Of a stretch of 64,000 nt of DNA, positions 1-64,000 are shown in pieces. The stretch is taken from the NCBI GenBank assembly GCA_963700055.1, contig CAVOWH010000004.1:141250-205249 (forward strand), given 5' to 3'. The position numbers and the translations under genes were made by a program. The stretch comes from an uncultured delta proteobacterium. GTDB lineage: Bacteria > Desulfobacterota > Desulfobacteria > Desulfobacterales > SpSt-501. Positions within the stretch are counted from its first letter, which is position 1. Every line of letters starts with the position of its first letter. The notes under the pieces were generated by a model. The model was not told the DNA's origin and did not search any database. It was given only the letters and a program-made list of their open reading frames with translations.

Positions 1-388
1 CTTCCGCCGCCTGCCGCAGGTCCGCTGGGCGACCGGCAAACTCGCGGGCAAGTGCACCTTCCACCGTGTTCGCAAAGCTTGCGATCAGCGGCGCGGCATC
101 CCGGAAATCCCTGAAGGAAACCCAGCCGGCTTCCTGAGATGCAAATGCCGGACACATCAGCAGGTACTTGCAAAGGATCACGCATACCGCAGCCGGCGGC
201 GGCCGTCCGTCGGGGGCGGAAACGGTATTGCAGGAAATAAGGTAATCCGTCCCCAGCAGAGGGATCACGGCTCCGCCTTCCCGGGTGGAGATCCCGAGAC
301 TTGCTTCGAGCCTTCTGAAATCGATGTCCGCGATCTCGGAAAGGTAGCGCTGACAGGTTTGCTCGAATACCGGGTTTTTCTGTTTCAT
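1..388 (-). CDS. DUF3786-family protein, 5' part (runs off left edge)
   Basis: Hand translation from ATG at 388 (RBS AAAGGTG): MKQKNPVFEQTCQRYLSEIADIDFRRLEASLG...VCVILCKYLLMCP...WVSFRDFRDAAPLIASFANTVEGALAREF, open to position 1. Not in the ORF track. The pattern matches DUF3786 proteins from memory. Confidence 0.7.
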   Translation of the reverse strand, partial: MKQKNPVFEQTCQRYLSEIADIDFRRLEASLGISTREGGAVIPLLGTDYLISCNTVSAPDGRPPPAAVCVILCKYLLMCPAFASQEAGWVSFRDFRDAAPLIASFANTVEGALAREFAGRPADLRQAAE

Positions 389-540
389 AAAACACCTTTC
401 GGCTCACGCGCGGCAGCGGGTCAACCCGTAAGAGCCCTTACAGGCAAACGGGGATGGTTGCAAGCCGGACACGGAGAGTTCAGGTTCGGTCGATGGGGCC
501 CGACCGGCGACGGCATTGACAAGCGGTGGTAGGCCAATTA

Positions 541-569
541 GTTTGATATTAAACCATTTGATATCGAAT
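541..569. promoter_or_regulatory. Two tandem imperfect palindromes, candidate MarR operators
   Basis: GTTTGATATTAAAC (541-554) and ATTTGATATCGAAT (556-569), about 40 nt upstream of the MarR gene, in the divergent intergenic region. Confidence 0.55.
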
Positions 570-607
570 TGATTATGGGAACGCGATTCCAAGGGACGAA
601 GCGGTAG

Positions 608-1033
608 ATGGAAAGCCTGAATGCCTACATCAAACTGATGCGGGCCGCCGACTCGGCCACCTCACGCATCCACCGCCATCTGGCCCCTGCCAAGCTGACC
701 GTCAGCCAGTTCGGCGTGCTGGAAGCCCTTTACCATATAGGACCACTCTGCCAACGCGAACTCGGTCAAAAAATCCTCAAGAGCAGCGGCAACATGACGA
801 CGGTCGTCGACAACCTGGAAAAAAGAGGGCTGGTCCTGCGCAAACGCTCGCTTCAGGACCGACGGTTGCTGCATGTGCATCTCACCGCCCAGGGTCACAA
901 GCTGATTGAAGGACTTTTTACTCGACACGCCGCACGCGTGGTCGAAGAAATGAGCGCACTGAACGCAGCCGAAATGGCGGAACTGGGAAGGCTATGCCGC
1001 AAACTCGGGCTTGGAAACGAAAAACCTGAATAA
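608..1033 (+). CDS. MarR-family transcriptional regulator (MhqR-like)
   Basis: 141 aa with LTVSQFGVLEALYH, SGNMTTVVDNLEKRGLV and DRR wing motifs. Confidence 0.92.
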   Translation: MESLNAYIKLMRAADSATSRIHRHLAPAKLTVSQFGVLEALYHIGPLCQRELGQKILKSSGNMTTVVDNLEKRGLVLRKRSLQDRRLLHVHLTAQGHKLIEGLFTRHAARVVEEMSALNAAEMAELGRLCRKLGLGNEKPE

Positions 1034-1064
1034 CAACCCTTATAGCGAATGAAGGAGCACAACC

Positions 1065-1736
1065 ATGACTGCGAAAGATAAAAGCGTTACGCAAAACACC
1101 TCCGTCCATAGTCTCTTGACCCCTGATAATTGCACCTTGATCTTCATCGACCATCAGCCTCAGATGCTCTTCGGCGTGACCAACATCGAACGCCAGGTCC
1201 TGGTCAACAACGTCGTGGGGCTGGCTAAGGCCGCCAAGGTTTTCAAAGTTCCCACGATTCTCACCACGGTGGAAACCGAAAGCTTCAGCGGGTACATTTG
1301 GCCCCAGTTGCTGCGAGTCTTCCCCGACTCAAAACCGATCGAGCGATCCAGCATGAACTCCTGGGAGGATTCTAAATTCGTTGCGGCGGTGGAGCGCATC
1401 GGCCGCAAAAAACTTGTAATCGCAGCCCTGTGGACAGAAGTCTGTCTGGCTTTCCCCGCAATCGACGCCCTGCGCGCCGGCTACGAAGTGTATGCCGTGG
1501 TGGATGCCTCCGGCGGCATGAGCAAAGAGATCCACGACACCGCCGTGCTACGCTTGCTCCAGGCCGGGGTCGTGCCCCTGACATGGGTCCAGGTGATGCT
1601 GGAGTGGCAGCGCGACTGGGCGCGCAAGCAGACCTATGATGCCGTGATCGACATTGTTAAAGAGCACTGCGGAGCCTATGGATCCGGTGTCGAATACGCG
1701 TACACCATGGTTCACAAGCAACCGCAGTCCAAATGA
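1065..1736 (+). CDS. Isochorismatase-family cysteine hydrolase (YcaC-like)
   Basis: LIFIDHQPQM, ERSSMNSWED and ALWTEVCLAFPA motifs; RBS AAGGAG. Confidence 0.92.
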   Translation: MTAKDKSVTQNTSVHSLLTPDNCTLIFIDHQPQMLFGVTNIERQVLVNNVVGLAKAAKVFKVPTILTTVETESFSGYIWPQLLRVFPDSKPIERSSMNSWEDSKFVAAVERIGRKKLVIAALWTEVCLAFPAIDALRAGYEVYAVVDASGGMSKEIHDTAVLRLLQAGVVPLTWVQVMLEWQRDWARKQTYDAVIDIVKEHCGAYGSGVEYAYTMVHKQPQSK

Positions 1737-1747
1737 GGAGCCAATCG

Positions 1748-2611
1748 ATGAACGACACCCGTAAAATCCGCAAAACTTACAAAAGCCAACCCACCATCGA
1801 AGGCGGCGGCGTCCATCTGCGGCGGTCCTTCGGTTTCGACGAGGTCCCGTTGTTCGACCCCTTTCTCATGCTGGACGATTTCCGCGGGGATAAACCCGAG
1901 CAGTACATCAAGGGTTTCCCCTGGCACCCGCACCGCGGCATCGAGACCATCACCTACATGCTGCACGGCGAAGTCGAGCACGGCGACAGTCTGGGAAACA
2001 AGGGGGTGATCCATCCCGGCGACGTGCAGTGGATGACGGCCGGCAGCGGCATCATCCATCAGGAGATGCCCAAGGGTGACCCCAAAGGCCTGATGGGAGG
2101 ATTCCAGCTCTGGGCCAACCTTCCCGCGGCCCAAAAGATGATGGACCCGCGCTACCGGGATGTGAAGGCGGCGCAAATCCCGGTGGTCGCATTGAAAAAC
2201 GGGGTTCAGGTCCGGGTGGTCTGCGGCGACGTCGGGGGCGTGAAAGGCCCTGTTCAGGGCATCGTCATCGACCCGCAGTATCTGGACGTCTCAGTCCCGT
2301 CCGCTTCCGAGTTCATCCAAGACATTCAACGCGGGCACACGGCATTTGCCTATGTTTTCGAGGGCAACGGCCAGTTCGATGGCCAACAGAGCAAACCCGT
2401 GGCAAGTGAACACCTGATTCTGTTTTCAGACGGTGATCGGGTGAAGGTGAACACGGGCGAGAAACCGGTCCGGTTCCTGCTGATTTCAGGCAAGCCGATC
2501 GGAGAGCCGGTGGCCTGGCGCGGACCCATCGTGATGAACACCCAGGCCGAGTTGAAGGTCGCCTTCGAGGAATACAGCAAGGGCACGTTCATCAAACACC
2601 GGCGCAATTGA
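1748..2611 (+). CDS. Pirin-family protein
   Basis: DPFLMLDDF, FPWHPHRGIETITY, QWMTAGSGIIHQE and GPIVMNT. Start placed at ATG 1748 after RBS GAGGAG (the ORF track starts at 1733). Confidence 0.95.
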   Translation: MNDTRKIRKTYKSQPTIEGGGVHLRRSFGFDEVPLFDPFLMLDDFRGDKPEQYIKGFPWHPHRGIETITYMLHGEVEHGDSLGNKGVIHPGDVQWMTAGSGIIHQEMPKGDPKGLMGGFQLWANLPAAQKMMDPRYRDVKAAQIPVVALKNGVQVRVVCGDVGGVKGPVQGIVIDPQYLDVSVPSASEFIQDIQRGHTAFAYVFEGNGQFDGQQSKPVASEHLILFSDGDRVKVNTGEKPVRFLLISGKPIGEPVAWRGPIVMNTQAELKVAFEEYSKGTFIKHRRN

Positions 2612-2669
2612 TCGGTGCGGCGGATTTTGGATTCGTGATCGCTGGATCATCGAGGGTTCGAGATCAGAC

Positions 2670-3617
2670 ATGGTTTTGGTAACTGGCGGAACGGGACTTG
2701 TCGGCCGCGAGCTTGTGAGGCGGCTGGTGGAGCAGGGACAGCGCGTGCGGGTGCTGAGCCGCCAGCGGGAGAGCGCTGGGGCAGAGCTTTTCATCGGCGA
2801 CATCACCAGCTCCGAAGCCGTGGAGGCGGCGATGGAGGCCGTAAAGACGGTATATCATCTGGCCGCACGGGTCGACCATTTCGCAACGGCAGCCGAACTG
2901 CATCGCACCAATGTGCTTGGCACCGCCCACGTGGTGCGAGCGGCTTTGAAGCATGGCGTTCAGCGGCTGATCCACTGCAGCACGGTTTCAGCTGAAAAAG
3001 GCGGCGGCACCACGGCATACGGTCAATCCAAAATCAAGGCGGAAGCAGAGCTGCGTGCTTTGTGCGATCGACTGCCCTGGGTGATCGTCCGTCCCGGCCC
3101 CGTATATGATGCCGAGCGACACAACCTGAGGAAGGCCGTTCGGTTCGCTCATCGTTTTCGCATTTTTGGCCGATTGGTGCCTGACACGACCGTCCATCTG
3201 GCCAGCCGAACCAACGTCGTGAACGCAATGCTATTGGCAGAGGGAAAAGGCATACCGGGCCGAGCTTATGCAATCTGTGACAGCAAACCGGTGCAACGTT
3301 CCCTTTTATCTGAGATCATCTGCGAAAGAACCCGGGCGGTCCCGATCCCGATTCCCGTCCGGGTGGCATCCCCCATCTTTTACGCAGTTTCGGGTTGCAT
3401 GGAGGCCGCGGCCAGAATGCGTCGCACCAGGCCGCAGTTGAACCGGAACTACCTGCGGATGCTTGCGCGGAGGCGTGAATACGATATCGGACCGGCGATC
3501 GAAGACTTGGGGTATGAGCCGGCCCCGACGGAAATTGATTTCGCGCAGGCCGTGGACTTATGCCTGAGCGCCTTTACCTATCAGTCGCCAGGCCTGGGCC
3601 ATTCGCATCACCGATGA
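2670..3617 (+). CDS. NAD-dependent epimerase/dehydratase (extended SDR)
   Basis: VTGGTGLVG Rossmann motif, YHLAA, YGQSK catalytic YxxxK and VRPGPVY. Confidence 0.88.
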   Translation: MVLVTGGTGLVGRELVRRLVEQGQRVRVLSRQRESAGAELFIGDITSSEAVEAAMEAVKTVYHLAARVDHFATAAELHRTNVLGTAHVVRAALKHGVQRLIHCSTVSAEKGGGTTAYGQSKIKAEAELRALCDRLPWVIVRPGPVYDAERHNLRKAVRFAHRFRIFGRLVPDTTVHLASRTNVVNAMLLAEGKGIPGRAYAICDSKPVQRSLLSEIICERTRAVPIPIPVRVASPIFYAVSGCMEAAARMRRTRPQLNRNYLRMLARRREYDIGPAIEDLGYEPAPTEIDFAQAVDLCLSAFTYQSPGLGHSHHR

Positions 3618-4124
3618 ATACGTTCCCACCCCGGCGAGAACGACCATGGCTTCATTGATCCTCATCGTGAAGCACGCCAGCACGATCAGGGCGATCCGGA
3701 CCGCCCGAAAGCTGAATTTCTCGCCCACCCGCGACCGGGTCGCGGCTTCGATGCAGGCGCTGATATACGATGCCAGCATGACGGCCAGCAGGGCGTAAAG
3801 CCCCCAGAGCCCGGTGTGCCCCGCCGCAATAAAGGATCCCAGCAGCGCAAAATCGCTGATGCGGTCCGAGACTCGATCTAGCAGCGCCCCGAACGCCGTA
3901 GCCCTATTCGTGGCTTTGGCCACAGCTCCGTCCAAAATATCCAGTCCGCCGGCCAGAATAATCAGGATGCCTGCAGTCACCAGAAAATCGGCCAGCACAA
4001 GCCCGGCTGCCGCCACGGTGACGGCAAGGGCGCATACCGTGATGACGTTCGGGTGGACCCGCACGTGTTTGGCAAAAGGCATGAGCCAGTGTTCGAGGGC
4101 CAGCTTGATGCTCAAGGCGTCCAT
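3558..4124 (-). CDS. CDP-alcohol phosphatidyltransferase family protein
   Basis: HPNVIT and DILDGAVAK...GALLDRVSDRISD signature; AGGAGG RBS before ATG 4124. Confidence 0.88.
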   Translation of the reverse strand: MDALSIKLALEHWLMPFAKHVRVHPNVITVCALAVTVAAAGLVLADFLVTAGILIILAGGLDILDGAVAKATNRATAFGALLDRVSDRISDFALLGSFIAAGHTGLWGLYALLAVMLASYISACIEAATRSRVGEKFSFRAVRIALIVLACFTMRINEAMVVLAGVGTYSSVMRMAQAWRLIGKGAQA

Positions 4125-4166
4125 GATGCCTCCTCTGCAGCAGCTGATGACCAACGGTCCCTTCAG

Positions 4167-4526
4167 CTACCACAACCGAATGTATTTCTTGCCGTCCCTG
4201 AGCTCGCCGCGGACCTTTTCCATGTGCCGCAAGGCGGCGATCTCGCGCTCGAGGTCCATGGGCGAGAGGTTCAGCCGCTCCACCAGATGCTCGGGCAGCA
4301 CGCCGCCGGTTTCCTGCAAGATCTCCAGTATTTTTTGCTGTAGCTCCGTCAGCTCGAACCTGCCGCCAAGCTCCTTGCCCAAGGTCTTGGCGCTGTGCAC
4401 CGCCCAGGGGTCGCAGGTTTTCGCCGGTGACAGCGCATCCATGTAACAGTCCTCGCAAAGAGTCCGGCCGAGGTGCTCCTGCTCTTCGCCCTCAGGAATC
4501 GTTGTTTCGCAACGCGCGCATTTCAT
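4167..4526 (-). CDS. Small Zn-finger (CxxC...CxxC) plus winged-helix hypothetical protein
   Basis: MKCARC...LCEDCYMD...CDPWAV N-terminus and wHTH-like C-terminus. Start moved to ATG 4526. Confidence 0.7.
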   Translation of the reverse strand: MKCARCETTIPEGEEQEHLGRTLCEDCYMDALSPAKTCDPWAVHSAKTLGKELGGRFELTELQQKILEILQETGGVLPEHLVERLNLSPMDLEREIAALRHMEKVRGELRDGKKYIRLW

Positions 4527-4701
4527 GGTTTTTCCCCCCGGCTTAAGGTTGATGAACTCGTAAAAATTCATCCGAATCGATGACTTCGTAAAGAGGCCAA
4601 GATCAAGGCGCGCGAATCGCGTGTCGCGAGGCGTACTGGCATTACGCCGCAGCGGCAGCGAGATGAAGCGCAACGCAGAGATTGGGCTATTTAGGAAGTC
4701 A

Positions 4702-5592
4702 TCAAGGTTTGATATGCCGCTCGCTGCGATAGGTGGCGATGATTCCCGCCGAACACGTCAAAACAGCGCCGACCAGAGTCAGCGTATCCAGGGTCTCGCC
4801 CCAGAAAATCCATCCCAGCAGGGCGGCAAAGACCACGTTCCCGTAGCTGAATGGCCCCACTTGGCCGGCCGGTGCCAGGCTGTAGCCCTTGGTGAGGCAT
4901 GTCTGAGCCATGATCGCCAGCACCCCCATCGCACAAAGCACCCACAGCAGGGGACCTTCAGGGTTTTCCCACGCCCATGCGAGGGGGATGGCTGAAACGA
5001 GGGTCCCGAACACGGTGAAATAGAAAACGACGCGCACGACCGGCTCTGTCACAGTCATGCGACGGATGCCAACTATGGCGAGTGCCGCGAGCAGGCCGCT
5101 GGCAAGCCCCACGAGCCCGGCCGCTTGAAACAGGCCGAAACCCGGCTTGAGCACCAGGGCGATGCCGATGAACCCCACCATCACCGCGATCTTTGTCTGC
5201 CGGCTGACCGGCTCCTTCAGCCAGAACCATTCGATGATCGGGATGAAGATCGGCAATGTGTAGCAGAGCAGCATGGCATCGGCAAGCCGCAACAGTTTCA
5301 ATGCGATGAAAAAGCAGTACATAGCGCTCAAACCGGCCGCGGCGCGCAGCAGGTGCAGGTGAAGACAGTTTGTTTTGAGGCCCACTTTCTGGTGGCGGAT
5401 CAGGAGCCAAGGCAGGAGGAACGCCATAGCCACTACATTGCGGGAAAAAACGATGACCTCGGTGGGCAAATCAGCCGATGCAACCTTCACGAGCGCCCCG
5501 ACCCCGGCGAACAGCAAGGCCGATGTGAGCACCAGCAGCCCGCCCGCAACCGGGCGGCTGCGGCGGGTGGTGTGCAATGTCAGCGGTTCCAT
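4702..5592 (-). CDS. DMT/EamA-family transporter
   Basis: About 10 TM segments in two EamA repeats; last gene of the co-directional catabolic cluster. Start placed at MEPLTLH (5592). Confidence 0.88.
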   Translation of the reverse strand: MEPLTLHTTRRSRPVAGGLLVLTSALLFAGVGALVKVASADLPTEVIVFSRNVVAMAFLLPWLLIRHQKVGLKTNCLHLHLLRAAAGLSAMYCFFIALKLLRLADAMLLCYTLPIFIPIIEWFWLKEPVSRQTKIAVMVGFIGIALVLKPGFGLFQAAGLVGLASGLLAALAIVGIRRMTVTEPVVRVVFYFTVFGTLVSAIPLAWAWENPEGPLLWVLCAMGVLAIMAQTCLTKGYSLAPAGQVGPFSYGNVVFAALLGWIFWGETLDTLTLVGAVLTCSAGIIATYRSERHIKP

Positions 5593-5687
5593 GGATGGTG
5601 ATCTCAAATTCTTGTGGGCTTTAAGCCTCGATGATCGCGGCTGGAAGGCCGCTCCCACGGGAAAAATCTAAACTTCATTTTAAGCTT

Positions 5688-7094
5688 TCACAGCCCGTCA
5701 CCAGCCAGGGTGGCCAGGAAAACCGGCTTTACAGGCATGCGCACGGATGGAAGGGGAATGTGGGCGAGCGGCTTCCCGGTGAGTGCCGCCAGCACGTCCA
5801 AGAGTATCGTCTTGCACGTGCTGCCCTGGCAGATCCCCATCCCGCAGCGGGTGGCCTTCTTGACGGCGGCCGGCGCCTCGAACCCCTCGGCGACCGCCCG
5901 GCGGATGTCGCCCAGATCTACTTCCTCGCAGCGGCAGACGGGCACCTCGTCGGGCAGGCTGCGAATCCAGCCGGCCATGTATTGCGGTGTAAAGGAATGC
6001 TGGGAATTGAAATAGCGCGCAAACGCCATCTGCCGCTGCCGCGCCTTCTTGAGAGCGGAGACTTCTGCTTTCATTTCATCTGGTTTCAGCAGACCCAGCC
6101 GCCGCAAGATCCCAAGGCCGGCCAGGCGGCCTTCGGTCAGGGACTTGGCCGCTCCACCGATAGCGGTGATCTCGCCGGCGGCGTACATTCCGTCGACGCT
6201 GGTTTCGAGGTCCTCATTCACCTTCACGACCCAGCCGCCCAGCTGCGGATTAAACGCCAATCCGCAGCCGGCAACCTGAGCCAACTCGACGTTGGCGGTG
6301 AAGCCGAACCCCACGGCAAGGCAGCCGGCGCTGTAAGCCGTCTCGCTGCCGCGAATCACCCCTCCGGCATGGTCGACGCGGGCCGCCACCACCTCGCGCA
6401 GGCCGCCGTCTCCCCGCGCCTCGATGATGCGGATGCCGCCACACAGGGCGGTTCCTGCCAGCCGCAGCCGTGCGAGCATGGCGCCGCCCTGGGCGAACCT
6501 GGCGAACTGCCCGGACAGAAGGTCTGGCGCCGGCATCCGCTTGATAAAGCGCATCTCGTCCAGCACGGCAGGCACCCGTCCGCCGTTTTTCTGGATGTCC
6601 CGGGCAACGGCGGTCAGGAAGAGCCCCGCGCCGGCCACCAGCGTCTCCCTCGCCGGAAGGATGCCGGACTGTTTGATGAGGATCTGGACGGCGCCGGTGG
6701 CCATTACCCCGGGAAGCGTCCAGCCTTTGAAAGGGACGAACCGCTCCCTGCCGCCGGTAGCCAGCAGGATGCAATCGCATTGGATGCTCGCAATCCCGCC
6801 GTTTCCATCCGCAACCAGGAGCCCGGAACCGGCTTCGATGCCAAGCACCTCCGCACGGTTTAGGATTTCGACGGAGGATTCGGGCAAGCGCTTGATCAGG
6901 TTCAGCCCCCGGTGCCTGGCCGTGTCGATCCAGGATTGCCCCGCCCGCCTTCCACCGCGCAGATACTGGCCGCCCAGGCGCAGGTTGTCGTCCAGCACCA
7001 GCACGTTGATCCCATGGCGTCCCAGCGCATCGGCCGCGGCGACACCGGCAATCCCGCCGCCGACGATGGCGACATTCACGCGCTTAGCGGCCAT
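5688..7094 (-). CDS. FAD/NAD(P) oxidoreductase with C-terminal BFD-like [2Fe-2S] domain (HcnB/OoxA-like subunit)
   Basis: IVGGGIAG, LLATGGRERFVPFKGWTLPGVM, VCRCEEV and KKATRCGMGICQGSTC. Confidence 0.9.
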   Translation of the reverse strand: MAAKRVNVAIVGGGIAGVAAADALGRHGINVLVLDDNLRLGGQYLRGGRRAGQSWIDTARHRGLNLIKRLPESSVEILNRAEVLGIEAGSGLLVADGNGGIASIQCDCILLATGGRERFVPFKGWTLPGVMATGAVQILIKQSGILPARETLVAGAGLFLTAVARDIQKNGGRVPAVLDEMRFIKRMPAPDLLSGQFARFAQGGAMLARLRLAGTALCGGIRIIEARGDGGLREVVAARVDHAGGVIRGSETAYSAGCLAVGFGFTANVELAQVAGCGLAFNPQLGGWVVKVNEDLETSVDGMYAAGEITAIGGAAKSLTEGRLAGLGILRRLGLLKPDEMKAEVSALKKARQRQMAFARYFNSQHSFTPQYMAGWIRSLPDEVPVCRCEEVDLGDIRRAVAEGFEAPAAVKKATRCGMGICQGSTCKTILLDVLAALTGKPLAHIPLPSVRMPVKPVFLATLAGDGL

Positions 7095-7374
7095 CGGTGA
7101 GGACCTCCATGCCCGCGCGCACCTCGGTCATGCAGGCGCGCTGGTCCGGCCGCCCATCCACGGTCACCCGGCACTCCTGACAGACTCCCATTCCGCAAAA
7201 ACCACCCCTGGCGGTTTTTGTTGGACTTCTAAATGAATGCCTTAACGTCCGGACACCAGCGGCCAGCAAGGCTGCGAAAAGGGTTTCGCCGCAGCAGGCC
7301 TCAACCGGCTTTCCATTCACCCGAATCGCCACTCGCTTCCCGCGCCTCCGGTTCTTGATTCTCAAATCGTTCAT
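7084..7374 (-). CDS. Small [2Fe-2S] subunit (HcnA-like)
   Basis: GETLFAALLAAG and FCGMGVCQECRV...RAC; overlaps both neighbouring genes. Confidence 0.9.
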   Translation of the reverse strand: MNDLRIKNRRRGKRVAIRVNGKPVEACCGETLFAALLAAGVRTLRHSFRSPTKTARGGFCGMGVCQECRVTVDGRPDQRACMTEVRAGMEVLTDGR

Positions 7375-8558
7375 GCCGCACCCTGTCGAAAACGCTCCAG
7401 CCGGAAGGCGTCCAGCGGGAGCTGCGTCCGGCCCGTGGCGATCAGATCGGCAATGAGCTCGCCGGTGATGGCTGATAGCGCGATGCCGTCGCCCTCGTGG
7501 CCGGCCGCCATGATGAAGCCTTCCAGCCCCGCCACCTTCCCCAGGATCGGCAGACCGTCCGGCGTGTAGGGCCGAAGACCTCCGAAGGTGCGGATCACCG
7601 GCACGCGGTCAAGGGCCGGAATAACCGGGACGATGCGCCGGGCGATCGTGCGGATGCCCTCGAAGGTGGTGCGGCGGTCGAAGCCCACGAACTCGCGGGT
7701 CGATCCGATCAGGATGTTGCCGCTGTCCGCCTGCTCGAGCGAAAATCCCGTCCCGCCCCTTTCGGCGAGCTCCGGCTTGAACTTGGCGGCCACATATTGA
7801 GCGGAGATCAAACAGTGCCGCAGCAGCGGCGGCACTGCCGCCGTGACCAGGATCTGTCCGCGCCGCGGCGTGATCGGGATTTCCAACCCCGCCATCCGGC
7901 CGACCTCGGCCGCCAGCGCCCCCGCCGCGTTGACGACAACGGGCGCGCTGATGCGACCGTTATCGGTAAAGACCCCTGTGGCTTTACCCGCAGTCTTCTC
8001 GATCCCCTTGACCTCCACCCCCGTCAAAATCTGCGCCCCCGCGGATTTTGACGCAACCAGGAATGCGAACGTGAGCGCATACGGGTTCACCTGGGCGTCC
8101 AGCGCCGAATAGGTCGCTGCGATCACCTTCTCCGACAGACACGGCTCGCGCCGCCGGGCCTCGGAGCCTTCGATCAACTCCACAGCGAGGCCGTTTTGGC
8201 GCTGTTCCTCAACGAAAAGGCGCATGACGGCAAGTTCCGCTTCGCTTTCGATCAGGCACATGCCGCCCGGGTTCCTGAATTCGATGCTTTTCCCAAGGGT
8301 AGCGACCAGACCCTCGAAACGCCTGCGGCTTTGCAGGGCGAGCTTCAGGTGCAGACCGGGTTTCTTCGACTGCATGAACACGAGCCCGTCGCAGGCCCCT
8401 GAGCTGCCGGCGGCTGGATCGCTCTTTTCGATGAGCAGCGGCTTGATCCCATGGCGGGTGAGATGAAACGCAATGGAAGTGCCGATGACACCGGCGCCGA
8501 TGATGACGGCATCTGCCGTATGGGGGATTGACGAAGCGTTGTTCGGTTGAGTCATCAT
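7371..8558 (-). CDS. FAD-dependent D-amino-acid-oxidase-family subunit (HcnC/OoxB-like)
   Basis: IIGAGVIG, VVNAAG, PRRGQIL, GLRPYTPDGLPILG and GHEGDGI (the GHEGxG motif is typical of this subgroup). Confidence 0.9.
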   Translation of the reverse strand: MMTQPNNASSIPHTADAVIIGAGVIGTSIAFHLTRHGIKPLLIEKSDPAAGSSGACDGLVFMQSKKPGLHLKLALQSRRRFEGLVATLGKSIEFRNPGGMCLIESEAELAVMRLFVEEQRQNGLAVELIEGSEARRREPCLSEKVIAATYSALDAQVNPYALTFAFLVASKSAGAQILTGVEVKGIEKTAGKATGVFTDNGRISAPVVVNAAGALAAEVGRMAGLEIPITPRRGQILVTAAVPPLLRHCLISAQYVAAKFKPELAERGGTGFSLEQADSGNILIGSTREFVGFDRRTTFEGIRTIARRIVPVIPALDRVPVIRTFGGLRPYTPDGLPILGKVAGLEGFIMAAGHEGDGIALSAITGELIADLIATGRTQLPLDAFRLERFRQGAA

Positions 8559-8691
8559 TCAGAGAAGACCCTTCGGCTCAACGCCGACGAACGCCTGAAA
8601 CTTCTGCCACACGGATCACCACCCGCAGAAAAATTGCTCTGCTCATACCTACCTCGATGGCCCCCAATACCCGGCCAACCAGCGCGATATC

Positions 8692-9816
8692 TCAGATCTT
8701 CACATAATCCTTGGTGTATCTTTTTAGCTTCTCTTCATCGAGCTCGACGCCGAGGCCGTTTCCCACTGGCACGCGCACAGTCGCCCCATGGATGTTCTGG
8801 GCGAAATCCGTCACGTCATCCGACATTCTGACGACCGAGCCAAAAGCGTGACCTATTTCGATCAAATTGGGCAGGGTACACCCCACCTGAAGCAAAGCCG
8901 CCTGGGTGATTCCGAATTCAAACATACTGTTCATGAGGCATTGGATCCCGAAGGTCTCGGCCGTTTGAGCGATCTGTTTGGACTTGAGCAGGCCGCCATT
9001 CTTAGACGCCTTGATGCTGAAGACATCCGCCGCTCGATGCCGGATGAGTTCGGCGGCGTCCGGCGGGGTGACCAAGGCTTCGTCGGCACTCACCCGGCAG
9101 CAAGCCCGGTCCCGAATACGCCGGAGCCCCGAAATGTTCCAACGCCTTACAGGTTGCTCAATCAGATCCGGAGGAAAGTCCCGGGTTGCCTCTATGAACG
9201 CTAGTGCCTCGAACTCTTCCCAGCCTTGGTTTGCGTCCACCACCAGCGCAATCTCGTCCTTGCAATATTTTCGAGCGGAGATCAGGCGTTGAATTTCAGC
9301 GGAGATCGGCAAGCTGCCCATCTTGATCATGATTGTCCGGCAACCCCGCTGCCGGAGTTCTTCGATCGCGGCCAAGTCCTCTTTCGGCGTTCCGCTTCCG
9401 ATTCCCCATAGAATGGGCAGCTCCGCATGGTAAAGGCCTCCCAGCAACGCATGCGCCGGCATTCGCAAAGCCTTTCCGAGAATGTCATAAAACGCCATGT
9501 TGATGGCGCCTCGTGCGGTCGGGTGGCCTTGTATCGATTGGTCTAGCGTGCGCTCGGTAGCGGGAATTCGAGAAGGGTCGCATCCCAGGATGAGGGGGGC
9601 GATCATTTCCCGGGTGACGCTCATGACGGTGCCGGGAGTCTCTTCGGTAAACGGGTTCATGGGGTTGGCTTCCCCCAAGCCTACAATCCCCTCATTGGTG
9701 TGCAATTTAAAGACGACGGCATGGGCATCATGCAGTGTGCCGTAAGCCTTGGACAAATGGTAGGGTTTTGCAAAGGGGATGGCGATGTGAAAAAGCTCGA
9801 TACCTGTGATTTTCAT
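8692..9816 (-). CDS. Enolase-superfamily enzyme, muconate-lactonising subgroup (racemase/epimerase/dehydratase)
   Basis: GIVGLGEA; metal ligands in VVDANQG, IEQPV and ADEAL; IKASKNGG. Start placed at MKITGIELF (9816). Confidence 0.88.
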   Translation of the reverse strand: MKITGIELFHIAIPFAKPYHLSKAYGTLHDAHAVVFKLHTNEGIVGLGEANPMNPFTEETPGTVMSVTREMIAPLILGCDPSRIPATERTLDQSIQGHPTARGAINMAFYDILGKALRMPAHALLGGLYHAELPILWGIGSGTPKEDLAAIEELRQRGCRTIMIKMGSLPISAEIQRLISARKYCKDEIALVVDANQGWEEFEALAFIEATRDFPPDLIEQPVRRWNISGLRRIRDRACCRVSADEALVTPPDAAELIRHRAADVFSIKASKNGGLLKSKQIAQTAETFGIQCLMNSMFEFGITQAALLQVGCTLPNLIEIGHAFGSVVRMSDDVTDFAQNIHGATVRVPVGNGLGVELDEEKLKRYTKDYVKI

Positions 9817-9862
9817 TGTCCAGCCCCCCCTTGATCCGGAGCGCACCCTCGCAAGATCCTCA

Positions 9863-10960
9863 TCAGGTGCCTGTTTCGACATAGCGGAGGATCTGCGCGG
9901 CGTTCATGCCGGAAAGGCCCAAGCGCTCCGTGGTTCTTCCATTCGAGAAAAAATCCTCGCCGGTGAGAAATTGGGCCAGGTTCAAAATGGTTTCCATGCG
10001 CGGCACATCAACGCCCATCATCTTGCCGATGGAAACCATGGGCAGGAGCCCCATGGGGATATCCTCAAGGAGATACCGGGTGCGCAGGGTTTTTTGCCCG
10101 CTCACCTTTTCATAAGCGTGGTTGTTGCGAACGGCTTCGGACAGGGTTGACCCCTCCGCGCCATAGGCCATCCGGTACCACTCCCGGATGGAGGGAAGCG
10201 TGATCCCGAAAGCCCTGGCCACGGCAAGCCGTTCCTGGTCCATCGCCTCCACAAAAGCGCCGATGGAAGGGGTTATGCCATCCCAGTAATACAGCCAGTC
10301 TCTGCCGGATTCGATCAACGAAGTGTTCAACAGGGTCGGGGCCGGATGCACCATGGCATTGGGATTGCCGAGGCTGGTCTCGAGAACGTTTCTGCCGGCC
10401 CGGATCTGGGGGAAGACAGCTTGCAGCATTTCCAGCGGACGGGAGGTTTCAGCGGCTGGAAGCGCTGCAACCAGCAGGTCCTTTTTGATACCCAGAATGG
10501 ATGCCTGGCCGGGTTGAGGACTGCGGCAGGCATAGATGAGCGAGTCCGATTCCAAGATCGCGACCCGGGCACGGCATCCTTGGTCACGCAGGACTTTTCT
10601 GAACTCCAGGGCCCCGCCGGTCGCCCCGGGGTGGATGAACACCACCTGGCCATCCGTCAGAAACGGAGCGCAGCCCCGGGCCACGTCCCGGTGGGTATTG
10701 GCGGGTGTGACGACCACGATGATCCCGGCGCCGGCGAGCGCTTCGGCGGGATCGCTGGTTGCGAGTTCAACTCGCCCAAATCCCCTGATCAGGCCGTTCA
10801 AGCTAATGCCGCCTTCGGATTGGATGGCGCCAACAATCTCGGGAACCACATCCACCAGCCGGACAGCGTATCCCATCAGCCCGAGATGACCTGCGAGGGA
10901 CTGCCCGCCGTTTCCGCCGCCGATGACGACCCACGGCGGGCCGTACGTCTTCGTTTTCAT
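9863..10960 (-). CDS. NAD/NADP opine (octopine/nopaline) dehydrogenase family protein
   Basis: VIGGGNGG, IHPGATGG, GIKK, NPNAMVHP, YYWDGITP and RYLLEDIPMGL. Confidence 0.92.
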   Translation of the reverse strand: MKTKTYGPPWVVIGGGNGGQSLAGHLGLMGYAVRLVDVVPEIVGAIQSEGGISLNGLIRGFGRVELATSDPAEALAGAGIIVVVTPANTHRDVARGCAPFLTDGQVVFIHPGATGGALEFRKVLRDQGCRARVAILESDSLIYACRSPQPGQASILGIKKDLLVAALPAAETSRPLEMLQAVFPQIRAGRNVLETSLGNPNAMVHPAPTLLNTSLIESGRDWLYYWDGITPSIGAFVEAMDQERLAVARAFGITLPSIREWYRMAYGAEGSTLSEAVRNNHAYEKVSGQKTLRTRYLLEDIPMGLLPMVSIGKMMGVDVPRMETILNLAQFLTGEDFFSNGRTTERLGLSGMNAAQILRYVETGT

Positions 10961-10988
10961 GATTCATGCCTTAAAGGCGATTACTGGA

Positions 10989-11987
10989 TTAAAAAAACGG
11001 CATGCTCCCTGCCATCAGCGGCAGGACCCGACCGAGGTTGCTTCGCCGAGCCCGCTCCAGGATTTCGTTGCCTACGGCGATGTCAAGGATGGCCATGCCG
11101 AGATTGAAGTTGATGATGCGCTCGGCTGTGCTTTCCCGGGCCGGCTTTTTACCGGTCACGATTTCCCCCAGTTGGGCATAAAGCCTCGGAAGCGGAGCGT
11201 AGTACCCGGTCTCACCATCATAAAGATGACTGAATTGCCCCCAGTCATCGACAACGAACTTGTCCATTTTCCCGATCGCCGCGGTTTCCCATCCGCGTGG
11301 CCCTACGGGCAGCACGAGCGCACCGGCCTTGACCCACTGTTCCTTGAAAATGCGTCCCCTGGGCCGGCCAATGGCAGTGATGATGATGTCCGCCTCTTCA
11401 AACACCTCCTGAACCGAGGGCCTTATTTCGATCTGAAACGGTACCTGGCCCGACATCACTTCCTTCAGCCGGGCGGCTGCGGAGGAATCGGTGTCGTGGA
11501 CGCGGACGCACTGGATTCCAGGCAACACCTCCTTGAGGCTGAGCAAGTTATAGCGGCCCTGGATTCCTGCCCCCACGATGCCGACCCTCTTCGCCCCGGC
11601 GACGGCCAGATACCGGGCGGATACCCCCGACAGGGCCGCGGTACGCAGGGCGGTGATATACCCCGCTTCCAACACAGCGACCGGCTGCCCCGTAGTGACG
11701 TCGTTTAGCACCAGCAGGCCCATGATGGAGGGCAACCCATAGCGTTGGTTGCCGAAGAAGCCGCTGACCCATTTCATCCCGGAAATGTTTTTACGGGGCA
11801 GATAGGCCGGCATGGCGTGGATGAAGGCGTCTGCCAGCGGATGGACGCCCGGCTTGGGAGGATTTTCACAGGCGTTGTCGGCATGGTCCCTTAAGACGTT
11901 TTCAACGACAGCGATCGCATCGGGCATGCTGAGCCCAGCTTGAATGACATCCTCCTGGGAAAGATAAAGAAATTCGATACTCTTCAT
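10989..11987 (-). CDS. Ornithine cyclodeaminase/mu-crystallin family protein
   Basis: HAMPAY, GMKWVSG, ITALRTAA, IVGAGIQG, GEIVTGKKPARE and NLGMAILDIA. Confidence 0.92.
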   Translation of the reverse strand: MKSIEFLYLSQEDVIQAGLSMPDAIAVVENVLRDHADNACENPPKPGVHPLADAFIHAMPAYLPRKNISGMKWVSGFFGNQRYGLPSIMGLLVLNDVTTGQPVAVLEAGYITALRTAALSGVSARYLAVAGAKRVGIVGAGIQGRYNLLSLKEVLPGIQCVRVHDTDSSAAARLKEVMSGQVPFQIEIRPSVQEVFEEADIIITAIGRPRGRIFKEQWVKAGALVLPVGPRGWETAAIGKMDKFVVDDWGQFSHLYDGETGYYAPLPRLYAQLGEIVTGKKPARESTAERIINFNLGMAILDIAVGNEILERARRSNLGRVLPLMAGSMPFF

Positions 11988-12089
11988 CGGCTCGTCCAGT
12001 CTTTCAAAATGGGGTTTTCCTCCGGAAGGAAGGCCAGAGTCCTGTGGTGGACCAGGGGCATGCGCCCCACATCCAGATAAAAAAAAAGA

Positions 12090-13244
12090 TCAACTCGGCA
12101 CCTTGACGCCGTGCTTGCGGGCAAACTCGTTCAGCTTGCGCCTCAACTCCTGATACTGGTCATATGCATCCTCGATGGTGATCGTGCGGCAGTCGACGCC
12201 GAGGGTCTGTTTCAAGTTCCCGTAGGCCTCGTCGGTGACCACGATGTCTCCGTTTTCTCTGATCTCCAGAACGCCATCGTACTGTTGGGCCTCCAGCATC
12301 AGCTGCCGGGCCTGCCCCAGCGAAAAGCCCTCCGGCAGGACCACCTCGGCACCTTTTCGGCTCAGACACACCGGATACCCCCCTTCCAGCCCCTGGGGCC
12401 CCGGCGCATGGGTCAATTCTCCGGTGTCGTTCAGGATGGCCATGATATTCTTGACGGAGGATGAAGCGACCAGGAACTGCCCATGGCGCCCGGCCGGACG
12501 AATGGCGCGCTTAGGCAGCTCGGCCACGAAGCTCTGGTGGTCTCCCAACCGGCTGGTGATGTCTTGTTTGCCCACGTAGACCTTGAGGAAATGGGGCGCG
12601 TCATAGCCCTTTCCAGATCGGCACCAGTTGTAGCAATGGTAGTGATGCGCGATCATTTCAACCTCGACATTGCTCATGGAAACGTTCAAGAGCTCACAGG
12701 TTGCCTTGCGAATGTATGGGACAATGAGGTCCATGTTGCCGATGCCGACGGTGGGCGCCAGCCCAACCCGCGCCAGGCTAGGATTAACGGCATCGGGAAA
12801 CGATGAGTTGATCACATAGGTCTGAATGCCGGACATCTTTACCGCCTTCATGAGCTTGGCGGTCAATGCCAGGTGGGCGGATGCCCATGGGCCGAGACCG
12901 CAGCGATCCTTGTACAGCTCGGCGTTGACGTCCGGTGGAAGCTCATTGACCACCCACCAGGACTGGAGGGTGGTGCCATTGTAGATAATCGTCGGGTTGA
13001 TTTTTCTCAGCAGTTCGGCCGTCTGCTCGATATTCAGCAGGTTCAGCGGCTGAAAGGTGATGTGCGGATAAAGCCCCATATAGGACGCCCCTAAGATGGC
13101 GCTGTTGGTCTTGCGTATCCCCCAGTCATTGTTCGCATCGGCGGTGACGATGTCGCACATTCCTGGAATATGGCTGAGGAATTCCAGAACGATCCCGCCC
13201 AGCTCTCCGATTCCGATGATCATGATCTTTTCTTTTTCCCGCAT
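12090..13244 (-). CDS. Uncharacterised NAD(P)-binding Rossmann oxidoreductase (saccharopine-DH/LDH-like)
   Basis: IIGIGELGG N-terminal dinucleotide motif and C-terminal APGPQGLEGGYPV; no specific function recognised. Confidence 0.65.
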   Translation of the reverse strand: MREKEKIMIIGIGELGGIVLEFLSHIPGMCDIVTADANNDWGIRKTNSAILGASYMGLYPHITFQPLNLLNIEQTAELLRKINPTIIYNGTTLQSWWVVNELPPDVNAELYKDRCGLGPWASAHLALTAKLMKAVKMSGIQTYVINSSFPDAVNPSLARVGLAPTVGIGNMDLIVPYIRKATCELLNVSMSNVEVEMIAHHYHCYNWCRSGKGYDAPHFLKVYVGKQDITSRLGDHQSFVAELPKRAIRPAGRHGQFLVASSSVKNIMAILNDTGELTHAPGPQGLEGGYPVCLSRKGAEVVLPEGFSLGQARQLMLEAQQYDGVLEIRENGDIVVTDEAYGNLKQTLGVDCRTITIEDAYDQYQELRRKLNEFARKHGVKVPS

Positions 13245-13286
13245 GCGAAATCCCCTTTTTCCCGTTAGAGAAGATGCGAAGGTCCT

Positions 13287-14033
13287 TTACAAGGGCCGTG
13301 ATGCCGCCACCGCCTCCTCGCGGGGCATGAGAGATTCTTTGATGATTTGCCGGATGTCGCTCTCAAAATCCTTTTTAGGGCCGGTTTTTTTCACCTGCCC
13401 CATGTCCAGTAGATACATGTAGTCGGAAATTTCGAGGGCCTTCATGATGTTTTGATCCACGATCAGGATCGTTGTGCCCTGATGGGCGATTTTGATGAGC
13501 AACTCATAGATCTCGGTGGTGATCTTGGGAGAAAGACCCACGGAAGGCTCGTCGATCATCAACAACGAGGGTTCGGACATGATTTCCTTGCCCACCGACA
13601 GCATCCGCAAATAGCCACCGCTGAGGACGTTGGCTTTTTGATTCCGCCGATCGGCCAGCACCGGGAAAAAATCATAGATTTCCGCCAATCGTTGGGCCAC
13701 CCGGCGCTTGTCCTGTCGGAAGGTCCAGGCCCCGAGCAGCAGATTGTCCTTAACCGTCAGATCCGGAAACGTGCTGTACTCCTGGAGCATGTAGCTGATG
13801 CCCATCTGCTTGAGTTGGTAGGGATGGCAGGTGTGGATTTCTCTGCCCCGGAAGACGATGCTGCCTTTGCGCGGATGCAGGAAGCCGAAGGCAGTCTTCA
13901 TCACGGTGGATTTGCCGGCGCCGTTGGCACCGATGATCCCCGTGATGGCACCTTCTTTGGCCTCAAGGCAGACGTCGCGCAGTATATCGATGCCTTCCAC
14001 ATAACCGACGGTAACGTCGCTGAGCCTCAGCAT
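13287..14033 (-). CDS. Branched-chain amino acid ABC transporter ATPase (LivF-like)
   Basis: GANGAGKST, LSGG and MIDEPSVGLSP. Start placed at MLRLSDV (14033). Confidence 0.92.
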   Translation of the reverse strand: MLRLSDVTVGYVEGIDILRDVCLEAKEGAITGIIGANGAGKSTVMKTAFGFLHPRKGSIVFRGREIHTCHPYQLKQMGISYMLQEYSTFPDLTVKDNLLLGAWTFRQDKRRVAQRLAEIYDFFPVLADRRNQKANVLSGGYLRMLSVGKEIMSEPSLLMIDEPSVGLSPKITTEIYELLIKIAHQGTTILIVDQNIMKALEISDYMYLLDMGQVKKTGPKKDFESDIRQIIKESLMPREEAVAASRPL

Positions 14034-14043
14034 GGGGTAGTCG

Positions 14044-14805
14044 CTATCCTCCCAGGTATGCGTCGATGACCTGCGGATCGCCGGCAACTTCCGCCAGCGT
14101 GCCTTCGGCTATTCGCTCGCCGTGGCTGAGCATCGTAACCTTGCTGCACAAAGTGCTGATCGTCGGCATCTCATGGCTGATGACCAGAAAGGTCACCCTC
14201 TTCTCTCTGTTCATCCAACGGATGGCCTCAAGAATGATGCCCTTGATGGACTGATGGACTCCGGCAAAGGGTTCATCCATCACGTACAGCTGAAGGTTTT
14301 TATGCATGAACCCTCGGACGATTTGAAGCAACATGCTCTGGCCGCCCGACAGGCTCTTGGCCGGTTTGTCCTTGAGCCGGCTCAACAGGGCAAACTCCAG
14401 CAATTCATTGGATCGAGCCTTGGCCTCGCGCCGGGTCTGGCCTTGGCAGAAGGCCGGGATCAGCATGTTTTCCATCACACTCATTTCCCGAAATATTTTG
14501 GCGACCTGAAATGTGCGCATAATGCCGAGAGAAGCAATCACATCGGGTTGCAGGCCGTCGATCCGCCGGCCCGCAAAATGGATGCTTCCGCTGGTCACCT
14601 CATACATTCCGGTGATCAGGTTGATAAGTGTGGTCTTTCCTGAGCCGTTGGGCCCGATCAACCCCCGGACCTCCCCACTGGCCAAGGACAGAGTAATTCC
14701 GTTGTTGGCGATCAGCCCCCCGAATTTCTTTACGACATCCCGCATTTCCAACAACAGGGGGCCGGAATCAGAACGGTCATCTTGGGGGTGCGTCATGTTT
14801 TCCAC
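14044..14805 (-). CDS. Branched-chain amino acid ABC transporter ATPase (LivG-like)
   Basis: GPNGSGKTT, LSGGQ, MDEPFAGV and VIDAYLG. Confidence 0.92.
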   Translation of the reverse strand: MENMTHPQDDRSDSGPLLLEMRDVVKKFGGLIANNGITLSLASGEVRGLIGPNGSGKTTLINLITGMYEVTSGSIHFAGRRIDGLQPDVIASLGIMRTFQVAKIFREMSVMENMLIPAFCQGQTRREAKARSNELLEFALLSRLKDKPAKSLSGGQSMLLQIVRGFMHKNLQLYVMDEPFAGVHQSIKGIILEAIRWMNREKRVTFLVISHEMPTISTLCSKVTMLSHGERIAEGTLAEVAGDPQVIDAYLGG

Positions 14806-14835
14806 GTGGCCGCGAGTCCCGAGGTGAGCAGTGCC

Positions 14836-15801
14836 CTATTTGTCATAGGCTGACACCGATTCTCTGCCTTTCAGGTGAAGCCATCGGGGCAACCGGTGGA
14901 CCAGCTCCATGAGACCGCCATTGAAAAAACGCATGACCAAAATCACCAGTATGCTCAGGATGACGATGCGGATTTCCGACTGCGCCCGCAACATTTCCAG
15001 TGCAATGCGGATTACGATGGCGCCTATCACTGGCCCCGTCTGAGTGCGCATGCCTCCGATGACCACAAAAATGATGATCATGGCCATCTCATTGAAATCC
15101 CCCATGACGGGACTGATCAAACCGATGCTATGCCCGAAAAAGGCACCCGCCATTCCTGCGAGGGCGCTGGCGATGATGAAAGCCAGCACCTTGTAACGCA
15201 CGATGTTGACGCCCATGGACCGTGCTGCAATAGCGTCATCGCGGATTGCGCGCAAATAGTATCCCATGCGCGAGTGCATGATGACGGCGATGATGCCCAC
15301 CGTGAACACCAGGATGCCCAGGAACAGGTAGTAATACGGCAGGGGCTTCATGGTTCCAAACAGCAGGGCGGAATCCATGCCGCGATCGCCGCCGGTGAAG
15401 GCATAATGCATACGCATATAATTGCGCACCACTTCGGCGAAGGCCCACGTGATCAGGGCGAGGTAAAGCCCATGCACCTTCAGACAGATCACACCCAGAG
15501 CCCAGCTCAGAACGACCGCCATTAGGATCGCGGCCGCAATCCCCGGCCCGAAGCCCACTTCGGCCTTGGCCATCAGCAGGGTTGAGGTGTAAGCGCTGAT
15601 CATGGCAAACGTGTGGTGTCCTAAAGAGAACTGCCCGGTGTATCCGGCCAGCAGATTCCAGCTGGCGGCCATGGCAGCGTAGAAGAAGGCGATGGTGAGC
15701 ACATAGATCCAGTATTCCGATATGCCCACCGGAAGACCAATGGCCGCGGCAAGTGCTCCGGCCAGTCCGATCGTTTTCATGAGTCGGGTATTCATGCTCA
15801 T
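14836..15801 (-). CDS. Branched-chain amino acid ABC permease (LivM-like)
   Basis: SWNLLAGYTGQFSLGH, LALITWAFAE, RAIRDD and VVIGG. Start at MSMNTRL (15801) or 15795. Confidence 0.9.
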   Translation of the reverse strand: MSMNTRLMKTIGLAGALAAAIGLPVGISEYWIYVLTIAFFYAAMAASWNLLAGYTGQFSLGHHTFAMISAYTSTLLMAKAEVGFGPGIAAAILMAVVLSWALGVICLKVHGLYLALITWAFAEVVRNYMRMHYAFTGGDRGMDSALLFGTMKPLPYYYLFLGILVFTVGIIAVIMHSRMGYYLRAIRDDAIAARSMGVNIVRYKVLAFIIASALAGMAGAFFGHSIGLISPVMGDFNEMAMIIIFVVIGGMRTQTGPVIGAIVIRIALEMLRAQSEIRIVILSILVILVMRFFNGGLMELVHRLPRWLHLKGRESVSAYDK

Positions 15802-15841
15802 CAGAGAGGCATAGGCAGGGCAAGTTCTATCGTGGCGCAAT

Positions 15842-16732
15842 TCAAACGACGCGCTCCGGCTTGCCGAACAGCCCATAGGGTTTGAGAAGCAAGATGCCAA
15901 CCAACAAAACAAATCCGTAAATGTCGACAAACGACGGGCTGATGAACGCCGACCCCAGGCTTTCGGCTATGCCCAAAAGCAGACCTGCCACCAAGATTCC
16001 CGGTATGGAACCCAGACCGGCAATGACAATGATTTCGAAACCGCGGACCGTTGGCACTAGACCACAAGTCGGATGCACCAAAAAAATAGGCGCCAGCAGA
16101 GCACCCGCCGCGCCAGCAAGGGCCGTGCCGATCCCGAAGGCGAGCATGTCGTACTTGAGAACGTCCACGCCAGCGGTTTGAATTCCGGTACGGTTCTGGG
16201 CCACGCCCTGAAATGCCTTCCCAGGCCATGATTTCTTGATGAAATAATAAAAAAGGCCCAGCACAACAATCGCCCCGAGCATGGCGATAACGCGGTTGCC
16301 ACTCAGAGGCAGCGTCAGCAGTTGCGTGGGGCCAGCGTAATCGGGAGGCGTGTAGATGTATGGGCCCCCGATGGCCACTGCCATGTTTCGAAGGCAGATG
16401 GAAAGTGTGATCGTGACAATCGTCGCATACTCCATTTTTGATTCGATGATGCCGACAAACATCGGTTTGATCAGCGTATGCTGAACCACGGCCCCCAGGG
16501 CGAAAACAATCACGGCTGCGATGATGACACCGACGTACCAGAAATGCACAGGAAAAACGTACAGCAGCAGTAGGTATTGAACGAATGAACCGATCATGAA
16601 AAATTCGCCCATCGACCAATTGATCACCTTCATGATACCATAAATGAAGTTGATCCCCATGGACATCAAGCAGTACAGAATGCCCATGATGAGGCCGGAG
16701 AGCAGAAATTGAGTGAAAAGGGTGAAGTCGAT
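15842..16732 (-). CDS. Branched-chain amino acid ABC permease (LivH-like); probable ATC start at 16732
   Basis: GINFIYGIMKVINWSMGEF and FEIIVIAGLGS. The frame is open upstream of ATG 16687 to ATC-GAC-TTC-ACC (xDFTLFTQFLLSGLIMG), which lies 9 nt after an AAGGAG RBS. Confidence 0.85.
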   Translation of the reverse strand: MDFTLFTQFLLSGLIMGILYCLMSMGINFIYGIMKVINWSMGEFFMIGSFVQYLLLLYVFPVHFWYVGVIIAAVIVFALGAVVQHTLIKPMFVGIIESKMEYATIVTITLSICLRNMAVAIGGPYIYTPPDYAGPTQLLTLPLSGNRVIAMLGAIVVLGLFYYFIKKSWPGKAFQGVAQNRTGIQTAGVDVLKYDMLAFGIGTALAGAAGALLAPIFLVHPTCGLVPTVRGFEIIVIAGLGSIPGILVAGLLLGIAESLGSAFISPSFVDIYGFVLLVGILLLKPYGLFGKPERVV

Positions 16733-16878
16733 GGCTTTAATCTCCTTACGAGTCCATCACGTTTGGATATTCAATACAACTATCAGCAAAAAGACCTGGG
16801 CGGGCTCGCCGCGGCCGTTGCCCTGGCGAGCCTGCGCCTGAACAATAATCGATCGATTTAAACTAATGCTCGGCCGCT

Positions 16879-18108
16879 TTAAGGGTTGACGATTTTTCCG
16901 TCGCCGCCGAACTGCGGCGGCCATACCAGTTTGGATTTGGTGAAATCTTGCTTGACTTCCGTCTGTTGTAGGACCAAGTGCGGCGGCGACACATTGTGCC
17001 ATTTAACGCTGTCCGGTTCTTCGAATTTGACCTCACCGCTCCAGTCCGAAAATTTGCCGCTCACCAGCGCCATTTGGAGATCCTTAGGGTTGTCGGACTT
17101 TGCAAGATTCAGGGCTTGCGCGATGACCAGAACTTCGCCGAAGGCATTCAGCGCGTAGAATGTCGGATCTTCATTATAGAGTTGTTTGTATTTTGGCATC
17201 ATCCAGTCACCGAACTTCGTCATCAGCATCCCCGGCTTGTAGTAGGCAGTGTATAGAATGTAGACGCCGTTCGCACCGACCGCATCCCAGTACTCCGGTC
17301 GGATCGGCCAGTCAAAAGATGCCAGCATCTTGGTTTTTGGGAAAAGACCGATATCGAAAGCCTGCTTGACCATGAGATAAGCCGGCGGGCCAACTCCTAT
17401 GTTGATGAGTATATCCGGGTTCCATGCCTTGGTCTCGAGCAGCATGGGGGTCATGTCAGTGATAGTGCGGGGGAAAATGATCGACTTGATCTCCAAACCG
17501 GCATCTTTGGCGGCATTTTTCACCGCTGTCTCAAAGCCTGTACCATAGTCCGTGTCTTCGGCAATGACCGCAAGCTTCTTAAAACCCATGTTTTTGGCAA
17601 AATCGATCCAGAACTTCGCACGGTCTGGTGTCAGTGACATGATGCTGAAAATATATGGATTCTTCGACAGTGTGATCTCCGGGCTAGAGGCCCCGGTGGA
17701 GAACAAGGGAACCTCAAGATCCTTAGCAAGTTTGTTGACCGCCAGACACACGGAACTGTGGTACTGGCCAATCACCGCCACGGCGTTATCTTTCTGGACG
17801 AGCTTTCGGAATCCAGCGATGCCATCGGCGGGGGTGCCCGCATCATCCTCCACCACCAGTTCCACCGGCCTGCCGTTCAAAACTCCACCCATTTCCTCGT
17901 TGATATACTTGATCCCAAGTTCTGCGCCCCACCGTATCCGTTTTCCGGCCGCCGGATCACCGGGCGGTGAAAAAGGTGATAGAAGACCGATTTTGACGGG
18001 TTTGCCCTTGGGCTGGGCATAAGTTGGCGTCAGCCCCGTCAGCACCAGGGCGATGGTCAGAAACGCTATGGTCAAACAACTAAGCTTTCGGGTGTGCAAC
18101 GTTTTCAT
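16879..18108 (-). CDS. ABC substrate-binding protein (LivK/Leu-Ile-Val-binding family)
   Basis: Signal peptide, VKIGLLSP, GGVLNGRPVELVVEDD and IGQYHSSV. Confidence 0.92.
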   Translation of the reverse strand: MKTLHTRKLSCLTIAFLTIALVLTGLTPTYAQPKGKPVKIGLLSPFSPPGDPAAGKRIRWGAELGIKYINEEMGGVLNGRPVELVVEDDAGTPADGIAGFRKLVQKDNAVAVIGQYHSSVCLAVNKLAKDLEVPLFSTGASSPEITLSKNPYIFSIMSLTPDRAKFWIDFAKNMGFKKLAVIAEDTDYGTGFETAVKNAAKDAGLEIKSIIFPRTITDMTPMLLETKAWNPDILINIGVGPPAYLMVKQAFDIGLFPKTKMLASFDWPIRPEYWDAVGANGVYILYTAYYKPGMLMTKFGDWMMPKYKQLYNEDPTFYALNAFGEVLVIAQALNLAKSDNPKDLQMALVSGKFSDWSGEVKFEEPDSVKWHNVSPPHLVLQQTEVKQDFTKSKLVWPPQFGGDGKIVNP

Positions 18109-18215
18109 GGGTCCCCTCCTCCTTTTTTAAGTTTGATGGTGTTGTGTGACGCTGAGTATGAATGGGGTATCCGTGTTGAGTGTTGTCCTGCATTCAGATG
18201 AATGCCGGTCCACAT

Positions 18216-19796
18216 TCAGAATCGTTTTAGTTGGAAACCTGAGCGCTCGCGATCCCAGCAGTCCTGGGTGTCCCGGCTGAGATTTTTCTTGCGGATTCGC
18301 TCCGTAGGGGTTTTTTCAAAGCCGTTCGCCCAAGTGATGTAGCGCGGAATTTGAAAATAAGGCATGCGGGGTTCACACCATCGGATCAACTCCAGGGGGG
18401 CGAGCGTTGCGCCTGGCACGCATTGGATGAATGCCTTGAGATCCTCTTCCCCCACTTCGGCGGGTACCCCAACCACTGCACTTTCTTGGATCAACGGATG
18501 TGAATTCAATATGCGCTCAACTTCCCAGGCAGAGATGTTTTCGCCGCGTCGCCGGATGCTGTCATTCTTGCGGCCAACATAATAAAAATTGCCCTCTTCG
18601 TCGTAATATCCAAGATCACCCGTGTAAAGCCACCCGTTGCGCAAAGCGGCGGCCGTGGCTTCTGGATTTTCCAAGTAGCCTTCTGTAATCAGCCCGGGCT
18701 CCTTACCCCGCATGATAAATTCCCCGACACGGCCGGGAGGCAACGGATTCCCGGCGTCGTCGATGATCGAGACATCCAGGTAGGAGAGGGGCTTGCCGAT
18801 GGAGCCGATCTTACCGGAAGTATTTAACGTCGTGAACCCGGATCCTTCCGTGAGCCCGTACACCTCGCGGATTCTGATTCCGAAGCGCTGTTCAAAGGCT
18901 TCCCAAATTCGGGGGGGGCAGCCCGCGCCGAAGGCCAGGGTAATGGAATGCGACCGGTCATCAGGGCGGAGTGCCGGTTTGAGCAATATCTCCAGAACGC
19001 CCCCGAGGTAGTGTAATTTGGTCACCCGGTACCGATGGACCTGGTCCCAGAAACGAGAGGCGCTGAAACGCGGCACGATGGCTAATGTTATGGATTCTTG
19101 GAGTGCCAGGACGCACATTTCAGCCCCGGCACTGTGATAAATGGGCTCCCACAACAGGAACACATCCCCGGCCTGCACGTCGGCGGCTATTCCGGCACCG
19201 ATGGCGCAGGTGCGCAGCATCCTTTCGGTCATCAAGGCCCCCTTGGGCATTCCGGTTGTGCCCGAGGTAAACATGATGGCCCGCGTGTCATGGATTGCCG
19301 GAGTGGTGGCCGGCGGCAGACTGTCTTCTCCGGCCACAACTGCGTAGTCCATTGCGCCGGCACTTTTCAACAAACCGGCGCTGGCCCCTCGCAGCGCAAC
19401 CGCTTCCAACAATAACGCAGACGATAGGGACTCCAAAAGACCCCAGTATTCTGCTTCTGCGATGATCGCCCTTGGCAAGGCCTTGGTTAAAATCCACTCC
19501 AGGCTGCCGCCGCGGAGGTTGACATTGACCGGTACCCAGACGGCTCCCAAAGCAGAGAGGGCAAAAAAGGTGAACACGTGGTCTACGTGGTTGTTCAGCA
19601 TTACGGCCACGCGCTGACCCGGTCTAATCCCGATCTTTGAAAAACCGTTGGCTAACTGGTAAACGCTTTTTTCTAATGTGCGAAAATCGATTTCACGGTC
19701 TTCACAAATGGCAAAAACATCGTCTGGGGTTCGGCGAGCGCGGGATTCGAGGAGCTGACGTATGGTTCGTTTGGGGCCCATCGCAACATTTCTCAA
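18216..19796 (-). CDS. Acyl-CoA synthetase (CaiC crotonobetaine/carnitine-CoA-ligase-like)
   Basis: FTSGTTGMPKG, EVYGLTE, YTGD, RRRGENIS and KTPTERIRK. Start is TTG 19796 or ATG 19781. Confidence 0.9.
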   Translation of the reverse strand: MRNVAMGPKRTIRQLLESRARRTPDDVFAICEDREIDFRTLEKSVYQLANGFSKIGIRPGQRVAVMLNNHVDHVFTFFALSALGAVWVPVNVNLRGGSLEWILTKALPRAIIAEAEYWGLLESLSSALLLEAVALRGASAGLLKSAGAMDYAVVAGEDSLPPATTPAIHDTRAIMFTSGTTGMPKGALMTERMLRTCAIGAGIAADVQAGDVFLLWEPIYHSAGAEMCVLALQESITLAIVPRFSASRFWDQVHRYRVTKLHYLGGVLEILLKPALRPDDRSHSITLAFGAGCPPRIWEAFEQRFGIRIREVYGLTEGSGFTTLNTSGKIGSIGKPLSYLDVSIIDDAGNPLPPGRVGEFIMRGKEPGLITEGYLENPEATAAALRNGWLYTGDLGYYDEEGNFYYVGRKNDSIRRRGENISAWEVERILNSHPLIQESAVVGVPAEVGEEDLKAFIQCVPGATLAPLELIRWCEPRMPYFQIPRYITWANGFEKTPTERIRKKNLSRDTQDCWDRERSGFQLKRF

Positions 19797-19875
19797 ATAT
19801 TGCTAAAAAGACCTGGTAGGCCGAGGTGAGGTTCTCAGGAGGCGGATGCCTGAAGAATTCAGTTGCCGTTGATAG

Positions 19876-20649
19876 TCATTGCTTGCGCCGCTGCGCGCGC
19901 TCCGCCAGGAAGCGGCGCATGTACTCTTGAGGCTCACCGGTTTCGTAGGCTTCGCGGTGGTAGCGAACCGCCGCATCCATGGTTTCTTGAAAACTGGCTT
20001 CCGTGACTTCCTGGAAACGCTTTTTTATGAGTCGCATGGCGTGAGGGGGTTTTGCGGCCAGCTCCTTGGCCGTTTTCATGGCTGCGCGCCTCAGTTCTTC
20101 TCGAGGAACTAGTTGGTGGATAATCCCGGTGTGTAAGCACTCCTCGGCATTCATCATGCGTCCCATCAGGGTGAGCTCTATGGTGCGAGATAGCCCCAGC
20201 ATCTCGCGCATGATCCAGGGACCCGTGATGCTCAAAATGCCGGAATTTATTTCCGGTTGGCCCATCATCACCCCGGGATGGCCAATTCGGACGTCGGCCA
20301 ACAGCGCCACCTGGAAACCCGAGCCGGCAGCAACTCCGTTCAAGGCTGCCACTAGTGGCTTCGACAGGCGCCTGATCGACCCGTATAGCACCCGCCATTC
20401 TTCGATCCAGGCTTCAGCCCCATCAGGGTCGAACTCCTTTGCCTCTTTGAGGTCTTGGCCTGCACAAAAAGCCCGCTCTCCGGAACCTGTCAAAAGAATA
20501 GCACGAATGGCCGCATTGCACTCAAATTCCCTGAGCGAAGCAATCAGCTCATTTCTCATGGATCGGTTCCAGGCATTCAGGGACTCTGGCCGGTTCAACG
20601 TTATGAGGCCAACATCCCCCTCCGCCTGAACAACGAGAAACTGCAACAT
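19876..20649 (-). CDS. Crotonase/enoyl-CoA hydratase-superfamily enzyme, CarB/ThnE-like subtype
   Basis: LNRPESLNA, FCAGQDL, GVAAGSGFQVAL and GQPEINSG (single catalytic Glu). Start placed at MLQFLVV (20649). Confidence 0.88.
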   Translation of the reverse strand: MLQFLVVQAEGDVGLITLNRPESLNAWNRSMRNELIASLREFECNAAIRAILLTGSGERAFCAGQDLKEAKEFDPDGAEAWIEEWRVLYGSIRRLSKPLVAALNGVAAGSGFQVALLADVRIGHPGVMMGQPEINSGILSITGPWIMREMLGLSRTIELTLMGRMMNAEECLHTGIIHQLVPREELRRAAMKTAKELAAKPPHAMRLIKKRFQEVTEASFQETMDAAVRYHREAYETGEPQEYMRRFLAERAQRRKQ

Positions 20650-20715
20650 GGCAATCCTTTTTCTTGCAGGTATAGGAAATTGGCCTTGTGACCGATTTAA
20701 TGATTCGATCCTGAG

Positions 20716-20745
20716 TGAATAGCAGCGCCGAAGGAAAGCTGTCAA
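20716..20745 (-). promoter_or_regulatory. Candidate sigma70 promoter for the catabolic cluster
   Basis: Minus-strand TTGACA-N18-TATTCA upstream of the crotonase gene. Confidence 0.35.
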
Positions 20746-20800
20746 GCAATTCTTAGGCAAGCGGCTTGTTTACTGAAAGGACTGATGGTAAACAGGTGGC

Positions 20801-21499
20801 ATGAGCGTGAAACCAACTCCGGCACCCCCGGCCGTCATCGGCATCCTGGTGATGGATGCCCGCATCGAGCGGATCCCCGGGGATGTCGGCAACCCGGCGA
20901 CCTTTCCTTTCCCGGTGATCTGCCGCACGGTGGCCGGCGCCACCCTCAAGCGGCTGATCAGCAACCGCGATCGATCGCTGCTGACGCCGTTTACCGAAGC
21001 CGGGTGGGAACTTGTGCGGCAGGGGGTGCGGGCACTGACCACGAGCTGCGGGTTCATGATCCTTTTTCAGGAGGAGCTTGCACGGGAGTTCCCGGTACCG
21101 GTGCTCACGTCAAGCCTGCTGCAGTTGCCCTTCATCCAGGCGGCCCTGCGCCCTCAGGATCGAATCGGAATTATAACCGCCGATGCTTCCAACCTGACAC
21201 CGGAGCACCTGAGCCAAGCCGGCGGAGACACGGGCAGGATCACGGTGGCCGGGCTTGAAAACCAGCCCAAATTCAGAGAAGCGATTTTCGAAGAAACCGG
21301 ACGTATCGATGTTCAGGGCGTCGAATCGGAAGTGGTGGAACAGGCCAAGCGCATGGTTACGGCCGACCCGCGTATCGCCGCGATCCTCTTCGAATGCGCC
21401 AACCTCCCGCCCTTCGCGGCCGCCGTCCGGGCGGCTATCGGGCTGCCGGTCTTTGACGCCGTCACCATGATCAGGCATGTGCATGCGGCGCTTGCATAG
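20801..21499 (+). CDS. Asp/Glu/hydantoin racemase-family protein
   Basis: RIPGDVGNPATFPFPV family signature and paired Cys motifs TTSCGF and FECANLPP; divergent from the cluster. Confidence 0.85.
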   Translation: MSVKPTPAPPAVIGILVMDARIERIPGDVGNPATFPFPVICRTVAGATLKRLISNRDRSLLTPFTEAGWELVRQGVRALTTSCGFMILFQEELAREFPVPVLTSSLLQLPFIQAALRPQDRIGIITADASNLTPEHLSQAGGDTGRITVAGLENQPKFREAIFEETGRIDVQGVESEVVEQAKRMVTADPRIAAILFECANLPPFAAAVRAAIGLPVFDAVTMIRHVHAALA

Positions 21500-21700
21500 A
21501 GGTGGTAAACCTTTGAACCTCCAAACAAAAATTTGGCTTTAGCTCCTCTGGGAAGGGCTGCGCGGCGCAGGGCTTTTTCTGATGCCAGTATGTCGGGGTC
21601 TTTTGAGCCCCGGAATTTCGTTTTCATGGATTGTCTCTCGTTGTTATCAACGGCTTCGGGCGTTTTTTCAATGATTGGAACGAGCAGAGAAAGACATCAA

Positions 21701-22219
21701 CTAACGGTCAAAAAAGAGGTTTTTACCTGTCGCCGCCAGCGGAACCCCCATCACGAAATCCCAGTCCACCACCTTCGTTTCGCGCGCCACCGTGCCGATG
21801 CGGTACATGATGCGGTTGTCCACGTTGAGGAAGCTCGCGGTCTTGACGGCCGAGCCCAGGGCGATGCCCATGTCGAGCAGGCGGAACGCGCAGATCGGGC
21901 CATAAAACTCCCGCGCCTGCTGGGGCTGCTGCTCGAAGCTCTTGCAGTCCGGGTATCCGCAGGCTCCGCAGTCGAGCCCGACAGGCTTGGAGTCTTTCAG
22001 GCCGATGAGCACCACCGCGCCGGAGCGGGCGACTCCTTTGGCGTCGCGGTCGAAATCCTTTTTGCCGGTCCGCTCGCCGAACCGCACCATCCCATCCGCG
22101 AGTCTCTGAAGCGCATCTCCGGTCAGGACGAGCGTCTGCACGAAATTGACGCCCTTGCTCTTGGGGGCGGTCACCGCGGAGAGCTCCATCAACTTGGCCG
22201 CAATTTCAATGGCATCCAT
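21701..22219 (-). CDS. DUF2148 ferredoxin-like-domain protein
   Basis: TAPKSKG, DCGACGYPDC, DMGIALGSA and DNRIMYRIG. Confidence 0.85.
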   Translation of the reverse strand: MDAIEIAAKLMELSAVTAPKSKGVNFVQTLVLTGDALQRLADGMVRFGERTGKKDFDRDAKGVARSGAVVLIGLKDSKPVGLDCGACGYPDCKSFEQQPQQAREFYGPICAFRLLDMGIALGSAVKTASFLNVDNRIMYRIGTVARETKVVDWDFVMGVPLAATGKNLFFDR

Positions 22220-22276
22220 TCATCCGGCTCCTTTCGGGTTTACTTAACGCTTTTCGCTGTTTAAAATAGTGTTGTT

Positions 22277-23230
22277 ATGCATCGTTATACCTTACACCGC
22301 TGGCAGCACAACCATCGTTTTCATGTGGATCACGGCCATGGCGAGCGCGCCACCCGCCGGGTGATCGCGCTCACCCTGACAATGATGGTGGTCGAAATCG
22401 CCGCCGGCATGGCCTTCGGCTCGATGGCGCTGCTGGCGGACGGCTGGCACATGGGCACTCACGCCGTGGCGCTGGGCATCACGGCCCTGGCATATTACTT
22501 CGCCCGGCGCCATGCCGACAACCCCCGTTTCACCTTCGGCACCGGCAAGGTCGGCGAACTGGGGGGATTCGCCAGCGCCGCGGTGCTCGTGGTGGTTGCG
22601 ATCGTCATGGCGGCCGAGTCGGTGCAACGGCTGATCGCCCCCCACCCCATCCGCTTCAACGAAGCCATCGCGGTGGCCGTGGTCGGGCTGATCGTCAACG
22701 TCATCAGCGCCCTCATGCTCCAGGACCGGCACGATCACGATCCCGCGGAAGAGCACGGCAAAGGGCACCACCACGATCACAATCTCAAGGCTGCCTATCT
22801 GCACGTGCTGGCCGACGCCCTCACCTCGGTTCTGGCCATCGTGGCGCTGTCGGCCGGCAAGGCTTTCGGCTGGGTGTGGATGGATCCCGCCATGGGGATC
22901 GTCGGCGCGGTGATCATCACCAAATGGGCCTACGGCTTGCTGATGGACACCGGGCGAATCCTGCTCGACCGCGATGTCGACCCGCGCTTCGTCTCCGGGA
23001 TCGTGCGGCGGATCGAAGCGGAGTCCGACAGCCGGGTGTCCGACATCCATGTGTGGAGGGTGGGCGCCGGCAGTCTTTCCGTGATCCTCTCGATCGTCAC
23101 CCACCACCCGCAACCCCCCGAGCATTACAAACAGCTGATCGGCGATCTCGACGAGGTCGCGCACGTCACCGTGGAAGTAAACCGCTGCGAGGGCGAAGTC
23201 TGCATTCAGCCGCCCGTTCCAGGCGGCTGA
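22277..23230 (+). CDS. dmeF: CDF-family Co/Ni efflux transporter (DmeF-like)
   Basis: SMALLADGWHMGTH, His-rich loop HDHD...HHHDHNLKAAYLHVLADA and VTVE. Confidence 0.88.
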   Translation: MHRYTLHRWQHNHRFHVDHGHGERATRRVIALTLTMMVVEIAAGMAFGSMALLADGWHMGTHAVALGITALAYYFARRHADNPRFTFGTGKVGELGGFASAAVLVVVAIVMAAESVQRLIAPHPIRFNEAIAVAVVGLIVNVISALMLQDRHDHDPAEEHGKGHHHDHNLKAAYLHVLADALTSVLAIVALSAGKAFGWVWMDPAMGIVGAVIITKWAYGLLMDTGRILLDRDVDPRFVSGIVRRIEAESDSRVSDIHVWRVGAGSLSVILSIVTHHPQPPEHYKQLIGDLDEVAHVTVEVNRCEGEVCIQPPVPGG

Positions 23231-23387
23231 ATTGATAACATGAGAACAGCCCCTGCTTGATCGAATCCTGTGGGAGCGGCTTTCCAGCCGCGATAATCGA
23301 GGCTGAAAGCCTCTCGCACAGGATAGAGAACTTCGCCAATCTCTCGGATGGTGAGGTGCTCCTTGACCCCGTTTTAGGTAAAAGCCT

Positions 23388-23428
23388 CAAAAGCAACAGG
23401 GGCGACCTCGGTATCGCGGCCGCCCCTG
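23388..23428 (-). terminator. Probable intrinsic terminator of pckG
   Basis: Stem CAGGGGCG(G/A)CC with its complement, followed on the minus strand by TTGCTTTT, about 22 nt after the pckG stop. Confidence 0.55.
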
Positions 23429-23450
23429 CTCATCCTGAATCGTTGATACG

Positions 23451-25247
23451 CTAACCGAGGCGCTCCTTCAAGGCCCTGAGCTGGGCATCCAGGCGCGCCG
23501 GCAGCCGGTCGCCGAACTGCTTGAAGTGTTGGTCGATGTCGGGGAGCTCGGCCTTCCAGGCGGCCGCGTCCACCCTCATCAGCTCGGCCAGGTCCTCGGC
23601 GGGGATCGCAAGCCCCGTGAGATCGAGTTCGCCGTCCTGCGGCAGGATGCCGATCGGCGTCTGGCGGCCTTGGGCTTTGCCGCTGACCCGTTCGCACATC
23701 CACTTCAGCACCCGGCTGTTTTCGCTGTAGCCCGGCCAAAGCCACTTGCCCTCGGGGCTCTTGCGGAACCAGTTGACGTAAAAGATGCGCGGGGCCTTGG
23801 CGCCCAGCTTGTCGCCCATGGTGAACCAGTGCTGGAAGTAGTCGCCCATGTTGTAGCCGCAGAAGGGCTTCATCGCAAAGGGGTCGCGCCGCAGGTTGCC
23901 CACCGCGCCGATGTTGGCGGCCGTGGTCTCGGATGCGGCCGTGGACCCCATGAACACCCCGTGGTCCCAGTTGTACGCTTCGTGCACCAGGGGCACCACG
24001 CTGGCGCGCCGGCCGCCGAAGACGAAGATGTCGATCGGGACCCCTTCCAGCTTCTCCCAGTCCGGGCTGATGACCGGGCACTGCCGCGCCGGCGCCGTGA
24101 ATCGGGCGTTGGGGTGGGCCGCATCCGCCTTGCTGGCAGGCGTCCAGTCCTTGCCTTTCCAGTCGATGGCGTGCGCCGGCGGCGGGCCGTCGAAGCCCTC
24201 CCACCAGATGTCGCCGTTGTCGGCCAGCGCGCAGTTGGTGAAGATGACGTTTTCTTTCAACGTGTCCATGGCGGCCGGGTTGGAGTCGTAGGAGGTCCCG
24301 GGCGCAACCCCGAAGAAGCCGCTTTCCGGGTTGATGGCGTAAAGCCGGCCGTCGGGCAGGACCTTCATCCACGAGATGTCATCCCCGATGCACTCGGCCT
24401 TCCAGCCGGGGATGGTGGGGTGGACCATGGCGAGGTTGGTCTTGCCGCAGGCCGAAGGGAAGGCCGCCGCGATGTGGAAGCGCCGGCCCTCGGGGTTCGT
24501 CAGGCGCAGGATCAGCATGTGCTCGGCCATCCAGCCTTCGCGCCGGGCCACGGCCGAAGCGATCCGCAATGCCAGGCATTTTTTCCCGAGCAGGGCGTTG
24601 CCGCCGTAGCCGGAGCCGTAGGACCAGATCAGGTTTTCATCCGGGAAGTGGCTGATGTATTTCTGCTCGATGGGTGCGCACGGCCAGGGAACGTCCTTCT
24701 GCCCCTTTTCGAGGGGCGCGCCGATGGAGTGCAGGCAGGGGATGAACTCGCCGTCTGTGCCCAGAACGCCTATGACCTTGGCCCCCACGCGGGTCATGAT
24801 GTGCATGTTGCAGACCACGTAGGGGCTGTCGGTGATCTCGATGCCGATCTTGGCCAGCGGCGAGCCGACCGGGCCCATGGAGAAGGGGATCACATAGAGG
24901 GTGCGGCCACGCATGCAGCCCTTGTAGAAGCCGGTCATGGTCTTCTTGAGCTCGACGGGATCGATCCAGTTGTTGGTGGGGCCGGCTTCGATCTTGCTGG
25001 GCGTGCTGATATAGGTGCGGTCCTCCACCCGGGCGACGTCGCTGGGGTCCGAACGGAAGAGAAAGCTGTTGGGGCGCGTCCTTAGCGGGATGGCCATGCC
25101 GCTGCCAACCATCTGAGCCATGAGGCGGTCGTATTCGGCGGCGGAGCCGTCGCACCAGTAAACGCTGTCCGGCTGACACAAAGTGGCGCATTCCTGAACC
25201 CACTGGTTGAGCTTGGTGTTGGTAGAAGGTGATTTCATTCCGCTCAT
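23451..25247 (-). CDS. pckG: Phosphoenolpyruvate carboxykinase (GTP)
   Basis: [40 protein letters not shown] and FCGYN. Confidence 0.98.
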
Positions 25248-25360
25248 TCTCCGGTTGTTGAAGTAATTTAGGATTGGATTTGACCGTTGACGTTATTTTA
25301 CCCCATGTGAGTTGTCAAGGAAAGCTTTCGGACTATAGCCTACTGTTTTACTTCACTTTT

Positions 25361-25675
25361 TTACTCCACACGCCCTCCAGATTCCTTCCAGGCCTTGAGG
25401 CCGCCTTCGATGTAGCGGACGTTCACCTGTGCGCGAGTGAGATTCTCGGTGATGGACTGGCTGACGGACCCGCCCTTGACGCAGTAAACCACCACCAACC
25501 GGTCCTTCGGAAGCTCACGGCCCCAAGTTTCCACTTTCTCGGGATCGCGCCAAGCCGCACCGGGGATGAGCCGGGGCGCAGTTTCGTAGTCGGCTTTGCG
25601 CCGCACGTCTATGAGGGTCACTTTTTTACTGTCGAGCAGTTTTTTAAGTTCTTCTGGATTGAGGGTTGGATTCAT
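25361..25675 (-). CDS. Single-domain rhodanese-like protein
   Basis: LIDVR, IPGA, VVYCVKGG (active-site Cys retained) and IEGGLKAW. Confidence 0.88.
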   Translation of the reverse strand: MNPTLNPEELKKLLDSKKVTLIDVRRKADYETAPRLIPGAAWRDPEKVETWGRELPKDRLVVVYCVKGGSVSQSITENLTRAQVNVRYIEGGLKAWKESGGRVE

Positions 25676-25976
25676 GTTCTCTTCCTTGTCACAGCCGGAT
25701 GACTTCCCACCGCGATCATCACACTTGCGCGGCCGGCCTGATTTGTGTTAAACAATTATACAAAGCTCAGTTTCTGACTCGTTCCGAAGGTATCCTATTT
25801 TCCGCTTTCATATTGTTATTCTCACGCTGTTTCATAAAAAGCAATTACAGATCATTCTCCCTTGAGCCTTTGCGGAAAAGACATTTATCCCTGACGCTTG
25901 CCGGTTTTACATCGTCCGCAGCTAAAGAGGCGCCTTAACATAACAAACGGAATTCTTAAGGGAGAGAGGCCGCATT

Positions 25977-27389
25977 ATGCCAGAGGATCACATCCGGGGC
26001 CTGGCGGGCATCAACGACATAGCCGACCCGAAGCTCGCCGCAGCCTCCTCGTATCCAAACGAACAACGATACCGAACCTTGGTGGAACTGACAAGCGACT
26101 GGATATGGGAGGTGGATCCAAACGGAAGATATACCTTCAGCAACCGAAAAGCCGAAGATATCCTCGGCTATTCGCCGCAGGAAATCGTCGGCCGAACGCC
26201 GTTTGATTTCATGCCTCCTGATGAGGCCAAAAGGCTGGCCCGCATCTTCCGCGAATTCGCAGGCACACAAAAGTCGTTTTCGCGCTTGGAAAATATCAAC
26301 CTGCACAAGTCCGGCCGCCAGGTTGTCCTGGAAACCAGCGGCGTGCCGATTTTCGACGAGAAGGGTGAGTTCCGCGGGTTCAGGGGGATCGATCGCGATG
26401 TCACCGCTCGCAAGAAGCTAGAGGGAGACATCCGGAAAGCCCGCGAGGCGCTGGAGAAGAAAGTCAAACGAACAGCCTTGGAAATCGAGGCAAAAAAAAC
26501 CACCCTGCAGCAGGAGATCGAAAAACGCAAGCAAATCCAAACCGAACTGGCACAAAGCGAAAACCAATTCCAATCTCTGGTGGAGACCCTGAACGAGGGC
26601 TTCGGAATCGTGGATGCTGAAGGCCGGTTTACCTATGTCAACTGTAAGCTACTCGAGATGTTGGGCTATGCCCGCAGCGAGGTGCTGGGAAAAAAAGTCA
26701 GCGCCTTCATGGACGGGAGGAACCTCCGCATTTACAAGAAGCAGCTGGACATGCGCCAGAAAGGCATTGAAGCGCCTTATGAAATCCAGTTCGCCACCAA
26801 GGACGGCAGGACCATAGCAACCATCGTGTCGCCCAGGGCGATATTTGACGCGGACGGTCGGTTCCAGGGGAGCTTTGCCGTCGTCACCGACATCAGCGCG
26901 ATGAAAACCGCCGAAAAAGACCTGCGCCGCCGGGAGCAACAGCTCCGGGAAAAAACGCTGCGCCTGCAGGAAATGAACACGGCGCTTGAGGTCCTGCTGC
27001 GCAAGCGCGAGCAGGACAAGACCATCATCCAGAAGAGAGTCCTTGCCAACCTCAAGCGGCTGGTGGCACCCTATCTGGATGCTCTCGCCGAATCGCGGCT
27101 GAGCGAACGCCAGCGGTTTCTGGTGGACATCTTGAAAACCAATCTCGGCGAGGTCATGTCGCCCTTTGCTGCCAAACTCTCGACGTCCCAGATTGACCTC
27201 ACCAAGTCGGAGCTGGAGATCGCCAATCTGGTCAGACTGGGAAAGAGCACCGGACAGATCGCCAGCGCCCTGAACATTTCCTACAAGACCGCTGAAACTC
27301 ACCGCTGGCGAATCCGCAAAAAATTGGGGCTGACGCATCGCAAGGCCAATTTGATGAGCTACCTATCGAAACTGGACGATCCCTTATAA
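25977..27389 (+). CDS. PAS-PAS-LuxR HTH one-component regulator
   Basis: Two PAS/PAC domains (ending DRDVT and TDIS), a coiled coil, and LTKSELEIANLVRLGKSTGQIA...HRWRIRKKLG; no REC domain. Confidence 0.9.
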   Translation: MPEDHIRGLAGINDIADPKLAAASSYPNEQRYRTLVELTSDWIWEVDPNGRYTFSNRKAEDILGYSPQEIVGRTPFDFMPPDEAKRLARIFREFAGTQKSFSRLENINLHKSGRQVVLETSGVPIFDEKGEFRGFRGIDRDVTARKKLEGDIRKAREALEKKVKRTALEIEAKKTTLQQEIEKRKQIQTELAQSENQFQSLVETLNEGFGIVDAEGRFTYVNCKLLEMLGYARSEVLGKKVSAFMDGRNLRIYKKQLDMRQKGIEAPYEIQFATKDGRTIATIVSPRAIFDADGRFQGSFAVVTDISAMKTAEKDLRRREQQLREKTLRLQEMNTALEVLLRKREQDKTIIQKRVLANLKRLVAPYLDALAESRLSERQRFLVDILKTNLGEVMSPFAAKLSTSQIDLTKSELEIANLVRLGKSTGQIASALNISYKTAETHRWRIRKKLGLTHRKANLMSYLSKLDDPL

Positions 27390-27673
27390 AAATTAAGGGA
27401 ATTCTGAGGGAAAAATCGGGTTTTATTTAAAGTAAACATCTTGTAACATACTGCCTGCCAGGCAGGTTGAGCTTGCACCTCCCCTGACTGGGTGCGATTG
27501 TCAAGGGGTGGCGCCGCGACGCCACCCCGAGGCGGCTGTGCCGGCAGCGTTCTTGACCCCGGACGGACCAGCGGCTCCGCCACTCGTTCGCTTCTGATTA
27601 TCCCGCACCCCTGCCGCGCGGCCACCGCCGGATTTCTCTCGCCTTCCAACTCCAGACAGAAGAGGGGAATATT

Positions 27674-28975
27674 ATGCCCAAGGCCGCACGGACTCCAGTG
27701 GTACCATCAAAGAAACCCCTTGCTCCTCAAACCGGCCCCGCGACCGAGAAGGTCTTAAGGGTCAGCGAGGAAAAATGCGCCATGATCCTGGAGAACATCC
27801 AGGACGGCTATTACGAGGTCGATCTGGACGGCAACTACACGTTTTTCAATGAAGGGCTGCTGCGCATCACCGGCTATCCCCGTGAAGAGATGCTCGGCCT
27901 GAACAACCGCAGAATCGTGGATGAATACAACCGAAAAAGAGTATTTAAAGTCTTCAACCAGGTTTACCTTACGGGAGTGCCGGCTCATGCCTTCGACTGG
28001 GAATGCATCCGCAAGGACGGCAGCCGGCGGTTCGTGGAGGTGTCGGTGTCCCTCAAAAAAGATGCCGACAACCACCCCATCGGTTTCATGGGCATCGCCC
28101 GGGACATCACTCAGCGCAAGTTGGCGGAGCAGGCGCTCCGGGAAAGCGAAGATCGCTACCGCATGATCATCGAAAACATCCAGGACGGTTACTACGAGGT
28201 CGATCTGGACGGCAACTACACGTTTTTCAATGAAGGACTGCTGTGCATCACCGGCTATCCCCGTGAAGAGATGCTCGGCCTGAACAACCGCAGAATCGTG
28301 GATGACTACAACAACAAGCGGGTCTTCAATACTTTCCACCAGGTCTATCTGACGGGAGTCCCGGCTCACGCCTTCGACTGGGAATGCATCCGCAAGGACG
28401 GCACCCGGCGATTTGTGGAGGTGTCGGTGTCCCTCAAGCGGGACATCCACGGCAAGCCCCTGGGGTTCATGGGGATCGCCCGCGACATCACCGAACGAAA
28501 AAAATATCAGGCCGAGCTCGAAGCCAAAGAAACCGAGTTGAAGCAGAAGAACAAGAGTCTCGAGGAGGCTAACACGGCCCTGAACGTTCTAATGAAGAAA
28601 GTGGAAGAACACCGGGTCGCCAACGAGAATGCCCTCCGGAACAACCTCAACAAAGTCGCCCTGCCCTACCTGCAGAAGGCAAAGGAGAAAATCAGAGACA
28701 AGGCCGCCGCGGAATACCTGCGCTTGCTGGAAGAAAGCTTGGCTTCCATTTTTGCGCCCTTCGCCCACGATCTGGCGCCCAGCCACCCCCAGCTGACCTC
28801 CACCGAAATCGATGTGGCCAACTTCATCGTTCTGGGAAAGCGCACCAAGGAAATCGCGGACGTTCTAAGCGTCAGCTCCAAAGCCGTGGAAGTTCACCGG
28901 AACAACCTGCGCCGCAAATTCGGCCTGACCAACCAGAAGACCGGACTGCGCACCCACCTGCTCTCCCTGCGCTGA
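27674..28975 (+). CDS. PAS-PAS-LuxR HTH one-component regulator with internally duplicated PAS
   Basis: Two near-identical PAS/PAC units and LTSTEIDVANFIVLGKRTKEIA...HRNNLRRKFG. Confidence 0.92.
   Translation: MPKAARTPVVPSKKPLAPQTGPATEKVLRVSEEKCAMILENIQDGYYEVDLDGNYTFFNEGLLRITGYPREEMLGLNNRRIVDEYNRKRVFKVFNQVYLTGVPAHAFDWECIRKDGSRRFVEVSVSLKKDADNHPIGFMGIARDITQRKLAEQALRESEDRYRMIIENIQDGYYEVDLDGNYTFFNEGLLCITGYPREEMLGLNNRRIVDDYNNKRVFNTFHQVYLTGVPAHAFDWECIRKDGTRRFVEVSVSLKRDIHGKPLGFMGIARDITERKKYQAELEAKETELKQKNKSLEEANTALNVLMKKVEEHRVANENALRNNLNKVALPYLQKAKEKIRDKAAAEYLRLLEESLASIFAPFAHDLAPSHPQLTSTEIDVANFIVLGKRTKEIADVLSVSSKAVEVHRNNLRRKFGLTNQKTGLRTHLLSLR
27782..28500 (+). repeat. Intragenic tandem duplication, period 381 bp
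   Basis: ATGATC at 27782 and 28163, followed by long identical DNA runs such as GAGGTCGATCTGGACGGCAACTACACGTTTTTCAATGAAGG in both copies. Confidence 0.95.
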
Positions 28976-29214
28976 CACGATTCGTCTTTTTCCTCATCCG
29001 GCCTTCGTGCTTCCGACCGCCCAGCACGCTACCACTAGTGGTTTTCCCAGTTTCCCACGCTTGAAGCCTAGTACTTTCTTAGGATTTTAATTGGGTTGTA
29101 TTCCTGCGAGGCCGTGCTTTAATTAAACCCAACGCAGCGGCCTGTCTCACCGGTCGGTAGAAGTCAGGCGAGCTGCCGCAACGCCAACCACTTAAACAGC
29201 AGAGGGAGGTCGAA

Positions 29215-29565
29215 ATGAAAACAAGACTCGTCATCATGGCTTTAATCTGTCTGACGGCAGGCGTCGGAGCTTTTCCGGCCCAAGCTGGTGGGCCTTCCAT
29301 CGACCAGCAGAAGAGCTATTATCTGGATTGCATCGACCAGGAGATCGAAAATTACAGCTGCAAGGTGGTGCTGACCAACTCGCGGTCCAAGAACTTGAGG
29401 GCGTATGGCGGCGAGGCGTCGCAAAAAGCCCAGTTCCTGACGCAAAACAAAGACGCCCTGGTGCAGGAGATGACGGTTCAAAACGTCAGCCTGCGGCCGC
29501 ATGCGGTGCACCAGTACCTGCTTCAGCGTTTCAACCGGGAAACCTTCGCTTATGCTGCCGAGTAG
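29215..29565 (+). CDS. Hypothetical secreted protein
   Basis: RBS GGGAGG, Sec signal peptide ending AQA, and two Cys residues. Confidence 0.75.
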   Translation: MKTRLVIMALICLTAGVGAFPAQAGGPSIDQQKSYYLDCIDQEIENYSCKVVLTNSRSKNLRAYGGEASQKAQFLTQNKDALVQEMTVQNVSLRPHAVHQYLLQRFNRETFAYAAE

Positions 29566-29586
29566 CGACCATGAGAGGAGTGCGCC

Positions 29587-29961
29587 ATGAAAATCTTTGC
29601 GAAAGTCACGGAACGCCGTCGCCTTAAGCGGCAGACCGTCATCGGCAGCCCGGTAGCCATCATGCGCCCCGGCCCCCCGTGGCCGGGCAAGGTGACCCGA
29701 ATCAGTCTCGACAGTGTGGAGATCGTCTACGAACAAGTCAGCGTCGCGAACCCCGCCGAAACCGGTGAGCTCGATATCTTCGCTGCCGACTTCGTGCGGC
29801 CGGTCTGCCTGGAGCGGCTGCCGGTCAAGATGATTTCGGACAGTTCGACCAGCGGTTTTAGGGATCCGGCGGCACGCAAACGGGTGCTGGGATTCGATCA
29901 CATAACTCCGGACCAGCGCAACCAGCTGCAAAGCTTCATCTACTCGTTCGCATACGGATGA
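29587..29961 (+). CDS. PilZ-like domain protein (degenerate)
   Basis: RBS GAGGAG; ERRRLKR (RxxxR); the second motif reads RISLDS rather than D/NxSxxG; C-terminal F...QRNQLQSFI helix typical of PilZ. Confidence 0.6.
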   Translation: MKIFAKVTERRRLKRQTVIGSPVAIMRPGPPWPGKVTRISLDSVEIVYEQVSVANPAETGELDIFAADFVRPVCLERLPVKMISDSSTSGFRDPAARKRVLGFDHITPDQRNQLQSFIYSFAYG

Positions 29962-29999
29962 GGCCTGCGGCCGTAACCGCCAGAACGGACAGAAGCAGA

Positions 30000-30881
30000 T
30001 CAGGCCGGCGGTGGGATGGGCGAGGCAGCCGTGTATCCAGCTTCGGCTGCCTTCAGATCGAGATGCAGGCTGGCGACCTGCTCAAGCGGAGGGTAGGCGC
30101 GGCGGGTGAGCACGCGGGTGTCCACCGTTTTGATGTAGTTGCGACAGGATTCGCAGGCGTCCACGCGGTATTCCTTTTCTTCATCGCTGTAGAAGTACAG
30201 CAGCCCCTGTTGGTCCCGGCTGCCGCAGAAAGGGCACAAGACCCGGTTCAGAGGCCACTTCTGCCAGCAGAAGCTGCAAAACAGGTAGCGCTGCCCCTCG
30301 CCTTCCAGCCACGCGATCGCCGGCAGGCTGCCGCACACCGGGCAGTATCCCTGCTCCCCGGAGGGAGAAGGCTCGAGATGCGCGGCCAGTTGGGCGGCGC
30401 AACTGCAAAGGGAAGGCCGCAGGCAGTGGTAGAGGAAGAAGGCCAGCGTTTTCGGCTCAACGCCCAGATCGTCTGCGCCGGCGACCACGGCGGATTCCTG
30501 CGCCTTTATAAATGGACCGAAAAGGGCGGTCGCTTTCCCCGTTTGGCCGGACAGGGTCCGGGCCGCCCCGGCCAGCTCCGACCCGCAGTCGATCGCAATG
30601 CTGCAAAGGGCTTCCAAGAAATCCTTTGAGACCTGCGGGTCGAAAACCATCTCCGAGGCCATGACCAAGGGCATTTGCTCCCGGCGCTTGATGCGGACCA
30701 GATCCTCGGCCAGATGGATGGGCTCTAAATGGATGCGCGGCCGCGCCTCCTCCTGCGCCGCAAAGATGCGCCCGTAAAACGTGATCAGCTCTCGATAGGC
30801 AGGCCTCGCAGCGATGATACCCTCGGCTGCCTGCCGCACCGTCTCGGGGGTATAGCCCGGATCTGGTTTAATGCTCGCCAT
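30000..30881 (-). CDS. fdhE: Formate dehydrogenase accessory protein FdhE
   Basis: CPVCGSLP, CSFCWQKW, CPFCG, CESCRNYIK and ASLHLD. Confidence 0.93.
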   Translation of the reverse strand: MASIKPDPGYTPETVRQAAEGIIAARPAYRELITFYGRIFAAQEEARPRIHLEPIHLAEDLVRIKRREQMPLVMASEMVFDPQVSKDFLEALCSIAIDCGSELAGAARTLSGQTGKATALFGPFIKAQESAVVAGADDLGVEPKTLAFFLYHCLRPSLCSCAAQLAAHLEPSPSGEQGYCPVCGSLPAIAWLEGEGQRYLFCSFCWQKWPLNRVLCPFCGSRDQQGLLYFYSDEEKEYRVDACESCRNYIKTVDTRVLTRRAYPPLEQVASLHLDLKAAEAGYTAASPIPPPA

Positions 30882-30954
30882 CGAATCCCTCAGCCGGCAA
30901 GTGTTGCGCGGTCTCTTATCACTGAAATTGGGTGTGTTTTGCGAAAAAAAATCA

Positions 30955-31032
30955 GACAGGATTAACAGGATATTCAGGATGCTTGCCAGCCCTGTGTTGT
31001 CAGACTATCCTGTCCATCCTGTAAATCCTGTC
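30955..31032. repeat. Intergenic inverted repeat built of CAGGAT/ATCCTG units (REP/MITE-like)
   Basis: GACAGGATTAACAGGAT (30955-30971) versus ATCCTGTAAATCCTGTC (31016-31032): 16/17 complementary, with a third unit on each arm. Confidence 0.8.
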
Positions 31033-31090
31033 GGATGTAACCTTTCTTCAAAATCCCTGGTTCCAGCTCGCCCGGGTGGGGTGCTAGAGG

Positions 31091-31128
31091 AAAACAGCAG
31101 GGGGGAGGAAACTCCATCCCCTCCCCCC
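31091..31128 (-). terminator. Probable terminator/stem-loop after fdhB
   Basis: GGGGGAGG/CCTCCCCC stem, followed on the minus strand by TGCTGTTTT. Confidence 0.5.
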
Positions 31129-31151
31129 CGAGCGTGTCGTTCGGCAAACAG

Positions 31152-31871
31152 CTAGCCCAACTGTGCGAAGAAACTCCTCAGCGGGCTCAGCATCCGCTGC
31201 ATGGCCACCGCGCGCGTGACGTCGATTTCGCGCTCGGAGGCCACCGCGTATTCCCAGTAAAGGTTCGGATCGTAGGCAACCAGATAGATCACCCGGGTCT
31301 TATCCGGGTTGAGCAGGGCCGCCTTGGGATATTTGTGTTTGATCTCGGCCAGCCGGTATCGGGCGTACTCGCGTATCTCCTTGTATTCCCCGAAGTTCAT
31401 GGTGCCCGTGGGACATGTCTTAACACAGGCCGGAAGCAGGCCGTTGGACACCCGGTCGATGCACATGTCGCATTTGGCCAGGCTGCCGTCGGGTCCCTTA
31501 CGGGGAATGTTGTATGGGCAGGATTGGATGATGCTCTCCGCGTCCAGATCCTTGGTCACCTTGGTGTAGAGCACCGCGCCGGTGGCCTTGTCTTTGTAGA
31601 TCGCTTGAGGCTCTCCTGCGGCCTCCAGGCACGGCGGTTCGGTGCAGTGCCGGCACTGGTCCGGGAAAAACAGCCACTGCAGCTTCTTGTTGATCTCGGC
31701 CTCACTCATCCGCACGAGCTTGTAAGTGCTGAAGGAGAGATCTTCCGGGTTCTGGAACGACCCCCGGTTGACGGTCTTTTCCGCCGGCAGCTTTTTCCAC
31801 TGCTTGCAGGCGATCTGGCAGCCGCGGCAGCCGGTGCAGGTGGTCGTGTCGATGAAAAATGCCTTGGTCAT
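31152..31871 (-). CDS. fdhB: Formate dehydrogenase iron-sulfur (beta) subunit
   Basis: CTGCRGCQIAC, CRHCTEPPC and CDMCIDR...PACVKTC. Confidence 0.95.
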   Translation of the reverse strand: MTKAFFIDTTTCTGCRGCQIACKQWKKLPAEKTVNRGSFQNPEDLSFSTYKLVRMSEAEINKKLQWLFFPDQCRHCTEPPCLEAAGEPQAIYKDKATGAVLYTKVTKDLDAESIIQSCPYNIPRKGPDGSLAKCDMCIDRVSNGLLPACVKTCPTGTMNFGEYKEIREYARYRLAEIKHKYPKAALLNPDKTRVIYLVAYDPNLYWEYAVASEREIDVTRAVAMQRMLSPLRSFFAQLG

Positions 31872-31891
31872 ATAAGATCACCTCCTTCCGT

Positions 31892-34800
31892 TTAGATCTT
31901 CACGATGTTGACCATGAAGGCCTTGGTTTCAGGGATGCGGGTGTTGGGGTCTCCGGTCGACGGCGTGAGCAGGTTGATGCTCTCCTCCTTGCCGCTTTCC
32001 GGCCAGCGCCAGCCGTAGTGCCACGGGAAGCCGACCTCGTGCACGACAAGGTCACTCAGCTTGAAGGGCTTGAAGCGCTTGGTGACGATGGCGGTGCACT
32101 CCACCGTACCCCGCGCCGAGACCGCCTTGACCCGCTGGCCGTTCTTGATCTGCTTGAGGGCCGCCAGCTCCTCGCTGAGCTCGACGAACATCTGCGGCTG
32201 GGCCTCCATCAGCCAAGCCTGGGGCCGGGTCATCAAACCGGTCTGCCAGTGCTCACTTACCCGGTAGCTGGTGCCCACGTAAGGATAGCGCGGGTCGCAG
32301 GTGGCGAAGGCGTCGGCCTTGCCGCCCCACACCGGGGCCACGGGGCTCATGCGCTGGGCGTTCATGTAGTTTTTTTCCACCGGGCACTCCAGCGGCTCGT
32401 AGTGTTCCGGGAAGGGGCCGTCGTTGAGACCCGGGCCGAAAATCTGGGCGAAGCCGTGGCGGGTCATGATGAACGGCCAGCGCGCGGCGGAATTCGGGTT
32501 CTTCAGGTCGCCCAGCGGCGGCCAGGGGCCGTCGGGCACATCGCCCACCCACTTGCTGCCGTCCCACTGAATGACCCAGTCCTTGCGGTCGCGCGGCTGC
32601 CCCTGCGGGTCCACCGATGCGCGGTTGTAGATGATCCGCCGGTTGACCGGCCAGGCCCAGGCGAACTCGGGGTAAAGGCCGATGTTGTTGGGGGCGTCCT
32701 GCTGGCTGCGGCGGGCGGCCATGTTGCCCTTGTCGGTGTAGCTGCCGCAGTAGATCCAGTTGCCGGAAGCCGTGGTGCCGTCGGCCTGGAGGAACGCGAA
32801 GCTCGGCACCAGGGAGCCCTTCTTGTAAACCGTGTCCCCCACCTTCACGTCATCCAGGAAGTAGCCGTTGATCCACTTGGCCACCTGGTGGGGGTCGAAC
32901 TCGCCGTGCGAATTGGCGTAGTCCCACTTAAGGTTGAGAACGGGCTCGGGGAAGGCCCCGCCCTCTTTCTTGTACAGCTCCCTGATCTTGTTGCCCAAAG
33001 CCAGGATGATGTCCCCGTCCGGGCGGCTCTGCCCCATGGGCTTGGGCCCGGCGTAGCGCCACTGCATCCAGCGGCCGCTGTTGGTGATGCTGCCCTCTTT
33101 TTCGACCGAAACGCAGGCCGGCAGCATGAACACTTCGGTCTTGATCTTGGCCGGGTCCACGCCGGGGCCGTGCCAGAAGGAGCCGGTTTCGTTGTCGAAG
33201 AGGTTGACGTTCACCATCCAGTCGAGCTTGGCCATGGCCTCGCGGTTCTTGCCGGCGTTCGCCCCGCTGCAGGCCGGGTTCATGCCCCAGGCGAAAAAGC
33301 CCTTGATGGACCCCTTGAGCATCTCGTCGAAGAGATCCAGCCAGCTGTAAGCCTTGCCGGCGTCGAGCTTGGGCATCCAGTTATAACCGAACTCGTTTTC
33401 CTTGGCGGCGGCCTCGCCGAAATAGGCCTTGAGCAGGCTGACCATGTACTTGGGCTCGTTCTGCCACCAGTTGGCGCTGAGCGGGTCGGTGCTCTTGGGC
33501 CGGCGCTTGAGGTAGTCTTCCAGCTTCGGCCAGTTGGTGGCCGGTGTCGCCAGATACCCGGGAATAATGTGGAAGAGCAGGGCCGCATCGGTGGACCCCT
33601 GCACGTTGGACTCCCCGCGCAGCGCGTTCACGCCGCCGCCCGCCACGCCCATGTTGCCGAGCAGGGTCTGAATGATGGACATGGTGCGGATGTTCTGGAC
33701 GCCCACGGTGTGCTGGGTCCAGCCCATGGCGTACATGATGGTGCCGGCCTTGCCCTTGGCGCCTGTCGCGGCATACGTCTTGTAGACTTCCACGAGGTCC
33801 TTCTCAGGGGTGCCGGTGATCTTGGAAACCAGGCCCAGGTTGTAGCGATCGTAATGGGCCTTCATAAGTTGGAAGACGCAGCGCTTGTCTTGCAGGGTCA
33901 GGTCGCGCTTGGGCACGCCGTTGGCGTCCATCTGCAGGGCCCACTTGCTCTTGTCGTAGGACCGCTTCTGGGCATCGTAGCCGGAAAAAAGCCCGTCCTT
34001 GAAATCGAAACCCTCGCCCACCAGCATGCTGGCGTCCGTGTAGCCGACGACGTACTCCTCGTCGGAAAGCTTGTTGTCGATGATGTACTTGATCATCCCG
34101 CCCAGGAAGGCGATGTCGGTCCCGGAACGCAGGGCCGTATAGATGTCCGCCTTGGCCGAGGTGCGCGTGAAGCGCGGATCCACGTTGATCATCTTGCCGC
34201 CCCGGTTCTGGGCCTCGGTGACGTATTTCATGGAAATCGGGTGGTTCTCGGCAGCGTTGCTGCCCATGATGAGAATGACGTCGCTGTTCTTGAGATCGAT
34301 CCAGTGGTTGGTCATCGCGCCGCGTCCGAACGACTCTGCCAGAGCCGCTACCGTGGCGCTGTGTCAGATACGGGCCTGGTGTTCGATGTACACCAGGCCG
34401 ATGGACCGCAGAAACGCCTGGTAGATCCAGCACTCCTCGTTGTCGAGCGCCGCGCTGCCCACCGAGGCGATGGCCTCCGTGCGATTGACCGTCTCGCCCT
34501 TGGCGTTCTGGGCCGTGAAGCTGGCGTCGCGGGTGGCCTTGACCCGTTTGGCGATGGTATCGAGCGTCCAGTCCCAAGTCACCGGCTTCCACTCTTTGGC
34601 TCCGGGCGCCCGGTACATGGGCTGGGTCAGCCGATTCTTGTTTTCGGCCAGCTGCGAGAGCGAGGCGCCCTTGGAGCACAGGGCCCCGCGGTTGATGACG
34701 TGGTTCGGGTCGCCTTCGATGTTGATGACCCGGCCGTCCTTCTGGCTGGTTGACACGATGGCACCACATCCCACCGCACAGTAGCAGCAGATCGTGGTGG

Positions 34801-34936
34801 TTTCCTTGGCGGCCTTGGTCTTGAGCTCCCGGGCATGGGCCATGACGGGTTTGAGATCGGATCCCAGGCCGCTGAATGCCACCCCCGCCGCGGCGGCACC
34901 CGTGACCTGGACAAACTGCCTGCGTGTCAGTTCCAT
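31892..34936 (-). CDS. fdhA: Tat-exported Mo/W formate dehydrogenase alpha subunit, selenocysteine-containing (TGA at 34364-34366)
   Basis: Two ORF-track pieces join in frame across TGA: IEHQARI-U-HSATVAALAESFGRGAMTNHW. Also Tat motif TRRQF, CCYCAVGC [4Fe-4S] motif and LRGESNVQG. 1014 aa. Confidence 0.97.
34332..34346 (-). promoter_or_regulatory. Bacterial SECIS hairpin
   Basis: GGCUCU-GGC-AGAGUC stem-loop starting 17 nt 3' of the UGA. Confidence 0.8.
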
Positions 34937-35114
34937 AGATCACCCCTCCTTCCTTGGTGTTTCACAGTGAGAATTACGCGCGGTTTGGATCAATATGAGC
35001 CGCAAAAATCTATCTTACTCACCAAGCCAACGCTTGGAATTAGGCAAAATGTTTAGAATGGCGGGTGGAACTTGGCGAAAAGGAGCTTAGAGCTGTTATT
35101 ACCTGTAAGCCAAA

Positions 35115-35161
35115 GTCGATAATACTTTGTCCTTATACGACGACGGTATCTTCGATGTCAA
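35115..35161 (-). promoter_or_regulatory. Candidate fdhA promoter overlapped by a ModE-like palindrome
   Basis: Minus-strand TTGACA-N18-TATAAG (35161-35132); GTCGATAATACTTTGTCCTTATACGAC (35115-35141) has inverted arms. Confidence 0.45.
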
Positions 35162-35205
35162 CAAATGTGCGCCATGCAGGATAGCAGGACCGGCGACAGA
35201 TAGGA

Positions 35206-35541
35206 TCATTGCCTGGTTTGGCGCAGAATGAGGTCTCCGACCCCGGGAAGTTCTATCGATAGCGCTTTTTCGGCCGGGATGAGTTGCGCCACCATGACCC
35301 CTCCGGTCTTGAAGTGCAGCCAAAGGGCGCCGCTGCGCTCTTCCCAGCGCAGCGGCGTGCTTTCCTGGTCGGCCGACCATTGGCCTTTGCCGCCGGCCTG
35401 AAGGATCAGCGTCACCGCGCCTCCGGGGTCGGTTCCCGTTTGCCCCATGTAGCGCCCTTCCCAAACGGACCCGGATTCACATGACGCACACAGAAGCCCG
35501 ATCAGCAGCAGACCCGCCAGCAGGCGATAGGGTCGCCTCAT
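35206..35541 (-). CDS. Hypothetical lipoprotein
   Basis: Lipobox LCASC; beta-rich body; 4-nt overlap with the MauE/DoxX gene. Confidence 0.75.
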   Translation of the reverse strand: MRRPYRLLAGLLLIGLLCASCESGSVWEGRYMGQTGTDPGGAVTLILQAGGKGQWSADQESTPLRWEERSGALWLHFKTGGVMVAQLIPAEKALSIELPGVGDLILRQTRQ

Positions 35542-36023
35542 CCCTCCACCTCCTGCAGGGCTTTAAAAACTCTGCCCTCAAGCTGCAGGGCGGATGGGAA
35601 AAAATAAACCTGCAGCGCCATGACCAGCCAGAGCAGGTCGCGCGCCAGCGTGTCCCAGCCCAGAGGCTCCTCTACCGAGGTGAAGCACCCGCACCCGATG
35701 GGAATGCCTCGCAACAGGGTGATCAGGATCGCCAGGCTGAAGAGCACCAGCAGGCCTCCAATTACGGCTGCCGCGGATCTGGTGCGAACGCCGAGAACCA
35801 GCAGAACGCCGCAAGCCAGCTCGGTCCACGGCATGATCAGGGCCATGAAGTTCACCGCCCAGTAAGGCACCAGCTGGTAACTTGCGATGGTTTCGGCGAA
35901 CTCGCCGGGATAGTTGATCTTGTACATGCTGGCGTAGATGAACACCCCGCCCACGTACACGCGCAGCAGCAGCCCCAGCACGGGGTGGGTGATCGATGCC
36001 GTCAGCCAGCCGGGCCATTTCAT
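35538..36023 (-). CDS. MauE/DoxX-family membrane protein
   Basis: LLRVYVGGVFIYASMYK, LIMPWTEL and GIPIGCGCF. Confidence 0.9.
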   Translation of the reverse strand: MKWPGWLTASITHPVLGLLLRVYVGGVFIYASMYKINYPGEFAETIASYQLVPYWAVNFMALIMPWTELACGVLLVLGVRTRSAAAVIGGLLVLFSLAILITLLRGIPIGCGCFTSVEEPLGWDTLARDLLWLVMALQVYFFPSALQLEGRVFKALQEVEG

Positions 36024-37762
36024 GGCGACACCGCAAAGCCTTTCTCTTCCCAGGCCGCCAGGCCGCCTTCCAGGACCTTGACCTGGTCGTGGCTCTGCAG
36101 CAGGCGCCAGGCCACTTCGTCGTCGTACCGTTTGCTGATGGTGCGGCCGTAGATCAGCACCACCTGCTCGGGCTTGAGCGTCGGGCCGAGTTTCATGGGA
36201 AAGATCACGTCGAACAGCGCCGCCGGGATGTTGACGGCCTCGGCGATGTGCTTTTGCTGGAACAGTTCGGGCGGCCGGGCATCCACAAGAACGGCCTCGC
36301 TGCGGGACAGCATTTGATGCGCCGTGAGCACATCGACCCGGGGGGCCTGGGCCTGGAAAACGGCTTCCGGCACAACGGGGATGCCGTTCGGGCTGGAATA
36401 GTTGAATGCCAGCGCTAATACAGCGGAGATGATCACCATCAGGATCACGTCGGCCGGGCGAAAGCGCCCCGCCCGTTCGACCTCGCGCTGGATGAGCTGC
36501 TTCAGGCGGTTTTTGGCAACCTCCAGAAGCCGAATCTGGTGGCGGGCCTCGGTGAGGTCGGCGATGGTCCGGCGCAGGTCCGCATTGGTGCGGCGCAGAT
36601 CCTCGTTGAGGGCCTGGATGGTTTCGAAGGCGCGCGCATTCTTTAAAAACGCCATCCAGTTGACCGTCAACCCCCGCAGAAGCTCCCGCGCTTCCGCGGG
36701 CAGCGCCGACCCGCTCAGGGGCGGGCCGAGGGCGGCCATGCCCAGCAGTGAATCATCCACAGTGAACAGCGCCGCGGTGTGGACGGAAAAACCCAGCTCC
36801 GATTCAGGCAAGGCGGCCGGCGGGTCGAGGATGAAACCGGCCGACATCGGTGCCAGGCGCCGCTCCTCGGTCGCCTGGAACCCGCGGTAGAGGATCTTTT
36901 CAGCCTCCTCGAGAGTCCATTCCCGGAGCGCCGGGATACCGCGGCCGGCGGAACGGACCGCCCGGCTCTGCCGGTCGCAAAGCAGAACGCACCCCCGGCT
37001 TGCACCGAAGGTGCCCATCAGCGTCAGCAGGAAGGCTTCCAACAGGTTGTCGGTCGCGACGAGCGGGCTCAGCTCGGTGTTGAACTCATAGAGCGTCTGC
37101 AGGTGAAAGATCTGCCGGTCCAGGGTCGCGCGCGCCCTGGCGGCCTGGCGCTGGGAATCCTGAAGCTCATCGCCCTGGCGGCTCAGGCCGGCGCTGAGAT
37201 GCTGGACCTGGCGGTGGAAGAGGTTCTGCGCCAGGGCGTTGGCCATCGTCCCGGCCAGGTTGAGCAGGGCGGTCATATCCGCCTCGCCGAAAGCCTCCGC
37301 CGTAAGCCTGGGCCCAAGGGCCGACAGCAGCGCATAGTGGCCGTCCACCTTTTGTTTGAGGACGACCGCGGTGTCGGCCGGCAAGAGCCCCGGGTCCGCC
37401 GCCTGTGCGGGCAGAACGAATTCGGCATGGCGGGGCAGGCTGTGCTCGGGCAGATAGTGTTCGGCAATGCGAGCCAGGTTGCGTTCGCAGGCTTCGGCCT
37501 CCGGTCCGCTGAGCCCTCGCTGGGTGAGGTGCCCTTGGCGTGTTCGGGCATTCATCAGGACGGTCAGCCCGCGGGTGACCCCGAAGAGGCCCATGGCGGT
37601 GAGCAGGACGGTCTCCATGATCCTGCGGGGCTGATTGAGGCCGGAGAGCTCGCAGGCGACATCATGTAGGGCTTTCAGGTGAAACACCCGTCTGTCGAGG
37701 TCTGCCTGCGCCCGGGAGGCCTGCTCTAATGCCTCCCTTAATGCGGATTCCGCGGCGGCCAT
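36020..37762 (-). CDS. Tandem GAF-like domains + coiled coil + TM + rhodanese-homology domain lacking the catalytic Cys
   Basis: Start MAAAESAL (37762). Internal repeat DRRVFHLKALHDVACELS / DRQIFHLQTLYEFNTELS; TM VILMVIISAVLALAF; LVDARP, HIAEAVNIP, LIYGRT and VLEGGLAAW. Confidence 0.8.
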   Translation of the reverse strand: MAAAESALREALEQASRAQADLDRRVFHLKALHDVACELSGLNQPRRIMETVLLTAMGLFGVTRGLTVLMNARTRQGHLTQRGLSGPEAEACERNLARIAEHYLPEHSLPRHAEFVLPAQAADPGLLPADTAVVLKQKVDGHYALLSALGPRLTAEAFGEADMTALLNLAGTMANALAQNLFHRQVQHLSAGLSRQGDELQDSQRQAARARATLDRQIFHLQTLYEFNTELSPLVATDNLLEAFLLTLMGTFGASRGCVLLCDRQSRAVRSAGRGIPALREWTLEEAEKILYRGFQATEERRLAPMSAGFILDPPAALPESELGFSVHTAALFTVDDSLLGMAALGPPLSGSALPAEARELLRGLTVNWMAFLKNARAFETIQALNEDLRRTNADLRRTIADLTEARHQIRLLEVAKNRLKQLIQREVERAGRFRPADVILMVIISAVLALAFNYSSPNGIPVVPEAVFQAQAPRVDVLTAHQMLSRSEAVLVDARPPELFQQKHIAEAVNIPAALFDVIFPMKLGPTLKPEQVVLIYGRTISKRYDDEVAWRLLQSHDQVKVLEGGLAAWEEKGFAVSP

Positions 37763-37767
37763 GGTTT

Positions 37768-38325
37768 TCAGCGCACCAACTCGTTGATCAGTTTGAGGAA
37801 TGCGTCCAGGTCCTCGACGATTCCCATGTGGGTGTGCAGGACCTTGCCGTTCGGGTCCACGAGCAGGGTGAAGGGGGTCCGGGGTTCCCCCAGCAGCTTG
37901 TGGACGTCGAAGCGCGGGTCCGGGACGACCGGGAAGCTGTACTGCACCTGCTCGTACAAATATTTGATCTCGTTTTCGTTTCCTCCGGCGGCGAGCGCCA
38001 GCATCTTGACCTGGCCCTTCAGCTTGCCTTTTTCGATCCGGTTGAACAGCGTATTGAACAGGGGCGCCTGCCGATAGCACTGCGGGCAGTAAACGCCGAT
38101 AACTTCAAGCAGCAGCAAGCGGCAAGGGATATCCGCCAGCCGGAAGATCGCCTGGCGGATGCCGAGGTATTCCCGCGCCTTGTCGGCGGCCGGCGCCTGG
38201 AGCTCGAAGGCCGGAAGGGTGTCGCCCTTCTTGGGCAGGCCGGCACACCAGGCCGGACCAGCGGCACTTGACCACAAGATGCCGATTACGGGGAGCACAT
38301 TCAGGATAAACTGCAATGGTTTCAT
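37768..38325 (-). CDS. Exported TlpA/AhpC-TSA-like redoxin (CPQC)
   Basis: Signal peptide, KGDTLPAFEL, VIGVYCPQC, FPVVPD and TPFTLLVD. Confidence 0.85.
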   Translation of the reverse strand: MKPLQFILNVLPVIGILWSSAAGPAWCAGLPKKGDTLPAFELQAPAADKAREYLGIRQAIFRLADIPCRLLLLEVIGVYCPQCYRQAPLFNTLFNRIEKGKLKGQVKMLALAAGGNENEIKYLYEQVQYSFPVVPDPRFDVHKLLGEPRTPFTLLVDPNGKVLHTHMGIVEDLDAFLKLINELVR

Positions 38326-38371
38326 CACATCCCCCCTCAAGATAAACCCTATCAATACGGAATCAGGCCTG

Positions 38372-39079
38372 TCATCCCAGCGCCTCTTCCAGGGAGTCCA
38401 CTACCAGCACGATTTTCGAAAGCCCGACAATCTCAAAAACTTTGCGCAGGTTTTCGGACAACTCGGCCACCACGACATGGCGGCCTTGTTTCTGGCTTTC
38501 CAAAAGAAGCTGGGTCAGGATGGCGATCCCGGCGCCGTTGATGGCGGCATTCTCCAGAAAATGCAAAACGATGCGGGGTTTGTTGAGCGCCAGGGCCTCC
38601 TGGTAGAGTGCCTGGAACCGGGCTTCGGCTTTGGCGGTGATATTGCCTTGAATCACAATCACGGCGGCCTGCTCGGTCGGCTGGAGAACCATTTCCGTCG
38701 CCTGTTCGCTGGCCAGGCGCCGGCGCTCCCCGGCGCGCCGGATCGCCTGATCGAGCAGGTGGCGCTGGATGGGCTTGTTGATGAAATCGGTGGCATCCAG
38801 GTTCAGGGCTTGGATAGCCAGGTCCATATCGCCGTGGCCGGTGATGACAATGACCTCCACCGAAGGATCGATCTCCTTGATCCGCTTCAGGACCTCGATG
38901 CCGTTCATGCCTGGCATCTTGATGTCGGTCAGCACGATGGTCGGACGCTCGCGGTTGAAGACCTCCAACCCCTCCTGGCCGTTTTCCGCCGTCAGCACGT
39001 CGTAGCCATACGCGGCCAGCGTCAATCGAAACATCATCAACGTGGGTTTCTCATCGTCGATGACCAGAATCTTTTCCAT
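38372..39079 (-). CDS. Response regulator: REC + STAS
   Basis: VIDDEK, LTDIKMPG and INKP; C-terminal STAS (VIQGNI...INGAGIAIL...KVFEIVGL). Confidence 0.9.
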   Translation of the reverse strand: MEKILVIDDEKPTLMMFRLTLAAYGYDVLTAENGQEGLEVFNRERPTIVLTDIKMPGMNGIEVLKRIKEIDPSVEVIVITGHGDMDLAIQALNLDATDFINKPIQRHLLDQAIRRAGERRRLASEQATEMVLQPTEQAAVIVIQGNITAKAEARFQALYQEALALNKPRIVLHFLENAAINGAGIAILTQLLLESQKQGRHVVVAELSENLRKVFEIVGLSKIVLVVDSLEEALG

Positions 39080-39137
39080 GCCATGACCTCATTTTTTCAT
39101 CTCAAGTCATCACTGTTGACCCGCCGGTCAGGGCGGG

Positions 39138-41156
39138 TCATGCGACGGCAAAACTGAGCTTGAAGGTCGTGCCCATGCCCTCCTGGCTCGCCAGCTGAAT
39201 GTCGCCCCTGTAATCTTTGACGATCCCGTAAGTGATGGCCAAACCAAGGCCCATATCGATGCTGCTTTCCTTGGTGCTGAAAAACGGCTCGAAGATCTTG
39301 TCCCGGACCGCTTCGCTGATGCCGATGCCGTCGTCCTCGACCTCGGCCACCACCCGATCGCCTTCTTGGAAGGTACGAATGAGGATCCTGCCGGCCGGCC
39401 GGCCGGGCAGCCGTCCCTTCTTTTCGCTGATGGCATCCCGCGCATTGGTGACCAGGTTGAAAAAGACCTGCTGCAGCCGGTTGTCGTGCGCCATGATGGC
39501 GGGGTTCTCCCGGCCGAGATCGAGCTCCATGCGGATGTTCTCCAGCTCGAACTGCCGGCCGACCAAGGAAAAAACCGCCTGGATGGGTTTGTTGATGTCC
39601 ACCCGCTCCATGACGAGTTCGGCCTTGCGGCCGAAGGAACGCAGGGTGTTGATGATCTCGGCCGCCCGGTCGACCTGGCTGCTCATCTCGGCGACCACCT
39701 GATGCAGGTCCTTCGGAGGAATCTCGCGCTGTTGCTCGACCATCATGCTCAGGAAATCGCTGCCCATTTTGATGGCGTTGAGCGGCTGGTTCAACTCGTG
39801 GGCGATGCCGGCGGACATTTCTCCGAGTGACCCCATCTTGCTCGCCTGGACCAACTGGGCGTCCTTTTCGATCATCTCGGTGATGTCGGTCGAGGCCAAC
39901 ACGATGGCCAGCTGGCCCTTGTATGCGATGTTGCTGGCATGCAGATTCACGTAAAAAGGCGTATGGCCTTTCTTGTAGTGCAGCGCCTTGGGGTATGTGA
40001 CCAGCCCGTGGGTTTCCCCCTGATCCTGGAGCGATTGAAAGTACTCGTGCGTGTGCTCGGGGGCCAGCTCGGTGAAGGCTTTCCCGATCAGCTCATCCCG
40101 GCTGTAGCCATAGACCTCCACGGCCCGCGGGTTGGCGTCAATGATTTCGAAGGTTTGCGGGTTCACGACGAAGATGGGGTCCGGGCCGCTGTCGAAGAGG
40201 GAGCGGTATTTCTTTTCGGATTCGCGCAGGCGCCGCCGATAAAGCCGGATGCTCCAGATCATGTTGTAAAAGGCGTCCGCCAGCTGCGCCACCTCGTCGC
40301 CCTTTTGGCGTCGGTAGAACCGGCAGTCCCGGCACACGGGGTCGGTGCCTGAAATTTCAGCGCCTCCATCCACGACGGCCAGCTCCCCATCCAGGCGCCG
40401 GCAGGGGACATCGGGGTTGACGAAGGCCGGGCAGTCCAGGGGTTGGCCGGCATCCGTCCCTTGCTCCGCGTCCAGTTTCACATCGAAGTTGCCCTTGCTC
40501 AACTCGTCCGAAATCTGGGTCAGCTTGGAGATCGGCATGGTGATGTATTTGGCGATGCGATGGGTGATGACGAAAATGATCACGACCACCAGGGACAGAA
40601 ACCCCAGGAACGTGGTGCGCAGCTTGCCGACCAGCTGGTCGATATGGTCTTTGTTGAGCCCCACGTGGACGGTGCCGATGCGATAGATCCCCTGCGTAAT
40701 AGGGATGGCGATGTCGTAGGCCATCTGGGCGCCGATCCGGAAGAGCCGCACGCTCTTGGCTTCATCCGGCGGGACCCGGTTGGCCAGGCGCAGGGACTCG
40801 GGGAAGGGTCGCGTGAGGGTGTGGCTGAGGACCTGGTCCTCGCGGTCGCTCACGAAGATGTAGGAAACCAGGTGCTGGCGCTCCTTGAGCTTGGCCTCGT
40901 CGAAGATCAGGCTGAGCAGTTCGGGGTAGTTTTTGTCAAGAATGTAACCGCTGCTGCGCTCGGCGATCGTGCGGCCGATCGCAATGCCCCGCAGCTCGAG
41001 TTCGTCGATCAGGTTGTCCACCAGGATCCAGCGCGCCAGCATGGCGATGACAACGCTGATGATCAGGATGACCGCGAGGATAGAGAAAAAGATCTTGTTT
41101 TTGAGGCTGATATCTCGGAAGCGCCTGGCGGCTTCCCGGATGAAATCACGTTTCAT
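39138..41156 (-). CDS. Membrane sensor histidine kinase (periplasmic domain, HAMP, PAS, HisKA, HATPase)
   Basis: Two TMs, IAHELNQPL, QVFFNLVTNA, DDGIG, FEPFFSTK and MGLGL; Cys-rich insert inside the HAMP domain. Confidence 0.93.
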   Translation of the reverse strand: MKRDFIREAARRFRDISLKNKIFFSILAVILIISVVIAMLARWILVDNLIDELELRGIAIGRTIAERSSGYILDKNYPELLSLIFDEAKLKERQHLVSYIFVSDREDQVLSHTLTRPFPESLRLANRVPPDEAKSVRLFRIGAQMAYDIAIPITQGIYRIGTVHVGLNKDHIDQLVGKLRTTFLGFLSLVVVIIFVITHRIAKYITMPISKLTQISDELSKGNFDVKLDAEQGTDAGQPLDCPAFVNPDVPCRRLDGELAVVDGGAEISGTDPVCRDCRFYRRQKGDEVAQLADAFYNMIWSIRLYRRRLRESEKKYRSLFDSGPDPIFVVNPQTFEIIDANPRAVEVYGYSRDELIGKAFTELAPEHTHEYFQSLQDQGETHGLVTYPKALHYKKGHTPFYVNLHASNIAYKGQLAIVLASTDITEMIEKDAQLVQASKMGSLGEMSAGIAHELNQPLNAIKMGSDFLSMMVEQQREIPPKDLHQVVAEMSSQVDRAAEIINTLRSFGRKAELVMERVDINKPIQAVFSLVGRQFELENIRMELDLGRENPAIMAHDNRLQQVFFNLVTNARDAISEKKGRLPGRPAGRILIRTFQEGDRVVAEVEDDGIGISEAVRDKIFEPFFSTKESSIDMGLGLAITYGIVKDYRGDIQLASQEGMGTTFKLSFAVA

Positions 41157-41163
41157 GGCCGGC

Positions 41164-42489
41164 TCAGCGAGGTGCGTTCAGCTGGGCCTTGATGTCCGCC
41201 CAGGCTTTGATCAGGGAAAATTGCCCGTTCTCGAGTCGGGTGAAATAAACGCGATCCAGCCCCTGGTGATCGCTCGCGCTGAAGGCGATGTTGATCCCGA
41301 GCCCCAGGGACAGGTCATGGATCGATTCGATGGCGTCGATGAACCCCCCCCGGGTGAGGTCCGCGCCGGCCCGCGCAAGGCCTTCAACCAGCACCCGGGC
41401 GTTGATGAACCCCTCGAAACCCACGAAGTTGGGCTGGTCTTCCGGGTAGTGGCGCTTGAGCAGCGTGACATAGCCGTCCGGCCCGGCCAGCAGCGGACTG
41501 GGGTCCTGCCGGTCCGGGGGCGGGACCACCTGGGACATGATGACGGTAATGCCGTGCTGGTTTTCAAGCCGCCTGGCCAGCTCGTCGGCCCCGACGAAGG
41601 ACACCAGGTAAAACACCGGGCGAAAACCCATCTCGTTGGCGAGCCGGATGAATTTGGCACACGGATCGTAGGTGCCGATCATCACCACGGCCTCAGCCCC
41701 CGAAGTCACGATTTTGTTGAGCCCATCCTGCACATCCAGGATGCCGCGGTTGTAGGATCCCCCCGCCACCGGCGCCAGATTGAACTGTTTCAACGCCAAC
41801 TCTGTCCCGGTCAGACCATCGAAGCCGTAGGCGTCGTACTGGTAAAAGACGGCGATCTTCCGTAACCCCAGATCGTCGATCAGATGCCGGACGGCGGCAC
41901 CGGTTTCCTGATAATAGGAGGCCCGCACGTTGATCAGGTGGCGGCTGAACGGCTCGCGCAACGCGTTGGCGCCGGTAAACATTCCCAGCAGGGGAATGCG
42001 GGCCTCCTCGATCATCGGGAGAACCTTGACCGTGGTAGGGGTGCCCACATAGCAGAAAAGGGCAAACACCTGGTCGTCGATGATGAGCTTCTGGGTATTC
42101 GCCATGCACATGGGCGGGTCGTAGCTGTCGTCATAGGCTACCACCTTGATGGTGCGGCCGTGAACCCCGCCTTGTTCGTTGACGTGGTTGAGATAACTCA
42201 TCGCCCCTCGAAACGTCTGGGTGCCGAGAAAGCTGGCGTGCCCTTTGAGGGCAAGGGATGATCCCAGAATGATCTCCTGCGCGGTCACACCCGTGCTGAC
42301 GGCTTCCGGTGCCGCGCTCTCATCAGAGCCATGGCACCCGGTCAATATGCACAAAAAACAAATGAACATTACAAGGCGTTTGCTGAGTATTCGCCGTAAG
42401 GGAAAACGCCCGCGTCGATCGCTGACAGGTATCGTGCCGGTGGCAGCTGCTTGTTCCGGAAAGCCGTGGCATAATTGAAGCGGATTCAT
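41164..42489 (-). CDS. Stand-alone Leu-binding-type periplasmic binding (lipo)protein
   Basis: IILGSSLALKG, GGVHGRTIKVVAYDDSYDP, VGTPT and EGFINA; lipobox LTGC (alternative start 42369); no permease or ATPase nearby. Confidence 0.88.
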   Translation of the reverse strand: MNPLQLCHGFPEQAAATGTIPVSDRRGRFPLRRILSKRLVMFICFLCILTGCHGSDESAAPEAVSTGVTAQEIILGSSLALKGHASFLGTQTFRGAMSYLNHVNEQGGVHGRTIKVVAYDDSYDPPMCMANTQKLIIDDQVFALFCYVGTPTTVKVLPMIEEARIPLLGMFTGANALREPFSRHLINVRASYYQETGAAVRHLIDDLGLRKIAVFYQYDAYGFDGLTGTELALKQFNLAPVAGGSYNRGILDVQDGLNKIVTSGAEAVVMIGTYDPCAKFIRLANEMGFRPVFYLVSFVGADELARRLENQHGITVIMSQVVPPPDRQDPSPLLAGPDGYVTLLKRHYPEDQPNFVGFEGFINARVLVEGLARAGADLTRGGFIDAIESIHDLSLGLGINIAFSASDHQGLDRVYFTRLENGQFSLIKAWADIKAQLNAPR

Positions 42490-42655
42490 ATTTTATGGTA
42501 TATGAAAAAATATTCTCCATGTCCATTGAATTCATGGCGCCTTGACGCCTTGCAAGATTTTTCTTATGTACGGACAACAAACGAAATTATCAGTTGCAAG
42601 ATCCAGATGATTTAATGCAAAGCGGATGTGCACACTCTAATCAGCGGAGGTTTTC

Positions 42656-43063
42656 ATGGCTCTGAACCCGCAGGAACTGAAAGGGCTGGTCGATTCGACG
42701 CCCGATGTGGCGGTTTTGCTCAATCTCACCGGCTATTATGCGAAGCGCCAGCTGCCCGAAAAGGGCATGGACAGCGAGGTCGTGTACGATTGCCCGCGCA
42801 CCCAGGTGATGGTCAGGACCGCCGTGAAGGGCACGCAGATCGGCGGCCACTTTCACAGCGTATCCGACGAGATCGTCATCGTCGTGGGCGGCCGCGGTGA
42901 AATCCTGGTCAACGGCGAATGGAAGCCGGTGAAAAACGGTGATGTCCATGTCTGCCCGCGCGGCATCGTTCACGATACCCGGGCGCTGGATGAAAATCTT
43001 CAATACATATCCGTTTTCACCCCGCACCTTCCGCCCGGCACGGATATCAATTGGATCAAGTGA
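42656..43063 (+). CDS. Cupin-2 domain protein
   Basis: HFHSVSDE...GRG and PRGIVHD; RBS GGAGG. Confidence 0.88.
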   Translation: MALNPQELKGLVDSTPDVAVLLNLTGYYAKRQLPEKGMDSEVVYDCPRTQVMVRTAVKGTQIGGHFHSVSDEIVIVVGGRGEILVNGEWKPVKNGDVHVCPRGIVHDTRALDENLQYISVFTPHLPPGTDINWIK

Positions 43064-43503
43064 CCATGATGGAAACGGCCGTCTTTGGAGCTCCGTCCGG
43101 GACGTCCAGGGTTGCCATTCTGAGGTTCTTGGGGATGATAAAGCAGGCTCTTCGGGGAGTGGCCCCCCAGTGCCGTGCTGGGCTGATCGATCCAGGTCTT
43201 AAAGCTGTCATTGTCTTCAAACACCTCCCTCCCCCTGGCGACGACTTCTGCTATTTGGAGGATGTGCTCGGAGACGACCCTGTCGAAGTGCTCCTTGGGT
43301 GCGTAGCGCTGAATCGTGCGCTCCGTCACCGGAAGCAGCGCCGCCATTTTGCTGACAGGCAATCCCAAGAATTTAGCCAGATACAGAAGGGACTCTTTGG
43401 AGACTCCTCTTCGCCCAAGGTCAATAAGATCCATCCGCGTCCGGACCTCCCGGCCAAGGGGCTTTTTCCCACCGAGCAACTGAGTGAGGCTTGAAGTCGG
43501 CAT
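43000..43503 (-). pseudogene. Xre/MbcA/ParS-family (DUF2384) antitoxin with lost C-terminus
   Basis: LIDLGRRGV, LPVTERTIQR, GREVFE and WIDQPSTALGGHSPKSLL, then non-homologous sequence; no RES toxin follows. Confidence 0.7.
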
Positions 43504-43873
43504 AACGCCTCCGCCTTTTAGTACGATATGTGTCTTAAATGGTACTGACAAATGTCGTGCCCGTTAAGGGCGATGGTGCCGGCGCAGGCAGCCAGATATT
43601 CTATACTGCAGAATGGATAAGAGGTGCCGTTTGCTGTCGTAACCGCAGCTTTCTGGGAAGTCGAGTTTACGGTGATATTTCCGAACTATCGCGATAACCC
43701 GCCGGACAACCGCAAGCAAAGCGCCGCTGAAAGTCTTGGCACACCTATCATCCCTGCTCATCTTCGCCCGGCCTAAGAGCGTTTCCTTGTCAAACTCAAG
43801 CTGAAAGGAGCTATTGACACCCAGCCCATCTCTCCAGTGATAGAAGCTTCTACTTTACTCTGGCAAAAAACGG

Positions 43874-44641
43874 GTGCAACTTGAGTTCATTTCTGGCGGA
43901 GCAATATTTTCAAGAAAACATCAGCTGACCGGCATCATGATGGCTTGCCATATGAATCCAAGTCTCAGATACACAGTTCTATTCCTGACACTGGTCGTTT
44001 TCCCCGCCTGCGTCCGGCTGCCGGAATATGCACGGCCGCGCATGGTTCAGGCAGAGGATTTGCAGCAAGAGCGGCCGGCAACTTTTACCTACCGGGAATT
44101 GACATCTGACGATTTTCGCGCGGCCTCCCTGTCGGGGCATATGGTTGAGCATGCGGAACGAATCAACGCACACGCGGCCAACCAGATTCGGTTGACCGCC
44201 GATTCTGTCTTCAGAATCACGAGCGGGGATTTATACGGACAAACCTATTTCTTCGGCAGAATCGAGCGCCTGCGATTTGAATCCGTCATGCTTCCTGACC
44301 GTTCCTGGTGGAACCCCAAGATTCCGGCTGGCATGCGGGCCTACGTGCTGCAGCACGAGCAAATCCACTTTGCGCTCACTGAGCTTGCGTCGCGGCAGCT
44401 GACTGCCGAAAGTCAAAAATGGGCTGCGGACGTTCTGGTGATACAGCCGACGCCACAGGAGGTGCGTGCGGAATTGGCCCGGCAGATCAATGAACGAATC
44501 AACTCCGCCATGGAGGCGAGCCTGAAGCGGCAGGCAGAGTTTGATGAAGACACGTCCCTGTTTATCAACCCCAAGCGGCAGCAGTGGTGGTCATGGACGG
44601 TGGAGGATGAACTCAAAAGGACAGCCCCCCTCTCTAAATGA
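43874..44641 (+). CDS. DUF922-like putative Zn-dependent protease lipoprotein
   Basis: LTSDDF, VLQHEQIHFALTE and FDEDT; lipobox-like FPAC (true start probably about 43952). Confidence 0.7.
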   Translation: MQLEFISGGAIFSRKHQLTGIMMACHMNPSLRYTVLFLTLVVFPACVRLPEYARPRMVQAEDLQQERPATFTYRELTSDDFRAASLSGHMVEHAERINAHAANQIRLTADSVFRITSGDLYGQTYFFGRIERLRFESVMLPDRSWWNPKIPAGMRAYVLQHEQIHFALTELASRQLTAESQKWAADVLVIQPTPQEVRAELARQINERINSAMEASLKRQAEFDEDTSLFINPKRQQWWSWTVEDELKRTAPLSK

Positions 44642-45133
44642 TCCGAATCCAGTGAAGTGCGGGTGTGTTAATGCGCTGCCTCTGCGCGACGTGCACAATC
44701 CGCGTCCGCTGGAGCTAGCGTTTTGGCGGGAGACCTCACGTTTTTGAAAAGCTGATATGGTTTCCTTCGCTGTCAGTATACCAATCGCAAACCGAATGGT
44801 TTATTTGTGAAATAGCACTGACGAACTATCAAACCGGCGTTCTACCTTTACTCGTCCCGATTGAGCTTAGTATTAGGCTTGTTCGTTTCTATCTCTGCCA
44901 GATATGCGCGAGCTGCATCTTTAAAGCCGCACGTGAAGTTCTGTAGGCACTCAATTAATCCTCATACTTGGGGTTTATGGGTAAGCTTCTTATAGTTCAT
45001 TGACATCATAGCCTCGGCTCTGGCCGGTTTGCGGGAGATTTCATGTGATGGATATCCTTCCCCGCAAACCAGCCGTTGATGTAACGACGACAATGGGTTT
45101 TACTTATTCGAGCGTCGTCAAGTGTGCCAAGCT

Positions 45134-45547
45134 TTACTTTTTTTGTCCGTTCCGGCACTCCAGCCTATAGTAAATGACGTTGGGGTGATTGTTTTGGCGT
45201 CTGACGACCTGTACCCAATCCATGGAGACATATTCCGTTCCATTCGATTCAACCATTGTGCAGGGTCCACCACCCTGTTCCGAGCTAAATCGCGTCACTG
45301 GGTCAGGAAACACATCCTTGAACTTCGGGTTCTTGACCATGTTGTCAACGAAGCCCCATGCCCTCTCATTCTTAACAACGATATTTGGATCGGTGTTAGC
45401 GATGAAGACTTCATTGTCGGTATCGCCCGTCTCCAAAATGACGTGGTTGAAGGTATCGTTAACCTCCATTCTTGGATCTGCGTAGACGGTTCCGAAACAC
45501 AAACACAGGACGGTTGCCATGATCACGGATAGTTTTTTCATTTTCAT
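45134..45547 (-). CDS. Hypothetical secreted protein
   Basis: RBS AAAGGAG, signal peptide ending VYA, and a Cys pair. Confidence 0.7.
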   Translation of the reverse strand: MKMKKLSVIMATVLCLCFGTVYADPRMEVNDTFNHVILETGDTDNEVFIANTDPNIVVKNERAWGFVDNMVKNPKFKDVFPDPVTRFSSEQGGGPCTMVESNGTEYVSMDWVQVVRRQNNHPNVIYYRLECRNGQKK

Positions 45548-46022
45548 AGTCTCCTTTATCTGTTGTTATTGTTAGTGGTTCAGGCTTTCAATTGTCGTCG
45601 TCACTCCCAATCCTGCGCCCCCTTTGCGGCCTTTGTTGTCGACTAAATAGAATCCAGGGCCGCTTGCGGATAAAAATTCAGCAAAAAGTGTGCCCAATGC
45701 ACCGCTTAATTATAAATGATACTATTTGGACAAGAGTTCTATCCATCGCAAAGCAAAATGTTATCACTTGTAGTAATGGAGTTGCTCAAATTAATATGCA
45801 GGCTAATTAAACTATAATAGATGGCTTTGTATAAGATGAAAGTAAAGAGGAATTCGAGGTAAATGTAGAAGCGCGACTTATAAAGTAAAGTCGAATTTGA
45901 ATGGTAGAATCTTCAAGCGGATCTCACTGCAAGAATTCACCACATCCCATGCATTTTGTATCCTGCAACGCATTTTTACGTCCGCAGTTCTCGTGAAATG
46001 AGGTGTCGTTGAACGCTGAGGG

Positions 46023-46480
46023 TGTCCTAATCGCCAGTTTATGATCACACGGATCTGAGGAAATTGGGTGACACTCCCGAGTGTAAAAACCCTTTACACA
46101 GAGAGGAGGTTACCCGATGGCGAGCACGTCCAAGAGGAGTGCAACCCGGACGAAGCGGAAGACCCGACCCTTGGCCTTCCCGGTGGAGTTCCGGTTGCGG
46201 ATCGTAAAGCTTTTTCTGGAAGACGGGTATAGTCCCAAACTGCTGGTCGAGCAGTTTGGGATCAGCACGCATTCGATTCAGCGCTGGGTGAAGGCCTACC
46301 GGCTTCATGGGGCTGCGGGGCTTGAGCCCAAGCGTCCCGTCAACCGCAAGAGCCGCGTTGCCGATGAGGTCAGGCAGCAGGCGGTGGCTAGTTACAAACG
46401 GACTGATCAGAATCCAAAAGGCGGGAGAAGTGTCACCCAATTTTTATCAGAAAAGCGATCATAATTAGCGATGTTGCACA
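46023..46480 (+). mobile_element. Internally deleted IS481-like element (both ends kept, 5' fragment of transposase)
   Basis: Starts TGT (46023) and ends ACA (46480). Imperfect TIRs of about 52 bp share ATCGC, TTATGATC, TCTGA and a perfect AAATTGGGTGACACT (46061-46075 / 46429-46443). No TSD found. Confidence 0.7.
46117..46464 (+). pseudogene. Transposase N-terminal HTH fragment
   Basis: FPVEFRLRIVKLFLEDG...QFGISTHSIQRWVKAYRLHGAAGL; homology stops near 46390 and there is no DDE domain. Confidence 0.75.
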
Positions 46481-46582
46481 TATCCTGACCTTCGCTGTCG
46501 GTATCGCCAACTCGGGTATATGGTTGTTTCTGTGATTGAAAGTATGTGGGAGCTGACAGTTATGTGATATTAGCGTCGCAGA

Positions 46583-46987
46583 TTATTGCTTCCCCATCAC
46601 TGTATACAGCGCATCAATAAAAAGCTTTGCTTCGCTTTCCTCAAATGAAAAAACATTGTACATCCAGATTCCTGAGTGATCTAATATCTCTACATACCAA
46701 ATGTCGGTATGATTGAGCACAACCTTACCTATGTTTTTATAGTAAATTTCTCCGGGACTTCCTCCAGATTTCCCCCCACCCCCTGGTTCTGTCATCCACA
46801 TCTCTATGGAATCGCTTTTAACAGATACTTTAAAGGGAACAGCACCGGCATAGTGAGGGGGTTGAGATATCATTATCCGCTCAATGACCTTCGCTGGGTC
46901 ACTAACGTTCGGGTTTGGAACGTAACGAACCGCACTGTTGCAGGCAAAAATAGCAAGGCAGCATACGAACATAATCCATTTCTTCAT
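46583..46987 (-). CDS. Hypothetical lipoprotein
   Basis: MKKWIMFVCCLAIFAC lipobox; RBS AAAGGA; low GC. Confidence 0.7.
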   Translation of the reverse strand: MKKWIMFVCCLAIFACNSAVRYVPNPNVSDPAKVIERIMISQPPHYAGAVPFKVSVKSDSIEMWMTEPGGGGKSGGSPGEIYYKNIGKVVLNHTDIWYVEILDHSGIWMYNVFSFEESEAKLFIDALYTVMGKQ

Positions 46988-47529
46988 TGGCGCAATTTCC
47001 TTTTTTGGAGAGCTACTAATCAAACCAAGCGTATTGATGTGTTGGGTTGAAAACCACACTTCTTTGCCACTATCACAGATTCGGTTCTTCGGTGATTTCG
47101 TCGGATGAAATCACCGGCATGGCGGTGATCTGTGAATATACCCTCCGGCCTGTCGATATCTGTAGCTTTTGCCGTCCTCGATTTTTTAGCCGCTTCGCTG
47201 TCAATACCGCTGATTTTCAAAAAATCGAGTATCCTGCGATATTGCCAAAACCAGTTGCCTAAAAATTAGGGGCGTGTAAGCATTTTTTTCCAGCGCACCC
47301 CTTAAGCCATTTTTTAGTCTGCTTTCTTGTATTCGTGGGTCTCTATTTCATCCTTTCATAAGAGAGAGGACGCTCGCCTCGATCAACTGGGACTGTTCGC
47401 CGAAGAGTGACCGCCGATGGGCGATCAGAGAATCTTTTCAGAATACCGCTTTGAGCGGTTCACAAACCCAAGCCAGCGGCTCTGCCGGTGGTCACTGACT
47501 TGGGCGTGAAGAACAATAAGATGTTATTA

Positions 47530-49294
47530 CCTGAATTTTGCACGCAAATCACCGTTATGATCGGCGGGGGAAAATTTTCTTTCAACCCCGCTGATCGTGG
47601 GTGGGGAACCAGCAGCCCCTCAGCCGGGGCTATCGCTGGACATCCAGCAGCCAAAAGTCGTCTTCAACATAATGATTTTGCGTTGCTTTTTGGTCGTGCA
47701 AGAAAATTCTTGCCTACACCGGCAGGGCAAAACGCTGCGGCCAGCCGCCAGGGGCAATCCAGGGTTTTGTTTGGCCGCGTCGGTTGTCTAAAAAACGGAG
47801 AAAGGAAAGCATCTCCGGGGTTCTGGCATCGTGAACCGAGTACTTGATTTTGTCTCGATTGCCGTCTTGGACCACCTTGGCGGCGATAAACAGTAACTTC
47901 AGCCGGGCAATGCGAACGGTGTTGGCCACGATGCCCTTCATGACGCTGACCTTTCCCGAGGCGGCCGACACACTTTTCTGGGCCAGCATCTTCATGTAAC
48001 GCCAGATGTTGTAGGCCAGCATCACGATCTGGAAAAAGGCGTAGTTGCTTTTAAACTTGACCGAGGGGATCATGTCCAGGCCCTCGCGCTTGGCTTCGCC
48101 CACCAGGTTTTCGACATCGGCGCGCTGGTCGTATTCGACAATGATGTGGTGGGCAGCGCCGGCCATGTTCGTGCAGAAGATCCGATAGGTGTATTGGTCA
48201 TCTTCGAACAGCACGCACTGCTGGGGTTGCGTCGATGGCGGTTTGTGCTCCTTTGCAATGCGCATGGCCACAAAACGGCAGGCGTGCTACCAACCGCCTG
48301 GCCGATAAAAGCAGCTATTGAATTCAACCGCCTTTCGCTTCCAGGGGCGATACCAACTGCCGGGATCAAAGACCGGGGTACATCCGCGATTGGCAATGAT
48401 AAAATCAAAACCGGCCGCCAGCGCAGCCCGGACGCTTTCCCAGGATAGGAATTCGCCGTCGGCCCGAAGCAGCACCTCCCGAACGCAACCGGGCAGGTGG
48501 TTTTGGATATCGGCAATAAAGGCAGCGGCTTCTTGGCCGGAAACGGTGACGCCCTTTCGCAGCTTGCCGACCAGATACTCACGGGTTTCTTCGATAAAAC
48601 CCAATAGCGGTCGCAGCCCAAGCTTGCCCCGGTGCTGGGTGTTGTGGCCCTTGCGGGCGCCCTGCTGGTTGCCAAAAACCGTCTTGACGGTGGTGTCGAT
48701 GTTGATTCGGATCCGGGCATATTGCAAACCGCACAATTGCCAGACCCGCTCGCGCAGCATATCGGCGAGCTTCAAGACCGATGTGGCCTGATTGATTCCC
48801 AGGCTGTCCAGGTAACGCCAATAGGTGCTGGCCGCCGGAAGCCGGCTGACTCTGAAAAAGCCGCAGAGCATCGCGTCCAAGCGAACGTATACGAAATGCC
48901 AGATCCGGTTGAACCCGATAAACAGTAGCATCAAAATGCCTGCCATCATCGAATAGTGGCCCCGCTTGGGCTGCCGGCAGGGCGGCTGGTAAGCAAAGTG
49001 AAAAATTTCCCGAAAACCGACCAGATCGAAAAATTTAATCAGCGCCAACAGCCCGCCAAATGGGCTCAATTGCTCGCTGCAGGTCTCAAATTCGGTCGAA
49101 GCGTTGATTCTTCTGGCCCTGGCGCGATGGGCACAAGATCCTTTACCACCGCGGCGTTTCCTGCTACTCTTTTTACGTTGTTTTACCATCTGGGTACCTC
49201 CTGTTATAGCTGTTTAGGTTTAGGCAAACCGTTGCTATGACAGGATCCCAGATGGTATTTTATTTTTCAACCCTTATGGCGTGCAAAATTCAGG
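47530..49294 (-). mobile_element. IS1380-family insertion sequence, 1765 bp
   Basis: Perfect 16-bp TIR CCTGAATTTTGCACGC (47530-47545) / GCGTGCAAAATTCAGG (49279-49294); 5-bp TSD TATTA (47525-47529, 49295-49299). Confidence 0.95.
47714..49189 (-). pseudogene. IS1380 transposase interrupted by an in-frame TAG (48287-48289)
   Basis: IDTT, LRADGEF and YDQRADVENLVGEAK motifs; the two ORF-track pieces are in the same frame (RPGGW*HACRFVAM). Confidence 0.9.
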
Positions 49295-50372
49295 TATTAT
49301 ACCATTTTTGCAAAACCCAAGAAATAGCAATAATTAGAGGCAAACAAATTGCTGCCAAGTAAAATAGTTGCCATATTCCTGATTGAGGAAAATACAAATT
49401 TTTCAATACCTCATAAATAGGTCGATGCGAAAGATACACAAAGAGGCTAGCATATCCAATATGCCCCATAATATTAAAACGCTCTATCTTTCTTTCTTTT
49501 CTCAAAACAATCAAAAAACAAAGCAGAGGACCAAACACGATAAGCGGTATATAGAGAAACTCTGTTACATTATCAATAAATGTGACCATTATAGAAACTG
49601 TCAAGAAAAGCGTGACAACGCTTAACCGTAGATTGTCTATTAATTCCTTATTCACAGCTAATAGAACACCAACTGCGTATGTTGGAAAAAATAAAATAAG
49701 TCTTTCATTTAAGATATTGAAAAAATGATTGAATATAAAAGCAGATCCAAATAAGAGGACGCAAAATAAAAAAGATTTTACCATATTTTTAGATATGTTG
49801 ATTAACAGCGGTGTAATCAAATAAAAAATAATAATCATTGCGACAAACCATAATGTATTCGCTGCTGGGGGAAAAACCATGGATATGAGAGTTGCGGTCT
49901 TAAATAACTTTTTTCCGCTCCCGATATTTAGTATGTAGAAAATAATAGAAAAGAAAATGAATGGTGGATAGATCCGCAACAATCTTTTCGAATAGAAAAG
50001 TACAAGACCCTTTTTTAAGTCATTATTAGCCTTTGTTCCTATTAAGTATCCTGATATCAACACAAACAAGCCGAGTGCAACCATAACAAGTCGGTTTGTA
50101 ACCACATTTTGGTATTGAGGAAATGCTTTTGTATAATTAAGCAAATGCCAATATCCAGCAATATAAAGGATGCTTATGCCTTTTAGAAAGTCGATAGCAA
50201 AACTTCTTTTTTCCAAATTAACTCCTATTATGTAACGGTTCTGGGCTATAGAAAAATTTTGATAAAAAATATTGCCATTCGGCTCGATCATGGGAATAAA
50301 CCAAATTATAAGATAACGTTGTTTGGAACTAAAGTGCTCAATTTTACCAAAACTGCCACAACTCCATCTCAA
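49290..50372 (-). CDS. Acyltransferase-3 family membrane protein, C-terminus clipped by IS1380
   Basis: IDFLKGISIL...WH, GLFVLISGY, KRLLRIYP, NTLWFV and YLSH; very AT-rich. Start uncertain (about 50290 or later). The stop codon is supplied by the IS TIR. Confidence 0.85.
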   Translation of the reverse strand: MRWSCGSFGKIEHFSSKQRYLIIWFIPMIEPNGNIFYQNFSIAQNRYIIGVNLEKRSFAIDFLKGISILYIAGYWHLLNYTKAFPQYQNVVTNRLVMVALGLFVLISGYLIGTKANNDLKKGLVLFYSKRLLRIYPPFIFFSIIFYILNIGSGKKLFKTATLISMVFPPAANTLWFVAMIIIFYLITPLLINISKNMVKSFLFCVLLFGSAFIFNHFFNILNERLILFFPTYAVGVLLAVNKELIDNLRLSVVTLFLTVSIMVTFIDNVTEFLYIPLIVFGPLLCFLIVLRKERKIERFNIMGHIGYASLFVYLSHRPIYEVLKNLYFPQSGIWQLFYLAAICLPLIIAISWVLQKWYNT

Positions 50373-50649
50373 TCAACAGGCAAATAGACTATTGTCCGTA
50401 AAATATTCCGAGCTGAAGGATGAAAGTATCACAATTTAACCGAAACTCCTGATACGTCGGATGAAAACAAAAAGCTGCACATGTCATAGATCTATTTACA
50501 ATATCAAAGCCTAAACTCAACCCACAGCGTATTAATGATTTGAAATCCGGCAAAAGATGGAATTTTAGTTAAACCCTTTCCGGTATAGACATGCGGGAAA
50601 AAATAATCATTTTGGCAATAGCCCGTCATGATATTACACCATTGATATA

Positions 50650-51141
50650 TTAGTCCAGATCCAGCTTCGTTTTGCACTGGTTGCATTGTACGGCGCCCCG
50701 GAAGACTTTATTGGCGCATTCCGGGCAAATATAGCGCGCTTCCTCGTCTCGAATCCATTTTTCGGTACCGAATTTTCTTCTATATGGCACCGCACGCAGA
50801 ATTACCTTTTTACCGACCGCCATCGAAAAATTTTCGATATGCTGGCAGGGGAATTCGTCGCACTGGTGGCATCCTTCATATCCCTTCTTTCTCGTGCAGT
50901 CTCTGATCTCACACTGGTTGCAATGCATGAACAGATCGTCCGACAGGCACCCGTTGCATCGTATGTCGTCCGCTGAGAGATTTTCGCTATTGGGAAGCGT
51001 ACCCTTGCCGGGCACTCCTCCCTTGTAAAGGTTTGCCAACCGCTCCTTGAATTTTTGATTGTTATCGCCGTGGGCGATGTAAATAGCGCAAACTCCGCAA
51101 TAAAGACCGCAGGGCGAAGCAAAATCAGGGTTTATTTTCAT
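50650..51141 (-). CDS. DUF3795 Cys-rich protein
   Basis: SPCGLYCGVC, RCNGC, CEIRDC, GCHQCDEFPC and CPEC...CNQC. Confidence 0.9.
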   Translation of the reverse strand: MKINPDFASPCGLYCGVCAIYIAHGDNNQKFKERLANLYKGGVPGKGTLPNSENLSADDIRCNGCLSDDLFMHCNQCEIRDCTRKKGYEGCHQCDEFPCQHIENFSMAVGKKVILRAVPYRRKFGTEKWIRDEEARYICPECANKVFRGAVQCNQCKTKLDLD

Positions 51142-51231
51142 GATTCGGATCCCTATGACATGTCAGCGGAACCTTTTACAGGCCCATCAATATCGGAGGT
51201 GGCATTATTTGGCAAGGACAGGGCCGCGCGT

Positions 51232-51603
51232 TCAGGACCGCGGCCTGATATGCTCAACCCTGATTCCCCGGCCCTGCAACCGTCGCGCAATCTCGATCTT
51301 TCGGTGGCACTTGTCCGGATCGGCCTCCATGCACATGATGCAAACGGTACGGTCGCGGCTGAAATCGGCCAGCCACTTGATGGCCTCGTCCTCGATGGGT
51401 GCGAAGCCGCCCAGGATGTCTCCCTCCCACAAATAGCTGATACCGGCCTCAGGGAGCCAGCTCTGCATGGCTTTGCGGTTGAAGACGGGGATCCGGCCAT
51501 AAGGGCGCGTGCGCACATCGACTAGGACCTCAACTCGGTGAGCCTTTAGGATTTCGGTCAATGTTGTTTGGTTCAGTTTCTGGTAGCCGATGCTGTAGAT
51601 CAC
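51232..51603 (-). CDS. DUF488-family protein
   Basis: IYSIGY, LVDVRTRP, LGG and CMEADPDKCHR. Confidence 0.88.
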   Translation of the reverse strand: MIYSIGYQKLNQTTLTEILKAHRVEVLVDVRTRPYGRIPVFNRKAMQSWLPEAGISYLWEGDILGGFAPIEDEAIKWLADFSRDRTVCIMCMEADPDKCHRKIEIARRLQGRGIRVEHIRPRS

Positions 51604-51671
51604 GCCGGATCCTTTCCCGCATCTTGGCCGGCCGTTCAGGTTTGGAGCAGATTATCTTTTATTTTACGCTG

Positions 51672-51833
51672 CTCTCCACGATCCGGTCAACCCGCTGGAT
51701 GACGGGGTCAGGTAAAGAGCGATGACCACTAGAGCGGGTTCACAGTTCGGCTGGGTGAGAGGAGGCACTTTGGGATCTCTGCCAGGCGGATACGGGTTAG
51801 GGAAAAAGCGGTCGAACTTCATGCGGTGCTTTT
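51672..51833. ncRNA. Unidentified structured intergenic element (candidate ncRNA or leader)
   Basis: Nested stems CTCTC/GAGAG, AACCCGCT/AGCGGGTT and GGTCA/TGACC, plus GGCA/TGCC and AAAAGC/GCTTTT. No family recognised. Confidence 0.35.
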
Positions 51834-51840
51834 GCCTTGC

Positions 51841-51869
51841 TTGACAGGCCTGCAGGCATCTCCTATAGT
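51841..51869 (+). promoter_or_regulatory. Sigma70 promoter of glyA
   Basis: TTGACA-N17-TATAGT, about 30 nt before the ATG. Confidence 0.8.
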
Positions 51870-51900
51870 CCCAGCCCCAAACGAAAAGGATGCTTTGACG

Positions 51901-53187
51901 ATGTATGCCAAGAAAATCTCCGAAATTGAAAATTTGATCCAAAGGCAGGACGAGTGGCGCTGCCAGTGCGTCAACCTCATCGCCAGCGAAAACGTCATGA
52001 GCCAGCGGGCCCGGGCCGCCGGGTGCTCGGATTTCGCCCACCGCTATGCCGAGGGCCATCCCGGGGAGCGCTACTACCGGGGGACCTCCTATATCGATGA
52101 AATCGAAAGCCAGCTCAAGACCAACCTGAAGATCATCTTCGAGTGCGATCACTGCGAGGTGCGGCCGATCAGCGGGACCAACGCCAACGAGGCCGTGTTC
52201 AGCCGGTTCGTCGGACCGGGTGACGTGGTCATGGTCAATTCCACCCCGGGCGGCGGGCACATCAGCCACCACCGCCGGGGAGCTCTGGGCAAGTTCACCC
52301 ACAACATCATCGACTTTCCCATGACCGCGGACGGCTACCACATCGACGTCGAGAAGGCGGCCTACCTCATCGAAAAAACCAGGCCGAAGCTGATCGTGGT
52401 CGGCAAGAGCCTTTTTCTTTTTCCGGAGCCCGTGGCCGAGCTGGCCGAGGTCTGCCGCCACAGCAAGACCCTGATCATGTACGATGCCGCCCACGTCCTG
52501 GGCCTGATATCCGGCAAACGTTTTCAGAGCCCTCTCAAGGAGGGCGCCTGGCTGATGACGGCCAGCACCCATAAGACCTTCTTCGGAAGCCAGCGCGGGG
52601 TCGTCCTGAGCAACATGGAGGAAGAGCCCTGGCGCAAGATCGACCGCGGAGCTTTTCCAGGGTCCTCAAGCAACCACCACCTCGACACACTGGCCCAGAT
52701 GGCCATCTGCACCTACGAGATGATGGATTTCGGTGAGACCTATGCGGGAAACACGATCGGCAACGCCAAGACCCTGGCGGCAGCCCTGGACCGCTTGGGC
52801 TTCCACGTGCAGGCCAAGGAATTCGGCTACACCGAAAGCCACCAGGTGGCCGTGAACGTCAAAGCCAACGGCGGCGGGGAGAAAGTGTCCCGGACACTGG
52901 AAGCCAACGACATCATCCTCAACATGAATATGCTGCCCCACGAGCCGCTCAGCAACCACGACCGGCCGGACGGCATCCGCATCGGGGTGCAGGAGATGAC
53001 GCGCTTCGGGATGGGCGAGCAGGAGATGGGCCAAATCGCCGAGCTCATTCACGCCTGCATCGTCGGCAAGAAGGACGTGAAGGAAGAGGTGAACCGGTTC
53101 CGGGCCCAGTTCCGCGAGGTCCGCTACAGCTATGACAATTTCGGGGAGCGCAAAGCCGAGCCGTTGAAACTCTTGAAATCCGCTTAG
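51901..53187 (+). CDS. glyA: Serine hydroxymethyltransferase (archaeal-like clade)
   Basis: NLIASEN, YAEG, GGHISH, YDAAHVLGL, STHKT PLP-lysine motif, ESHQV and GIRIG. Confidence 0.93.
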   Translation: MYAKKISEIENLIQRQDEWRCQCVNLIASENVMSQRARAAGCSDFAHRYAEGHPGERYYRGTSYIDEIESQLKTNLKIIFECDHCEVRPISGTNANEAVFSRFVGPGDVVMVNSTPGGGHISHHRRGALGKFTHNIIDFPMTADGYHIDVEKAAYLIEKTRPKLIVVGKSLFLFPEPVAELAEVCRHSKTLIMYDAAHVLGLISGKRFQSPLKEGAWLMTASTHKTFFGSQRGVVLSNMEEEPWRKIDRGAFPGSSSNHHLDTLAQMAICTYEMMDFGETYAGNTIGNAKTLAAALDRLGFHVQAKEFGYTESHQVAVNVKANGGGEKVSRTLEANDIILNMNMLPHEPLSNHDRPDGIRIGVQEMTRFGMGEQEMGQIAELIHACIVGKKDVKEEVNRFRAQFREVRYSYDNFGERKAEPLKLLKSA

Positions 53188-53210
53188 GACTTTTCTCTCC
53201 GGACGGCCCC

Positions 53211-54144
53211 GTGAACGACACGCCATCGCCCGATCAGAAGCTTTCTCTTTTCGCGGCCGCCTTGGCCGCTTCCTTGTGCGTGCTGTGGGGGGCCAACACC
53301 GTCGCGATCAAATTCAGCCTGTCGGGCTTGGGCCCCTTCACCTCGGCGGCCGTCCGGTTCGGGATTTCGGCCGGGTTCCTTTGGGGCTGGGCGAGGGTCT
53401 CCGGCCAGAGCTTGCGGCCGGCTCGGGGGCAGTTGCGGCCGTTGCTGATCAATTCGCTCCTGTTCTTCGTGCAACTAGGCTCTGGTCTACGTCGGCTTCA
53501 CAATGACCAGCGCCTCCCGCGGCGCCCTACTCACCAACCTGCAGCCTTTTTTTCTTCTCTTCTTGGCGCATTTCTACCTGGCCGGCGACCGCATCAACCT
53601 GCTGAAATTAATCGGTCTGATCCTTGGGTTTGCGGGCGCCGCCTGTGTGTTGCTCGACCGGCAGGGCATCGGCGGCCATCTCATGGCGGGCGACCTGCTG
53701 CTGCTCGTCGCCACCTTATTCTGGGCCTGCGGCGCCGCTTACACCAAGCATTTGGTCCGAAGCAGCTCGTCGATTCAGATCGTGTTTTATCAGCTCCTGT
53801 TTTCAATTCCGCTGTTCGCCCTGGGTGCCCCGCTGTGGGACTCGCCCATGATCTCCCGGATCGACTTGGGGATTGCGGCCGTCATCGCATTTCAGGTGGT
53901 GCTCACGACGACCTTTGCGTTCATGGCCTGGACCCGGCTGATGCAAACCTATGGCGCGGTGGCGCTGCATTCGTTTGTTTTTCTTATTCCGGTGTCCGGT
54001 GTATTTCTGGCGGGCATCTTTCTGGACGAACCGATTACGGGGATGATCCTGCTGGCGCTGGTTCTCATCACGGCGGGGATCCTGGCGGTTCAGTTCGGGC
54101 ATCGGCGCGATATGACGGCGATTCTGCGTCGGCCGAGCGGCTGA
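53211..54144 (+). pseudogene. DMT/EamA transporter with a +1 frameshift near 53481
   Basis: Removing one base from GGCTCTGGTC restores ...FVQLGLVYVGFTMTSASRGALL and joins the two ORF pieces. Confidence 0.8.
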
Positions 54145-54147
54145 TAA

Positions 54148-55029
54148 ATGAAGGCATCCACCTTCAATTCCGATAGCCTGCTCCTAATCACCGCCGCCAT
54201 TTGGGGCTTCGCGTTCGTGGCCCAACGCGTGGGAATGGATCATGTGGGGCCCTTCACCTACAACGGGGTGCGATTTGCCTTGGGCTGTCTATCCCTCGTG
54301 CCGCTGCTGATCACGGGGAAAGCCGCTTCCGGGCCCCTAACGGTTGCTGCCGGTTCGCGGCTGTTCATTCTGGGCGGCGGGGCTCTCGGGGTTGTCTTGT
54401 ATGCCGCCGCCTCCCTGCAGCAGGCTGCGCTTCTGTATACCACCGCCGGCAAGGCCGGTTTCATCACCGGGCTGTACGTGGTCATCGTTCCGTTCTTGGG
54501 CTTGTTCTGGAAGCAGAAGCCGAACCCGGGGACCTTCGCGGGAGCGGCGCTGGCCGCCGCGGGGCTCTACCTCCTCTCCGTAACCGGGTCTTTCGAGATG
54601 GAGTTCGGGGATTTTCTGGTGCTGCTCAGCGCCTTTTTCTGGAGCGCCCAGGTACTGATGGTCGCATGGCTGTCACCGCGGGTCAATCCGGTGCAGCTGG
54701 CATTTTACCAGTTTGCGGTGTGTTCGGTCCTTTGCCTCGCTACCGCCTTTTGCTTCGAGACCGTCGCCTGGAGCCGCATTTACGCGGCCGCTATACCGAT
54801 TTTGTACGGCGGGGTGCTATCGGTGGGGATCGCCTATACCTTGCAGGTGGTGGCCCAGCGGGAAGCCCAGCCGGCGCATGCCTCCATCCTCATGAGCCTC
54901 GAGGCCGTGTTCGCTGCGCTGGGCGGCTGGATGATCTTGGGGGAGACCCTCAACGCGCGCGGCTTGATGGGGTGCGCCCTGATGTTGGGAGGGATGATTC
55001 TTTCTCGGCTGTGGGCGTTGAAGAAATGA
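54148..55029 (+). CDS. DMT/EamA-family transporter
   Basis: AAIWGFAFVAQR, KAGFITGLY, AYTLQVVAQ and SLEAVF. Confidence 0.93.
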   Translation: MKASTFNSDSLLLITAAIWGFAFVAQRVGMDHVGPFTYNGVRFALGCLSLVPLLITGKAASGPLTVAAGSRLFILGGGALGVVLYAAASLQQAALLYTTAGKAGFITGLYVVIVPFLGLFWKQKPNPGTFAGAALAAAGLYLLSVTGSFEMEFGDFLVLLSAFFWSAQVLMVAWLSPRVNPVQLAFYQFAVCSVLCLATAFCFETVAWSRIYAAAIPILYGGVLSVGIAYTLQVVAQREAQPAHASILMSLEAVFAALGGWMILGETLNARGLMGCALMLGGMILSRLWALKK

Positions 55030-55730
55030 TGACTACCCGCAACATCGACCCCAAAGAACTGGCTAAATTCGAAGCATTGGCGCCGATCTGGTGGGACCGC
55101 AACGGTGCTTTCAAGGCCCTGCACGACATCAACGGCCTGCGGGTCGGTTACATCGACGGCCGTGCGCCGCTATCCGGCAAAAAAGTGCTGGATGTCGGCT
55201 GCGGGGGCGGGATTCTCTCGGAGGCCATGGCGGCCCTGGGCGCAGAGGTGACCGGGATCGACGCCGGCGAGGCTCCGCTGGCGGTCGCGAAACTCCACCT
55301 GAAGGAATCAAGGCTGCATGCGGATTACCGCCTGGCGACGGCGGAGTCTTTTGCGGAAGAGGCTTCCGGGCATTTCGACGTGGTCGCCTGCATGGAGTTG
55401 CTGGAACATGTGCCGGATCCGCGTTCGATTGTGGTTGCCTGCACCCGACTGGTCAAACCCGGCGGAGATGTCTTCTTCGCCACCCTCAACCGCAATCCGA
55501 AGTCGTTTCTATTTGCCATCATCGGCGCGGAGATCGTTCTGCGGCTCGTGAAAAAGGGCACCCATGCCTACCGTCGGTTCATCAAGCCCTCCGAATTGAA
55601 AGCATGGGCAAACGACTGCGGCCTTGGGTTTCAAGACCTCACGGGCTTGCATTACAACCCCTTCACCCGGAACTACACTCTCGGCGGCAACACCCAGGTG
55701 AACTATCTCATGCATTTCCGGAAGGATTGA
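55026..55730 (+). CDS. ubiG: UbiG-like O-methyltransferase
   Basis: NIDPKELAKF...WWD...FKALHDINGLR, LDVGCGGGILSE, ELLEHVP and GTHxYxxFIKPSEL. Confidence 0.88.
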   Translation: MMTTRNIDPKELAKFEALAPIWWDRNGAFKALHDINGLRVGYIDGRAPLSGKKVLDVGCGGGILSEAMAALGAEVTGIDAGEAPLAVAKLHLKESRLHADYRLATAESFAEEASGHFDVVACMELLEHVPDPRSIVVACTRLVKPGGDVFFATLNRNPKSFLFAIIGAEIVLRLVKKGTHAYRRFIKPSELKAWANDCGLGFQDLTGLHYNPFTRNYTLGGNTQVNYLMHFRKD

Positions 55731-55803
55731 CGCGGCTGGAGCAAATCAAATATCATCTTCAGATAGACGGTAACGCTGACCGTGACAACTCGGGGGCGAT
55801 GGG

Positions 55804-56949
55804 GTGCATGACATGAGCCAAAAAAACTTCAACAAGGCCTTTGTGGTCTTGTTGCTGCTGTTCATCACCGCTGTGTTTATGGCGATGATTTGGCCGTTCT
55901 TGATGACGATCGTCATGGCCGGAATATTCTCGGCACTCACCCGCCCGATGTACCGCGGGCTGAAGCGCGGGTTGGGCGGCCGCAGCAGCCCGGCGGCCGC
56001 GCTTTCCCTGGTGGTGATCGTTTTCGGTGTCCTGCTGCCCCTGGCGGCCCTGCTGGGAGCCGTGACCGCCGAGGGCATCAAAGTCAGCCAGGCCGTGAAA
56101 CCCTGGATTCAAAAGCAACTCGCTGAACCCGCCGAGTTTTCGGAGCTGCTGAAGAGAATTCCCTTCTACGACTACATCCTGCCTTACAAAGAAACCATTT
56201 TTTTGAAGGCCGGCGAAATGGTCGGCCGCCTCAGCAGCTTTCTCATCAACAGCCTGTCCTCGGTAACCGTGATGACGGCCCAGTTCATTTTTTTGCTGTT
56301 CATTTTCCTTTACACCATGTTCTTTTTTCTGGTGGACGGGCGACGGATTCTGAGCGGGATTCTGCACTATCTTCCGCTGAAGCCCGAAGACCAGGAGCGC
56401 ATGCTGGAAAAGTTCACCTCGGTGACGCGCGCCACCTTGAAGGGGATTGCGGTGATCGGCATGGTTCAGGGGTCGCTGGTTGGGGCGGCCTTTGCATCCG
56501 TCGGGTTCCCGAGTGCTATTTTCTGGGGAACGGTGGCCGCCGTTATGTCGATGGTGCCGGGGATCGGTACGGCGATCGTTTGGCTACCCGGGGTTATCAT
56601 CCTATTCATGGGCGGGCATTATGGCACGGCGATCGGGCTGCTGGCGTTCTGCATCCTGGTGGTGGGAGGGATCGACAATTTCCTACGGCCAAGGCTGGTG
56701 GGAAAGGATACCAGCATGCACGAGCTGTTGATCCTCTTCGGGACCCTGGGCGGGATCATCATGTTCGGCGTGGTGGGAATCATCATCGGGCCGATCGTGG
56801 CGGCATTGGTGGTGACCGTGTGGGAGATTTACGGGGTGACGTTTCAAGATGAATTGCCGAAAGGGTCCGAACCGGCATCCGGCGATCCGGAACGGAAAGA
56901 TTCCAGAATACTGCTGGCGGCAGACGATTCCGAAACAAAGAAAGGCTAA
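55804..56949 (+). CDS. AI-2E family transporter
   Basis: Multi-TM protein with GIDNFLRPRLVG and TLGGIIMFGVVGIIIGP. Confidence 0.92.
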   Translation: MHDMSQKNFNKAFVVLLLLFITAVFMAMIWPFLMTIVMAGIFSALTRPMYRGLKRGLGGRSSPAAALSLVVIVFGVLLPLAALLGAVTAEGIKVSQAVKPWIQKQLAEPAEFSELLKRIPFYDYILPYKETIFLKAGEMVGRLSSFLINSLSSVTVMTAQFIFLLFIFLYTMFFFLVDGRRILSGILHYLPLKPEDQERMLEKFTSVTRATLKGIAVIGMVQGSLVGAAFASVGFPSAIFWGTVAAVMSMVPGIGTAIVWLPGVIILFMGGHYGTAIGLLAFCILVVGGIDNFLRPRLVGKDTSMHELLILFGTLGGIIMFGVVGIIIGPIVAALVVTVWEIYGVTFQDELPKGSEPASGDPERKDSRILLAADDSETKKG

Positions 56950-57027
56950 AGCCTGCCGCCGTTCCATGTGGCGGATTGAAGGCTGATGGGACGACGGGCA
57001 CCTCCGCCCGGTGGTCGAATCGGGAGG

Positions 57028-57642
57028 CTAGGGTGTTTTGAGCGCCCGGTCGAGCTCTGCGGCGATCTCGCGGCTCAATGCGGCAATGGCCCGGCTCTCG
57101 GCCGCTACCAGCGCGGCATAGTCCTGAGCCGCGGCCTTCTCCTGGATGACCGAGGTTTTCACTGCCAGCATCTTCTTAGCCTTCAGATCCCTGATCGACC
57201 AGGTGGCATTCAGCCAGACCGTATTTCCGAGCTGCCCATCGAAACGGTTCACGGTCACCGTGACGAGGAAGTTCGGATCGAAGGTCAGAGTGTCGAGCAT
57301 AACGTTCGCCCGGCGCTCCGCCAAGAGAACGTTCAGGTTTTGCACTAGCACGTTGGTCAGCTCATGCTTCAACGTGCCGCCCCACCGATTGAACTCCGAC
57401 AGGGCGATCTGGTTGTCGTCGGTCCGGGTGACGATCTGCGGACGGTCGATATACTCCGGGATCACCACCGGGTAAAGGGCAATGATGGTTCCCGGGGTGG
57501 CATCCGGCCCTGCGGCCGGCCGCGGCAGCGGGGTCAAGGTGTAAAAATCGACCGGCCGGCTGGCCCCGAGACAGCCTGCCAGCACCCAGGCCAGCAGATA
57601 CGTGCCAAAGAAAAGTTTGCGCGAATGAATGCTCGTTTTCAT
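57028..57642 (-). CDS. pqiC: PqiC-like lipoprotein
   Basis: Lipobox LAGC, FYTL, IPEYIDRPQIV, NRWG and RFDG. Confidence 0.88.
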   Translation of the reverse strand: MKTSIHSRKLFFGTYLLAWVLAGCLGASRPVDFYTLTPLPRPAAGPDATPGTIIALYPVVIPEYIDRPQIVTRTDDNQIALSEFNRWGGTLKHELTNVLVQNLNVLLAERRANVMLDTLTFDPNFLVTVTVNRFDGQLGNTVWLNATWSIRDLKAKKMLAVKTSVIQEKAAAQDYAALVAAESRAIAALSREIAAELDRALKTP

Positions 57643-59318
57643 TTGGGGGCTTCCTTTCCGGTCAAGATGCTCTGCGGGTTGCGTTCCAGGTAATCCGCGA
57701 GACTGCGCAACGCCCCCGCCGCCCGGGCCAGCTCATCCAAAGTAGCCTGCAGCCGATTTTGCAGCGGCGAACTCGCATTCATCGCAGACTCCGCAGCCGC
57801 CAGCGATTTCCGCGCCTGCTCCAGGGTGGCGTTGACTTCCGGAGTTGTGCGCGTTCGCAGGTCGGCCGTCAGCAGCTGAAGCTCCTTGATGGTCGCATTC
57901 ACCGATTTCAGGGTTTCTGCCAGCTCCGGCGAGTTGGTGATACGCTTGGCGCCCTGGATGGTGTCCCGCAGGTCGTTTCCGATCTGCTCGATGGGGATCT
58001 TTTCGATTTTGGCGACCAGCTGGGTCACCTTCGAGCCGATTTCCTCGAACGGGGTCGGGGTGGTCGGGAATTCCGGGTATCCGTATCTTCCGCCTTGCAC
58101 CACTTTGGCGGGCTTGGCGTCGGGGAATAAATCCATCGCGACGTACAACTGGCCGGTGAGGAGATTCCCCGTGCGCAGCTGGGCGCGGAGCCCCCTTTCG
58201 ACGAGATAGTCGACTAAGGTTTCCCGGGTCACCCCTTCCGGCAGCTTGCCGATGAATGCGATGCGCTCCGGTTCCACGGCGGCGATCACCGGAATTTTGA
58301 GTTTATTCATTTTGATGTCAAATTCCGATTTGATGTCGACCACTTGTCCGATTTGGATTCCCCGGAATTCGATCGGTGCGCCAGGGGATAGGCCCCTGAC
58401 CGATTCGTCGAATAGCAGGACAAAATGATTTTTGGTGCTGTAAACTTTTTGTTGGGCGGCTTCACGGTTCGGAAAGAGTTTATAAATTGAATTCTCCGGG
58501 GCTTGCTCCTCCGGGTCGGAGCTGTTTTTGAAAGTATCGAAGGCGATGCCCCCGACCAGGATGGAGACCAATGATTCGGTTTCCAACGTGATGCCGGAGG
58601 CATCGAGTTTCAAGTCCACACCGCTGGCGCTCCAAAACCGCGTGTTGTTCCGAACAAACTGGTGGTAGGGGGCATTCACGAAAATTTTGGAGATGATTTT
58701 CGTGCCGTCCTCGCTGAGCTGGTAGGCCACGACCTCTCCGGCACGGATTTGCCGGTAATAAATCGGGGCCCCGATCTCGAGGGAACCCCTGCGCTCCGAT
58801 TCGAGGACGAAATGCCGCCCCGGAAGCCCCGTCGTGACGATGGGCGGCTCTTCCAACCCTGTAAAGCTGCGGGCCGATTTGCCCGGTTTTCCTGGGTCAA
58901 GATCGATGTATGCCCCTGAAAAGACGGTTCCCAATCCGTAGATGGCACTGGCGGAAACGCGGGCGCGGACCACCCAGAAACGGGTGTTCTCTGAAAGGAG
59001 GCGCTCTGCCTCCTTGACGAGCTGCGCTTTGGCAATCACGTGCGACAGGTCCCCGCCGAGGTGGACTTCCCCGATGACGCCGATTTCCACATCCTTGAAT
59101 TTGATTTTGGTCTTTCCGGCCTCAAGCCCCTCTGCCGATTTGAAAGTGATGGTGATCTCCGGGCCTTTTTCCGTCAGGGCCTTTACCACCAGCCAGCCGC
59201 CGATCAGGGCCGCCGCCACCGGCACGACCCATACCAGTGAAAAGCGGCTCCTGCGGGTTTTGACGGCGGCGGCGGGGACTTCCGGAAAGTCAGGGTCCGA
59301 CGAATGTTGATCACTCAT
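57639..59318 (-). CDS. pqiB: PqiB MCE-domain intermembrane transport protein
   Basis: SLVWVVP, GLEAGKTKIKFKDVEIG and three MCE repeats; start MSDQ (59318). Confidence 0.95.
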   Translation of the reverse strand: MSDQHSSDPDFPEVPAAAVKTRRSRFSLVWVVPVAAALIGGWLVVKALTEKGPEITITFKSAEGLEAGKTKIKFKDVEIGVIGEVHLGGDLSHVIAKAQLVKEAERLLSENTRFWVVRARVSASAIYGLGTVFSGAYIDLDPGKPGKSARSFTGLEEPPIVTTGLPGRHFVLESERRGSLEIGAPIYYRQIRAGEVVAYQLSEDGTKIISKIFVNAPYHQFVRNNTRFWSASGVDLKLDASGITLETESLVSILVGGIAFDTFKNSSDPEEQAPENSIYKLFPNREAAQQKVYSTKNHFVLLFDESVRGLSPGAPIEFRGIQIGQVVDIKSEFDIKMNKLKIPVIAAVEPERIAFIGKLPEGVTRETLVDYLVERGLRAQLRTGNLLTGQLYVAMDLFPDAKPAKVVQGGRYGYPEFPTTPTPFEEIGSKVTQLVAKIEKIPIEQIGNDLRDTIQGAKRITNSPELAETLKSVNATIKELQLLTADLRTRTTPEVNATLEQARKSLAAAESAMNASSPLQNRLQATLDELARAAGALRSLADYLERNPQSILTGKEAPK

Positions 59319-59952
59319 GCCTCTTCTCCTTTGCATCCCAAATCAAACGGGGGTCGAAGCTCATGGCGGCGATCATGGTGACGACCACCACGGCGGCGAA
59401 GAACAGAGCGGCCGGTCCGGCCTGGATGGTGGCCAGGGCTCCGAGATTCACCAGCGCCACCAGGATGGTGACAACAAAGATGTCCAGCATGGACCAGCGG
59501 CCGACCGCCTCCGTGATGAGGTACAGGCGGGTCCGGTCTTTGGGGCGGTAGTGGGACCTGAGCTGGACGGATATCAGCAGGTAGCCGAGGATGAACAATT
59601 TTACCAGCGGCACGAAGATGCTGGCAATGAAAATGACCAGGGCGATCGGCCACGAGCCGCTCTGAACGAAGTAGATGACCCCGCTCATGATGGTGTCCGA
59701 CTGGACCATGCCGAGCGAGGTGACGGTGGTCATCGGCAGGACATTGGCGGGGATGTAGAAGATGCAGGCGGCGATCACCAGCGCCCAGGTGCGGGCAATG
59801 CTGTCCGGCTTGCGGCTCTGCAGGGTCGCACCGCAGCGCGGACATTTCGCGGCCTTGGCCGTGCCGCCCGGAGGTGTTGCCGGGCACAGGAGGTGGCAAA
59901 CGGAACAGCCGATCAGACCGGCCTTGCGCGCCGTGAGGACTGCCTTCTTCAC
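59311..59952 (-). CDS. pqiA: PqiA (second half, split form)
   Basis: GTG start overlapping the upstream stop; CSVC, CPRC, YIPANVLP and GRWSMLDIFVV. Confidence 0.92.
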   Translation of the reverse strand: MKKAVLTARKAGLIGCSVCHLLCPATPPGGTAKAAKCPRCGATLQSRKPDSIARTWALVIAACIFYIPANVLPMTTVTSLGMVQSDTIMSGVIYFVQSGSWPIALVIFIASIFVPLVKLFILGYLLISVQLRSHYRPKDRTRLYLITEAVGRWSMLDIFVVTILVALVNLGALATIQAGPAALFFAAVVVVTMIAAMSFDPRLIWDAKEKRHE

Positions 59953-60566
59953 CGGGGTCCCTCCCACCGTTCCCACACCTCGTGGGGATCGACCGCGGCG
60001 GAGGCGGCCGCCATGACGAAGATGAAGGCCGTCAGCGAGTAGACGGCAACTCCCGGAATAATCTGGGCCATTTTGGCCAGCTTGACCATGCTCACCAGGA
60101 CCCCCAGCATAAAGATCTCCACCATGTGCCACGGTTGGAGGAGTCTTAGGTAGCGGAAAACGTGGAACATGCCGGGGACCTTACGGTTGAGGCTCACCGG
60201 CACGAGCACGTACAAAGAGGCCAGCAGATGCAGACCGGGGACAATGAGCAGGTTGAAGGCCACGAGGGCGGCCAGGGCCTCCATGCCCTGGTCGGAGAGC
60301 TGACGAATGCCCGTGATGACGTGGGTCTGATGCTCCAGCCCTCCTTTCTTAAACGTCAAGAAAGGGAAAGCGTTGAACATGACGAAGAGGATCACTGCGG
60401 CGAATAGAAGCGCCAGGGGACGCTGGAAGCTCTTGGGTTTATTAACCATGAGCACGATTCCGCAGCGCCGGCAAAGCGCCGCTGAGCCCTCGGGCACTGA
60501 GGGGACCCGCTGCAGGAGATCACAATCGTGGCAGGCCATGAGAGAGCCGGAACTCATGCGTTGCAT
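59949..60566 (-). CDS. pqiA: PqiA (first half, split form)
   Basis: ACHDCDLL, CRRC and LQPWHMVEIFMLGVLVSMVKL. Confidence 0.92.
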   Translation of the reverse strand: MQRMSSGSLMACHDCDLLQRVPSVPEGSAALCRRCGIVLMVNKPKSFQRPLALLFAAVILFVMFNAFPFLTFKKGGLEHQTHVITGIRQLSDQGMEALAALVAFNLLIVPGLHLLASLYVLVPVSLNRKVPGMFHVFRYLRLLQPWHMVEIFMLGVLVSMVKLAKMAQIIPGVAVYSLTAFIFVMAAASAAVDPHEVWERWEGPR

Positions 60567-60777
60567 CCCTTCTCAATCCGTTCAGATACCCATAGCATTC
60601 AGCACCATAACAATCAAGATCACCGCGGCAGGCGTTGAAAAACAGGACTGGATGGTTACACCTATCCTATAGGTTTTTAATTATTCGGTGGTTTCGTCTG
60701 AGGTTTTTTGCAGTAATCGGAGATGGCCATGCGCGGGAGGATGATGAATTCAGAGAAGCCTGCATACCCGCAATCCG

Positions 60778-61686
60778 CTAATGAGCCCCATTCTGCCGCC
60801 GCCGTTCCTTGATCCGTTCGTTCAAGTTGCGCTTGACGTTTTCCCTCAGCATCCGCGAGGTGGTGTTGAGGTAGCGCAGATTCTTTTCGACCAGATCCGG
60901 GTAGTGGCGCAGGCTCGAGCGCAGTTTGGCGCTGTTGGAGCTCATTTTTCTAAGGATGTCGATCTCTTTGCCGATCACCCGCGTTTTGCCGCGCTTGATC
61001 GCATCCAGAAAGGACCGGCGCTTCCAAGCGCACTCGGCTACGGTCACGACCCGTCCCATCTGAACCAACCGGTGCCCGTCGCTTCCGCCGGTGATACCTT
61101 TGTTTAAGTTGAAGCCGAGCAGGGCGCTGCGCAGGTTCCATTTGTTGAGGTTTTCCGAATTGATCACTTCCACCCCGTCCACCATGTCCAGCAACTGCTC
61201 GAAGCGCTCGTTTTGGAAATAGGGGTTGTGGATGCCGGTGTAGCTGCCGCAATAGGGGTGTGGAAAGATGATCGCCGTCTCGAAATTGCGGGCGCGCTGG
61301 ATGATGTCCTCGAGCTCCAAGGACAGAGAGGACATGATTTCTGCGCCGATAAACGGCTGGACGTGGCGGCTGTAAAACCGCAAGAGGCTTTTAATGTCAT
61401 AGAAATAGACCAGCAGGTGGGTGCCCTCATAGGACGTCAACTCAATGCCGGGAATGCTGAAGACGTTCTTGAAACGGTCGATTTCCACCGCGCCGTGAAT
61501 CGAATTGTGGTCGGTGACCGCGATGCCGACTCCCAACTCCAGAGCCCGGCGGGCGATGTCTTCAATGCTGGCGTGGCCGTCTGAAAGCTCGCTGTGGAAA
61601 TGCATGTCCACGACCGCAAATTGCTGCGTCAGTTCGTCCAGTCTGGGGCGCTCAAAAATAATGCGATGCAGTGAGTCGAATTTCAT
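60778..61686 (-). CDS. PHP-domain metal-dependent phosphoesterase
   Basis: DMHFHS, TDHN, PGIE, HLLVY, PHPY and GGSDGH. Confidence 0.88.
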   Translation of the reverse strand: MKFDSLHRIIFERPRLDELTQQFAVVDMHFHSELSDGHASIEDIARRALELGVGIAVTDHNSIHGAVEIDRFKNVFSIPGIELTSYEGTHLLVYFYDIKSLLRFYSRHVQPFIGAEIMSSLSLELEDIIQRARNFETAIIFPHPYCGSYTGIHNPYFQNERFEQLLDMVDGVEVINSENLNKWNLRSALLGFNLNKGITGGSDGHRLVQMGRVVTVAECAWKRRSFLDAIKRGKTRVIGKEIDILRKMSSNSAKLRSSLRHYPDLVEKNLRYLNTTSRMLRENVKRNLNERIKERRRQNGAH

Positions 61687-61877
61687 ATGTATCTCTTTCG
61701 CTGTGCTCTTTCCAAGGAAATCGACTTCAAAATCCCTATAGCCCACCACCTTGAAACAGGGGGGAGAAAAGGAGTCGGTCGATTGTGTGATCGAATCGGA
61801 TGGGGCTGCCCGTTGCAACCTGCTTCCCAGCTCCGAAACATGATTCTACCAGAATACAGGCGACTCGGCAAATCCCG

Positions 61878-63206
61878 TTAAGGCTTTTTCAGCCGGTACC
61901 AGGCGGCCAAGCGCTCGGTGGGTACCCCCATGAGATAGGCGGCGATGATCATCTGGTTGATCAGCCAGGTTTTTCCAACTCCAACCTGCAGCCATCGTCG
62001 GGGCGAGGTCCGGACCGAATCAGGGACCATCGCAATGCGCCCTTTGCGTTTGAGGCGTCGGATGAACTCGAAATCCTCCATGATGGGGATTGGGGGAAAC
62101 GCCCCTAATCTCCAAAAGGTGTCTCTTCGCAGAAACAGAGCCTGGTCCCCATAGGGCATTTGCAGGTAGCGGGAACGCCAGTTGGCGACCCGTTCGATGG
62201 TTCCTATGCCCGTTTGGCTTCCATCGATTTGGAGCAGGAAAGCGCCTGCCACTACCCCGGGGCGCGCCAATGTTTGTCGGACCTGCTTTTCGAACCCCGC
62301 TGGAAGCCGAGTGTCGGCATGCAGAAAAATCAGGATCGCTCCGCCGGCCTGGGCGGCCCCGGCGTTCATCTGCAGCGCCCGCGGCGGGCGGGCCGTTAAC
62401 ACAAGCGCCCCGCAGGCCTGCGCGAGCGCTGGGGTGCCGTCGGTGCTGCCGGCGTCGACCACGATGACCTCGACTCCCGGGTTGCGGCAGAGAGGGGCGA
62501 TCGTCGGCACGATCTGAGCGGACTCATTCAGCGCCGGGACAACGACGGAAAACTCGGGGCCCGGCGACGATCGCGATAAGGCGGCCATCCCCCAGGGCAG
62601 GTCTTCCGGGCCGTCGATGTCGGTGAGCGTTTCCAGCAAGGAGAAGCTCAACCCCAAGGCGCGCACCTTCTCCAGCGTCCGCGCCAGAACCTGCGGCGAG
62701 CTCCAGGCGATTCCGGGCCCGAGATAGGAAGGCTCTTTTGCGAAGTGCGCCGCGCGGGCGCCGATCAGGTAGTAGCCGCCGTCCTGCGCCGGGCCGAACA
62801 CCAGGTCGTGTTCCTGCAGAATTTCAAAGGCGCGCTTCAGGTGCACGGCGGTGATCCCGGGGATGTCCGCGCCGATGAGCACGACCCGCTCGGCTCCGCC
62901 GGCGAAGGCCTCCGCCAAACAGCGCGCCATGCGCTGCCCAAGGTGCCCTTTGTCCTGGGGTCGATAGTCGCAGCCCTCTCCCAGCCATTGGCGCAGCAGA
63001 GCGGCGCTTCCGCCTTCATGGCGGATTTCCACTGCCAGGTTTCTTGCGCGCATCAGCCGGCGGGCCGTTTCCGCGACACGGGCCGTCAAGCGCCGCTGCA
63101 GCGCCGCCGACCCCTCCGGGCCCAGCACCGGTATCAGGCGAGTCTTGGTGGTGCCGGGCTCCGGGTAGCGAGTGAAGATGATGAGGCGTTCGGGCAATGA
63201 GTTCAT
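61878..63206 (-). CDS. Fusion of TIGR04282 (DUF2064/CofC-like) and TIGR04283 (GT2-like) transferases
   Basis: N-terminal half FTRYPEPGTTKTRL, IGADIP, GPAQDGGYYLIG and DIDGPEDL; C-terminal half VPALNE, VDAGSTD, FLHADT, YGDQALF, MEDFE and TSPRRW. Confidence 0.9.
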   Translation of the reverse strand: MNSLPERLIIFTRYPEPGTTKTRLIPVLGPEGSAALQRRLTARVAETARRLMRARNLAVEIRHEGGSAALLRQWLGEGCDYRPQDKGHLGQRMARCLAEAFAGGAERVVLIGADIPGITAVHLKRAFEILQEHDLVFGPAQDGGYYLIGARAAHFAKEPSYLGPGIAWSSPQVLARTLEKVRALGLSFSLLETLTDIDGPEDLPWGMAALSRSSPGPEFSVVVPALNESAQIVPTIAPLCRNPGVEVIVVDAGSTDGTPALAQACGALVLTARPPRALQMNAGAAQAGGAILIFLHADTRLPAGFEKQVRQTLARPGVVAGAFLLQIDGSQTGIGTIERVANWRSRYLQMPYGDQALFLRRDTFWRLGAFPPIPIMEDFEFIRRLKRKGRIAMVPDSVRTSPRRWLQVGVGKTWLINQMIIAAYLMGVPTERLAAWYRLKKP

Positions 63207-63400
63207 GATGCAAAAAACCGGGTTATGGCGTGCGGCGCCATCCTAAACGGGTCGAACAGGGAGTGCATGAATTCCAGGTTCATGCACTGCCGCAGTTTAG
63301 CCCAGGTGTCGGGATTTTTCACACCCGAGAAATGGTTCTGGTAAGCCACCCAGCCCATGGCCGACCACGAGATTCCCCGCAGGCACACGAAAGGCTGCCG
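63203..63400 (-). pseudogene. Probable C-terminal remnant of a phosphotransferase (APH/choline-kinase-like) gene
   Basis: PFVCLRGISWSAMGWVAYQ...KNPDTWAKL resembles, from memory, the C-terminus of that family; no N-terminus is present; overlaps the downstream ATG. Confidence 0.4.
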
Positions 63401-63446
63401 CAGCCCAACCGGTCTTGGTCATTTTTCTTTTGAACATTTGAATTTG

Positions 63447-63500
63447 TTTCGAGTTTCGTGCTTCGAATTTCGAATTTGGTTACGGCTTGTCCGGGTTAGG
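63447..63500. repeat. TTCG heptamer array plus GGTTACGGCTTGTCCGGGTTAGG motif (REP-like)
   Basis: TTTCGAG TTTCGTG CTTCGAA TTTCGAA; the tail resembles GGTTCCAGCTCGCCCGGGTGGG near 31059. Confidence 0.65.
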
Positions 63501-63548
63501 TCGGTTGTCGAGCATCCAGGATCGCGCGCACTATTTATCTAGGATCGT

Positions 63549-64000
63549 TTACTTGCCTGCCATAATTTTTCGCAAAACATACGCAAGGATGCCGCCGTGA
63601 ACAAAGTAATCCACCTCGATATCGGTGTCCACCCGGGCGGTCACCTCGAAGGCGATCTCACGGCCGTCCGCTTTTACGGCGCGGACCTGGAGGGTCTTGC
63701 GAGGCGTGAGGCTTTCGATTCCGGAGATCGTGAAGGCCTCCGACCCGTCCAGCCCGAGACCCTGCCAGCTTTGGCCGTCCTTGAAAACGAGGGGCAGTAC
63801 TCCCATGCCGACCAGGTTGCTGCGGTGGATGCGCTCGAAGGACTCGGCGATGGCGGCCTTGACGCCCAGCAGGCTCGGGCCCTTGGCTGCCCAGTCCCGC
63901 GAGGACCCGGCGCCGTACTCCCTGCCGGCCAGGACCACGAGCGGCCGGGATTCCGCCTGGTACGCCATGGCCGCGTCGTAAATGAAGGTCTCCTGCCGCT
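63549..64000 (-). CDS. acnA: Aconitate hydratase A, 3' end (runs off right edge)
   Basis: [32 protein letters not shown] and YFVHGGIL. Confidence 0.95.

Follow-up and report, generated by a model that had tools for sequence, protein, structure and literature searches.

Among the described systems closest to the locus considered here are the clusters encoding flavin-dependent opine dehydrogenases. In Pseudomonas putida the genes for one such enzyme stand in the order OdhB-C-A, paired with an Octopine_DH homologue and an ABC transporter (PMC4575208). The window, by which I mean the whole stretch of 64,000 nucleotides that was analyzed, carries a trio of genes in that same order, resembling in its three subunits (DAO, 2Fe-2S and Pyr_redox, encoded beta-gamma-alpha) both OdhB-C-A, which is accompanied by PP_4452, and the Agrobacterium ooxAB/noxAB products, which are accompanied by ocd and an opine ABC permease. 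Like the opine clusters, it also brings together an Octopine_DH gene, an OCD gene and an ABC importer in one array. The importer of those clusters, however, is of the polar-amino-acid OccJ/NocT type, while that of the window is Liv-type, and their LysR gene is absent. Then there are the extras: a CoA ligase, a crotonase, an MLE enzyme, a racemase of the PRK07475 family and an orphan dehydrogenase.

I propose, with moderate confidence, that this is a composite catabolic locus, in which the breakdown of a carboxylic acid of amino or imino type, taken up from outside, couples CoA chemistry to C-N oxidoreductases. The cluster probably imports and degrades a nitrogen-containing acid by a previously undescribed route, and its substrate most likely carries a secondary or cyclic amine. 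If this reading is true, then an uncultured bacterium possesses a catabolic route without published description. New in any case are the mosaic make-up of the cluster, the recurrence of both its modules, the placement of the orphan family, and the CarB-type residue pair of the crotonase.

Genes of the cluster

The cluster (4702-21499) consists of 16 genes, 15 of them co-directional on the minus strand and one, the racemase, divergent on the plus strand, with intergenic gaps of -11 to 191 nt. The gene content, positions and order given in a preliminary description are all borne out, as is its claim that no described pathway fits: no gene in the cluster reaches the NCBIfam equivalog cut-off of a named enzyme, all such scores falling far below, and a search of the literature found no publication with such a layout. 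No promoter or terminator pattern or riboswitch defining transcription units was found at the cluster.

In order of coordinates, and so against the direction of transcription, an EamA/DMT-family membrane transporter (4702-5592; EamA 109 bits) comes first and then the flavin/Fe-S trio (5688-8558). Pfam recognizes Pyr_redox_2, BFD and SO_alpha_A3 in the alpha subunit (5688-7094), Fer2_4 in gamma (7084-7374) and DAO in the HcnC-like beta subunit (7371-8558), the genes overlapping by 4 and 11 nt. The best PDB match of beta is its counterpart in the L-proline dehydrogenase of P. horikoshii (1y56_B, 153.7 bits), and its identity to plasmid-borne homologues is at most 37%.

Next come three enzymes of opine and imino acid type. 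The MR/MLE enolase-superfamily enzyme (8692-9816; MR_MLE_N and MR_MLE_C) had been likened to HpbD, but it lies nearer to muconate cycloisomerases and dipeptide epimerases. Its NCBIfam scores are 234 for muconate cycloisomerase TIGR02534 (cut-off 335) and 132 for cis-3-Hyp dehydratase (cut-off 500), and its PDB scores are 189 bits for chloromuconate cycloisomerase, 148-172 for dipeptide epimerases and 106 for HpbD (2pmq/4h2h). The NAD(P)-dependent opine dehydrogenase (9863-10960; Octopine_DH, 153 bits) matches N-(1-D-carboxyethyl)-L-norvaline dehydrogenase (CENDH, 1bg6) at 306 bits. The OCD/mu-crystallin family enzyme (10989-11987; OCD_Mu_crystall, 194 bits) is nearest among NCBIfam models to the SbnB family (202, cut-off 327) and archaeal AlaDH (172, cut-off 409), and in the PDB to AlaDH, SbnB and Pyr2C reductase (138, 131 and 120 bits). 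By prediction it uses NAD(P) either to reduce an imine or to oxidize a C-N bond.

An opine-type metallophore or other secreted imino acid, of the kind of staphylopine or pseudopaline, might also be made by such a gene set: an enzyme of the Octopine_DH family, a racemase, an OCD enzyme like SbnB and, for export, an EamA-type transporter. The pseudopaline operon does contain a DMT exporter and an opine dehydrogenase. It is hard to credit such a function here. The cluster has no nicotianamine-synthase-like (CntL) gene; the opine dehydrogenase resembles CENDH, no CntM structure in the PDB being matched at E<=1e-3; and the Liv-type importer, the ligase-crotonase pair and the flavoprotein dehydrogenase of respiratory type all speak for catabolism. 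So do the regulators of related clusters (IclR, GntR or cupin), which are typical of catabolic operons.

The orphan (12090-13244), a predicted NAD(P)-type dehydrogenase judged by its fold, has no sequence match in Pfam, NCBIfam or the PDB. Its large, unnamed family takes in 857 clusters at 50% identity (E<=1e-3), amongst which no characterized member was found. The AF2 model (pLDDT 77.5, pTM 0.81) has L-LDH and MDH as its best Foldseek matches (E 5e-11), suggesting a two-domain fold like theirs, and in the family profile His201, which is near-invariant, lines up with the LDH catalytic His. Identity to LDH/MDH, however, is 12-16%, TM is 0.45-0.53, and no residue aligns clearly with the Arg by which LDH binds its substrate. 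The Rossmann domain at the N-terminus faintly resembles the NADP domain of saccharopine and carboxyspermidine dehydrogenases; 55 of 77 family members weakly match Sacchrp_dh_NADP. Across phyla, the neighbors of the orphan family include opine dehydrogenases, OCD and MLE enzymes, racemases, PrpD, DMT transporters and Oox-like trios, and rhizobial homologues are accompanied by a DMT gene. It also turns up in clusters of quite another kind, among hydantoinases, amidohydrolases, CN hydrolases and PrpD paralogues, so its reaction may concern a common metabolite rather than a pathway-specific substrate.

The Liv transporter is encoded by livF (13287-~14033) and livG (14044-14805), both ABC_tran ATPases, by the BPD_transp_2 permease genes livM (14836-~15801) and livH (15842-16687), and by livK (16879-18108), whose product is a Peripla_BP_6 binding protein with no informative PDB relative (best 80.8 bits). 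Homologues always lie within related clusters, with identities of 68-84% in L040-44 (LivK 74-75%) and 56-73% in L003-5, L007 and L037.

The AMP-forming acyl-CoA ligase (18216-19796; AMP-binding, 229.8 bits) scores best among named NCBIfam models with PRK06155 (423 bits, cut-off 722) and CaiC (313, cut-off 651). It adjoins an orthologue of the crotonase in L011, L037 and L040-44, and the same adjacency is found in Rhizobium, Mesorhizobium, Azospirillum, Sinorhizobium and Sagittula. The crotonase-fold enzyme (19876-20649; ECH_1, 170.8 bits) has its best PDB match in an unannotated structure (4kd6, 305.7 bits), with 98 bits to CarB (2a7k), 105 to rat ECH and about 100 to CaiD (3r0o). It had been called CarB-like, and in its active-site pair it is: Gln113/Glu133 are the same residues at the same spacing as CarB Gln111/Glu131, all 120 of 120 homologues have them, those from rhizobia among them, and the two-Glu pair of hydratases is not present. 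Glu133 corresponds to Glu131, the second residue of the CarB pair. The first, Q111, is an active-site residue of CarB near L-P5C (PMC6542682).

Divergent from the crotonase gene is that of the racemase/epimerase-like protein (20801-21499, plus strand). It matches NF005679 (PRK07475, an unnamed NCBIfam family) at 286.7 bits, above the cut-off of 231, and Asp_Glu_race of Pfam at 41.7 bits. The two cysteines expected of it, Cys83 and Cys199, do not vary across 6 homologues, and its AF2 model (pLDDT 88.7) finds glutamate, hydantoin, allantoin and aspartate racemases as best Foldseek matches at TM of about 0.6. It is doubtful that an adjacent regulator is absent, as had been supposed. Just outside the limits of the cluster, a zinc-ribbon protein of 119 aa, with CxxC pairs at its N-terminus, is encoded on the minus strand at 4167-4526, 175 nt downstream of EamA, and its match to HTH_24 (E 0.002, below threshold) makes it a putative winged-helix protein and a candidate regulator. 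Its gene holds the identical position in five related contigs (82-89% nucleotide identity in L052-L054).

A mosaic of two modules

The cluster had been taken for a single unit of 15 genes, but it is divisible. It is a mosaic of two modules, each found elsewhere as well. Five related contigs (L052-L056) are collinear with the window over 430-8526 and 20718-32200, at 76-90% nucleotide identity, so both flanks of the cluster are collinear. By blastn, L053 and L054 follow the window up to 8526 and resume at 20718; in between they encode a 3-kb TRAP-TAXI pair (DctM-fused and NMT1_3) where the window has 8527-20717. This 12.2-kb block, module B, inserted into an older racemase/flavoprotein/EamA operon, module A, and displaced its TRAP-TAXI transporter. 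In the five contigs module A comprises the racemase (74-86% identity to that of the window) divergent from the TRAP-TAXI transporter, the adjoining flavoprotein trio (76-87%, gamma 67-79%), EamA (82-89%) and, as last co-directional gene, the small winged-helix protein. Module B runs on the minus strand from the crotonase through ligase, LivKHMGF, orphan, OCD enzyme and opine dehydrogenase to the MLE enzyme. Even this block is not fixed, for L006, a 96%-identical contig/strain, lacks the opine dehydrogenase and MLE genes.

Base composition agrees with the boundary of module B: GC content steps from 0.61-0.66 in module A to 0.53-0.61 in module B. The weaker GC bias claimed for the codon usage of the cluster holds against pckG (GC3 of 0.64-0.80 vs 0.90) but not against the other flanking genes (0.65-0.78), so codon usage by itself is not distinctive.

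Might the two modules be neighbors by accident, an unrelated uptake-plus-CoA operon having landed in a racemase/flavoprotein operon, each with its own substrate? A shared substrate is not required, since the modules each occur singly, A with its own TRAP-TAXI importer in L052-56 and variants of B without any trio in L037 and L040. The GC step falls at the module junctions, and the neighborhood is plastic, to judge from other indels and from a mobile element: a 155-nt MITE-like self-complementary sequence (4549-4703), just past the EamA stop codon, folds into a long hairpin (dG -56 kcal/mol), is missing from the same site in L053 and L054, and has a copy, 84.5% identical, between livM and livG of L011. 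I nevertheless judge accidental adjacency unlikely, though it deserves to be taken seriously. The insertion took out precisely the importer of module A, and module B, which in L037, L040 and L042 includes a racemase paralogue, has none here, so that each module fills the gap of the other. Co-directionality and short gaps are retained across all genes. A second union of the same kind is found in L042-44. Their order is EamA, beta, gamma, alpha, crotonase (67%), ligase (60%), two ADHs, OCD, racemase and Liv, and their trio, just 30-46% identical to that of the window, is of a different lineage, the modules having been joined there independently. The DMT gene goes with the trio in L042 too.

As for the composite locus, its genes are found in company again in other genomes, as the preliminary description anticipated, but the full 15-gene order is confined among related loci to L011, a close relative (65-92% amino acid identity). 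Elsewhere the set varies: L037 has IclR, crotonase (66%), ligase (60%), racemase, orphan (70%), Liv (56-72%), two Tdh-like ADHs and an opine dehydrogenase (40%); L040/41 have crotonase, ligase, two ADHs, racemase and Liv (72-84%). The companions of the crotonase-ligase pair are Liv transporters, PRK07475 racemases, an OCD enzyme or opine dehydrogenase, and once the different EamA-trio. In Alphaproteobacteria the pair adjoins IclR, proC, OCD and ABC importers (proC and OCD in rhizobia). The association of CoA chemistry with opine- and imine-type oxidoreductases, as had been claimed, is thus a repeated one.

A predicted route and the known systems

Gene families, catalytic motifs, the mosaic and the return of its modules are matters of observation; what follows on the class of substrate, the sequence of the steps and the action of the crotonase is inference. 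Module A, the older unit, would invert a stereocenter by means of the racemase and then turn a C-N bond into an imine, with a dehydrogenase of the D-hydroxyproline/opine/L-proline kind. Module B would supply the Liv-type importer in place of TRAP-TAXI, three NAD(P)-type enzymes acting on imines or on secondary amines (the opine dehydrogenase of CENDH type, OCD, LDH-like orphan), an MLE-type epimerase or cycloisomerase, and the ligase with its crotonase. The substrate would be taken up and epimerized; flavoprotein, OCD enzyme, opine dehydrogenase and orphan would oxidize C-N bonds or reduce imines; a carboxylate would be activated to a thioester; and the CarB-type Gln/Glu crotonase, working through a thioester enolate, would break or isomerize a bond beta to the thioester instead of hydrating a double bond. 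The preliminary description was more specific, envisaging an N-substituted amino diacid that may be epimerized, CoA-activated and cleaved along an anaerobic route.

Could this be a described pathway in disguise, one for hydroxyproline or proline-betaine, Agrobacterium-type opines, ectoine (eutABC) or carnitine (cai)? The locus does draw on the same superfamilies as these pathways: a D-HypDH/Odh-like trio, OCD, the MLE subgroup, Octopine_DH, a CaiC/CaiD-like pair. Still, the idea is quite improbable. Scores stand far from their cut-offs (LhpI 72/400, cis-3-Hyp dehydratase 132/500, EutC 121/472, OCD 106/350, CaiC 313/651), the MLE enzyme resembles muconate cycloisomerases more than it does HpbD, and the partners that define these pathways are absent: a proline-racemase-type Hyp epimerase, Pyr4H2C deaminase, KGSA dehydrogenase, EutB/D/E, CaiA/B/T, and a polar-amino-acid-type opine permease with its LysR regulator.

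Several known systems nonetheless share features with the locus. The cai operon, though its CaiA, CaiB, CaiT and CaiE are all missing from the window, likewise sets an AMP-forming ligase (CaiC) and a crotonase (CaiD) side by side to act on a nitrogen-containing acid, and CaiC is among the top-scoring named models for the ligase. Hydroxyproline catabolism (Hyp 2-epimerase, the alpha4beta4gamma4 D-HypDH, the Pyr2C reductase LhpI) likewise epimerizes before D-specific oxidation by a flavoprotein and employs an imine reductase of the OCD family and an enzyme of the MLE subgroup, cis-3-Hyp dehydratase; its epimerase, however, is of proline racemase type, whereas that of the window belongs to the Asp/Glu racemase superfamily, and its deaminase and KGSA dehydrogenase have no counterpart. 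In CarB/ThnE, as in the crotonase, a Gln stands where hydratases have Glu144 and a Glu where they have Glu164. CarB couples a CoA-enolate to a cyclic imine, L-P5C, and the crotonase subfamily of the window is repeatedly encoded beside imine reductases (OCD, proC, opine dehydrogenase). The overall similarity is modest (98 bits, against 306 to 4kd6) and CarA and CarC are not in the window; the partnership of the crotonase with a CoA ligase and importers suggests breakdown rather than the synthesis carried out by CarB.

Two modules in one cluster

Every gene listed in the preliminary description was found again in an ORF map and in scans of Pfam and NCBIfam. Those on the minus strand encode, in descending order, a crotonase (19876-20649), an AMP-forming CoA ligase (18216-19796), the importer LivK/H/M/G/F (13287-18108; Peripla_BP_6 and BPD_transp_2 in Pfam), a dehydrogenase-like protein of 384 aa that matches no family (12090-13244; the orphan), an OCD/mu-crystallin protein (10989-11987), an opine dehydrogenase (9863-10960; Octopine_DH), an MR/MLE enzyme (8692-9816), the beta (DAO, 7371-8558), gamma (Fer2_4, 7084-7374), and alpha (Pyr_redox_2+BFD+SO_alpha_A3, 5688-7094) subunits of a flavoprotein, recognized by Pfam, and an EamA protein (4702-5592). 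The plus strand carries the gene of an Asp_Glu_race protein, the racemase (20801-21499; PF01177, NF005679). Gaps between genes in the cluster range from -11 to 191 nt. It had been thought that no regulator was adjacent, but after EamA there is a gene (4167-4526) for a 119-aa zinc-ribbon, putative wHTH protein, and since it is conserved in that place in relatives, a regulator may adjoin the cluster after all. A scan for sigma-70 promoters and terminators and a search for sigma-54 motifs did no better than with shuffled sequence, and a riboswitch or other known RNA, sought in Rfam as a clue to the ligand, was not found even with the threshold relaxed to E<=1.

The cluster is a mosaic. In a comparison of genome neighborhoods that took in roughly 40 loci, close relatives of the window racemase, at 70-97% identity, led to contigs L052-L056, which are collinear with the window at 430-8526 and 20718-32200, with 76-90% nucleotide identity. 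The genes in common are those for Pirin, the 119-aa protein, EamA, alpha, gamma, beta and, beyond an interruption, the racemase, and collinearity continues through DUF2148, CDF, PEPCK, two PAS-LuxR genes, and Fdh. Between beta and the racemase, L052-L056 have a 3-kb TRAP-TAXI pair, consisting of a DctM fusion and an NMT1_3 binding protein; at that site the window has 12.2 kb, MLE through crotonase. This stretch, module B (8527-20717), took the place of the importer of module A, whose layout is racemase <-> importer-beta-gamma-alpha-EamA-wHTH. GC content steps from 0.61-0.66 in A to 0.53-0.61 in B. It is synteny that demonstrates the mosaic, not codon usage. The codon usage had been described as less GC-biased than that of pckG, and GC3 does lie below that gene's, but other flanking genes are equally low. 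Horizontal transfer was rejected as a conclusion from codon usage alone, given this overlap.

Modules A and B may well make up one integrated system, to judge from the content and order of their genes. The other view is that they are adjacent by accident, as might be supposed from the fact that each also exists alone. I find accident rather unlikely, for an EamA-beta-gamma-alpha set lies directly upstream of crotonase-ligase-ADH-ADH-OCD-racemase-Liv in L042-44, and that set is only 30-46% identical to the window's and was independently joined. Furthermore, the modules are complementary. Module B has a racemase paralogue in L037, L040, and L042 (40-42% identical to the window racemase), absent from the window's module B, so that in the window A has lost its importer, B is without its racemase paralogue, and each provides the other's missing part. 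The genes, apart from the racemase on the opposite strand, are also all co-directional and closely spaced.

Synteny in other genomes, on which the preliminary description had set store, holds in part. The window's arrangement is present in L011 and the modules recur, but either may stand alone, and L006 (96% identical) is without the opine dehydrogenase and MLE genes, since OCD there runs straight into the final 48 nt of the MLE gene. These two genes are a presence/absence polymorphism between near-identical strains. Comparison of L006 5143-5716 with window 8213-10947 gives 96% identity on the Liv-orphan-OCD side and 83% past the junction.

The surroundings vary as well. A 155-nt self-complementary element (4549-4703; hairpin dG -56 kcal/mol) directly follows the stop codon of EamA. 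L053 and L054 lack it at this site, an 84.5%-identical copy lies between livM and livG of L011 (8250-8404), and it looks like a small mobile element of the MITE/REP type. A second indel of the neighborhood is window 2600-4165, missing from the otherwise collinear L054 and L053, which holds a gene for an NAD-dependent epimerase/dehydratase (2670-3617) and further ORFs. In several Desulfobacterota contigs (L003-L005, L037), variants of the cluster occupy one slot, from gcvH/gcvP/lplA and a ParB_N gene to an ACT-domain gene, filled by opine DH-orphan-Liv or by IclR-crotonase-ligase-racemase-orphan-Liv-ADH-ADH-opine DH, a pattern like that of a hot spot where modules are exchanged. The nearness of gcv was considered as a pointer to a glycine-yielding opine (strombine) and kept as a lead, gcv being a shared chromosomal position outside the cluster. 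Just upstream of the EamA-trio and crotonase-ligase genes of L042, positions 3286-4926 hold a genuine saccharopine dehydrogenase (Sacchrp_dh_NADP and Sacchrp_dh_C), another opine-type enzyme of that neighborhood, together with an AsnC regulator and a polar amino-acid ABC transporter. In the window, tandem PAS-PAS-LuxR(GerE) regulator genes (25977-27389 and 27674-28975) have PAS regions that cross-match at about 85% nucleotide identity when the window is compared with L054, and this points to a recent duplication event or to gene conversion. Farther on, GC content falls from about 0.60 elsewhere to as low as 0.38 at 49-51 kb, within a low-GC stretch (~44000-51000) with an Acyl_transf_3 gene (49290-50372), perhaps a surface-polysaccharide region gained by horizontal transfer.

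The orphan and the racemase

The orphan has 547 close homologues, all annotated as hypothetical (the best 120 of the 547 are at least 69% identical), and it matches 857 clusters (50% identity) at E<=1e-3. Even Ldh_1_N and Ldh_1_C are missing from its Pfam results, and a PDB sequence search found no match for it or for the racemase. Its AF2 model (pLDDT 77.5, pTM 0.81) is like L-lactate and malate dehydrogenases at the level of the fold only (E 5e-11, TM 0.45-0.53, 12-16% identity). In a profile of 77 diverse family members, a near-invariant His201 falls on the LDH catalytic His, the register of Asp and Arg being uncertain, and the N-terminal Rossmann domain lines up with saccharopine and carboxyspermidine dehydrogenases; Sacchrp_dh_NADP is weakly matched by 55 of the 77.

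The company kept by the family is informative. Its members are neighbors of opine dehydrogenase in L003-5, L013, L023, L024, and L037, of OCD in L006, L007, L013, L027, and L028, and of a PRK07475 racemase in L007, L028, and L037, and Liv transporters near orphan homologues share 56-73% identity with those of the window. Counts from 16 more orphan loci are 4 for MR_MLE_C, 3 each for OCD and Octopine_DH, and 2 each for PrpD and DAO. Homologues of 36% identity on plasmids of Rhizobium tumorigenes and Mesorhizobium lie near alanine racemase, DMT, PrpD, MLE, or an Oox-like trio. The family is also found in hydantoinase, amidohydrolase, and CN-hydrolase clusters, so the orphan's reaction could concern a shared intermediate rather than a substrate specific to its own pathway. 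The idea that the orphan merely substitutes for a Tdh-like ADH pair was weakened by L037, which has both. In L008-L010 and L038-L039 the orphan-family gene is always followed by a CN_hydrolase gene, amidst hydantoinase A/B, amidohydrolases, isochorismatase, up to 5 PrpD/MmgE paralogues, and an MTTB methyltransferase accompanied by its corrinoid protein. Such clusters have the look of loci for degradation of N-heterocycles, creatinine, or pyrimidine-type compounds.

The racemase had been described as a two-Cys enzyme, and both cysteines (Cys83, Cys199) prove to be invariant among homologues. By fold, by these cysteines at the catalytic positions, and by score (PF01177, 41.7 against a cut-off of 31), it belongs to the Asp/Glu/hydantoin racemase superfamily, and within it to PRK07475 (NF005679, 286.7 vs 231), whose NCBIfam model is itself titled "hypothetical protein". 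Foldseek, given the AF2 model (pLDDT 88.7), returned Glu, hydantoin, allantoin, and Asp racemases at TM about 0.6. A DUF2148 ferredoxin-domain gene (21701-22219, minus strand) adjoins the racemase and is kept there in L052-L056; a redox partner of the flavoprotein is one conceivable role for its product.

The CoA ligase-crotonase pair and a possible pathway

The crotonase is best matched by 4kd6 (305.7 bits), an unannotated structural-genomics entry on which a literature search found nothing relevant; CarB, CaiD, and rat ECH score about 100 bits each. In 120 of 120 homologues Gln113 occupies the position of the first catalytic Glu of hydratases, and the second, Glu133, is retained. I take these to correspond to Glu144 and Glu164 of rat ECH, consistent with the alignment offsets of 1dub, and Glu133 has its counterpart in CarB Glu131, the partner of Gln111. 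With Gln113 in first position, the two Glu of a canonical enoyl-CoA hydratase are not both present, and from the CarB-like Gln/Glu arrangement a plain hydratase seems unlikely. Gln111 of CarB is an active-site residue near L-P5C (PMC6542682).

Crotonase and ligase travel together in L011, L037, and L040-44. Alphaproteobacteria also carry the pair, at 58-62% and 42-44% identity, arranged as IclR-crotonase-ligase-proC-OCD beside an ABC importer in Rhizobium and Mesorhizobium, as IclR-crotonase-ABC-ligase in Azospirillum, and as TTT transporter-ligase-crotonase-IclR in Sagittula. Orthologues of the two genes include RLV_RS01110/01115 of Rhizobium leguminosarum UPM791 and AMK58_RS22230/22210 of Azospirillum brasilense Sp7, and Sinorhizobium has them too. 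The pair is not covered in the RB-TnSeq gap-filling paper. On plasmid pRlvC of Rhizobium leguminosarum, a KamA-family radical SAM gene and an ATP-grasp gene (L045, 21614-24222) lie about 5 kb from IclR-crotonase-ligase-proC-OCD. KamA is a family of aminomutases that form beta-amino acids, and this neighbor may bear on the beta-amino-acid idea taken up below.

From these assignments I infer a sequence of steps. The Liv system would import the substrate and the two-Cys racemase would invert a stereocenter. The flavoprotein would oxidize a C-N bond, after the logic of epimerase/D-HypDH or of Odh, and OCD, the CENDH-type opine dehydrogenase, and the orphan would perform NAD(P)-dependent imine and secondary-amine chemistry. 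The ligase would activate a carboxylate, and the Gln/Glu crotonase would carry out an enolate-based step.

The most interesting possibility, because in two phyla the crotonase subfamily is linked with imine reductases (OCD, proC, opine dehydrogenase) and it has the catalytic pair of CarB, is also one to which I give only a slim chance: that the pair represents a new degradation of beta-amino or cyclic imino acids, the CarB reaction in reverse, followed by imine reduction. If so, then the acid would first be activated as a CoA thioester, and a CarB-type crotonase would effect retro-Mannich C-C or retro-aza-Michael C-N cleavage, giving acetyl-CoA or enoyl-CoA and a cyclic or acyclic imine. OCD, proC, opine dehydrogenase, and the orphan would turn the imine into an ordinary amino acid, the LDH-like orphan being a new class of opine-type dehydrogenase. 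CoA-dependent cleavage, if true, would be a new type of reaction in opine and imino-acid catabolism and would identify a source of carbon and nitrogen for uncultured, probably sulfate-reducing bacteria. Since the pair is present in culturable strains of Rhizobium, Mesorhizobium, Azospirillum, and Sagittula, the chemistry is open to genetic tests that do not need the sediment organism in culture. In any event, the locus highlights three families without a characterized member (the LDH-like orphan, with its 857 clusters, the racemases of PRK07475, and the Gln/Glu crotonases together with the ligase that accompanies them), and their narrow genomic context of opine dehydrogenase, OCD, MLE, proC, flavoprotein trios, and amino-acid importers can guide substrate screens.

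Comparison with known systems

How close does the cluster come to anything described? The expectation that its enzymes would not map onto a described pathway is borne out by the NCBIfam equivalogs, whose matches all fall far under cut-off: CaiC (313 bits vs 651), PRK06155 (423 vs 722), SbnB family (202 vs 327), EutC (121 vs 472), the Pyr2C reductase LhpI (NF045512, 72 vs 400), cis-3-Hyp dehydratase (NF043002, 132 vs 500), and muconate cycloisomerase (234 vs 335). The racemase alone exceeds a curated cut-off. The opine dehydrogenase is clearly related to Arthrobacter CENDH (PDB 1bg6, 306 bits over residues 10-361), and this characterized relative and the helical domain (PF02317, 153 bits) mark it as NAD(P)-dependent, of the Octopine_DH/CENDH type. 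In the PDB search, MLE matched chloromuconate cycloisomerases and dipeptide epimerases at 148-189 bits and HpbD at only 106. The structure closest to the flavoprotein beta subunit is that of Pyrococcus L-proline dehydrogenase beta (153.7 bits); the subunit is at most 37% identical to plasmid-borne homologues, and the flavoprotein may belong to the opine, the D-Hyp, or the L-Pro clade. The binding protein LivK (16879-18108) found only distant, uninformative relatives in the PDB. Literature searches found no description of the cluster's layout and nothing relevant on anaerobic degradation of ectoine or opines or on opines in Desulfobacterota. The label "anaerobic" for the route is plausible in view of the related loci, the majority of which come from MAGs labeled Desulfobacterota.

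The trio shares its three Pfam architectures with the opine clusters of Agrobacterium and Pseudomonas (OoxA/B, NoxA/B, OdhA/B/C). In P. putida the genes of the flavin opine dehydrogenase are ordered OdhB-C-A, with an Octopine_DH homologue and an ABC transporter (PMC4575208), and the window trio has the same B-C-A order. However, opine clusters have a polar-amino-acid ABC permease and a LysR regulator, whereas the window has LivKHMGF, and no LysR gene was found at the cluster, where the small wHTH protein is the sole candidate regulator. Hydroxyproline catabolism differs in that the window lacks equivalogs of LhpI and cis-3-Hyp dehydratase, and window 1-26000 has no ORF for a Hyp 2-epimerase of the proline racemase family, a Pyr4H2C deaminase, or a KGSA dehydrogenase. 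By analogy, the C-N oxidoreductase part would nonetheless work as in opine and hydroxyproline catabolism. As for the carnitine cai system, the ligase is under the CaiC cut-off and genes for CaiA/B/T are absent. The crotonase has a Gln/Glu pair of the Gln111/Glu131 type of CarB/ThnE, but overall similarity is just 98 bits and the window is without carA or carC. The cluster falls outside the hydroxyproline, cai, and eut systems and probably outside the opine and CarB systems as well. The most fitting name for it is a variant opine/imino-acid catabolic cluster, with a coupled CoA module and three uncharacterized enzyme families.

Follow-up and report, generated by a model that had tools for sequence, protein, structure and literature searches.

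The crotonase-fold enzyme described here, encoded in a window of 64,000 nucleotides (the whole stretch of DNA that was analysed), is very probably a non-hydratase member of the clade that contains the carboxymethylproline synthases (CMPS), acting on the product of the acyl-CoA ligase encoded beside it. A beta-amino or imino acyl-CoA as the substrate, combined with a lyase-type cleavage at C-beta, is a serious possibility, if not quite the expected outcome. The specific cleavage favoured here, a retro-Mannich C-C type in which a beta-aminoacyl-CoA would yield acetyl-CoA and a cyclic imine, is put forward tentatively. It is more doubtful still that crotonase and ligase together form the first CoA-dependent retro-Mannich C-C lyase system, a catabolic mirror of CarB that would split carboxymethyl-proline-type beta-amino acids and offer a first functional handle on the Gln/Glu clade.

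The crotonase fold is a textbook example of a single scaffold serving many enolate chemistries. Within the Gln/Glu branch, CarB and ThnE, both from antibiotic pathways, are to my knowledge the only enzymes that have been studied and characterised. The branch is large, and one tight subfamily within it, for which the structure 4KD6 has been solved, comes firmly linked to a CoA ligase and importers within catabolic islands. Knowing its reaction would provide an annotation for thousands of genes now called 'enoyl-CoA hydratase', would show the bacterial breakdown of a class of beta-amino/imino acids, and could yield reversible C-C or C-N bond-forming biocatalysts akin to the ones that have been engineered from CarB.

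The crotonase and its active-site residues

An open reading frame extends over 19876-20760 on the minus strand around the crotonase gene, and the ATG at 20649, with an AAGGA ribosome-binding site just 5' of it, is the likely start, which would give a protein of 257 aa (Table 1). The match to Pfam ECH_1 (PF00378; 2.7e-50, 171.5 bits against a gathering cut-off of 27, residues 10-251 covered) places the protein in the crotonase / enoyl-CoA hydratase-isomerase superfamily. The NCBIfam scan returned no model at its cut-off and no equivalog; the best model was PRK06143 (160 bits, cut-off 283), and EchA19 (153 bits, cut-off 400) and PRK05862 (152 bits, cut-off 396) also scored. No CMPS model was found in the region-only NCBIfam scan.

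Table 1. Features of the crotonase locus, with positions counted from the first letter of the window.
Feature	Position	Strand	Basis
Secondary-amine / imino acid enzymes: SbnB/OCD, opine-dehydrogenase-like, enolase superfamily, HcnC/A/B-like flavo-Fe-S dehydrogenase	5688..11987	-	
Orphan NAD(P)-type dehydrogenase, 384 aa	12090..13244	-	AF2 fold, tblastn relatives
LivK/H/M/G/F-type ABC importer, same operon	13287..18108	-	Pfam Peripla_BP_6, BPD_transp_2 x2, ABC_tran x2
AMP-forming acyl-CoA ligase, 521 aa, ATG 19781	18216..19781	-	Pfam AMP-binding and ANL motifs
Crotonase-fold enzyme, 257 aa, 4KD6-type subfamily of the Gln/Glu clade	19876..20649	-	ECH_1 and 4KD6 match
His231, aligned to ThnE H274 / CarB H229	19957..19959	-	Alignment
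QPEINSG motif with Glu133 (= ECH Glu164, CarB Glu131)	20239..20259	-	Alignment; 84/84 invariant
GSGFQ motif, Ser110 and Gln113	20311..20325	-	Alignment; 84/84 invariant
WIEEW motif with Trp81 (= CarB W79)	20395..20409	-	Alignment; Glu84, Trp85 family-specific
Control region between crotonase and Asp/Glu-racemase-family gene, divergent	20650..20800	.	Sequence read
Asp/Glu-racemase-family gene, divergent	20801..21499	+	NCBIfam PRK07475, above cut-off

The motifs on which the original prediction was built (GSGFQ with Gln at the first-Glu position, QPEINSG with the second Glu, and WIEEW) were all located and aligned. The first catalytic Glu of true hydratases (5ZAI GGGLE, 5Z7R GGGCE, E. coli CaiD GGGFE) aligns with Gln113 and their second with Glu133; at the same columns, ThnE (PDB 5O34; pSCAT locus L086) reads GVGLQ, MPEF, and AWIDD. 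Judged from the alignment, Gln113 stands in for the water-activating first Glu of hydratases and corresponds to CarB Q111. Both oxyanion-hole segments, the AG-x-D and G-x-G loops, are present as CAGQD (G64-Q65-D66) and AAGSGFQ, which align with ThnE G107 and V153 and with CarB G62 and M108 (PMC6542682), and the hole is kept, formed by the backbone of Q65 and S110 with the Ser110 NH in the place of CarB M108 and ThnE V153.

Thirteen residues (W27, G64, Q65, D66, E69, W81, Y89, S110, F112, Q113, E133, W145, and E239) do not vary among the 84 family sequences, which come from three proteobacterial classes (Alpha-, Beta-, and Deltaproteobacteria); the motif pattern is thus not due to chance. Residue 231 varies, being His in 27 of the sequences, including the protein studied here, and Gln in 56. 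At least 444 bacterial species carry the family; cultured carriers include Microvirga, Bosea, and Variovorax.

Database sources label the crotonase 'enoyl-CoA hydratase', and this name, the generic ECH_1 fold, and the 32-35% identity to true hydratases would suit an ordinary enoyl-CoA or crotonobetainyl-CoA hydratase that works despite the Gln. This is nevertheless highly improbable: canonical hydratases (EC 4.2.1.17) carry two Glu (E144 and E164 in rat ECH), whereas the crotonase has Gln113 and Glu133, and the E144Q exchange in rat ECH lowers kcat over a thousand-fold. Moreover, the family fell outside the E/E sequences in every tree, and no hydratase or CaiD NCBIfam model reached its cut-off. 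The earlier judgement that the enzyme is unlikely to be a plain hydratase is thus borne out by the invariance of Gln113 at the water-activating position.

Comparison with carboxymethylproline synthases

CarB and ThnE decarboxylate malonyl-CoA, join the resulting enolate to the imine carbon of L-P5C through a C-C bond, and finally cleave the thioester by hydrolysis (PMC6542682; PMC3962088). The reaction of CarB is of the Mannich type, with t-CMP-CoA as the substrate of hydrolysis (PMC6542682), and binding of L-GHP/P5C has tentatively been attributed to CarB W79 and Q111 (PMC3962088). The original prediction had taken CarB to create a C-N bond through the addition of an amine to an enoyl-CoA, which is at odds with this C-C bond-forming chemistry and has to be corrected.

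ThnE and the crotonase were 29% identical by BLASTP, nearly gapless across 240 aa. The CarB active-site set W79, Q111, E131, and H229 is matched in full by W81, Q113, E133, and H231, and the crotonase fold, the Gln, the single Glu, the Trp, and Y89 are common to both, as is the His in the protein studied here. Q113, E133, W81, and Y89 were kept across 13 ThnE homologues and were not found as a set in CaiD, PaaF, PaaG, MenB, MMCD, or six paralogues from the same genome. The shared-derived residues F73, W81, Y89, Q113, and M244 map exactly to CarB numbering (W79, Q111), and PRK06143 was the top NCBIfam model for the crotonase and for CMPS homologues alike. In contrast to CMPS, Q65, E84, W85, S110, and W145 are specific to the crotonase family, and H231 is not kept throughout it. 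Since Glu131 of CarB is linked to hydrolysis of the thioester, E133 may have other roles. The CMPS compared here are CarB of Pectobacterium and ThnE of Streptomyces cattleya (PDB 2A7K, 5O34).

In the trees, CMPS were represented by ThnE and its homologues, with CarB and BvaB1/B2 absent. The family grouped with ThnE (support 96/87) and was sister to a 13-member CMPS clade (SH-aLRT 95), which was itself monophyletic with 100% support and excluded the family, placing it outside the CMPS clade proper. A 159-row tree resolved a 116-row clade (support 92), in which ~90 further representatives joined the family and the CMPS group. The Q/E signature was carried by 99 of its rows, and none of the named E. 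coli, pSCAT, or own-genome reference crotonases fell inside. There, the CMPS group was one early branch and not the closest kin of the family. Once the six signature columns were left out, family and CMPS no longer grouped in the free tree search, although a tree constrained to this grouping was 2 log-likelihood units better, without a significant difference in the AU test (p = 0.55). The family lies in a large Gln/Glu clade that also holds CarB and ThnE; this clade is very large and comprises hundreds of 50%-identity clusters, otherwise without characterised members, and functions within it may differ. The contigs that carry its more distant members were too short, or held too little information, to define a gene neighbourhood.

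The family stood apart from CaiD, PaaF, and the E/E paralogues of its own genome, and CaiD paired with another sequence outside it (98% support). In the phylogeny with ThnE and CaiD that had been proposed as a check, the family thus clustered neither with ordinary hydratases nor with CaiD, and the description as a CarB/ThnE-like single-Glu crotonase holds, in that the signature residues match and the trees join the family with the carboxymethylproline synthases.

The ligase partner

Both domains (Pfam AMP-binding, 6e-68, 229.8 bits; AMP-binding_C, 38.8 bits) and the core motifs TSGTTG, YGLTE, and GWLYTGD were found in the neighbouring protein, which is an acyl-CoA ligase of the ANL superfamily. 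Where CaiC has its A10 Lys, the ligase and its orthologues have Arg in the alignment. Its best NCBIfam model was PRK06155 (423 bits, cut-off 722), with no equivalog, and searching the PDB with its sequence returned nothing beyond generic ANL enzymes. The label 'CaiC-like' fits only loosely: the ligase is 30% identical to E. coli CaiC, and its score against the CaiC model NF005947 (313 bits) remains below the cut-off of 651. Scores against malonyl-CoA synthetase models were moderate (189 bits, cut-off 558).

A co-directional ligase lay downstream of the crotonase in 74/74 loci with more than ~4.1 kb of downstream sequence; nine loci lacking the ligase all end early downstream and were left out of this count. 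The pairing is systematic, and the crotonase has the ligase as its obligate partner. Together with the importer in the operon, this agrees with the earlier proposal that the enzyme and the neighbouring ligase act together in a catabolic cluster that includes a transporter.

Genomic neighbourhood

The crotonase gene was always accompanied by genes for an importer and for a co-directional AMP-forming acyl-CoA ligase, and the clusters carry binding-protein importers and IclR/LysR regulators. In the window, its surroundings are an accessory island in which enzymes for cyclic or secondary amine acids abound, and the neighbour families (OCD/SbnB, the HcnCAB-like trio, enolase, and opine dehydrogenase) are of the kinds that act on proline-type imino acids and opines. 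The enolase-superfamily neighbour is related to cis-3-hydroxyproline dehydratase, and the opine-dehydrogenase-like gene had no NCBIfam equivalog. HcnC-like genes were found near the crotonase-ligase pair in 38/83 loci and OCD genes in 24/83. The racemase-family gene, for which no PDB sequence match was obtained, again adjoins the pair in Desulfobacterales-type loci, and a consensus sigma-70 scan of the control region gave no match. The orphan dehydrogenase had no Pfam, NCBIfam, or PDB sequence match; its AF2 model (pTM 0.79) has an LDH/MDH-like fold (TM about 0.55-0.6), and the atlas points to a Sacchrp_dh_NADP-like protein. Relatives of it were found by tblastn at 20 loci, and distant relatives lie directly 3' of the ligase in alphaproteobacterial operons.

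The matches of the LivK-type binding protein included amino-acid binders as well as aromatic-acid binders, so the substrate is not fixed by the binding protein; the alphaproteobacterial binding protein is nearest to agropine-, mannopine-, and GABA-binding proteins. Across the loci, the receptors are of three types (LivK, PotD/MotA, and TctC). Betaproteobacterial operons can be as small as a LysR gene next to crotonase-ligase-TctC, with TctC-type carboxylate receptors, and nitrogen-related context is weak in these loci. Desulfobacterales relatives have two MDR-type dehydrogenases 3' of the ligase that are weakly similar to acryloyl-CoA reductases. No beta-oxidation genes (acyl-CoA dehydrogenase, thiolase, or 3-hydroxyacyl-CoA dehydrogenase) recurred in the clusters. 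Two further candidates were considered and rejected: an aldehyde dehydrogenase as a conserved P5C-handling neighbour, found at 5 loci only, and a second crotonase as a follow-on hydratase, which is without both Glu and was present at 3 loci only.

These neighbours bear on what the enzyme might do. A forward, biosynthetic CMPS-like C-C synthase, joining an acyl-CoA enolate to a cyclic imine supplied by the neighbouring oxidoreductases, would fit the adjoining imine-forming enzymes and the clade and active-site residues common with CarB and ThnE. It is nonetheless quite improbable, as importers with IclR/LysR regulators are typical of catabolism, neither a beta-lactam synthetase nor a CarC-type gene was found among the neighbours scanned, and the family falls outside the monophyletic CMPS clade.

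One-Glu crotonases include delta3,delta2-enoyl-CoA isomerases, and the Asp/Glu-racemase-family and enolase-superfamily genes nearby suggest alpha-proton abstraction as a theme, on a molecule that has several stereocentres. Both would suit a single-base proton transfer after CoA activation, by an alpha-epimerase/racemase or a 1,3-proton-shift isomerase (enamine/imine or double-bond shift) acting on an N-substituted acid beyond the reach of PLP enzymes. However, no thioesterase or CoA-transferase recurs for product release, the price would be two ATP equivalents per inversion, and the minimal betaproteobacterial operons would be a dead end, which leaves proton transfer unlikely.

The Asp/Glu racemase superfamily also includes arylmalonate decarboxylase, and the presence of a neighbour from this superfamily would be in keeping with a CarB-like half-reaction that omits C-C cleavage, in which a substituted malonyl-type CoA ester is decarboxylated and/or the thioester is hydrolysed after rearrangement. 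CarB itself decarboxylates malonyl-CoA and hydrolyses t-CMP-CoA (PMC6542682), and the moderate likeness of the ligase to malonyl-CoA synthetases and the TctC-type receptors of the betaproteobacterial operons point the same way. Yet ligation followed by plain hydrolysis would be futile, nothing points to a malonate-type substrate, and the conserved W81/Q113 pocket would be left without an explanation; I consider such a half-reaction improbable.

Proposed reaction

For the retro-Mannich cleavage favoured here, the importer would take up an amino or imino carboxylic acid with its N on the beta-carbon of one carboxyl arm, possibly of the carboxymethyl-proline or homoproline type, and the ligase would convert this acid to its CoA thioester. 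The crotonase would then run the C-C step of CarB backwards, with the amine lone pair expelling the thioester enolate, the oxyanion hole stabilising it, and Glu133 protonating it. The products would be acetyl-CoA and a P5C-like cyclic imine, which housekeeping or neighbouring imine- and amine-handling enzymes would clear.

Several observations argue for this reading. W81 and Q113 match the CarB residues thought to hold pyrroline-5-carboxylate, the chemistry of CarB is the addition of an enolate to an imine (PMC6542682), and the trees and the shared top model tie the family to CMPS. The ligase is obligate while no beta-oxidation genes recur, the minimal betaproteobacterial operons fit a one-step release of central metabolites, and the neighbours suit proline-type imino acids and opines. 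The alphaproteobacterial binding protein, nearest to agropine, mannopine, and GABA binders, also speaks for it. Other observations count against it: the family is widespread, yet I know of no abundant natural carboxymethylproline-type substrate; the grouping with CMPS was lost in the free search without the signature columns, and CMPS are not the closest kin; the His at residue 231 is replaced by Gln in 56/84 sequences and five family-specific residues differ from CMPS; and the nitrogen-related context is weak in betaproteobacterial loci. A literature search found no retro-Mannich precedent for crotonases.

The main rival is a retro-aza-Michael C-N lyase, in which Glu133 would take the alpha-proton of a beta-(N-substituted)aminoacyl-CoA and the protonated amine would leave, giving an enoyl-CoA and the amine. 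Glu133 is the counterpart of the Glu with which ECH handles the alpha-proton, Gln113 may be tolerable because a protonated amine needs no second acid, and amine-handling enzymes are abundant in the context; the MDR-type dehydrogenases of the Desulfobacterales loci would also fit. A pathway of a ligase and crotonase-fold C-N lyases exists in BvaA with BvaB1/B2, which remove the beta-amino group from an acyl-CoA, the very reaction type at issue (PMC4619459). However, BvaB1/B2, the only demonstrated crotonase-fold beta-aminoacyl-CoA C-N lyases, keep both Glu (E113/E133 and E120/E140; PMC4619459), unlike the crotonase with its Gln113, so the one-Glu pattern is not a signature of C-N lyases. In addition, the CarB precedent had been misread, no enoyl-CoA-processing genes recur in the clusters, and the residues common with CMPS are those that hold an imine beside an enolate. 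C-N cleavage, although chemically possible, appears less parsimonious than the retro-Mannich reaction and is rather unlikely.

Comparison with known systems

PDB 4KD6 matched the crotonase at 2.4e-90 with about 65% identity and the same AAGS(A/G)FQ and GQPEIN motifs, and it belongs to the same subfamily but comes from a different organism. It is a structural-genomics entry named 'enoyl-CoA hydratase/isomerase' without an assigned function, and as no paper mentioning it was found in the literature searched, it adds a structure and no function. Literature searches joining crotonase, opine, CoA ligase, and OCD, or enoyl-CoA hydratase, aza-Michael, and CoA ligase, likewise returned nothing relevant.

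The Bva system of Pseudomonas sp. SBV1, in which BvaA is a beta-valinyl-CoA ligase and BvaB1 and BvaB2 are ammonia lyases (PMC4619459), resembles the pair in combining a CoA ligase with a crotonase-fold enzyme. It differs in that BvaA is of the phenylacetate-CoA-ligase type, whereas the ligase described here is from a different ANL subfamily, and in that the Bva substrate is a primary amine.

E. coli CaiC and CaiD, a carnitine-CoA ligase and a crotonobetainyl-CoA hydratase, are likewise an adjacent ligase and crotonase acting on an amine-bearing acid, with identities of 30% and 32%. Unlike the crotonase, CaiD has both Glu (GGGFE, PEAK) and groups elsewhere in the trees. Its model NF002936 was not among the 25 best NCBIfam models for the whole crotonase, neither Cai model reached its cut-off for the pair, and counterparts of CaiA and CaiB are absent here.

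Hydroxycinnamoyl-CoA hydratase-lyase (HCHL), another crotonase, sets acetyl-CoA free through a retro-aldol C-C cleavage, which is the oxygen analogue of the retro-Mannich step proposed here. HCHL (PDB 2VSS, 2J5I) was among the PDB matches of the crotonase at about 82-104 bits, but it is a distant relative that must hydrate its substrate first and uses another residue set.

CarB and ThnE are encoded among carbapenem biosynthesis genes, whereas the crotonase family is found with an acyl-CoA ligase and importers in a catabolic context. None of the neighbours scanned was of the carbapenem type (beta-lactam synthetase CarA, CarC-type gene), and the genes around the crotonase are instead a ligase, an ABC importer, oxidoreductases, and a racemase-family gene. 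In this setting, the direction of the reaction proposed here would be the reverse of that of CarB and ThnE.

The crotonase-ligase pair and its operon

The crotonase lies in a longer open frame on the minus strand; its credible start is the ATG at 20649, with AAGGA six bases before it, giving a product of 257 aa. Pfam assigned the protein to ECH_1 (2.7e-50), and the three motifs on which the original prediction was built were all found in it. The ligase (521 aa, ATG at 19781) follows ~94 bp downstream and matches AMP-binding and AMP-binding_C (6e-68). Past the pair, the operon continues with a LivK/H/M/G/F-type ABC importer, an orphan gene, and OCD/SbnB-family, opine-dehydrogenase-like and enolase-superfamily genes, followed by an HcnC/A/B-like trio and an EamA transporter. 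A gene of the Asp/Glu racemase family (PRK07475) is transcribed divergently from the operon.

Positions of the features discussed, in the window unless a locus (L) prefix is given
Feature	Position	Strand	Basis or remark
Open frame covering the crotonase	19876-20760	-	ORF reading of the window
WIEEW motif	20395-20409	-	crotonase, sequence read
GSGFQ motif	20311-20325	-	crotonase, sequence read
QPEINSG motif	20239-20259	-	crotonase, sequence read
Ligase	18216-19781	-	partner gene
Ligase C-terminus	18216-18260	-	...PTERIRKK...
LivH-like permease ORF	15842-16747	-	start ATG appears to truncate the first membrane helix
Orphan putative dehydrogenase, 384 aa	12090-13244	-	AF2 model, no sequence family
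Saccharopine-dehydrogenase-family gene and AsnC regulator, Desulfobacterales locus	L002:3286-4449, L002:4450-4926		
Second crotonases near the pair (Variovorax, Achromobacter, Azospirillaceae MAG)	L058:13144-14091, L073:13529-14311, L082:8285-9070		GGGCS ... VPVAKLG
ThnE, 294 aa, S. cattleya plasmid pSCAT	L086:1333-2217		matches the 5O34 fragment

The description of the ligase as CaiC-like holds loosely, but the protein is only 30% identical to E. coli CaiC and falls below the cut-off of every NCBIfam model (PRK06155, 423 vs 722; CaiC, 313 vs 651). At its C-terminus, in the alignment with E. coli CaiC, an Arg stands opposite the catalytic A10 lysine (SGK). The Arg recurs in nearly all 74 ligase orthologues within the motif [ST][EQL]RI.K, which has a conserved Lys three residues past it, and may be either a variant adenylation motif peculiar to this family or the result of an offset in the alignment.

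A conserved family and its partner genes

The nearest solved structure to the crotonase is 4KD6 (2.4e-90, ~65% identity), an unannotated entry titled 'enoyl-CoA hydratase/isomerase' that no paper in the literature searched mentions. After it, the PDB sequence search returned ordinary hydratases at ~141 bits, ThnE (5O34) at 101 bits and CarB at 98 bits; with the active-site segment alone, 5O34 moved up to third place and CarB to seventh. No NCBIfam model reached its cut-off, the best being PRK06143 (160 bits vs 283). Gln113 aligns with the first catalytic Glu of true hydratases (GGGLE in 5ZAI, GGGCE in 5Z7R and GGGFE in E. coli CaiD) and Glu133 with their second, and it is very improbable that the enzyme is a plain hydratase.

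Across the Alpha-, Beta- and Deltaproteobacteria, a scan of the genome collection turned up relatives in at least 444 species, and 13 residues were identical in the 84 family sequences aligned (W27, G64, Q65, D66, E69, W81, Y89, S110, F112, Q113, E133, W145 and E239). Each of the 74 loci whose sequence ran on for more than ~4.1 kb past the crotonase carried a co-directional ligase downstream; it adjoined the crotonase in 27 and stood ~4 kb off, behind transporter genes, in 43. The nine loci that lacked a ligase were truncated. The transporter varies by lineage: LivK type in the window and in Desulfobacterales-type loci, PotD/MotA type in alphaproteobacterial loci, and TctC in betaproteobacterial loci, where the smallest operons read LysR / crotonase-ligase-TctC. 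Among the 83 loci, HcnC-like (38), HcnB-like (29) and OCD (24) neighbours were counted, along with distant relatives of the orphan (20) and the racemase family (10). In one Desulfobacterales locus (L002), a true saccharopine-dehydrogenase-family gene, an AsnC regulator and a polar-amino-acid ABC system lie just upstream of the HcnCAB-crotonase-ligase block, and three loci carry a second crotonase that lacks both catalytic Glu.

The orphan matched no family in Pfam, NCBIfam or PDB sequence searches. Its AF2 model (pTM 0.79) is LDH/MDH-like (TM ~0.55-0.6), and a language-model search pointed to saccharopine-dehydrogenase-like NADP binders. G11, G13, N146, D151, H200, R209 and a GGYPV motif are invariant. 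Since distant relatives (~22-27% identity) directly follow the ligase in alphaproteobacterial operons, the orphan may be a third core component.

The window's own genome encodes 12 crotonases, of which this is the sole 4KD6-type member. The cluster belongs to an accessory island, since it is present in just one of the 24 congeners searched. The contig concerned (G015:C323, locus L004, JBLMXM010000323.1) is syntenic and 90% identical, and its record carries the label of a Hyphomicrobiales MAG. After it, the closest homologues come from Desulfobacterales, which suggests that the island was horizontally transferred or that the label deserves a second look.

Candidate reactions

The original prediction, a retro-aza-Michael C-N lyase, took CarB to join an amine to an enoyl-CoA through a C-N bond. 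This premise is wrong, because in CarB and ThnE malonyl-CoA is decarboxylated and the enolate attacks the Re-face of L-pyrroline-5-carboxylate to make a C-C bond, after which the t-CMP-CoA thioester is hydrolysed (PMC6542682). In CarB, the backbone of Gly62 and Met108 forms the oxyanion hole, and Gln111 and Trp79 are the proposed binding residues for the L-GHP/P5C partner (PMC3962088). A ligase does work with crotonase-fold C-N lyases in the beta-valine pathway (BvaA with BvaB1/B2), and since BvaB1/B2 keep both Glu (PMC4619459), a single Glu does not mark an enzyme as a C-N lyase.

By analogy with CarB, the residues shared by the family and carboxymethylproline synthases (CMPS) would hold a cyclic imine or amino acid beside a CoA-thioester enolate, and with the ligase as partner the acyl-CoA would derive from an imported free acid. 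The family's gene clusters show no recurring beta-oxidation genes, and some operons hold only a regulator, crotonase, ligase and receptor, so the product is probably already a central metabolite. The simplest fitting reaction, put forward tentatively, would run the CarB C-C step backwards: a beta-amino(imino)acyl-CoA would be split by retro-Mannich cleavage into a cyclic imine and acetyl-CoA, with Glu133 protonating the enolate. The OCD/SbnB, HcnCAB-like, opine-dehydrogenase-like and enolase genes nearby are members of families that act on proline-type imino acids and opines, and their products could prepare stereoisomers or clear the imine. Beta-elimination of the amine from the same substrate class, as originally proposed, is one of two comparable lyase options; it is rather unlikely, having been built on the misread precedent and leaving an enoyl-CoA without conserved processing enzymes. 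An epimerase or isomerase is unlikely, a decarboxylase or hydrolase more so, and a forward synthase distinctly improbable; what probability remains goes to unforeseen chemistry.

Relation to CarB and ThnE

By BLASTP, the crotonase and ThnE share 29% identity over 240 residues with two gaps only, and W81, Q113, E133 and H231 align with the ThnE equivalents of CarB W79, Q111, E131 and H229. Every CMPS homologue gathered with ThnE as query kept W/Y/Q/E/H at the signature columns, while CaiD, PaaF, PaaG, MenB, MMCD, two other pSCAT crotonases and six own-genome paralogues did not. The alignment bears out the CarB/ThnE-like active site; ThnE and two further CMPS homologues likewise have PRK06143 as their top NCBIfam model.

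Maximum-likelihood trees grouped the family with ThnE (38 rows, support 96/87) and placed it as sister to a 13-member CMPS clade (44 rows, SH-aLRT 95). With the six signature columns dropped, the free search did not recover the grouping with CMPS, and the constrained tree lay 2.04 log-likelihood units above the free tree, a difference that did not separate the two in the AU test (p = 0.55). The trees uphold the CarB-likeness, if with limited robustness. At E <= 1e-30, exhaustive HMMER searching yielded 326 representative clusters, and most of the top 115 full-length representatives carried the W81/Q113/E133 signature. In a 159-row tree, the family, the CMPS group as an early branch and ~90 other representatives formed a 116-row clade (support 92) in which 99 rows have Gln at the first-Glu position and keep the second, and which contained no named E. 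coli, pSCAT or own-genome reference crotonase. Representatives P0247-P0396 point to a very large crotonase clade, nearly all of it uncharacterised, in which Gln takes the first-Glu position alongside W81/Y89.

The observation behind the original prediction is real and wider than was then known, and the phylogeny it proposed as a check favours CarB/ThnE kinship, with the family beside CMPS. The family is not itself a CMPS but shares a wide Gln/Glu clade with that group.

Follow-up and report, generated by a model that had tools for sequence, protein, structure and literature searches.

Organization and conservation of the gene cluster

Seven genes (g1 to g7) occupy positions 35206-42489 on the minus strand of the window, i.e. 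the whole analysed stretch of 64,000 nucleotides, with genes for a formate dehydrogenase (FDH) downstream of them. An earlier note on this DNA had proposed their content from the letters alone; coordinates and strand of all seven open reading frames were verified and their domains matched. The features of the region are:

41164-42489, minus strand: g1, orphan lipoprotein from the family of periplasmic Leu/Ile/Val-binding proteins (Peripla_BP_6)
39138-41156, minus strand: g2, membrane histidine kinase (Pfam and NCBIfam)
40326-40433, minus strand: Cys-rich insert in the HAMP region of g2 (alignment of 55 orthologues)
38372-39079, minus strand: g3, response regulator with REC and STAS domains (Pfam)
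37768-38325, minus strand: g4, exported TlpA/ResA-like thiol:disulfide oxidoreductase with a CPQC motif; the open reading frame extends to 38355
36020-37762, minus strand: g5, transmembrane transducer with two GAF domains, a TM segment and a Cys-less rhodanese fold (AF2, Foldseek, Pfam)
35538-36023, minus strand: g6, four-TM MauE/DoxX membrane protein (Pfam)
35206-35541, minus strand: g7, small lipoprotein of 111 amino acids without known family
35132-35161, minus strand: promoter-like element between g7 and fdhA (TTGACA-18 nt-TATAAG, read from the sequence)
31892-34936, minus strand: fdhA, catalytic subunit of a periplasmic, TAT-exported selenocysteine formate dehydrogenase, putative client or partner
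31152-31871, minus strand: fdhB, iron-sulfur subunit (Fer4_11, E = 1e-36)
30000-30881, minus strand: fdhE, FDH accessory protein (FdhE_central and FdhE_C)

The genes are as tightly packed as the note had claimed, with gaps of at most 60 nt or 4-nt overlaps: g1 and g2 are separated by 7 nt, g2 and g3 by 58 nt, g3 and g4 by 16 or 46 nt depending on the choice of start, and g4 and g5 by 5 nt, and g5-g6 and g6-g7 overlap by 4 nt each. Its statement that no DNA-binding output is encoded was also borne out, as Pfam and NCBIfam identified no such domain in any of g1 to g7. The Cache domain of g2, the redoxin, the rhodanese domain, the CGC loop of g6 and both lipoproteins are predicted to be periplasmic.

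Our survey covered 80 loci from 80 Desulfobacterota species, including 55 informative loci of the GAF type and 31 that were fully flanked. Conservation of the gene order had been set beforehand as a test of the proposal, and the order g1 to g7 is retained in 38 of the 55 informative loci, down to 28% identity. Within these 55, g3 is present in 55, g6 in 52, g4 in 50, g7 in 49 and g1 in 44. Median gaps from g1 to g7 are 7, 27, 39, 5, -4 and -1 nt, the 4-nt overlap of g5 and g6 being conserved, and order and overlaps are kept in Desulfobacterales, Syntrophobacterales, Desulfarculales and Desulfovibrionales. Since the identical order returns in dozens of species, the arrangement is far from chance. 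A juxtaposition of unrelated, separately transcribed genes that are merely tightly packed could invoke our consensus promoter and terminator scans, which performed at chance level, but it was rejected on the grounds of synteny, the sharing of order, orientation and overlaps by dozens of species leaving it practically no probability. The seven genes thus behave as one, in keeping with the proposal of an undescribed unit with protein-protein outputs only, and a literature search found no published description of the cluster. In a sediment metatranscriptome, contigs of relatives span g2 to g7 and fdhA. Three Desulfovibrionaceae loci (L047, L055, L062) keep g1, g2, g3 and g5 and are missing g4, g6 and g7, and therefore g5 must have at least one role without redoxin and MauE.

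Sensor and response regulator

The g1 product belongs to Peripla_BP_6 (E = 2e-48), and its closest PDB relative is 4kv7 (E = 3e-58), an entry labelled simply as a probable Leu/Ile/Val-binding protein. The true translation start of g1 is uncertain; maturation would leave a protein that begins at the lipobox Cys52, which, like the sequence of the pocket region, is strongly conserved (49 orthologues). ABC permease or ATPase genes were not recurrent beside g1 in the flanking-family survey of the cluster loci, and the amino-acid-like ligand that had been suggested is backed by nothing past this family membership. The kinase g2 contains two TM segments (residues 22-40 and 179-197) enclosing a periplasmic sCache_3_2 domain, followed by HAMP with the Cys-rich insert, PAS, HisKA and HATPase_c; its H-box and ATPase motifs are kept across 55 orthologues. 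The insert, with the pattern C-x10-C ... C-x2-C, resembles by sequence a pared-down version of the "two-CW domain" found in some orthologues: in the L051 orthologue the insert matches NF045718 (two_CW_domain) with E = 2.7e-6, under the curated cut-off, and the window insert gave no match in the same profile comparison.

In g3 (Response_reg, 1.5e-30; STAS, 1.3e-8) the residues D9, D10, D52, T80 and K102 are conserved, and the REC phospho-acceptor is thereby kept. STAS domains have a classical role in sigma-factor partner switching, which speaks for a circuit of gene expression, e.g. of fdh, in which the phosphorylated REC-STAS protein would act on an anti-sigma factor, sigma factor or other regulator encoded elsewhere. 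The input to such a circuit might be formate, tungstate/molybdate or redox state, redoxin, MauE and rhodanese would be accessories reporting the periplasmic thiol state, and g5 would signal outside-in. However, the STAS loop of g3 reads INGAG where TM1442 and SpoIIAA, which possess the phospho-serine, have MDS(A/S)G, so that this serine is replaced by glycine. In addition, RsbW-type anti-sigma kinase, PP2C and sigma-factor domains are absent from the seven cluster genes (Pfam, NCBIfam), and outside FDH no flanking family is shared by over 10 of the 80 loci. Partner switching, of which the earlier note had called STAS and GAF domains typical, is thus not supported in its classical sense, and we regard the gene-expression circuit as a whole as unlikely.

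The transducer and its sister architectures

Relatives of g5 were found in 130 species genomes. In the window protein Pfam detects a rhodanese domain alone (residues 482-574, 1.4e-11) and no GAF domain, but the GAF-GAF assignment is upheld by the AlphaFold (AF2) model (pLDDT 86), whose best PDB matches in Foldseek are the tandem GAFs of PDE5, PDE2, PDE6 and CyaB2 and phytochrome GAF-PHY (E = 5e-8 to 1e-5), and which matches rhodanese folds as well. Two homologues (P0106 and P0206) also have Pfam matches to GAF_3. The predicted cytoplasmic part consists of a helix, GAF, long helix, GAF and long helix, followed by a single TM segment (residues 436-456) and a periplasmic rhodanese-fold domain; the orientation N-in, C-out was assigned because the mean number of K+R is 4.2 ahead of the TM segment vs 0.7 behind it.

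All 77 orthologues carry glycine at the catalytic cysteine position of the rhodanese fold, and in 76 of them the periplasmic domain is entirely free of cysteine, so that its designation as a pseudo-rhodanese was correct. This largely refutes a further explanation, namely periplasmic trafficking of sulfur or selenium for repair or maturation of the FDH cofactor (e.g. putting back the W=S sulfido ligand), in which the rhodanese would serve as persulfide carrier. It could appeal to a rhodanese fold adjoining a molybdo/tungstoenzyme and to the sulfurtransferase gene fdhD in six related loci. Yet the cNMP-type relatives likewise have glycine at the catalytic position and no cysteine, and FdhA is loaded with its cofactor in the cytoplasm, prior to TAT export, and we consider this explanation very improbable. 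The loop of the window protein retains an anion-cradle-like G-R-T-x-S-K-R, a point for the gene-expression circuit, but the basic residue that closes it is unconserved (R, H or L).

The module of TM segment and pseudo-rhodanese is also found behind cNMP_binding, cNMP-GAF, REC and HisKA-REC domains. MauE directly follows such a module in 28 of the 30 loci with room downstream, and in loci of the non-GAF type a redoxin gene is usually located upstream and a g7-like gene usually downstream, so that the association of redoxin, rhodanese-like protein and MauE/DoxX, taken as established in the earlier note, recurs in the sister architectures too. The REC-STAS gene accompanies GAF-type g5 in all 55 loci and none of the cNMP-type loci. 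Because cNMP-binding, REC or HisKA-REC domains stand where the GAFs would be, ahead of an unchanging unit of TM segment, pseudo-rhodanese and MauE, inside-out signalling at g5, with variable cytoplasmic input and constant periplasmic thiol-disulfide output, is the most likely reading of these domain arrangements. Outside-in signalling, as the gene-expression circuit would have it, is hard to reconcile with sister forms whose cytoplasmic parts are pure input (cNMP-binding, REC) with zero cytoplasmic output, even if the three loci without g4, g6 and g7 fit that circuit.

Thiol-redox genes

The g4 product (Thioredoxin_8, AhpC-TSA and Redoxin in Pfam; best NCBIfam match ResA, 2e-11) has an N-terminal hydrophobic signal segment (residues 4-22) and a CxxC motif that is present in 71 of 71 orthologues, in most of them as CPxC. 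In g6 (MauE, 2e-26; DoxX, 4e-11) a CGCF motif is conserved in 73 of 74 orthologues, and loop charges place the TM3-TM4 loop outside, so that the loop bearing the CGC motif is predicted to be periplasmic. The g7 lipoprotein (lipobox Cys21) has no Pfam or NCBIfam match, and its homologues are close ones only, all annotated as "hypothetical". It occurs solely with this module, including after MauE in cNMP-type loci; its AF2 model (pLDDT 84) is a predicted eight-stranded beta-barrel with only weak fold matches (E >= 0.007), to lipocalin-like lipoproteins such as TP0435, Omp19, the NlpE N-domain and YedD.

Taken together, we judge it somewhat more probable than otherwise that the cluster is a signal-controlled periplasmic thiol-redox module. 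By analogy to the mycobacterial DoxX-SseA-SodA complex, a regulated MauE/DoxX-redoxin-rhodanese complex could instead tend many periplasmic thiols or proteins in general envelope thiol homeostasis or oxidative stress, with FDH as one O2-sensitive beneficiary or merely needed under the same conditions. In M. tuberculosis, DoxX proteins have indeed been tied to oxidative stress and thiol homeostasis, and in Haemophilus to a regulon of envelope stress (PMC6930017, PMC7907618). In the two long loci of the cNMP type (L090, L093) the four-gene effector unit receives other inputs and has RND efflux genes and an FGE-sulfatase-like gene as neighbours, which means that in general the effector module is not specific to FDH. 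Against such a general function, superoxide dismutase, peroxidase and methionine-sulfoxide reductase genes do not recur in the flanks.

Link to formate dehydrogenase

Downstream of g7, after a gap of 269 nt, follow fdhA, fdhB and fdhE. FdhA has a TAT signal, an in-frame TGA (Sec) at 34364-34366 (context ARI-TGA-HSATV) and the Pfam domains TAT_signal, Molybdop_Fe4S4, Molybdopterin and Molydop_binding, and it matches D. vulgaris FdhA chains both over the 300 residues that follow Sec (E = 3e-131) and over the C-terminal 350 residues (E = 1.1e-125). The promoter-like element would provide fdhA with a transcription start of its own and a leader of approximately 190 nt, which has no match to an Rfam family. 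Both in the window and in several other loci (including L002, L004, L006, L007, L011, L018 and L019), TTGACA with a TATA-like hexamer behind it lies 226-239 nt 5' of the ATG of fdhA. This conserved element just after g7 indicates that the FDH genes are probably transcribed as a unit of their own; the apparent promoter and long leader could be regulated, as a gene-expression circuit would demand.

FDH is located within 10 kb in 12 of the 31 fully flanked loci (5 downstream and co-directional, 5 convergent, 2 upstream), and FDH-adjoining loci cover the entire span of identities seen for g5 (29-88%). Among flanking families, fdhA, fdhB and fdhE alone are recurrent; next in frequency come additional genes for exported thioredoxin-like proteins (10 loci), a second paralogue of REC-STAS (7) and fdhD (6), and in L004 and L005 the FDH genes are sandwiched between the cluster and further redoxin/thioredoxin genes. 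The link to FDH, described before as only positional, thus amounts to more, as it recurs in three arrangements. We estimate the background of FDH proximity at ~1% per 20 kb of sequence, taking usual values for genome size and FDH copy number. General thiol homeostasis accounts well for the 19 fully flanked GAF-type loci without FDH within 10 kb, but less well for a sole recurrent neighbour that has kept its place across three or more rearrangements in several bacterial orders, above this estimated background, and we hold it to be the less probable, if serious, explanation.

An allosteric disulfide switch of FdhA has been documented (M405, C845, C872; PMC11323313, PMC11134731, PMC13397495). Equivalents of these residues are kept in 21 of the 21 cluster-linked FdhAs to which our check was confined (the window and 20 others). 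The cysteine pair is probably conserved across the whole FdhAB subclass, and its presence is therefore a necessary and non-discriminating condition. Sulfide alone might also reduce the FdhA disulfide in vivo.

Proposed mechanism

In the explanation that we favour, which as a whole falls a little short of an even chance, the cluster would be a three-layer unit with FdhAB as its preferred client. In the sensor layer the binding lipoprotein g1 would partner the Cache/PAS kinase g2, which would phosphorylate the REC domain of g3. The g3 STAS domain, itself not serine-phosphorylatable, may then contact the cytoplasmic tandem GAFs of g5, whose long coiled coils and single TM helix would relay the change outward to the Cys-less rhodanese-fold domain. 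Together with g7, this domain would gate a thiol-disulfide relay running between the periplasmic CGC loop of g6 and the CPxC redoxin g4. The preferred client in this lineage might be the neighbouring periplasmic W/Mo-selenocysteine FdhAB, and the relay would most plausibly set the redox state of the allosteric cysteine pair (equivalents of C845-C872 of DvFdhA), toggling FdhA between an O2-protected resting form and the active form without a transcriptional step. That the module operates this switch is a tentative and rather doubtful part of the proposal; we lean weakly toward electron flow in the direction of reduction, i.e. activation, of FdhA. Should this hold true, the cluster may be the on/off switch of a CO2-reducing formate dehydrogenase. 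At a broader level, the relatives of sulfate reducers share a conserved, undescribed unit whose probable function is to transmit a signal outward to a periplasmic thiol-redox module.

Gene content and conservation of the cluster

Open reading frames, strand, domains and gaps of the seven minus-strand genes at 35206-42489 of the window (g1 to g7, numbered in transcription order) were all found as the earlier note had first described them, and the formate dehydrogenase (FDH) genes lie directly downstream of g7.

Genes of the cluster and adjoining formate dehydrogenase genes (coordinates in the window)
g1, 41164-42489, minus strand: Peripla_BP_6 binding protein (Pfam, E 2e-48) with a conserved lipobox Cys; start codon uncertain
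g2, 39138-41156, minus strand: histidine kinase with sCache_3_2, HAMP carrying a Cys-rich insert, PAS, HisKA and HATPase_c
g3, 38372-39079, minus strand: REC and STAS domains (Pfam)
g4, 37768-38325, minus strand: ResA/TlpA-like redoxin, predicted to be exported, motif CPQC
g5, 36020-37762, minus strand: sole Pfam match is Rhodanese, C-terminal
g6, 35538-36023, minus strand: MauE/DoxX protein (Pfam MauE, 2e-26)
g7, 35206-35541, minus strand: protein with lipoprotein signal and no family match in Pfam or NCBIfam
fdhA, fdhB, fdhE, after a 269-nt gap 3' of g7: fdhA with TAT signal and in-frame TGA (Sec) at 34364-34366

The intervals measure 7 nt (g1-g2), 58 nt (g2-g3), 16 or 46 nt (g3-g4) and 5 nt (g4-g5), and the last two gene pairs overlap by 4 nt each, so that the genes have the arrangement of an operon, being co-directional with gaps that are short and conserved, or overlapping. 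Scans against Pfam and NCBIfam detected no DNA-binding domain in any of the seven proteins. For g5, the start was placed at the ATG at 37762, in agreement with more than 40 homologue clusters, which have a length of 580 aa and begin there; on this ground a 686-aa frame (36020-38080) that overlaps g4 was rejected.

Relatives of g5 are encoded in 130 species genomes, from which 80 loci were retrieved, and the family was found in genomes and metagenomes of Desulfobacterota only. The sequence of the window itself occurs in freshwater-sediment and wetland metagenomes. When the window proteins were used in tblastn, the order g1-g2-g3-g4-g5-g6-g7 was recovered in co-directional form in Desulfobacterales, Syntrophobacterales, Desulfarculales and Desulfovibrionales, down to 28% identity of g5. 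Flanking sequence is sufficient for 55 loci, of which 38 have all seven genes; per 55 loci, g3 was detected in 55, g6 in 52, g4 in 50, g7 in 49, g2 in 48 and g1 in 44, counts that depend on self-chosen coverage and identity thresholds and on loci that share ancestry and are not independent. Median gaps from g1 to g7 across loci are 7, 27, 39, 5, -4 and -1 nt. Chance juxtaposition of seven genes is contradicted by this synteny and can be excluded. Gene order across Desulfobacterota had been set beforehand as a check capable of overturning the proposal of an undescribed signalling and redox circuit, and it is kept.

The pair of g3 and g5 is the invariant part across loci. Some variant loci are devoid of g1 and g2, three loci of Desulfovibrionaceae retain g1, g2, g3 and g5 and are missing g4, g6 and g7, and in a subset of loci g5 has one GAF domain instead of two. 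A homologue search with a Desulfovibrio-type g5 returned five proteins and no more.

Directly upstream of the cluster, the stretch at 43000-52000 has a lower G+C content (0.47-0.54 vs about 0.60 elsewhere) and carries genes for an Xre-type antitoxin (43000-43551) and an acyltransferase (49290-50372) as well as a DDE transposase fragment (48287-49189). This region probably represents an island or a mobile-element remnant.

Sensor and regulator proteins

The binding protein g1 has the Peripla_BP_6 fold, with PDB 4kv7 as its best solved relative (E 3e-58). An amino-acid-like ligand, as put forward in the earlier note, was not adopted as a conclusion, since 4kv7 is by name merely a probable Leu/Ile/Val-binding protein. 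Genes for an ABC permease or ATPase were found neither beside g1 in the window nor as a recurrent family across the 80 loci. A separate set of Liv-type ABC genes at 14836-18108 (minus strand), within a Liv-type system at 13-18 kb and with its own Peripla_BP_6 protein (16879-18108) and two permeases, adjoins acyl-CoA ligase and enoyl-CoA hydratase genes; its presence underlines that g1 is an orphan and not a spare part of a transporter. Two related loci, L046 (3841-6144) and L051 (551-2836), have the g1 gene in tandem duplicate.

In g2, two transmembrane (TM) segments flank the periplasmic sCache_3_2 domain, for which neither the single sequence nor a 20-sequence profile gave a match in the PDB. 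The H-box (AHELNQPL) and the G-boxes are conserved in 55 orthologues, and in the REC domain of g3 the residues D9, D10, D52, T80 and K102 are conserved in 74. The two proteins thus display the sequence features of a two-component system (HisKA H-box, HATPase_c, and the acidic pocket, phospho-acceptor Asp, Thr and Lys of REC), and their genes co-occur in 48 of 55 loci at a median distance of 27 nt. LuxP-LuxQ, TorT-TorS and ChvE-VirA are sensor kinases that depend on a binding protein, and the present arrangement resembles them in that the gene of an orphan binding protein immediately precedes that of a kinase with a periplasmic sensor domain. It differs in the family of the binding protein (Peripla_BP_6) and in its output, which we propose to be non-transcriptional.

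The Cys-rich insert in the HAMP region of g2 (40326-40433, minus strand; CPAF..PC ... C..C) could be an element for metal or redox sensing that faces the cytoplasm. It forms a complete "two-CW domain" in some orthologues (those listed are from L033, L046, L051, L053 and L060), with the insert of L051 matching NF045718 at E 2.7e-6, under the curated cut-off, and it is missing in six orthologues. In the cultured Desulfoferrobacter suflitae DRH4 (L040, 3693-8593), which has g1 and g3 to g7 and lacks FDH genes within 10 kb, g1 and g3 are separated by two kinase-like frames (695 and 504 aa). A good alignment to g2 was obtained with the second alone, and a split, duplication or rearrangement of the kinase may have occurred there. 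In Pseudodesulfovibrio pelocollis SB368 (L065), g1 and g2 are absent and the cluster consists of g3 to g7.

The C-terminal part of g3 has a STAS fold (Pfam STAS 1.3e-8), its closest solved relative being the anti-sigma antagonist TM1442 (4.5e-7), with SpoIIAA at 0.09. The motif INGAG of g3 aligns to MDSAG of TM1442 and MDSSG of SpoIIAA, so that the phosphorylated Ser is replaced by Gly, and this replacement is conserved. In addition, Pfam and NCBIfam scans of the seven cluster genes detected no domain of an RsbW-type kinase, anti-sigma factor, PP2C phosphatase or sigma factor. The earlier suggestion of partner switching therefore stands with respect to the STAS and GAF folds and falls with respect to the phospho-Ser and a cognate kinase or phosphatase in the cluster: this is not a classical partner-switching module. 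What it shares with SpoIIAA/SpoIIAB, RsbV/RsbW and their response-regulator-linked versions is a STAS domain whose availability would be set by phosphorylation, and GAF domains, which are common in those circuits. Unlike there, phosphorylation is proposed to take place on the fused REC domain, and the proposed partner of STAS is a transmembrane tandem-GAF protein.

Membrane and periplasmic proteins

For g5, an AlphaFold model built from 50 homologues (mean pLDDT 86) comprises, from N- to C-terminus, a helix, a GAF domain, a 70-residue helix, a second GAF domain, a 75-residue helix, a TM segment (436-456) and a rhodanese fold. The closest PDB matches in Foldseek are the tandem GAF domains of PDE5, PDE2, PDE6 and CyaB2 together with phytochrome GAF-PHY (E 5e-8 to 1e-5), all at probability 1.0, so that the modelled protein would belong to those with two GAF domains on long helices. 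A Pfam GAF match is absent for the window g5 itself and was found in two homologues (P0106 and P0206). The predicted helix-GAF-helix-GAF-helix architecture is that of PDE2, PDE5, PDE6 and CyaB2; unlike in these, where a cytoplasmic catalytic domain follows, the last helix would lead into a TM segment and an extracytoplasmic pseudo-enzyme.

The C-terminal domain resembles the single-domain rhodaneses 3ilm and 3o3w (TM-score 0.74-0.75; Pfam Rhodanese 1.4e-11). The position of the catalytic Cys is occupied by Gly in 77 of 77 orthologues and the periplasmic domain is free of Cys in 76 of 77, which marks it as a pseudo-enzyme; with the model and its PDB matches, the description of g5 as a GAF-GAF protein with a pseudo-rhodanese is upheld. 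Lys plus Arg amount to 4.2 before the TM segment vs 0.7 after it, an asymmetry that assigns the GAF domains to the cytoplasm and the rhodanese fold to the outside. Without a cysteine in the domain, a sulfur-carrier role was rejected, and sulfur or selenium trafficking for cofactor repair as the purpose of the cluster is essentially excluded on the same ground.

The redoxin g4 is of the TlpA/ResA type (matches to Thioredoxin_8, Redoxin and ResA, and an N-terminal hydrophobic segment). Its CxxC motif is present in 71 of 71 orthologues, all of them Cys-x-x-Cys with no selenocysteine variant among them, and the NCBIfam MauD model gave no match at E < 0.01. Membership of g6 in the MauE family is indicated by a score of 93 bits against a cut-off of 27 (2e-26), a DoxX match (4e-11) and four hydrophobic segments; a CGCF motif, found in 73 of 74 orthologues, lies in a loop predicted to be periplasmic by the charge rule, and a gene for a CxxC redoxin is nearby. 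For g7, an AlphaFold-type prediction gives an eight-stranded beta-barrel lipoprotein (pLDDT 84). Its fold matches to lipocalin-like lipoproteins were not used to assign a function, as the similarity is weak (E >= 0.007).

In the mau cluster, the small multi-TM protein MauE pairs with MauD, an exported thioredoxin-fold CxxC protein, and serves the periplasmic methylamine dehydrogenase, a subunit of which requires six structural disulfides. The combination of the MauE-family membrane protein g6, the exported CxxC protein g4 and a putative periplasmic redox-enzyme client is similar. However, g4 is ResA/TlpA-like and not MauD-like, the proposed client is an enzyme that is exported by TAT in its finished state and has a single regulatory disulfide, and the mau pair comes without the signalling proteins, the rhodanese-fold partner and the dedicated lipoprotein that are present here.

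Exchange of input domains and direction of signalling

A profile search with g5 in 1.84 billion representative proteins yielded 153 at E <= 1e-30. Among these relatives, the TM and pseudo-rhodanese module also stands behind a cNMP_binding domain (many proteins of about 305 aa), cNMP_binding plus GAF, REC, or HisKA plus REC. Relatives with exchanged inputs share two invariant motifs, FN..NPNGIP behind the TM segment and VYG(R)T.S..YD, as well as the active-site Gly, which is invariant in the cNMP-type relatives too. Neighbours of the module were examined in 32 additional loci, 30 of which have contig left beyond the module gene. A MauE/DoxX gene is next in line in 28 of these 30, frequently overlapping by 4 nt; a redoxin gene is usually found upstream and a g7-like gene downstream. 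The sister family with cNMP_binding, TM and pseudo-rhodanese domains (L082-L084, L085, L089-L112) accordingly forms a unit of redoxin, cNMP-type gene, MauE and small lipoprotein. REC-STAS genes were found in 55 of 55 informative GAF-type loci and in 0 cNMP-type loci.

Since each of the exchanged domains is of a classical input or receiver type, with no cytoplasmic output left, the simplest reading is that the signal runs from the cytoplasm to the periplasm. The fusion of REC straight to the TM and rhodanese domains in some relatives fits with g3 passing a phosphorylation signal to the GAF domains of g5. These domain exchanges speak against the opposite view, namely outside-in signalling at g5 with transcription, via an unlinked partner, as the output of the circuit, and we disfavour it. 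The cNMP-binding domain at the equivalent position in sister proteins is no more than suggestive of a cyclic nucleotide as GAF ligand in g5.

The REC-TM-pseudo-rhodanese and HisKA-REC-TM-pseudo-rhodanese proteins P0339 (L081, 6001-6969), P0300, and P0301 (L086, 2153-3760) look, by their domain order, like response regulators with a solely periplasmic "output" domain. In L086, MauE and g7-like genes are located immediately after the fusion gene; L081 is without MauE.

Association with formate dehydrogenase

All flanking open reading frames of the 80 loci were clustered into families. The recurrent ones are fdhA (21-23 loci), fdhB (20) and fdhE (16), followed by exported thioredoxin-like proteins (10), a second REC-STAS paralogue (7) and fdhD (6); 10 is the highest count for any family apart from the FDH genes. 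FDH genes were seen in 25 of the 80 loci overall. Where at least 9 kb are available on each side, fdhA lies within 10 kb in 12 of 31 loci, five times downstream and co-directional, five times downstream and convergent and twice upstream and co-directional. About 1% would be expected by chance, an estimate of our own that assumes the usual FDH copy number and genome size. Loci linked to FDH are scattered over the full identity range and several orders, and the adjacency has therefore outlasted repeated rearrangement. The link had been called only positional; its recurrence in three arrangements shows that it is more than that, and functional in the sense of guilt by association. It is not obligatory, FDH genes being absent from the vicinity of 19 of the 31 fully flanked loci.

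The many GAF-type loci without FDH favour a rival explanation in which the cluster is a general module of envelope thiol homeostasis, as does the neighbourhood of cNMP-type units on long contigs, which consists of an RND efflux system (L090) and an FGE-sulfatase-like gene (L093) and not of FDH. A precedent would be the membrane-associated oxidoreductase complex DoxX-SseA-SodA of Mycobacterium tuberculosis, in which, according to two papers that summarise Nambi et al. 2015 (PMC6930017, PMC7907618), DoxX and a rhodanese-family protein act in thiol homeostasis. The present cluster shares with it a DoxX-family membrane protein beside a rhodanese-family protein. In contrast to that complex, the rhodanese fold here is free of Cys and fused to a TM helix and cytoplasmic GAF domains, the partner is a CxxC redoxin instead of a superoxide dismutase, and the unit appears, from its gene content, to be under two-component control.

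A specific role at FDH is suggested by the enzyme itself. FdhAB of Desulfovibrio vulgaris contains an allosteric disulfide, C845-C872 (Oliveira et al. 2024, as related in three later papers), whose reduction turns the low-activity, O2-protected resting enzyme active, and Met405 is conserved in the FdhA subclass that has this switch; no dedicated physiological oxidant or reductant of the switch is named in the excerpts of these papers from which the statements are taken (PMC11323313, PMC11134731, PMC13397495). The window FdhA aligns to D. vulgaris FdhA in two stretches (E 3e-131 and 1.1e-125) and has the attributes of the switch subclass, i.e., a Sec active site, a TAT export signal and equivalents of M405, C845 and C872. 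These three residues recur in all 20 other alignable FdhAs linked to the cluster (21 of 21), a necessary condition for FdhA as client and not proof of it, given that the set covers linked FdhAs only. The enzyme is periplasmic, as g4, g6, g7 and the rhodanese domain of g5 are predicted to be, and the switch described for D. vulgaris is intrinsic to FdhAB.

Further genes were observed around the cluster and FDH. Extra exported thioredoxin-like genes (WCGHC) adjoin one or the other in 10 related loci (L004, 17704-18811; L005, 17632-18805; L034, 8199-9773; and seven others), some of which also contain a second redoxin gene (L004, L005, L034 and L041); in L004 and L005 the FDH genes are placed between the cluster and two further redoxin/thioredoxin genes. 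In six loci, mostly of Desulfovibrionales, a gene of about 297 aa with a Cys-rich N-terminus adjoins fdhA (L034, 13809-14915; L063, 18086-18979; L068, L072, L074 and L079); our guess from its sequence is that it is Zn-ribbon/transposase-like. In the window, a 229-aa frame with a TTG start and no family match follows fdhE (29242-29931, minus strand) and is possibly not a genuine gene. Converging on fdhE are two PAS-PAS-LuxR (GerE) regulators in tandem (25977-27389 and 27674-28975, plus strand). Since no such family recurs in the flanks of the 80 loci, they are probably not members of the system, and they could regulate fdh locally.

Transcription of the cluster and fdhA

A promoter-like element, TTGACA-18-TATAAG, is located at 35161-35132 (minus strand) directly 3' of the g7 stop codon, followed by a leader of about 190 nt to 34937. 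Similar boxes (TTGACA-N17/18-TATA-like) occur 226-239 nt 5' of fdhA in at least seven relatives, and the leader is poorly conserved except for the ribosome-binding site. With its own conserved promoter-like element, FDH is probably a separate transcription unit. A scan for consensus promoters and terminators between 34.8 and 43.2 kb gave counts at chance level and missed this box because its -10 hexamer ends in G; it emerged from the comparison of relatives. No Rfam family matched in the window or the fdhA leader, and a Moco-type riboswitch thus does not explain the leader. Contigs from a sediment metatranscriptome with 85-95% identity cover g2 to g7 and fdhA, indicating that relatives are transcribed in situ. 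One 1645-nt contig (run X22) spans g5-g6-g7 into fdhA, but as an assembled contig, and from a library of uncertain RNA status, it is not proof of a single transcript.

Proposed function

We propose that g1 and g2 would sense some ligand, with the PAS domain and the Cys-rich insert perhaps adding the cytoplasmic redox state, and that g2 would phosphorylate the REC-STAS protein g3, whose STAS domain would then engage the tandem GAF domains of g5. Movements of the coiled-coil and TM segment of g5 would shift a periplasmic pseudo-rhodanese dimer, which, together with the lipoprotein g7, could gate thiol-disulfide exchange between the CGC loop of the MauE protein and the CPxC redoxin. The clients of the redoxin would be periplasmic, with the allosteric Cys pair of FdhA first among them. 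In its general form, as a signal-controlled periplasmic thiol-redox module, we regard this model as somewhat the better bet. The disulfide switch of FdhA as the target of the module is a possibility that we hold to be less likely than not, and we are slightly more doubtful still about the full version, a new class of inside-out device with swappable inputs, in which a Cys-less rhodanese and a relay of MauE, redoxin and lipoprotein operate the FdhAB switch.

All parts belong to known families, and MauDE, DoxX-SseA-SodA, ResA/TlpA, STAS switching, binding-protein kinases and tandem-GAF regulators each have only pieces in common with the cluster; no description of the combination was found in the literature. 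Our searches returned no paper that joins MauE, rhodanese and formate dehydrogenase, or MauE or DoxX with rhodanese and thioredoxin in the sense meant here. REC-STAS regulators were unmentioned, and nothing about such a cluster emerged from literature searches on locus tags and fitness data of D. vulgaris and G20.

If the full model were true, a two-component system would set the activity of a periplasmic enzyme post-translationally, and the relay would be the missing physiological operator that activates, or protects from O2, the W/Sec formate dehydrogenase (CO2 reductase). FdhAB-type tungsten/selenocysteine enzymes are among the best biological catalysts of CO2 reduction, and an allosteric disulfide governs their activity and oxygen tolerance; the module beside FDH in many sulfate reducers and syntrophs is a testable candidate partner for this disulfide. 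FDH aside, the data point to modular outward signalling, by phosphorylation and cyclic nucleotides, that controls periplasmic redox chemistry, and they provide function-level context for MauE/DoxX proteins, Cys-less rhodanese domains, REC-STAS regulators and a new family of small lipoproteins.
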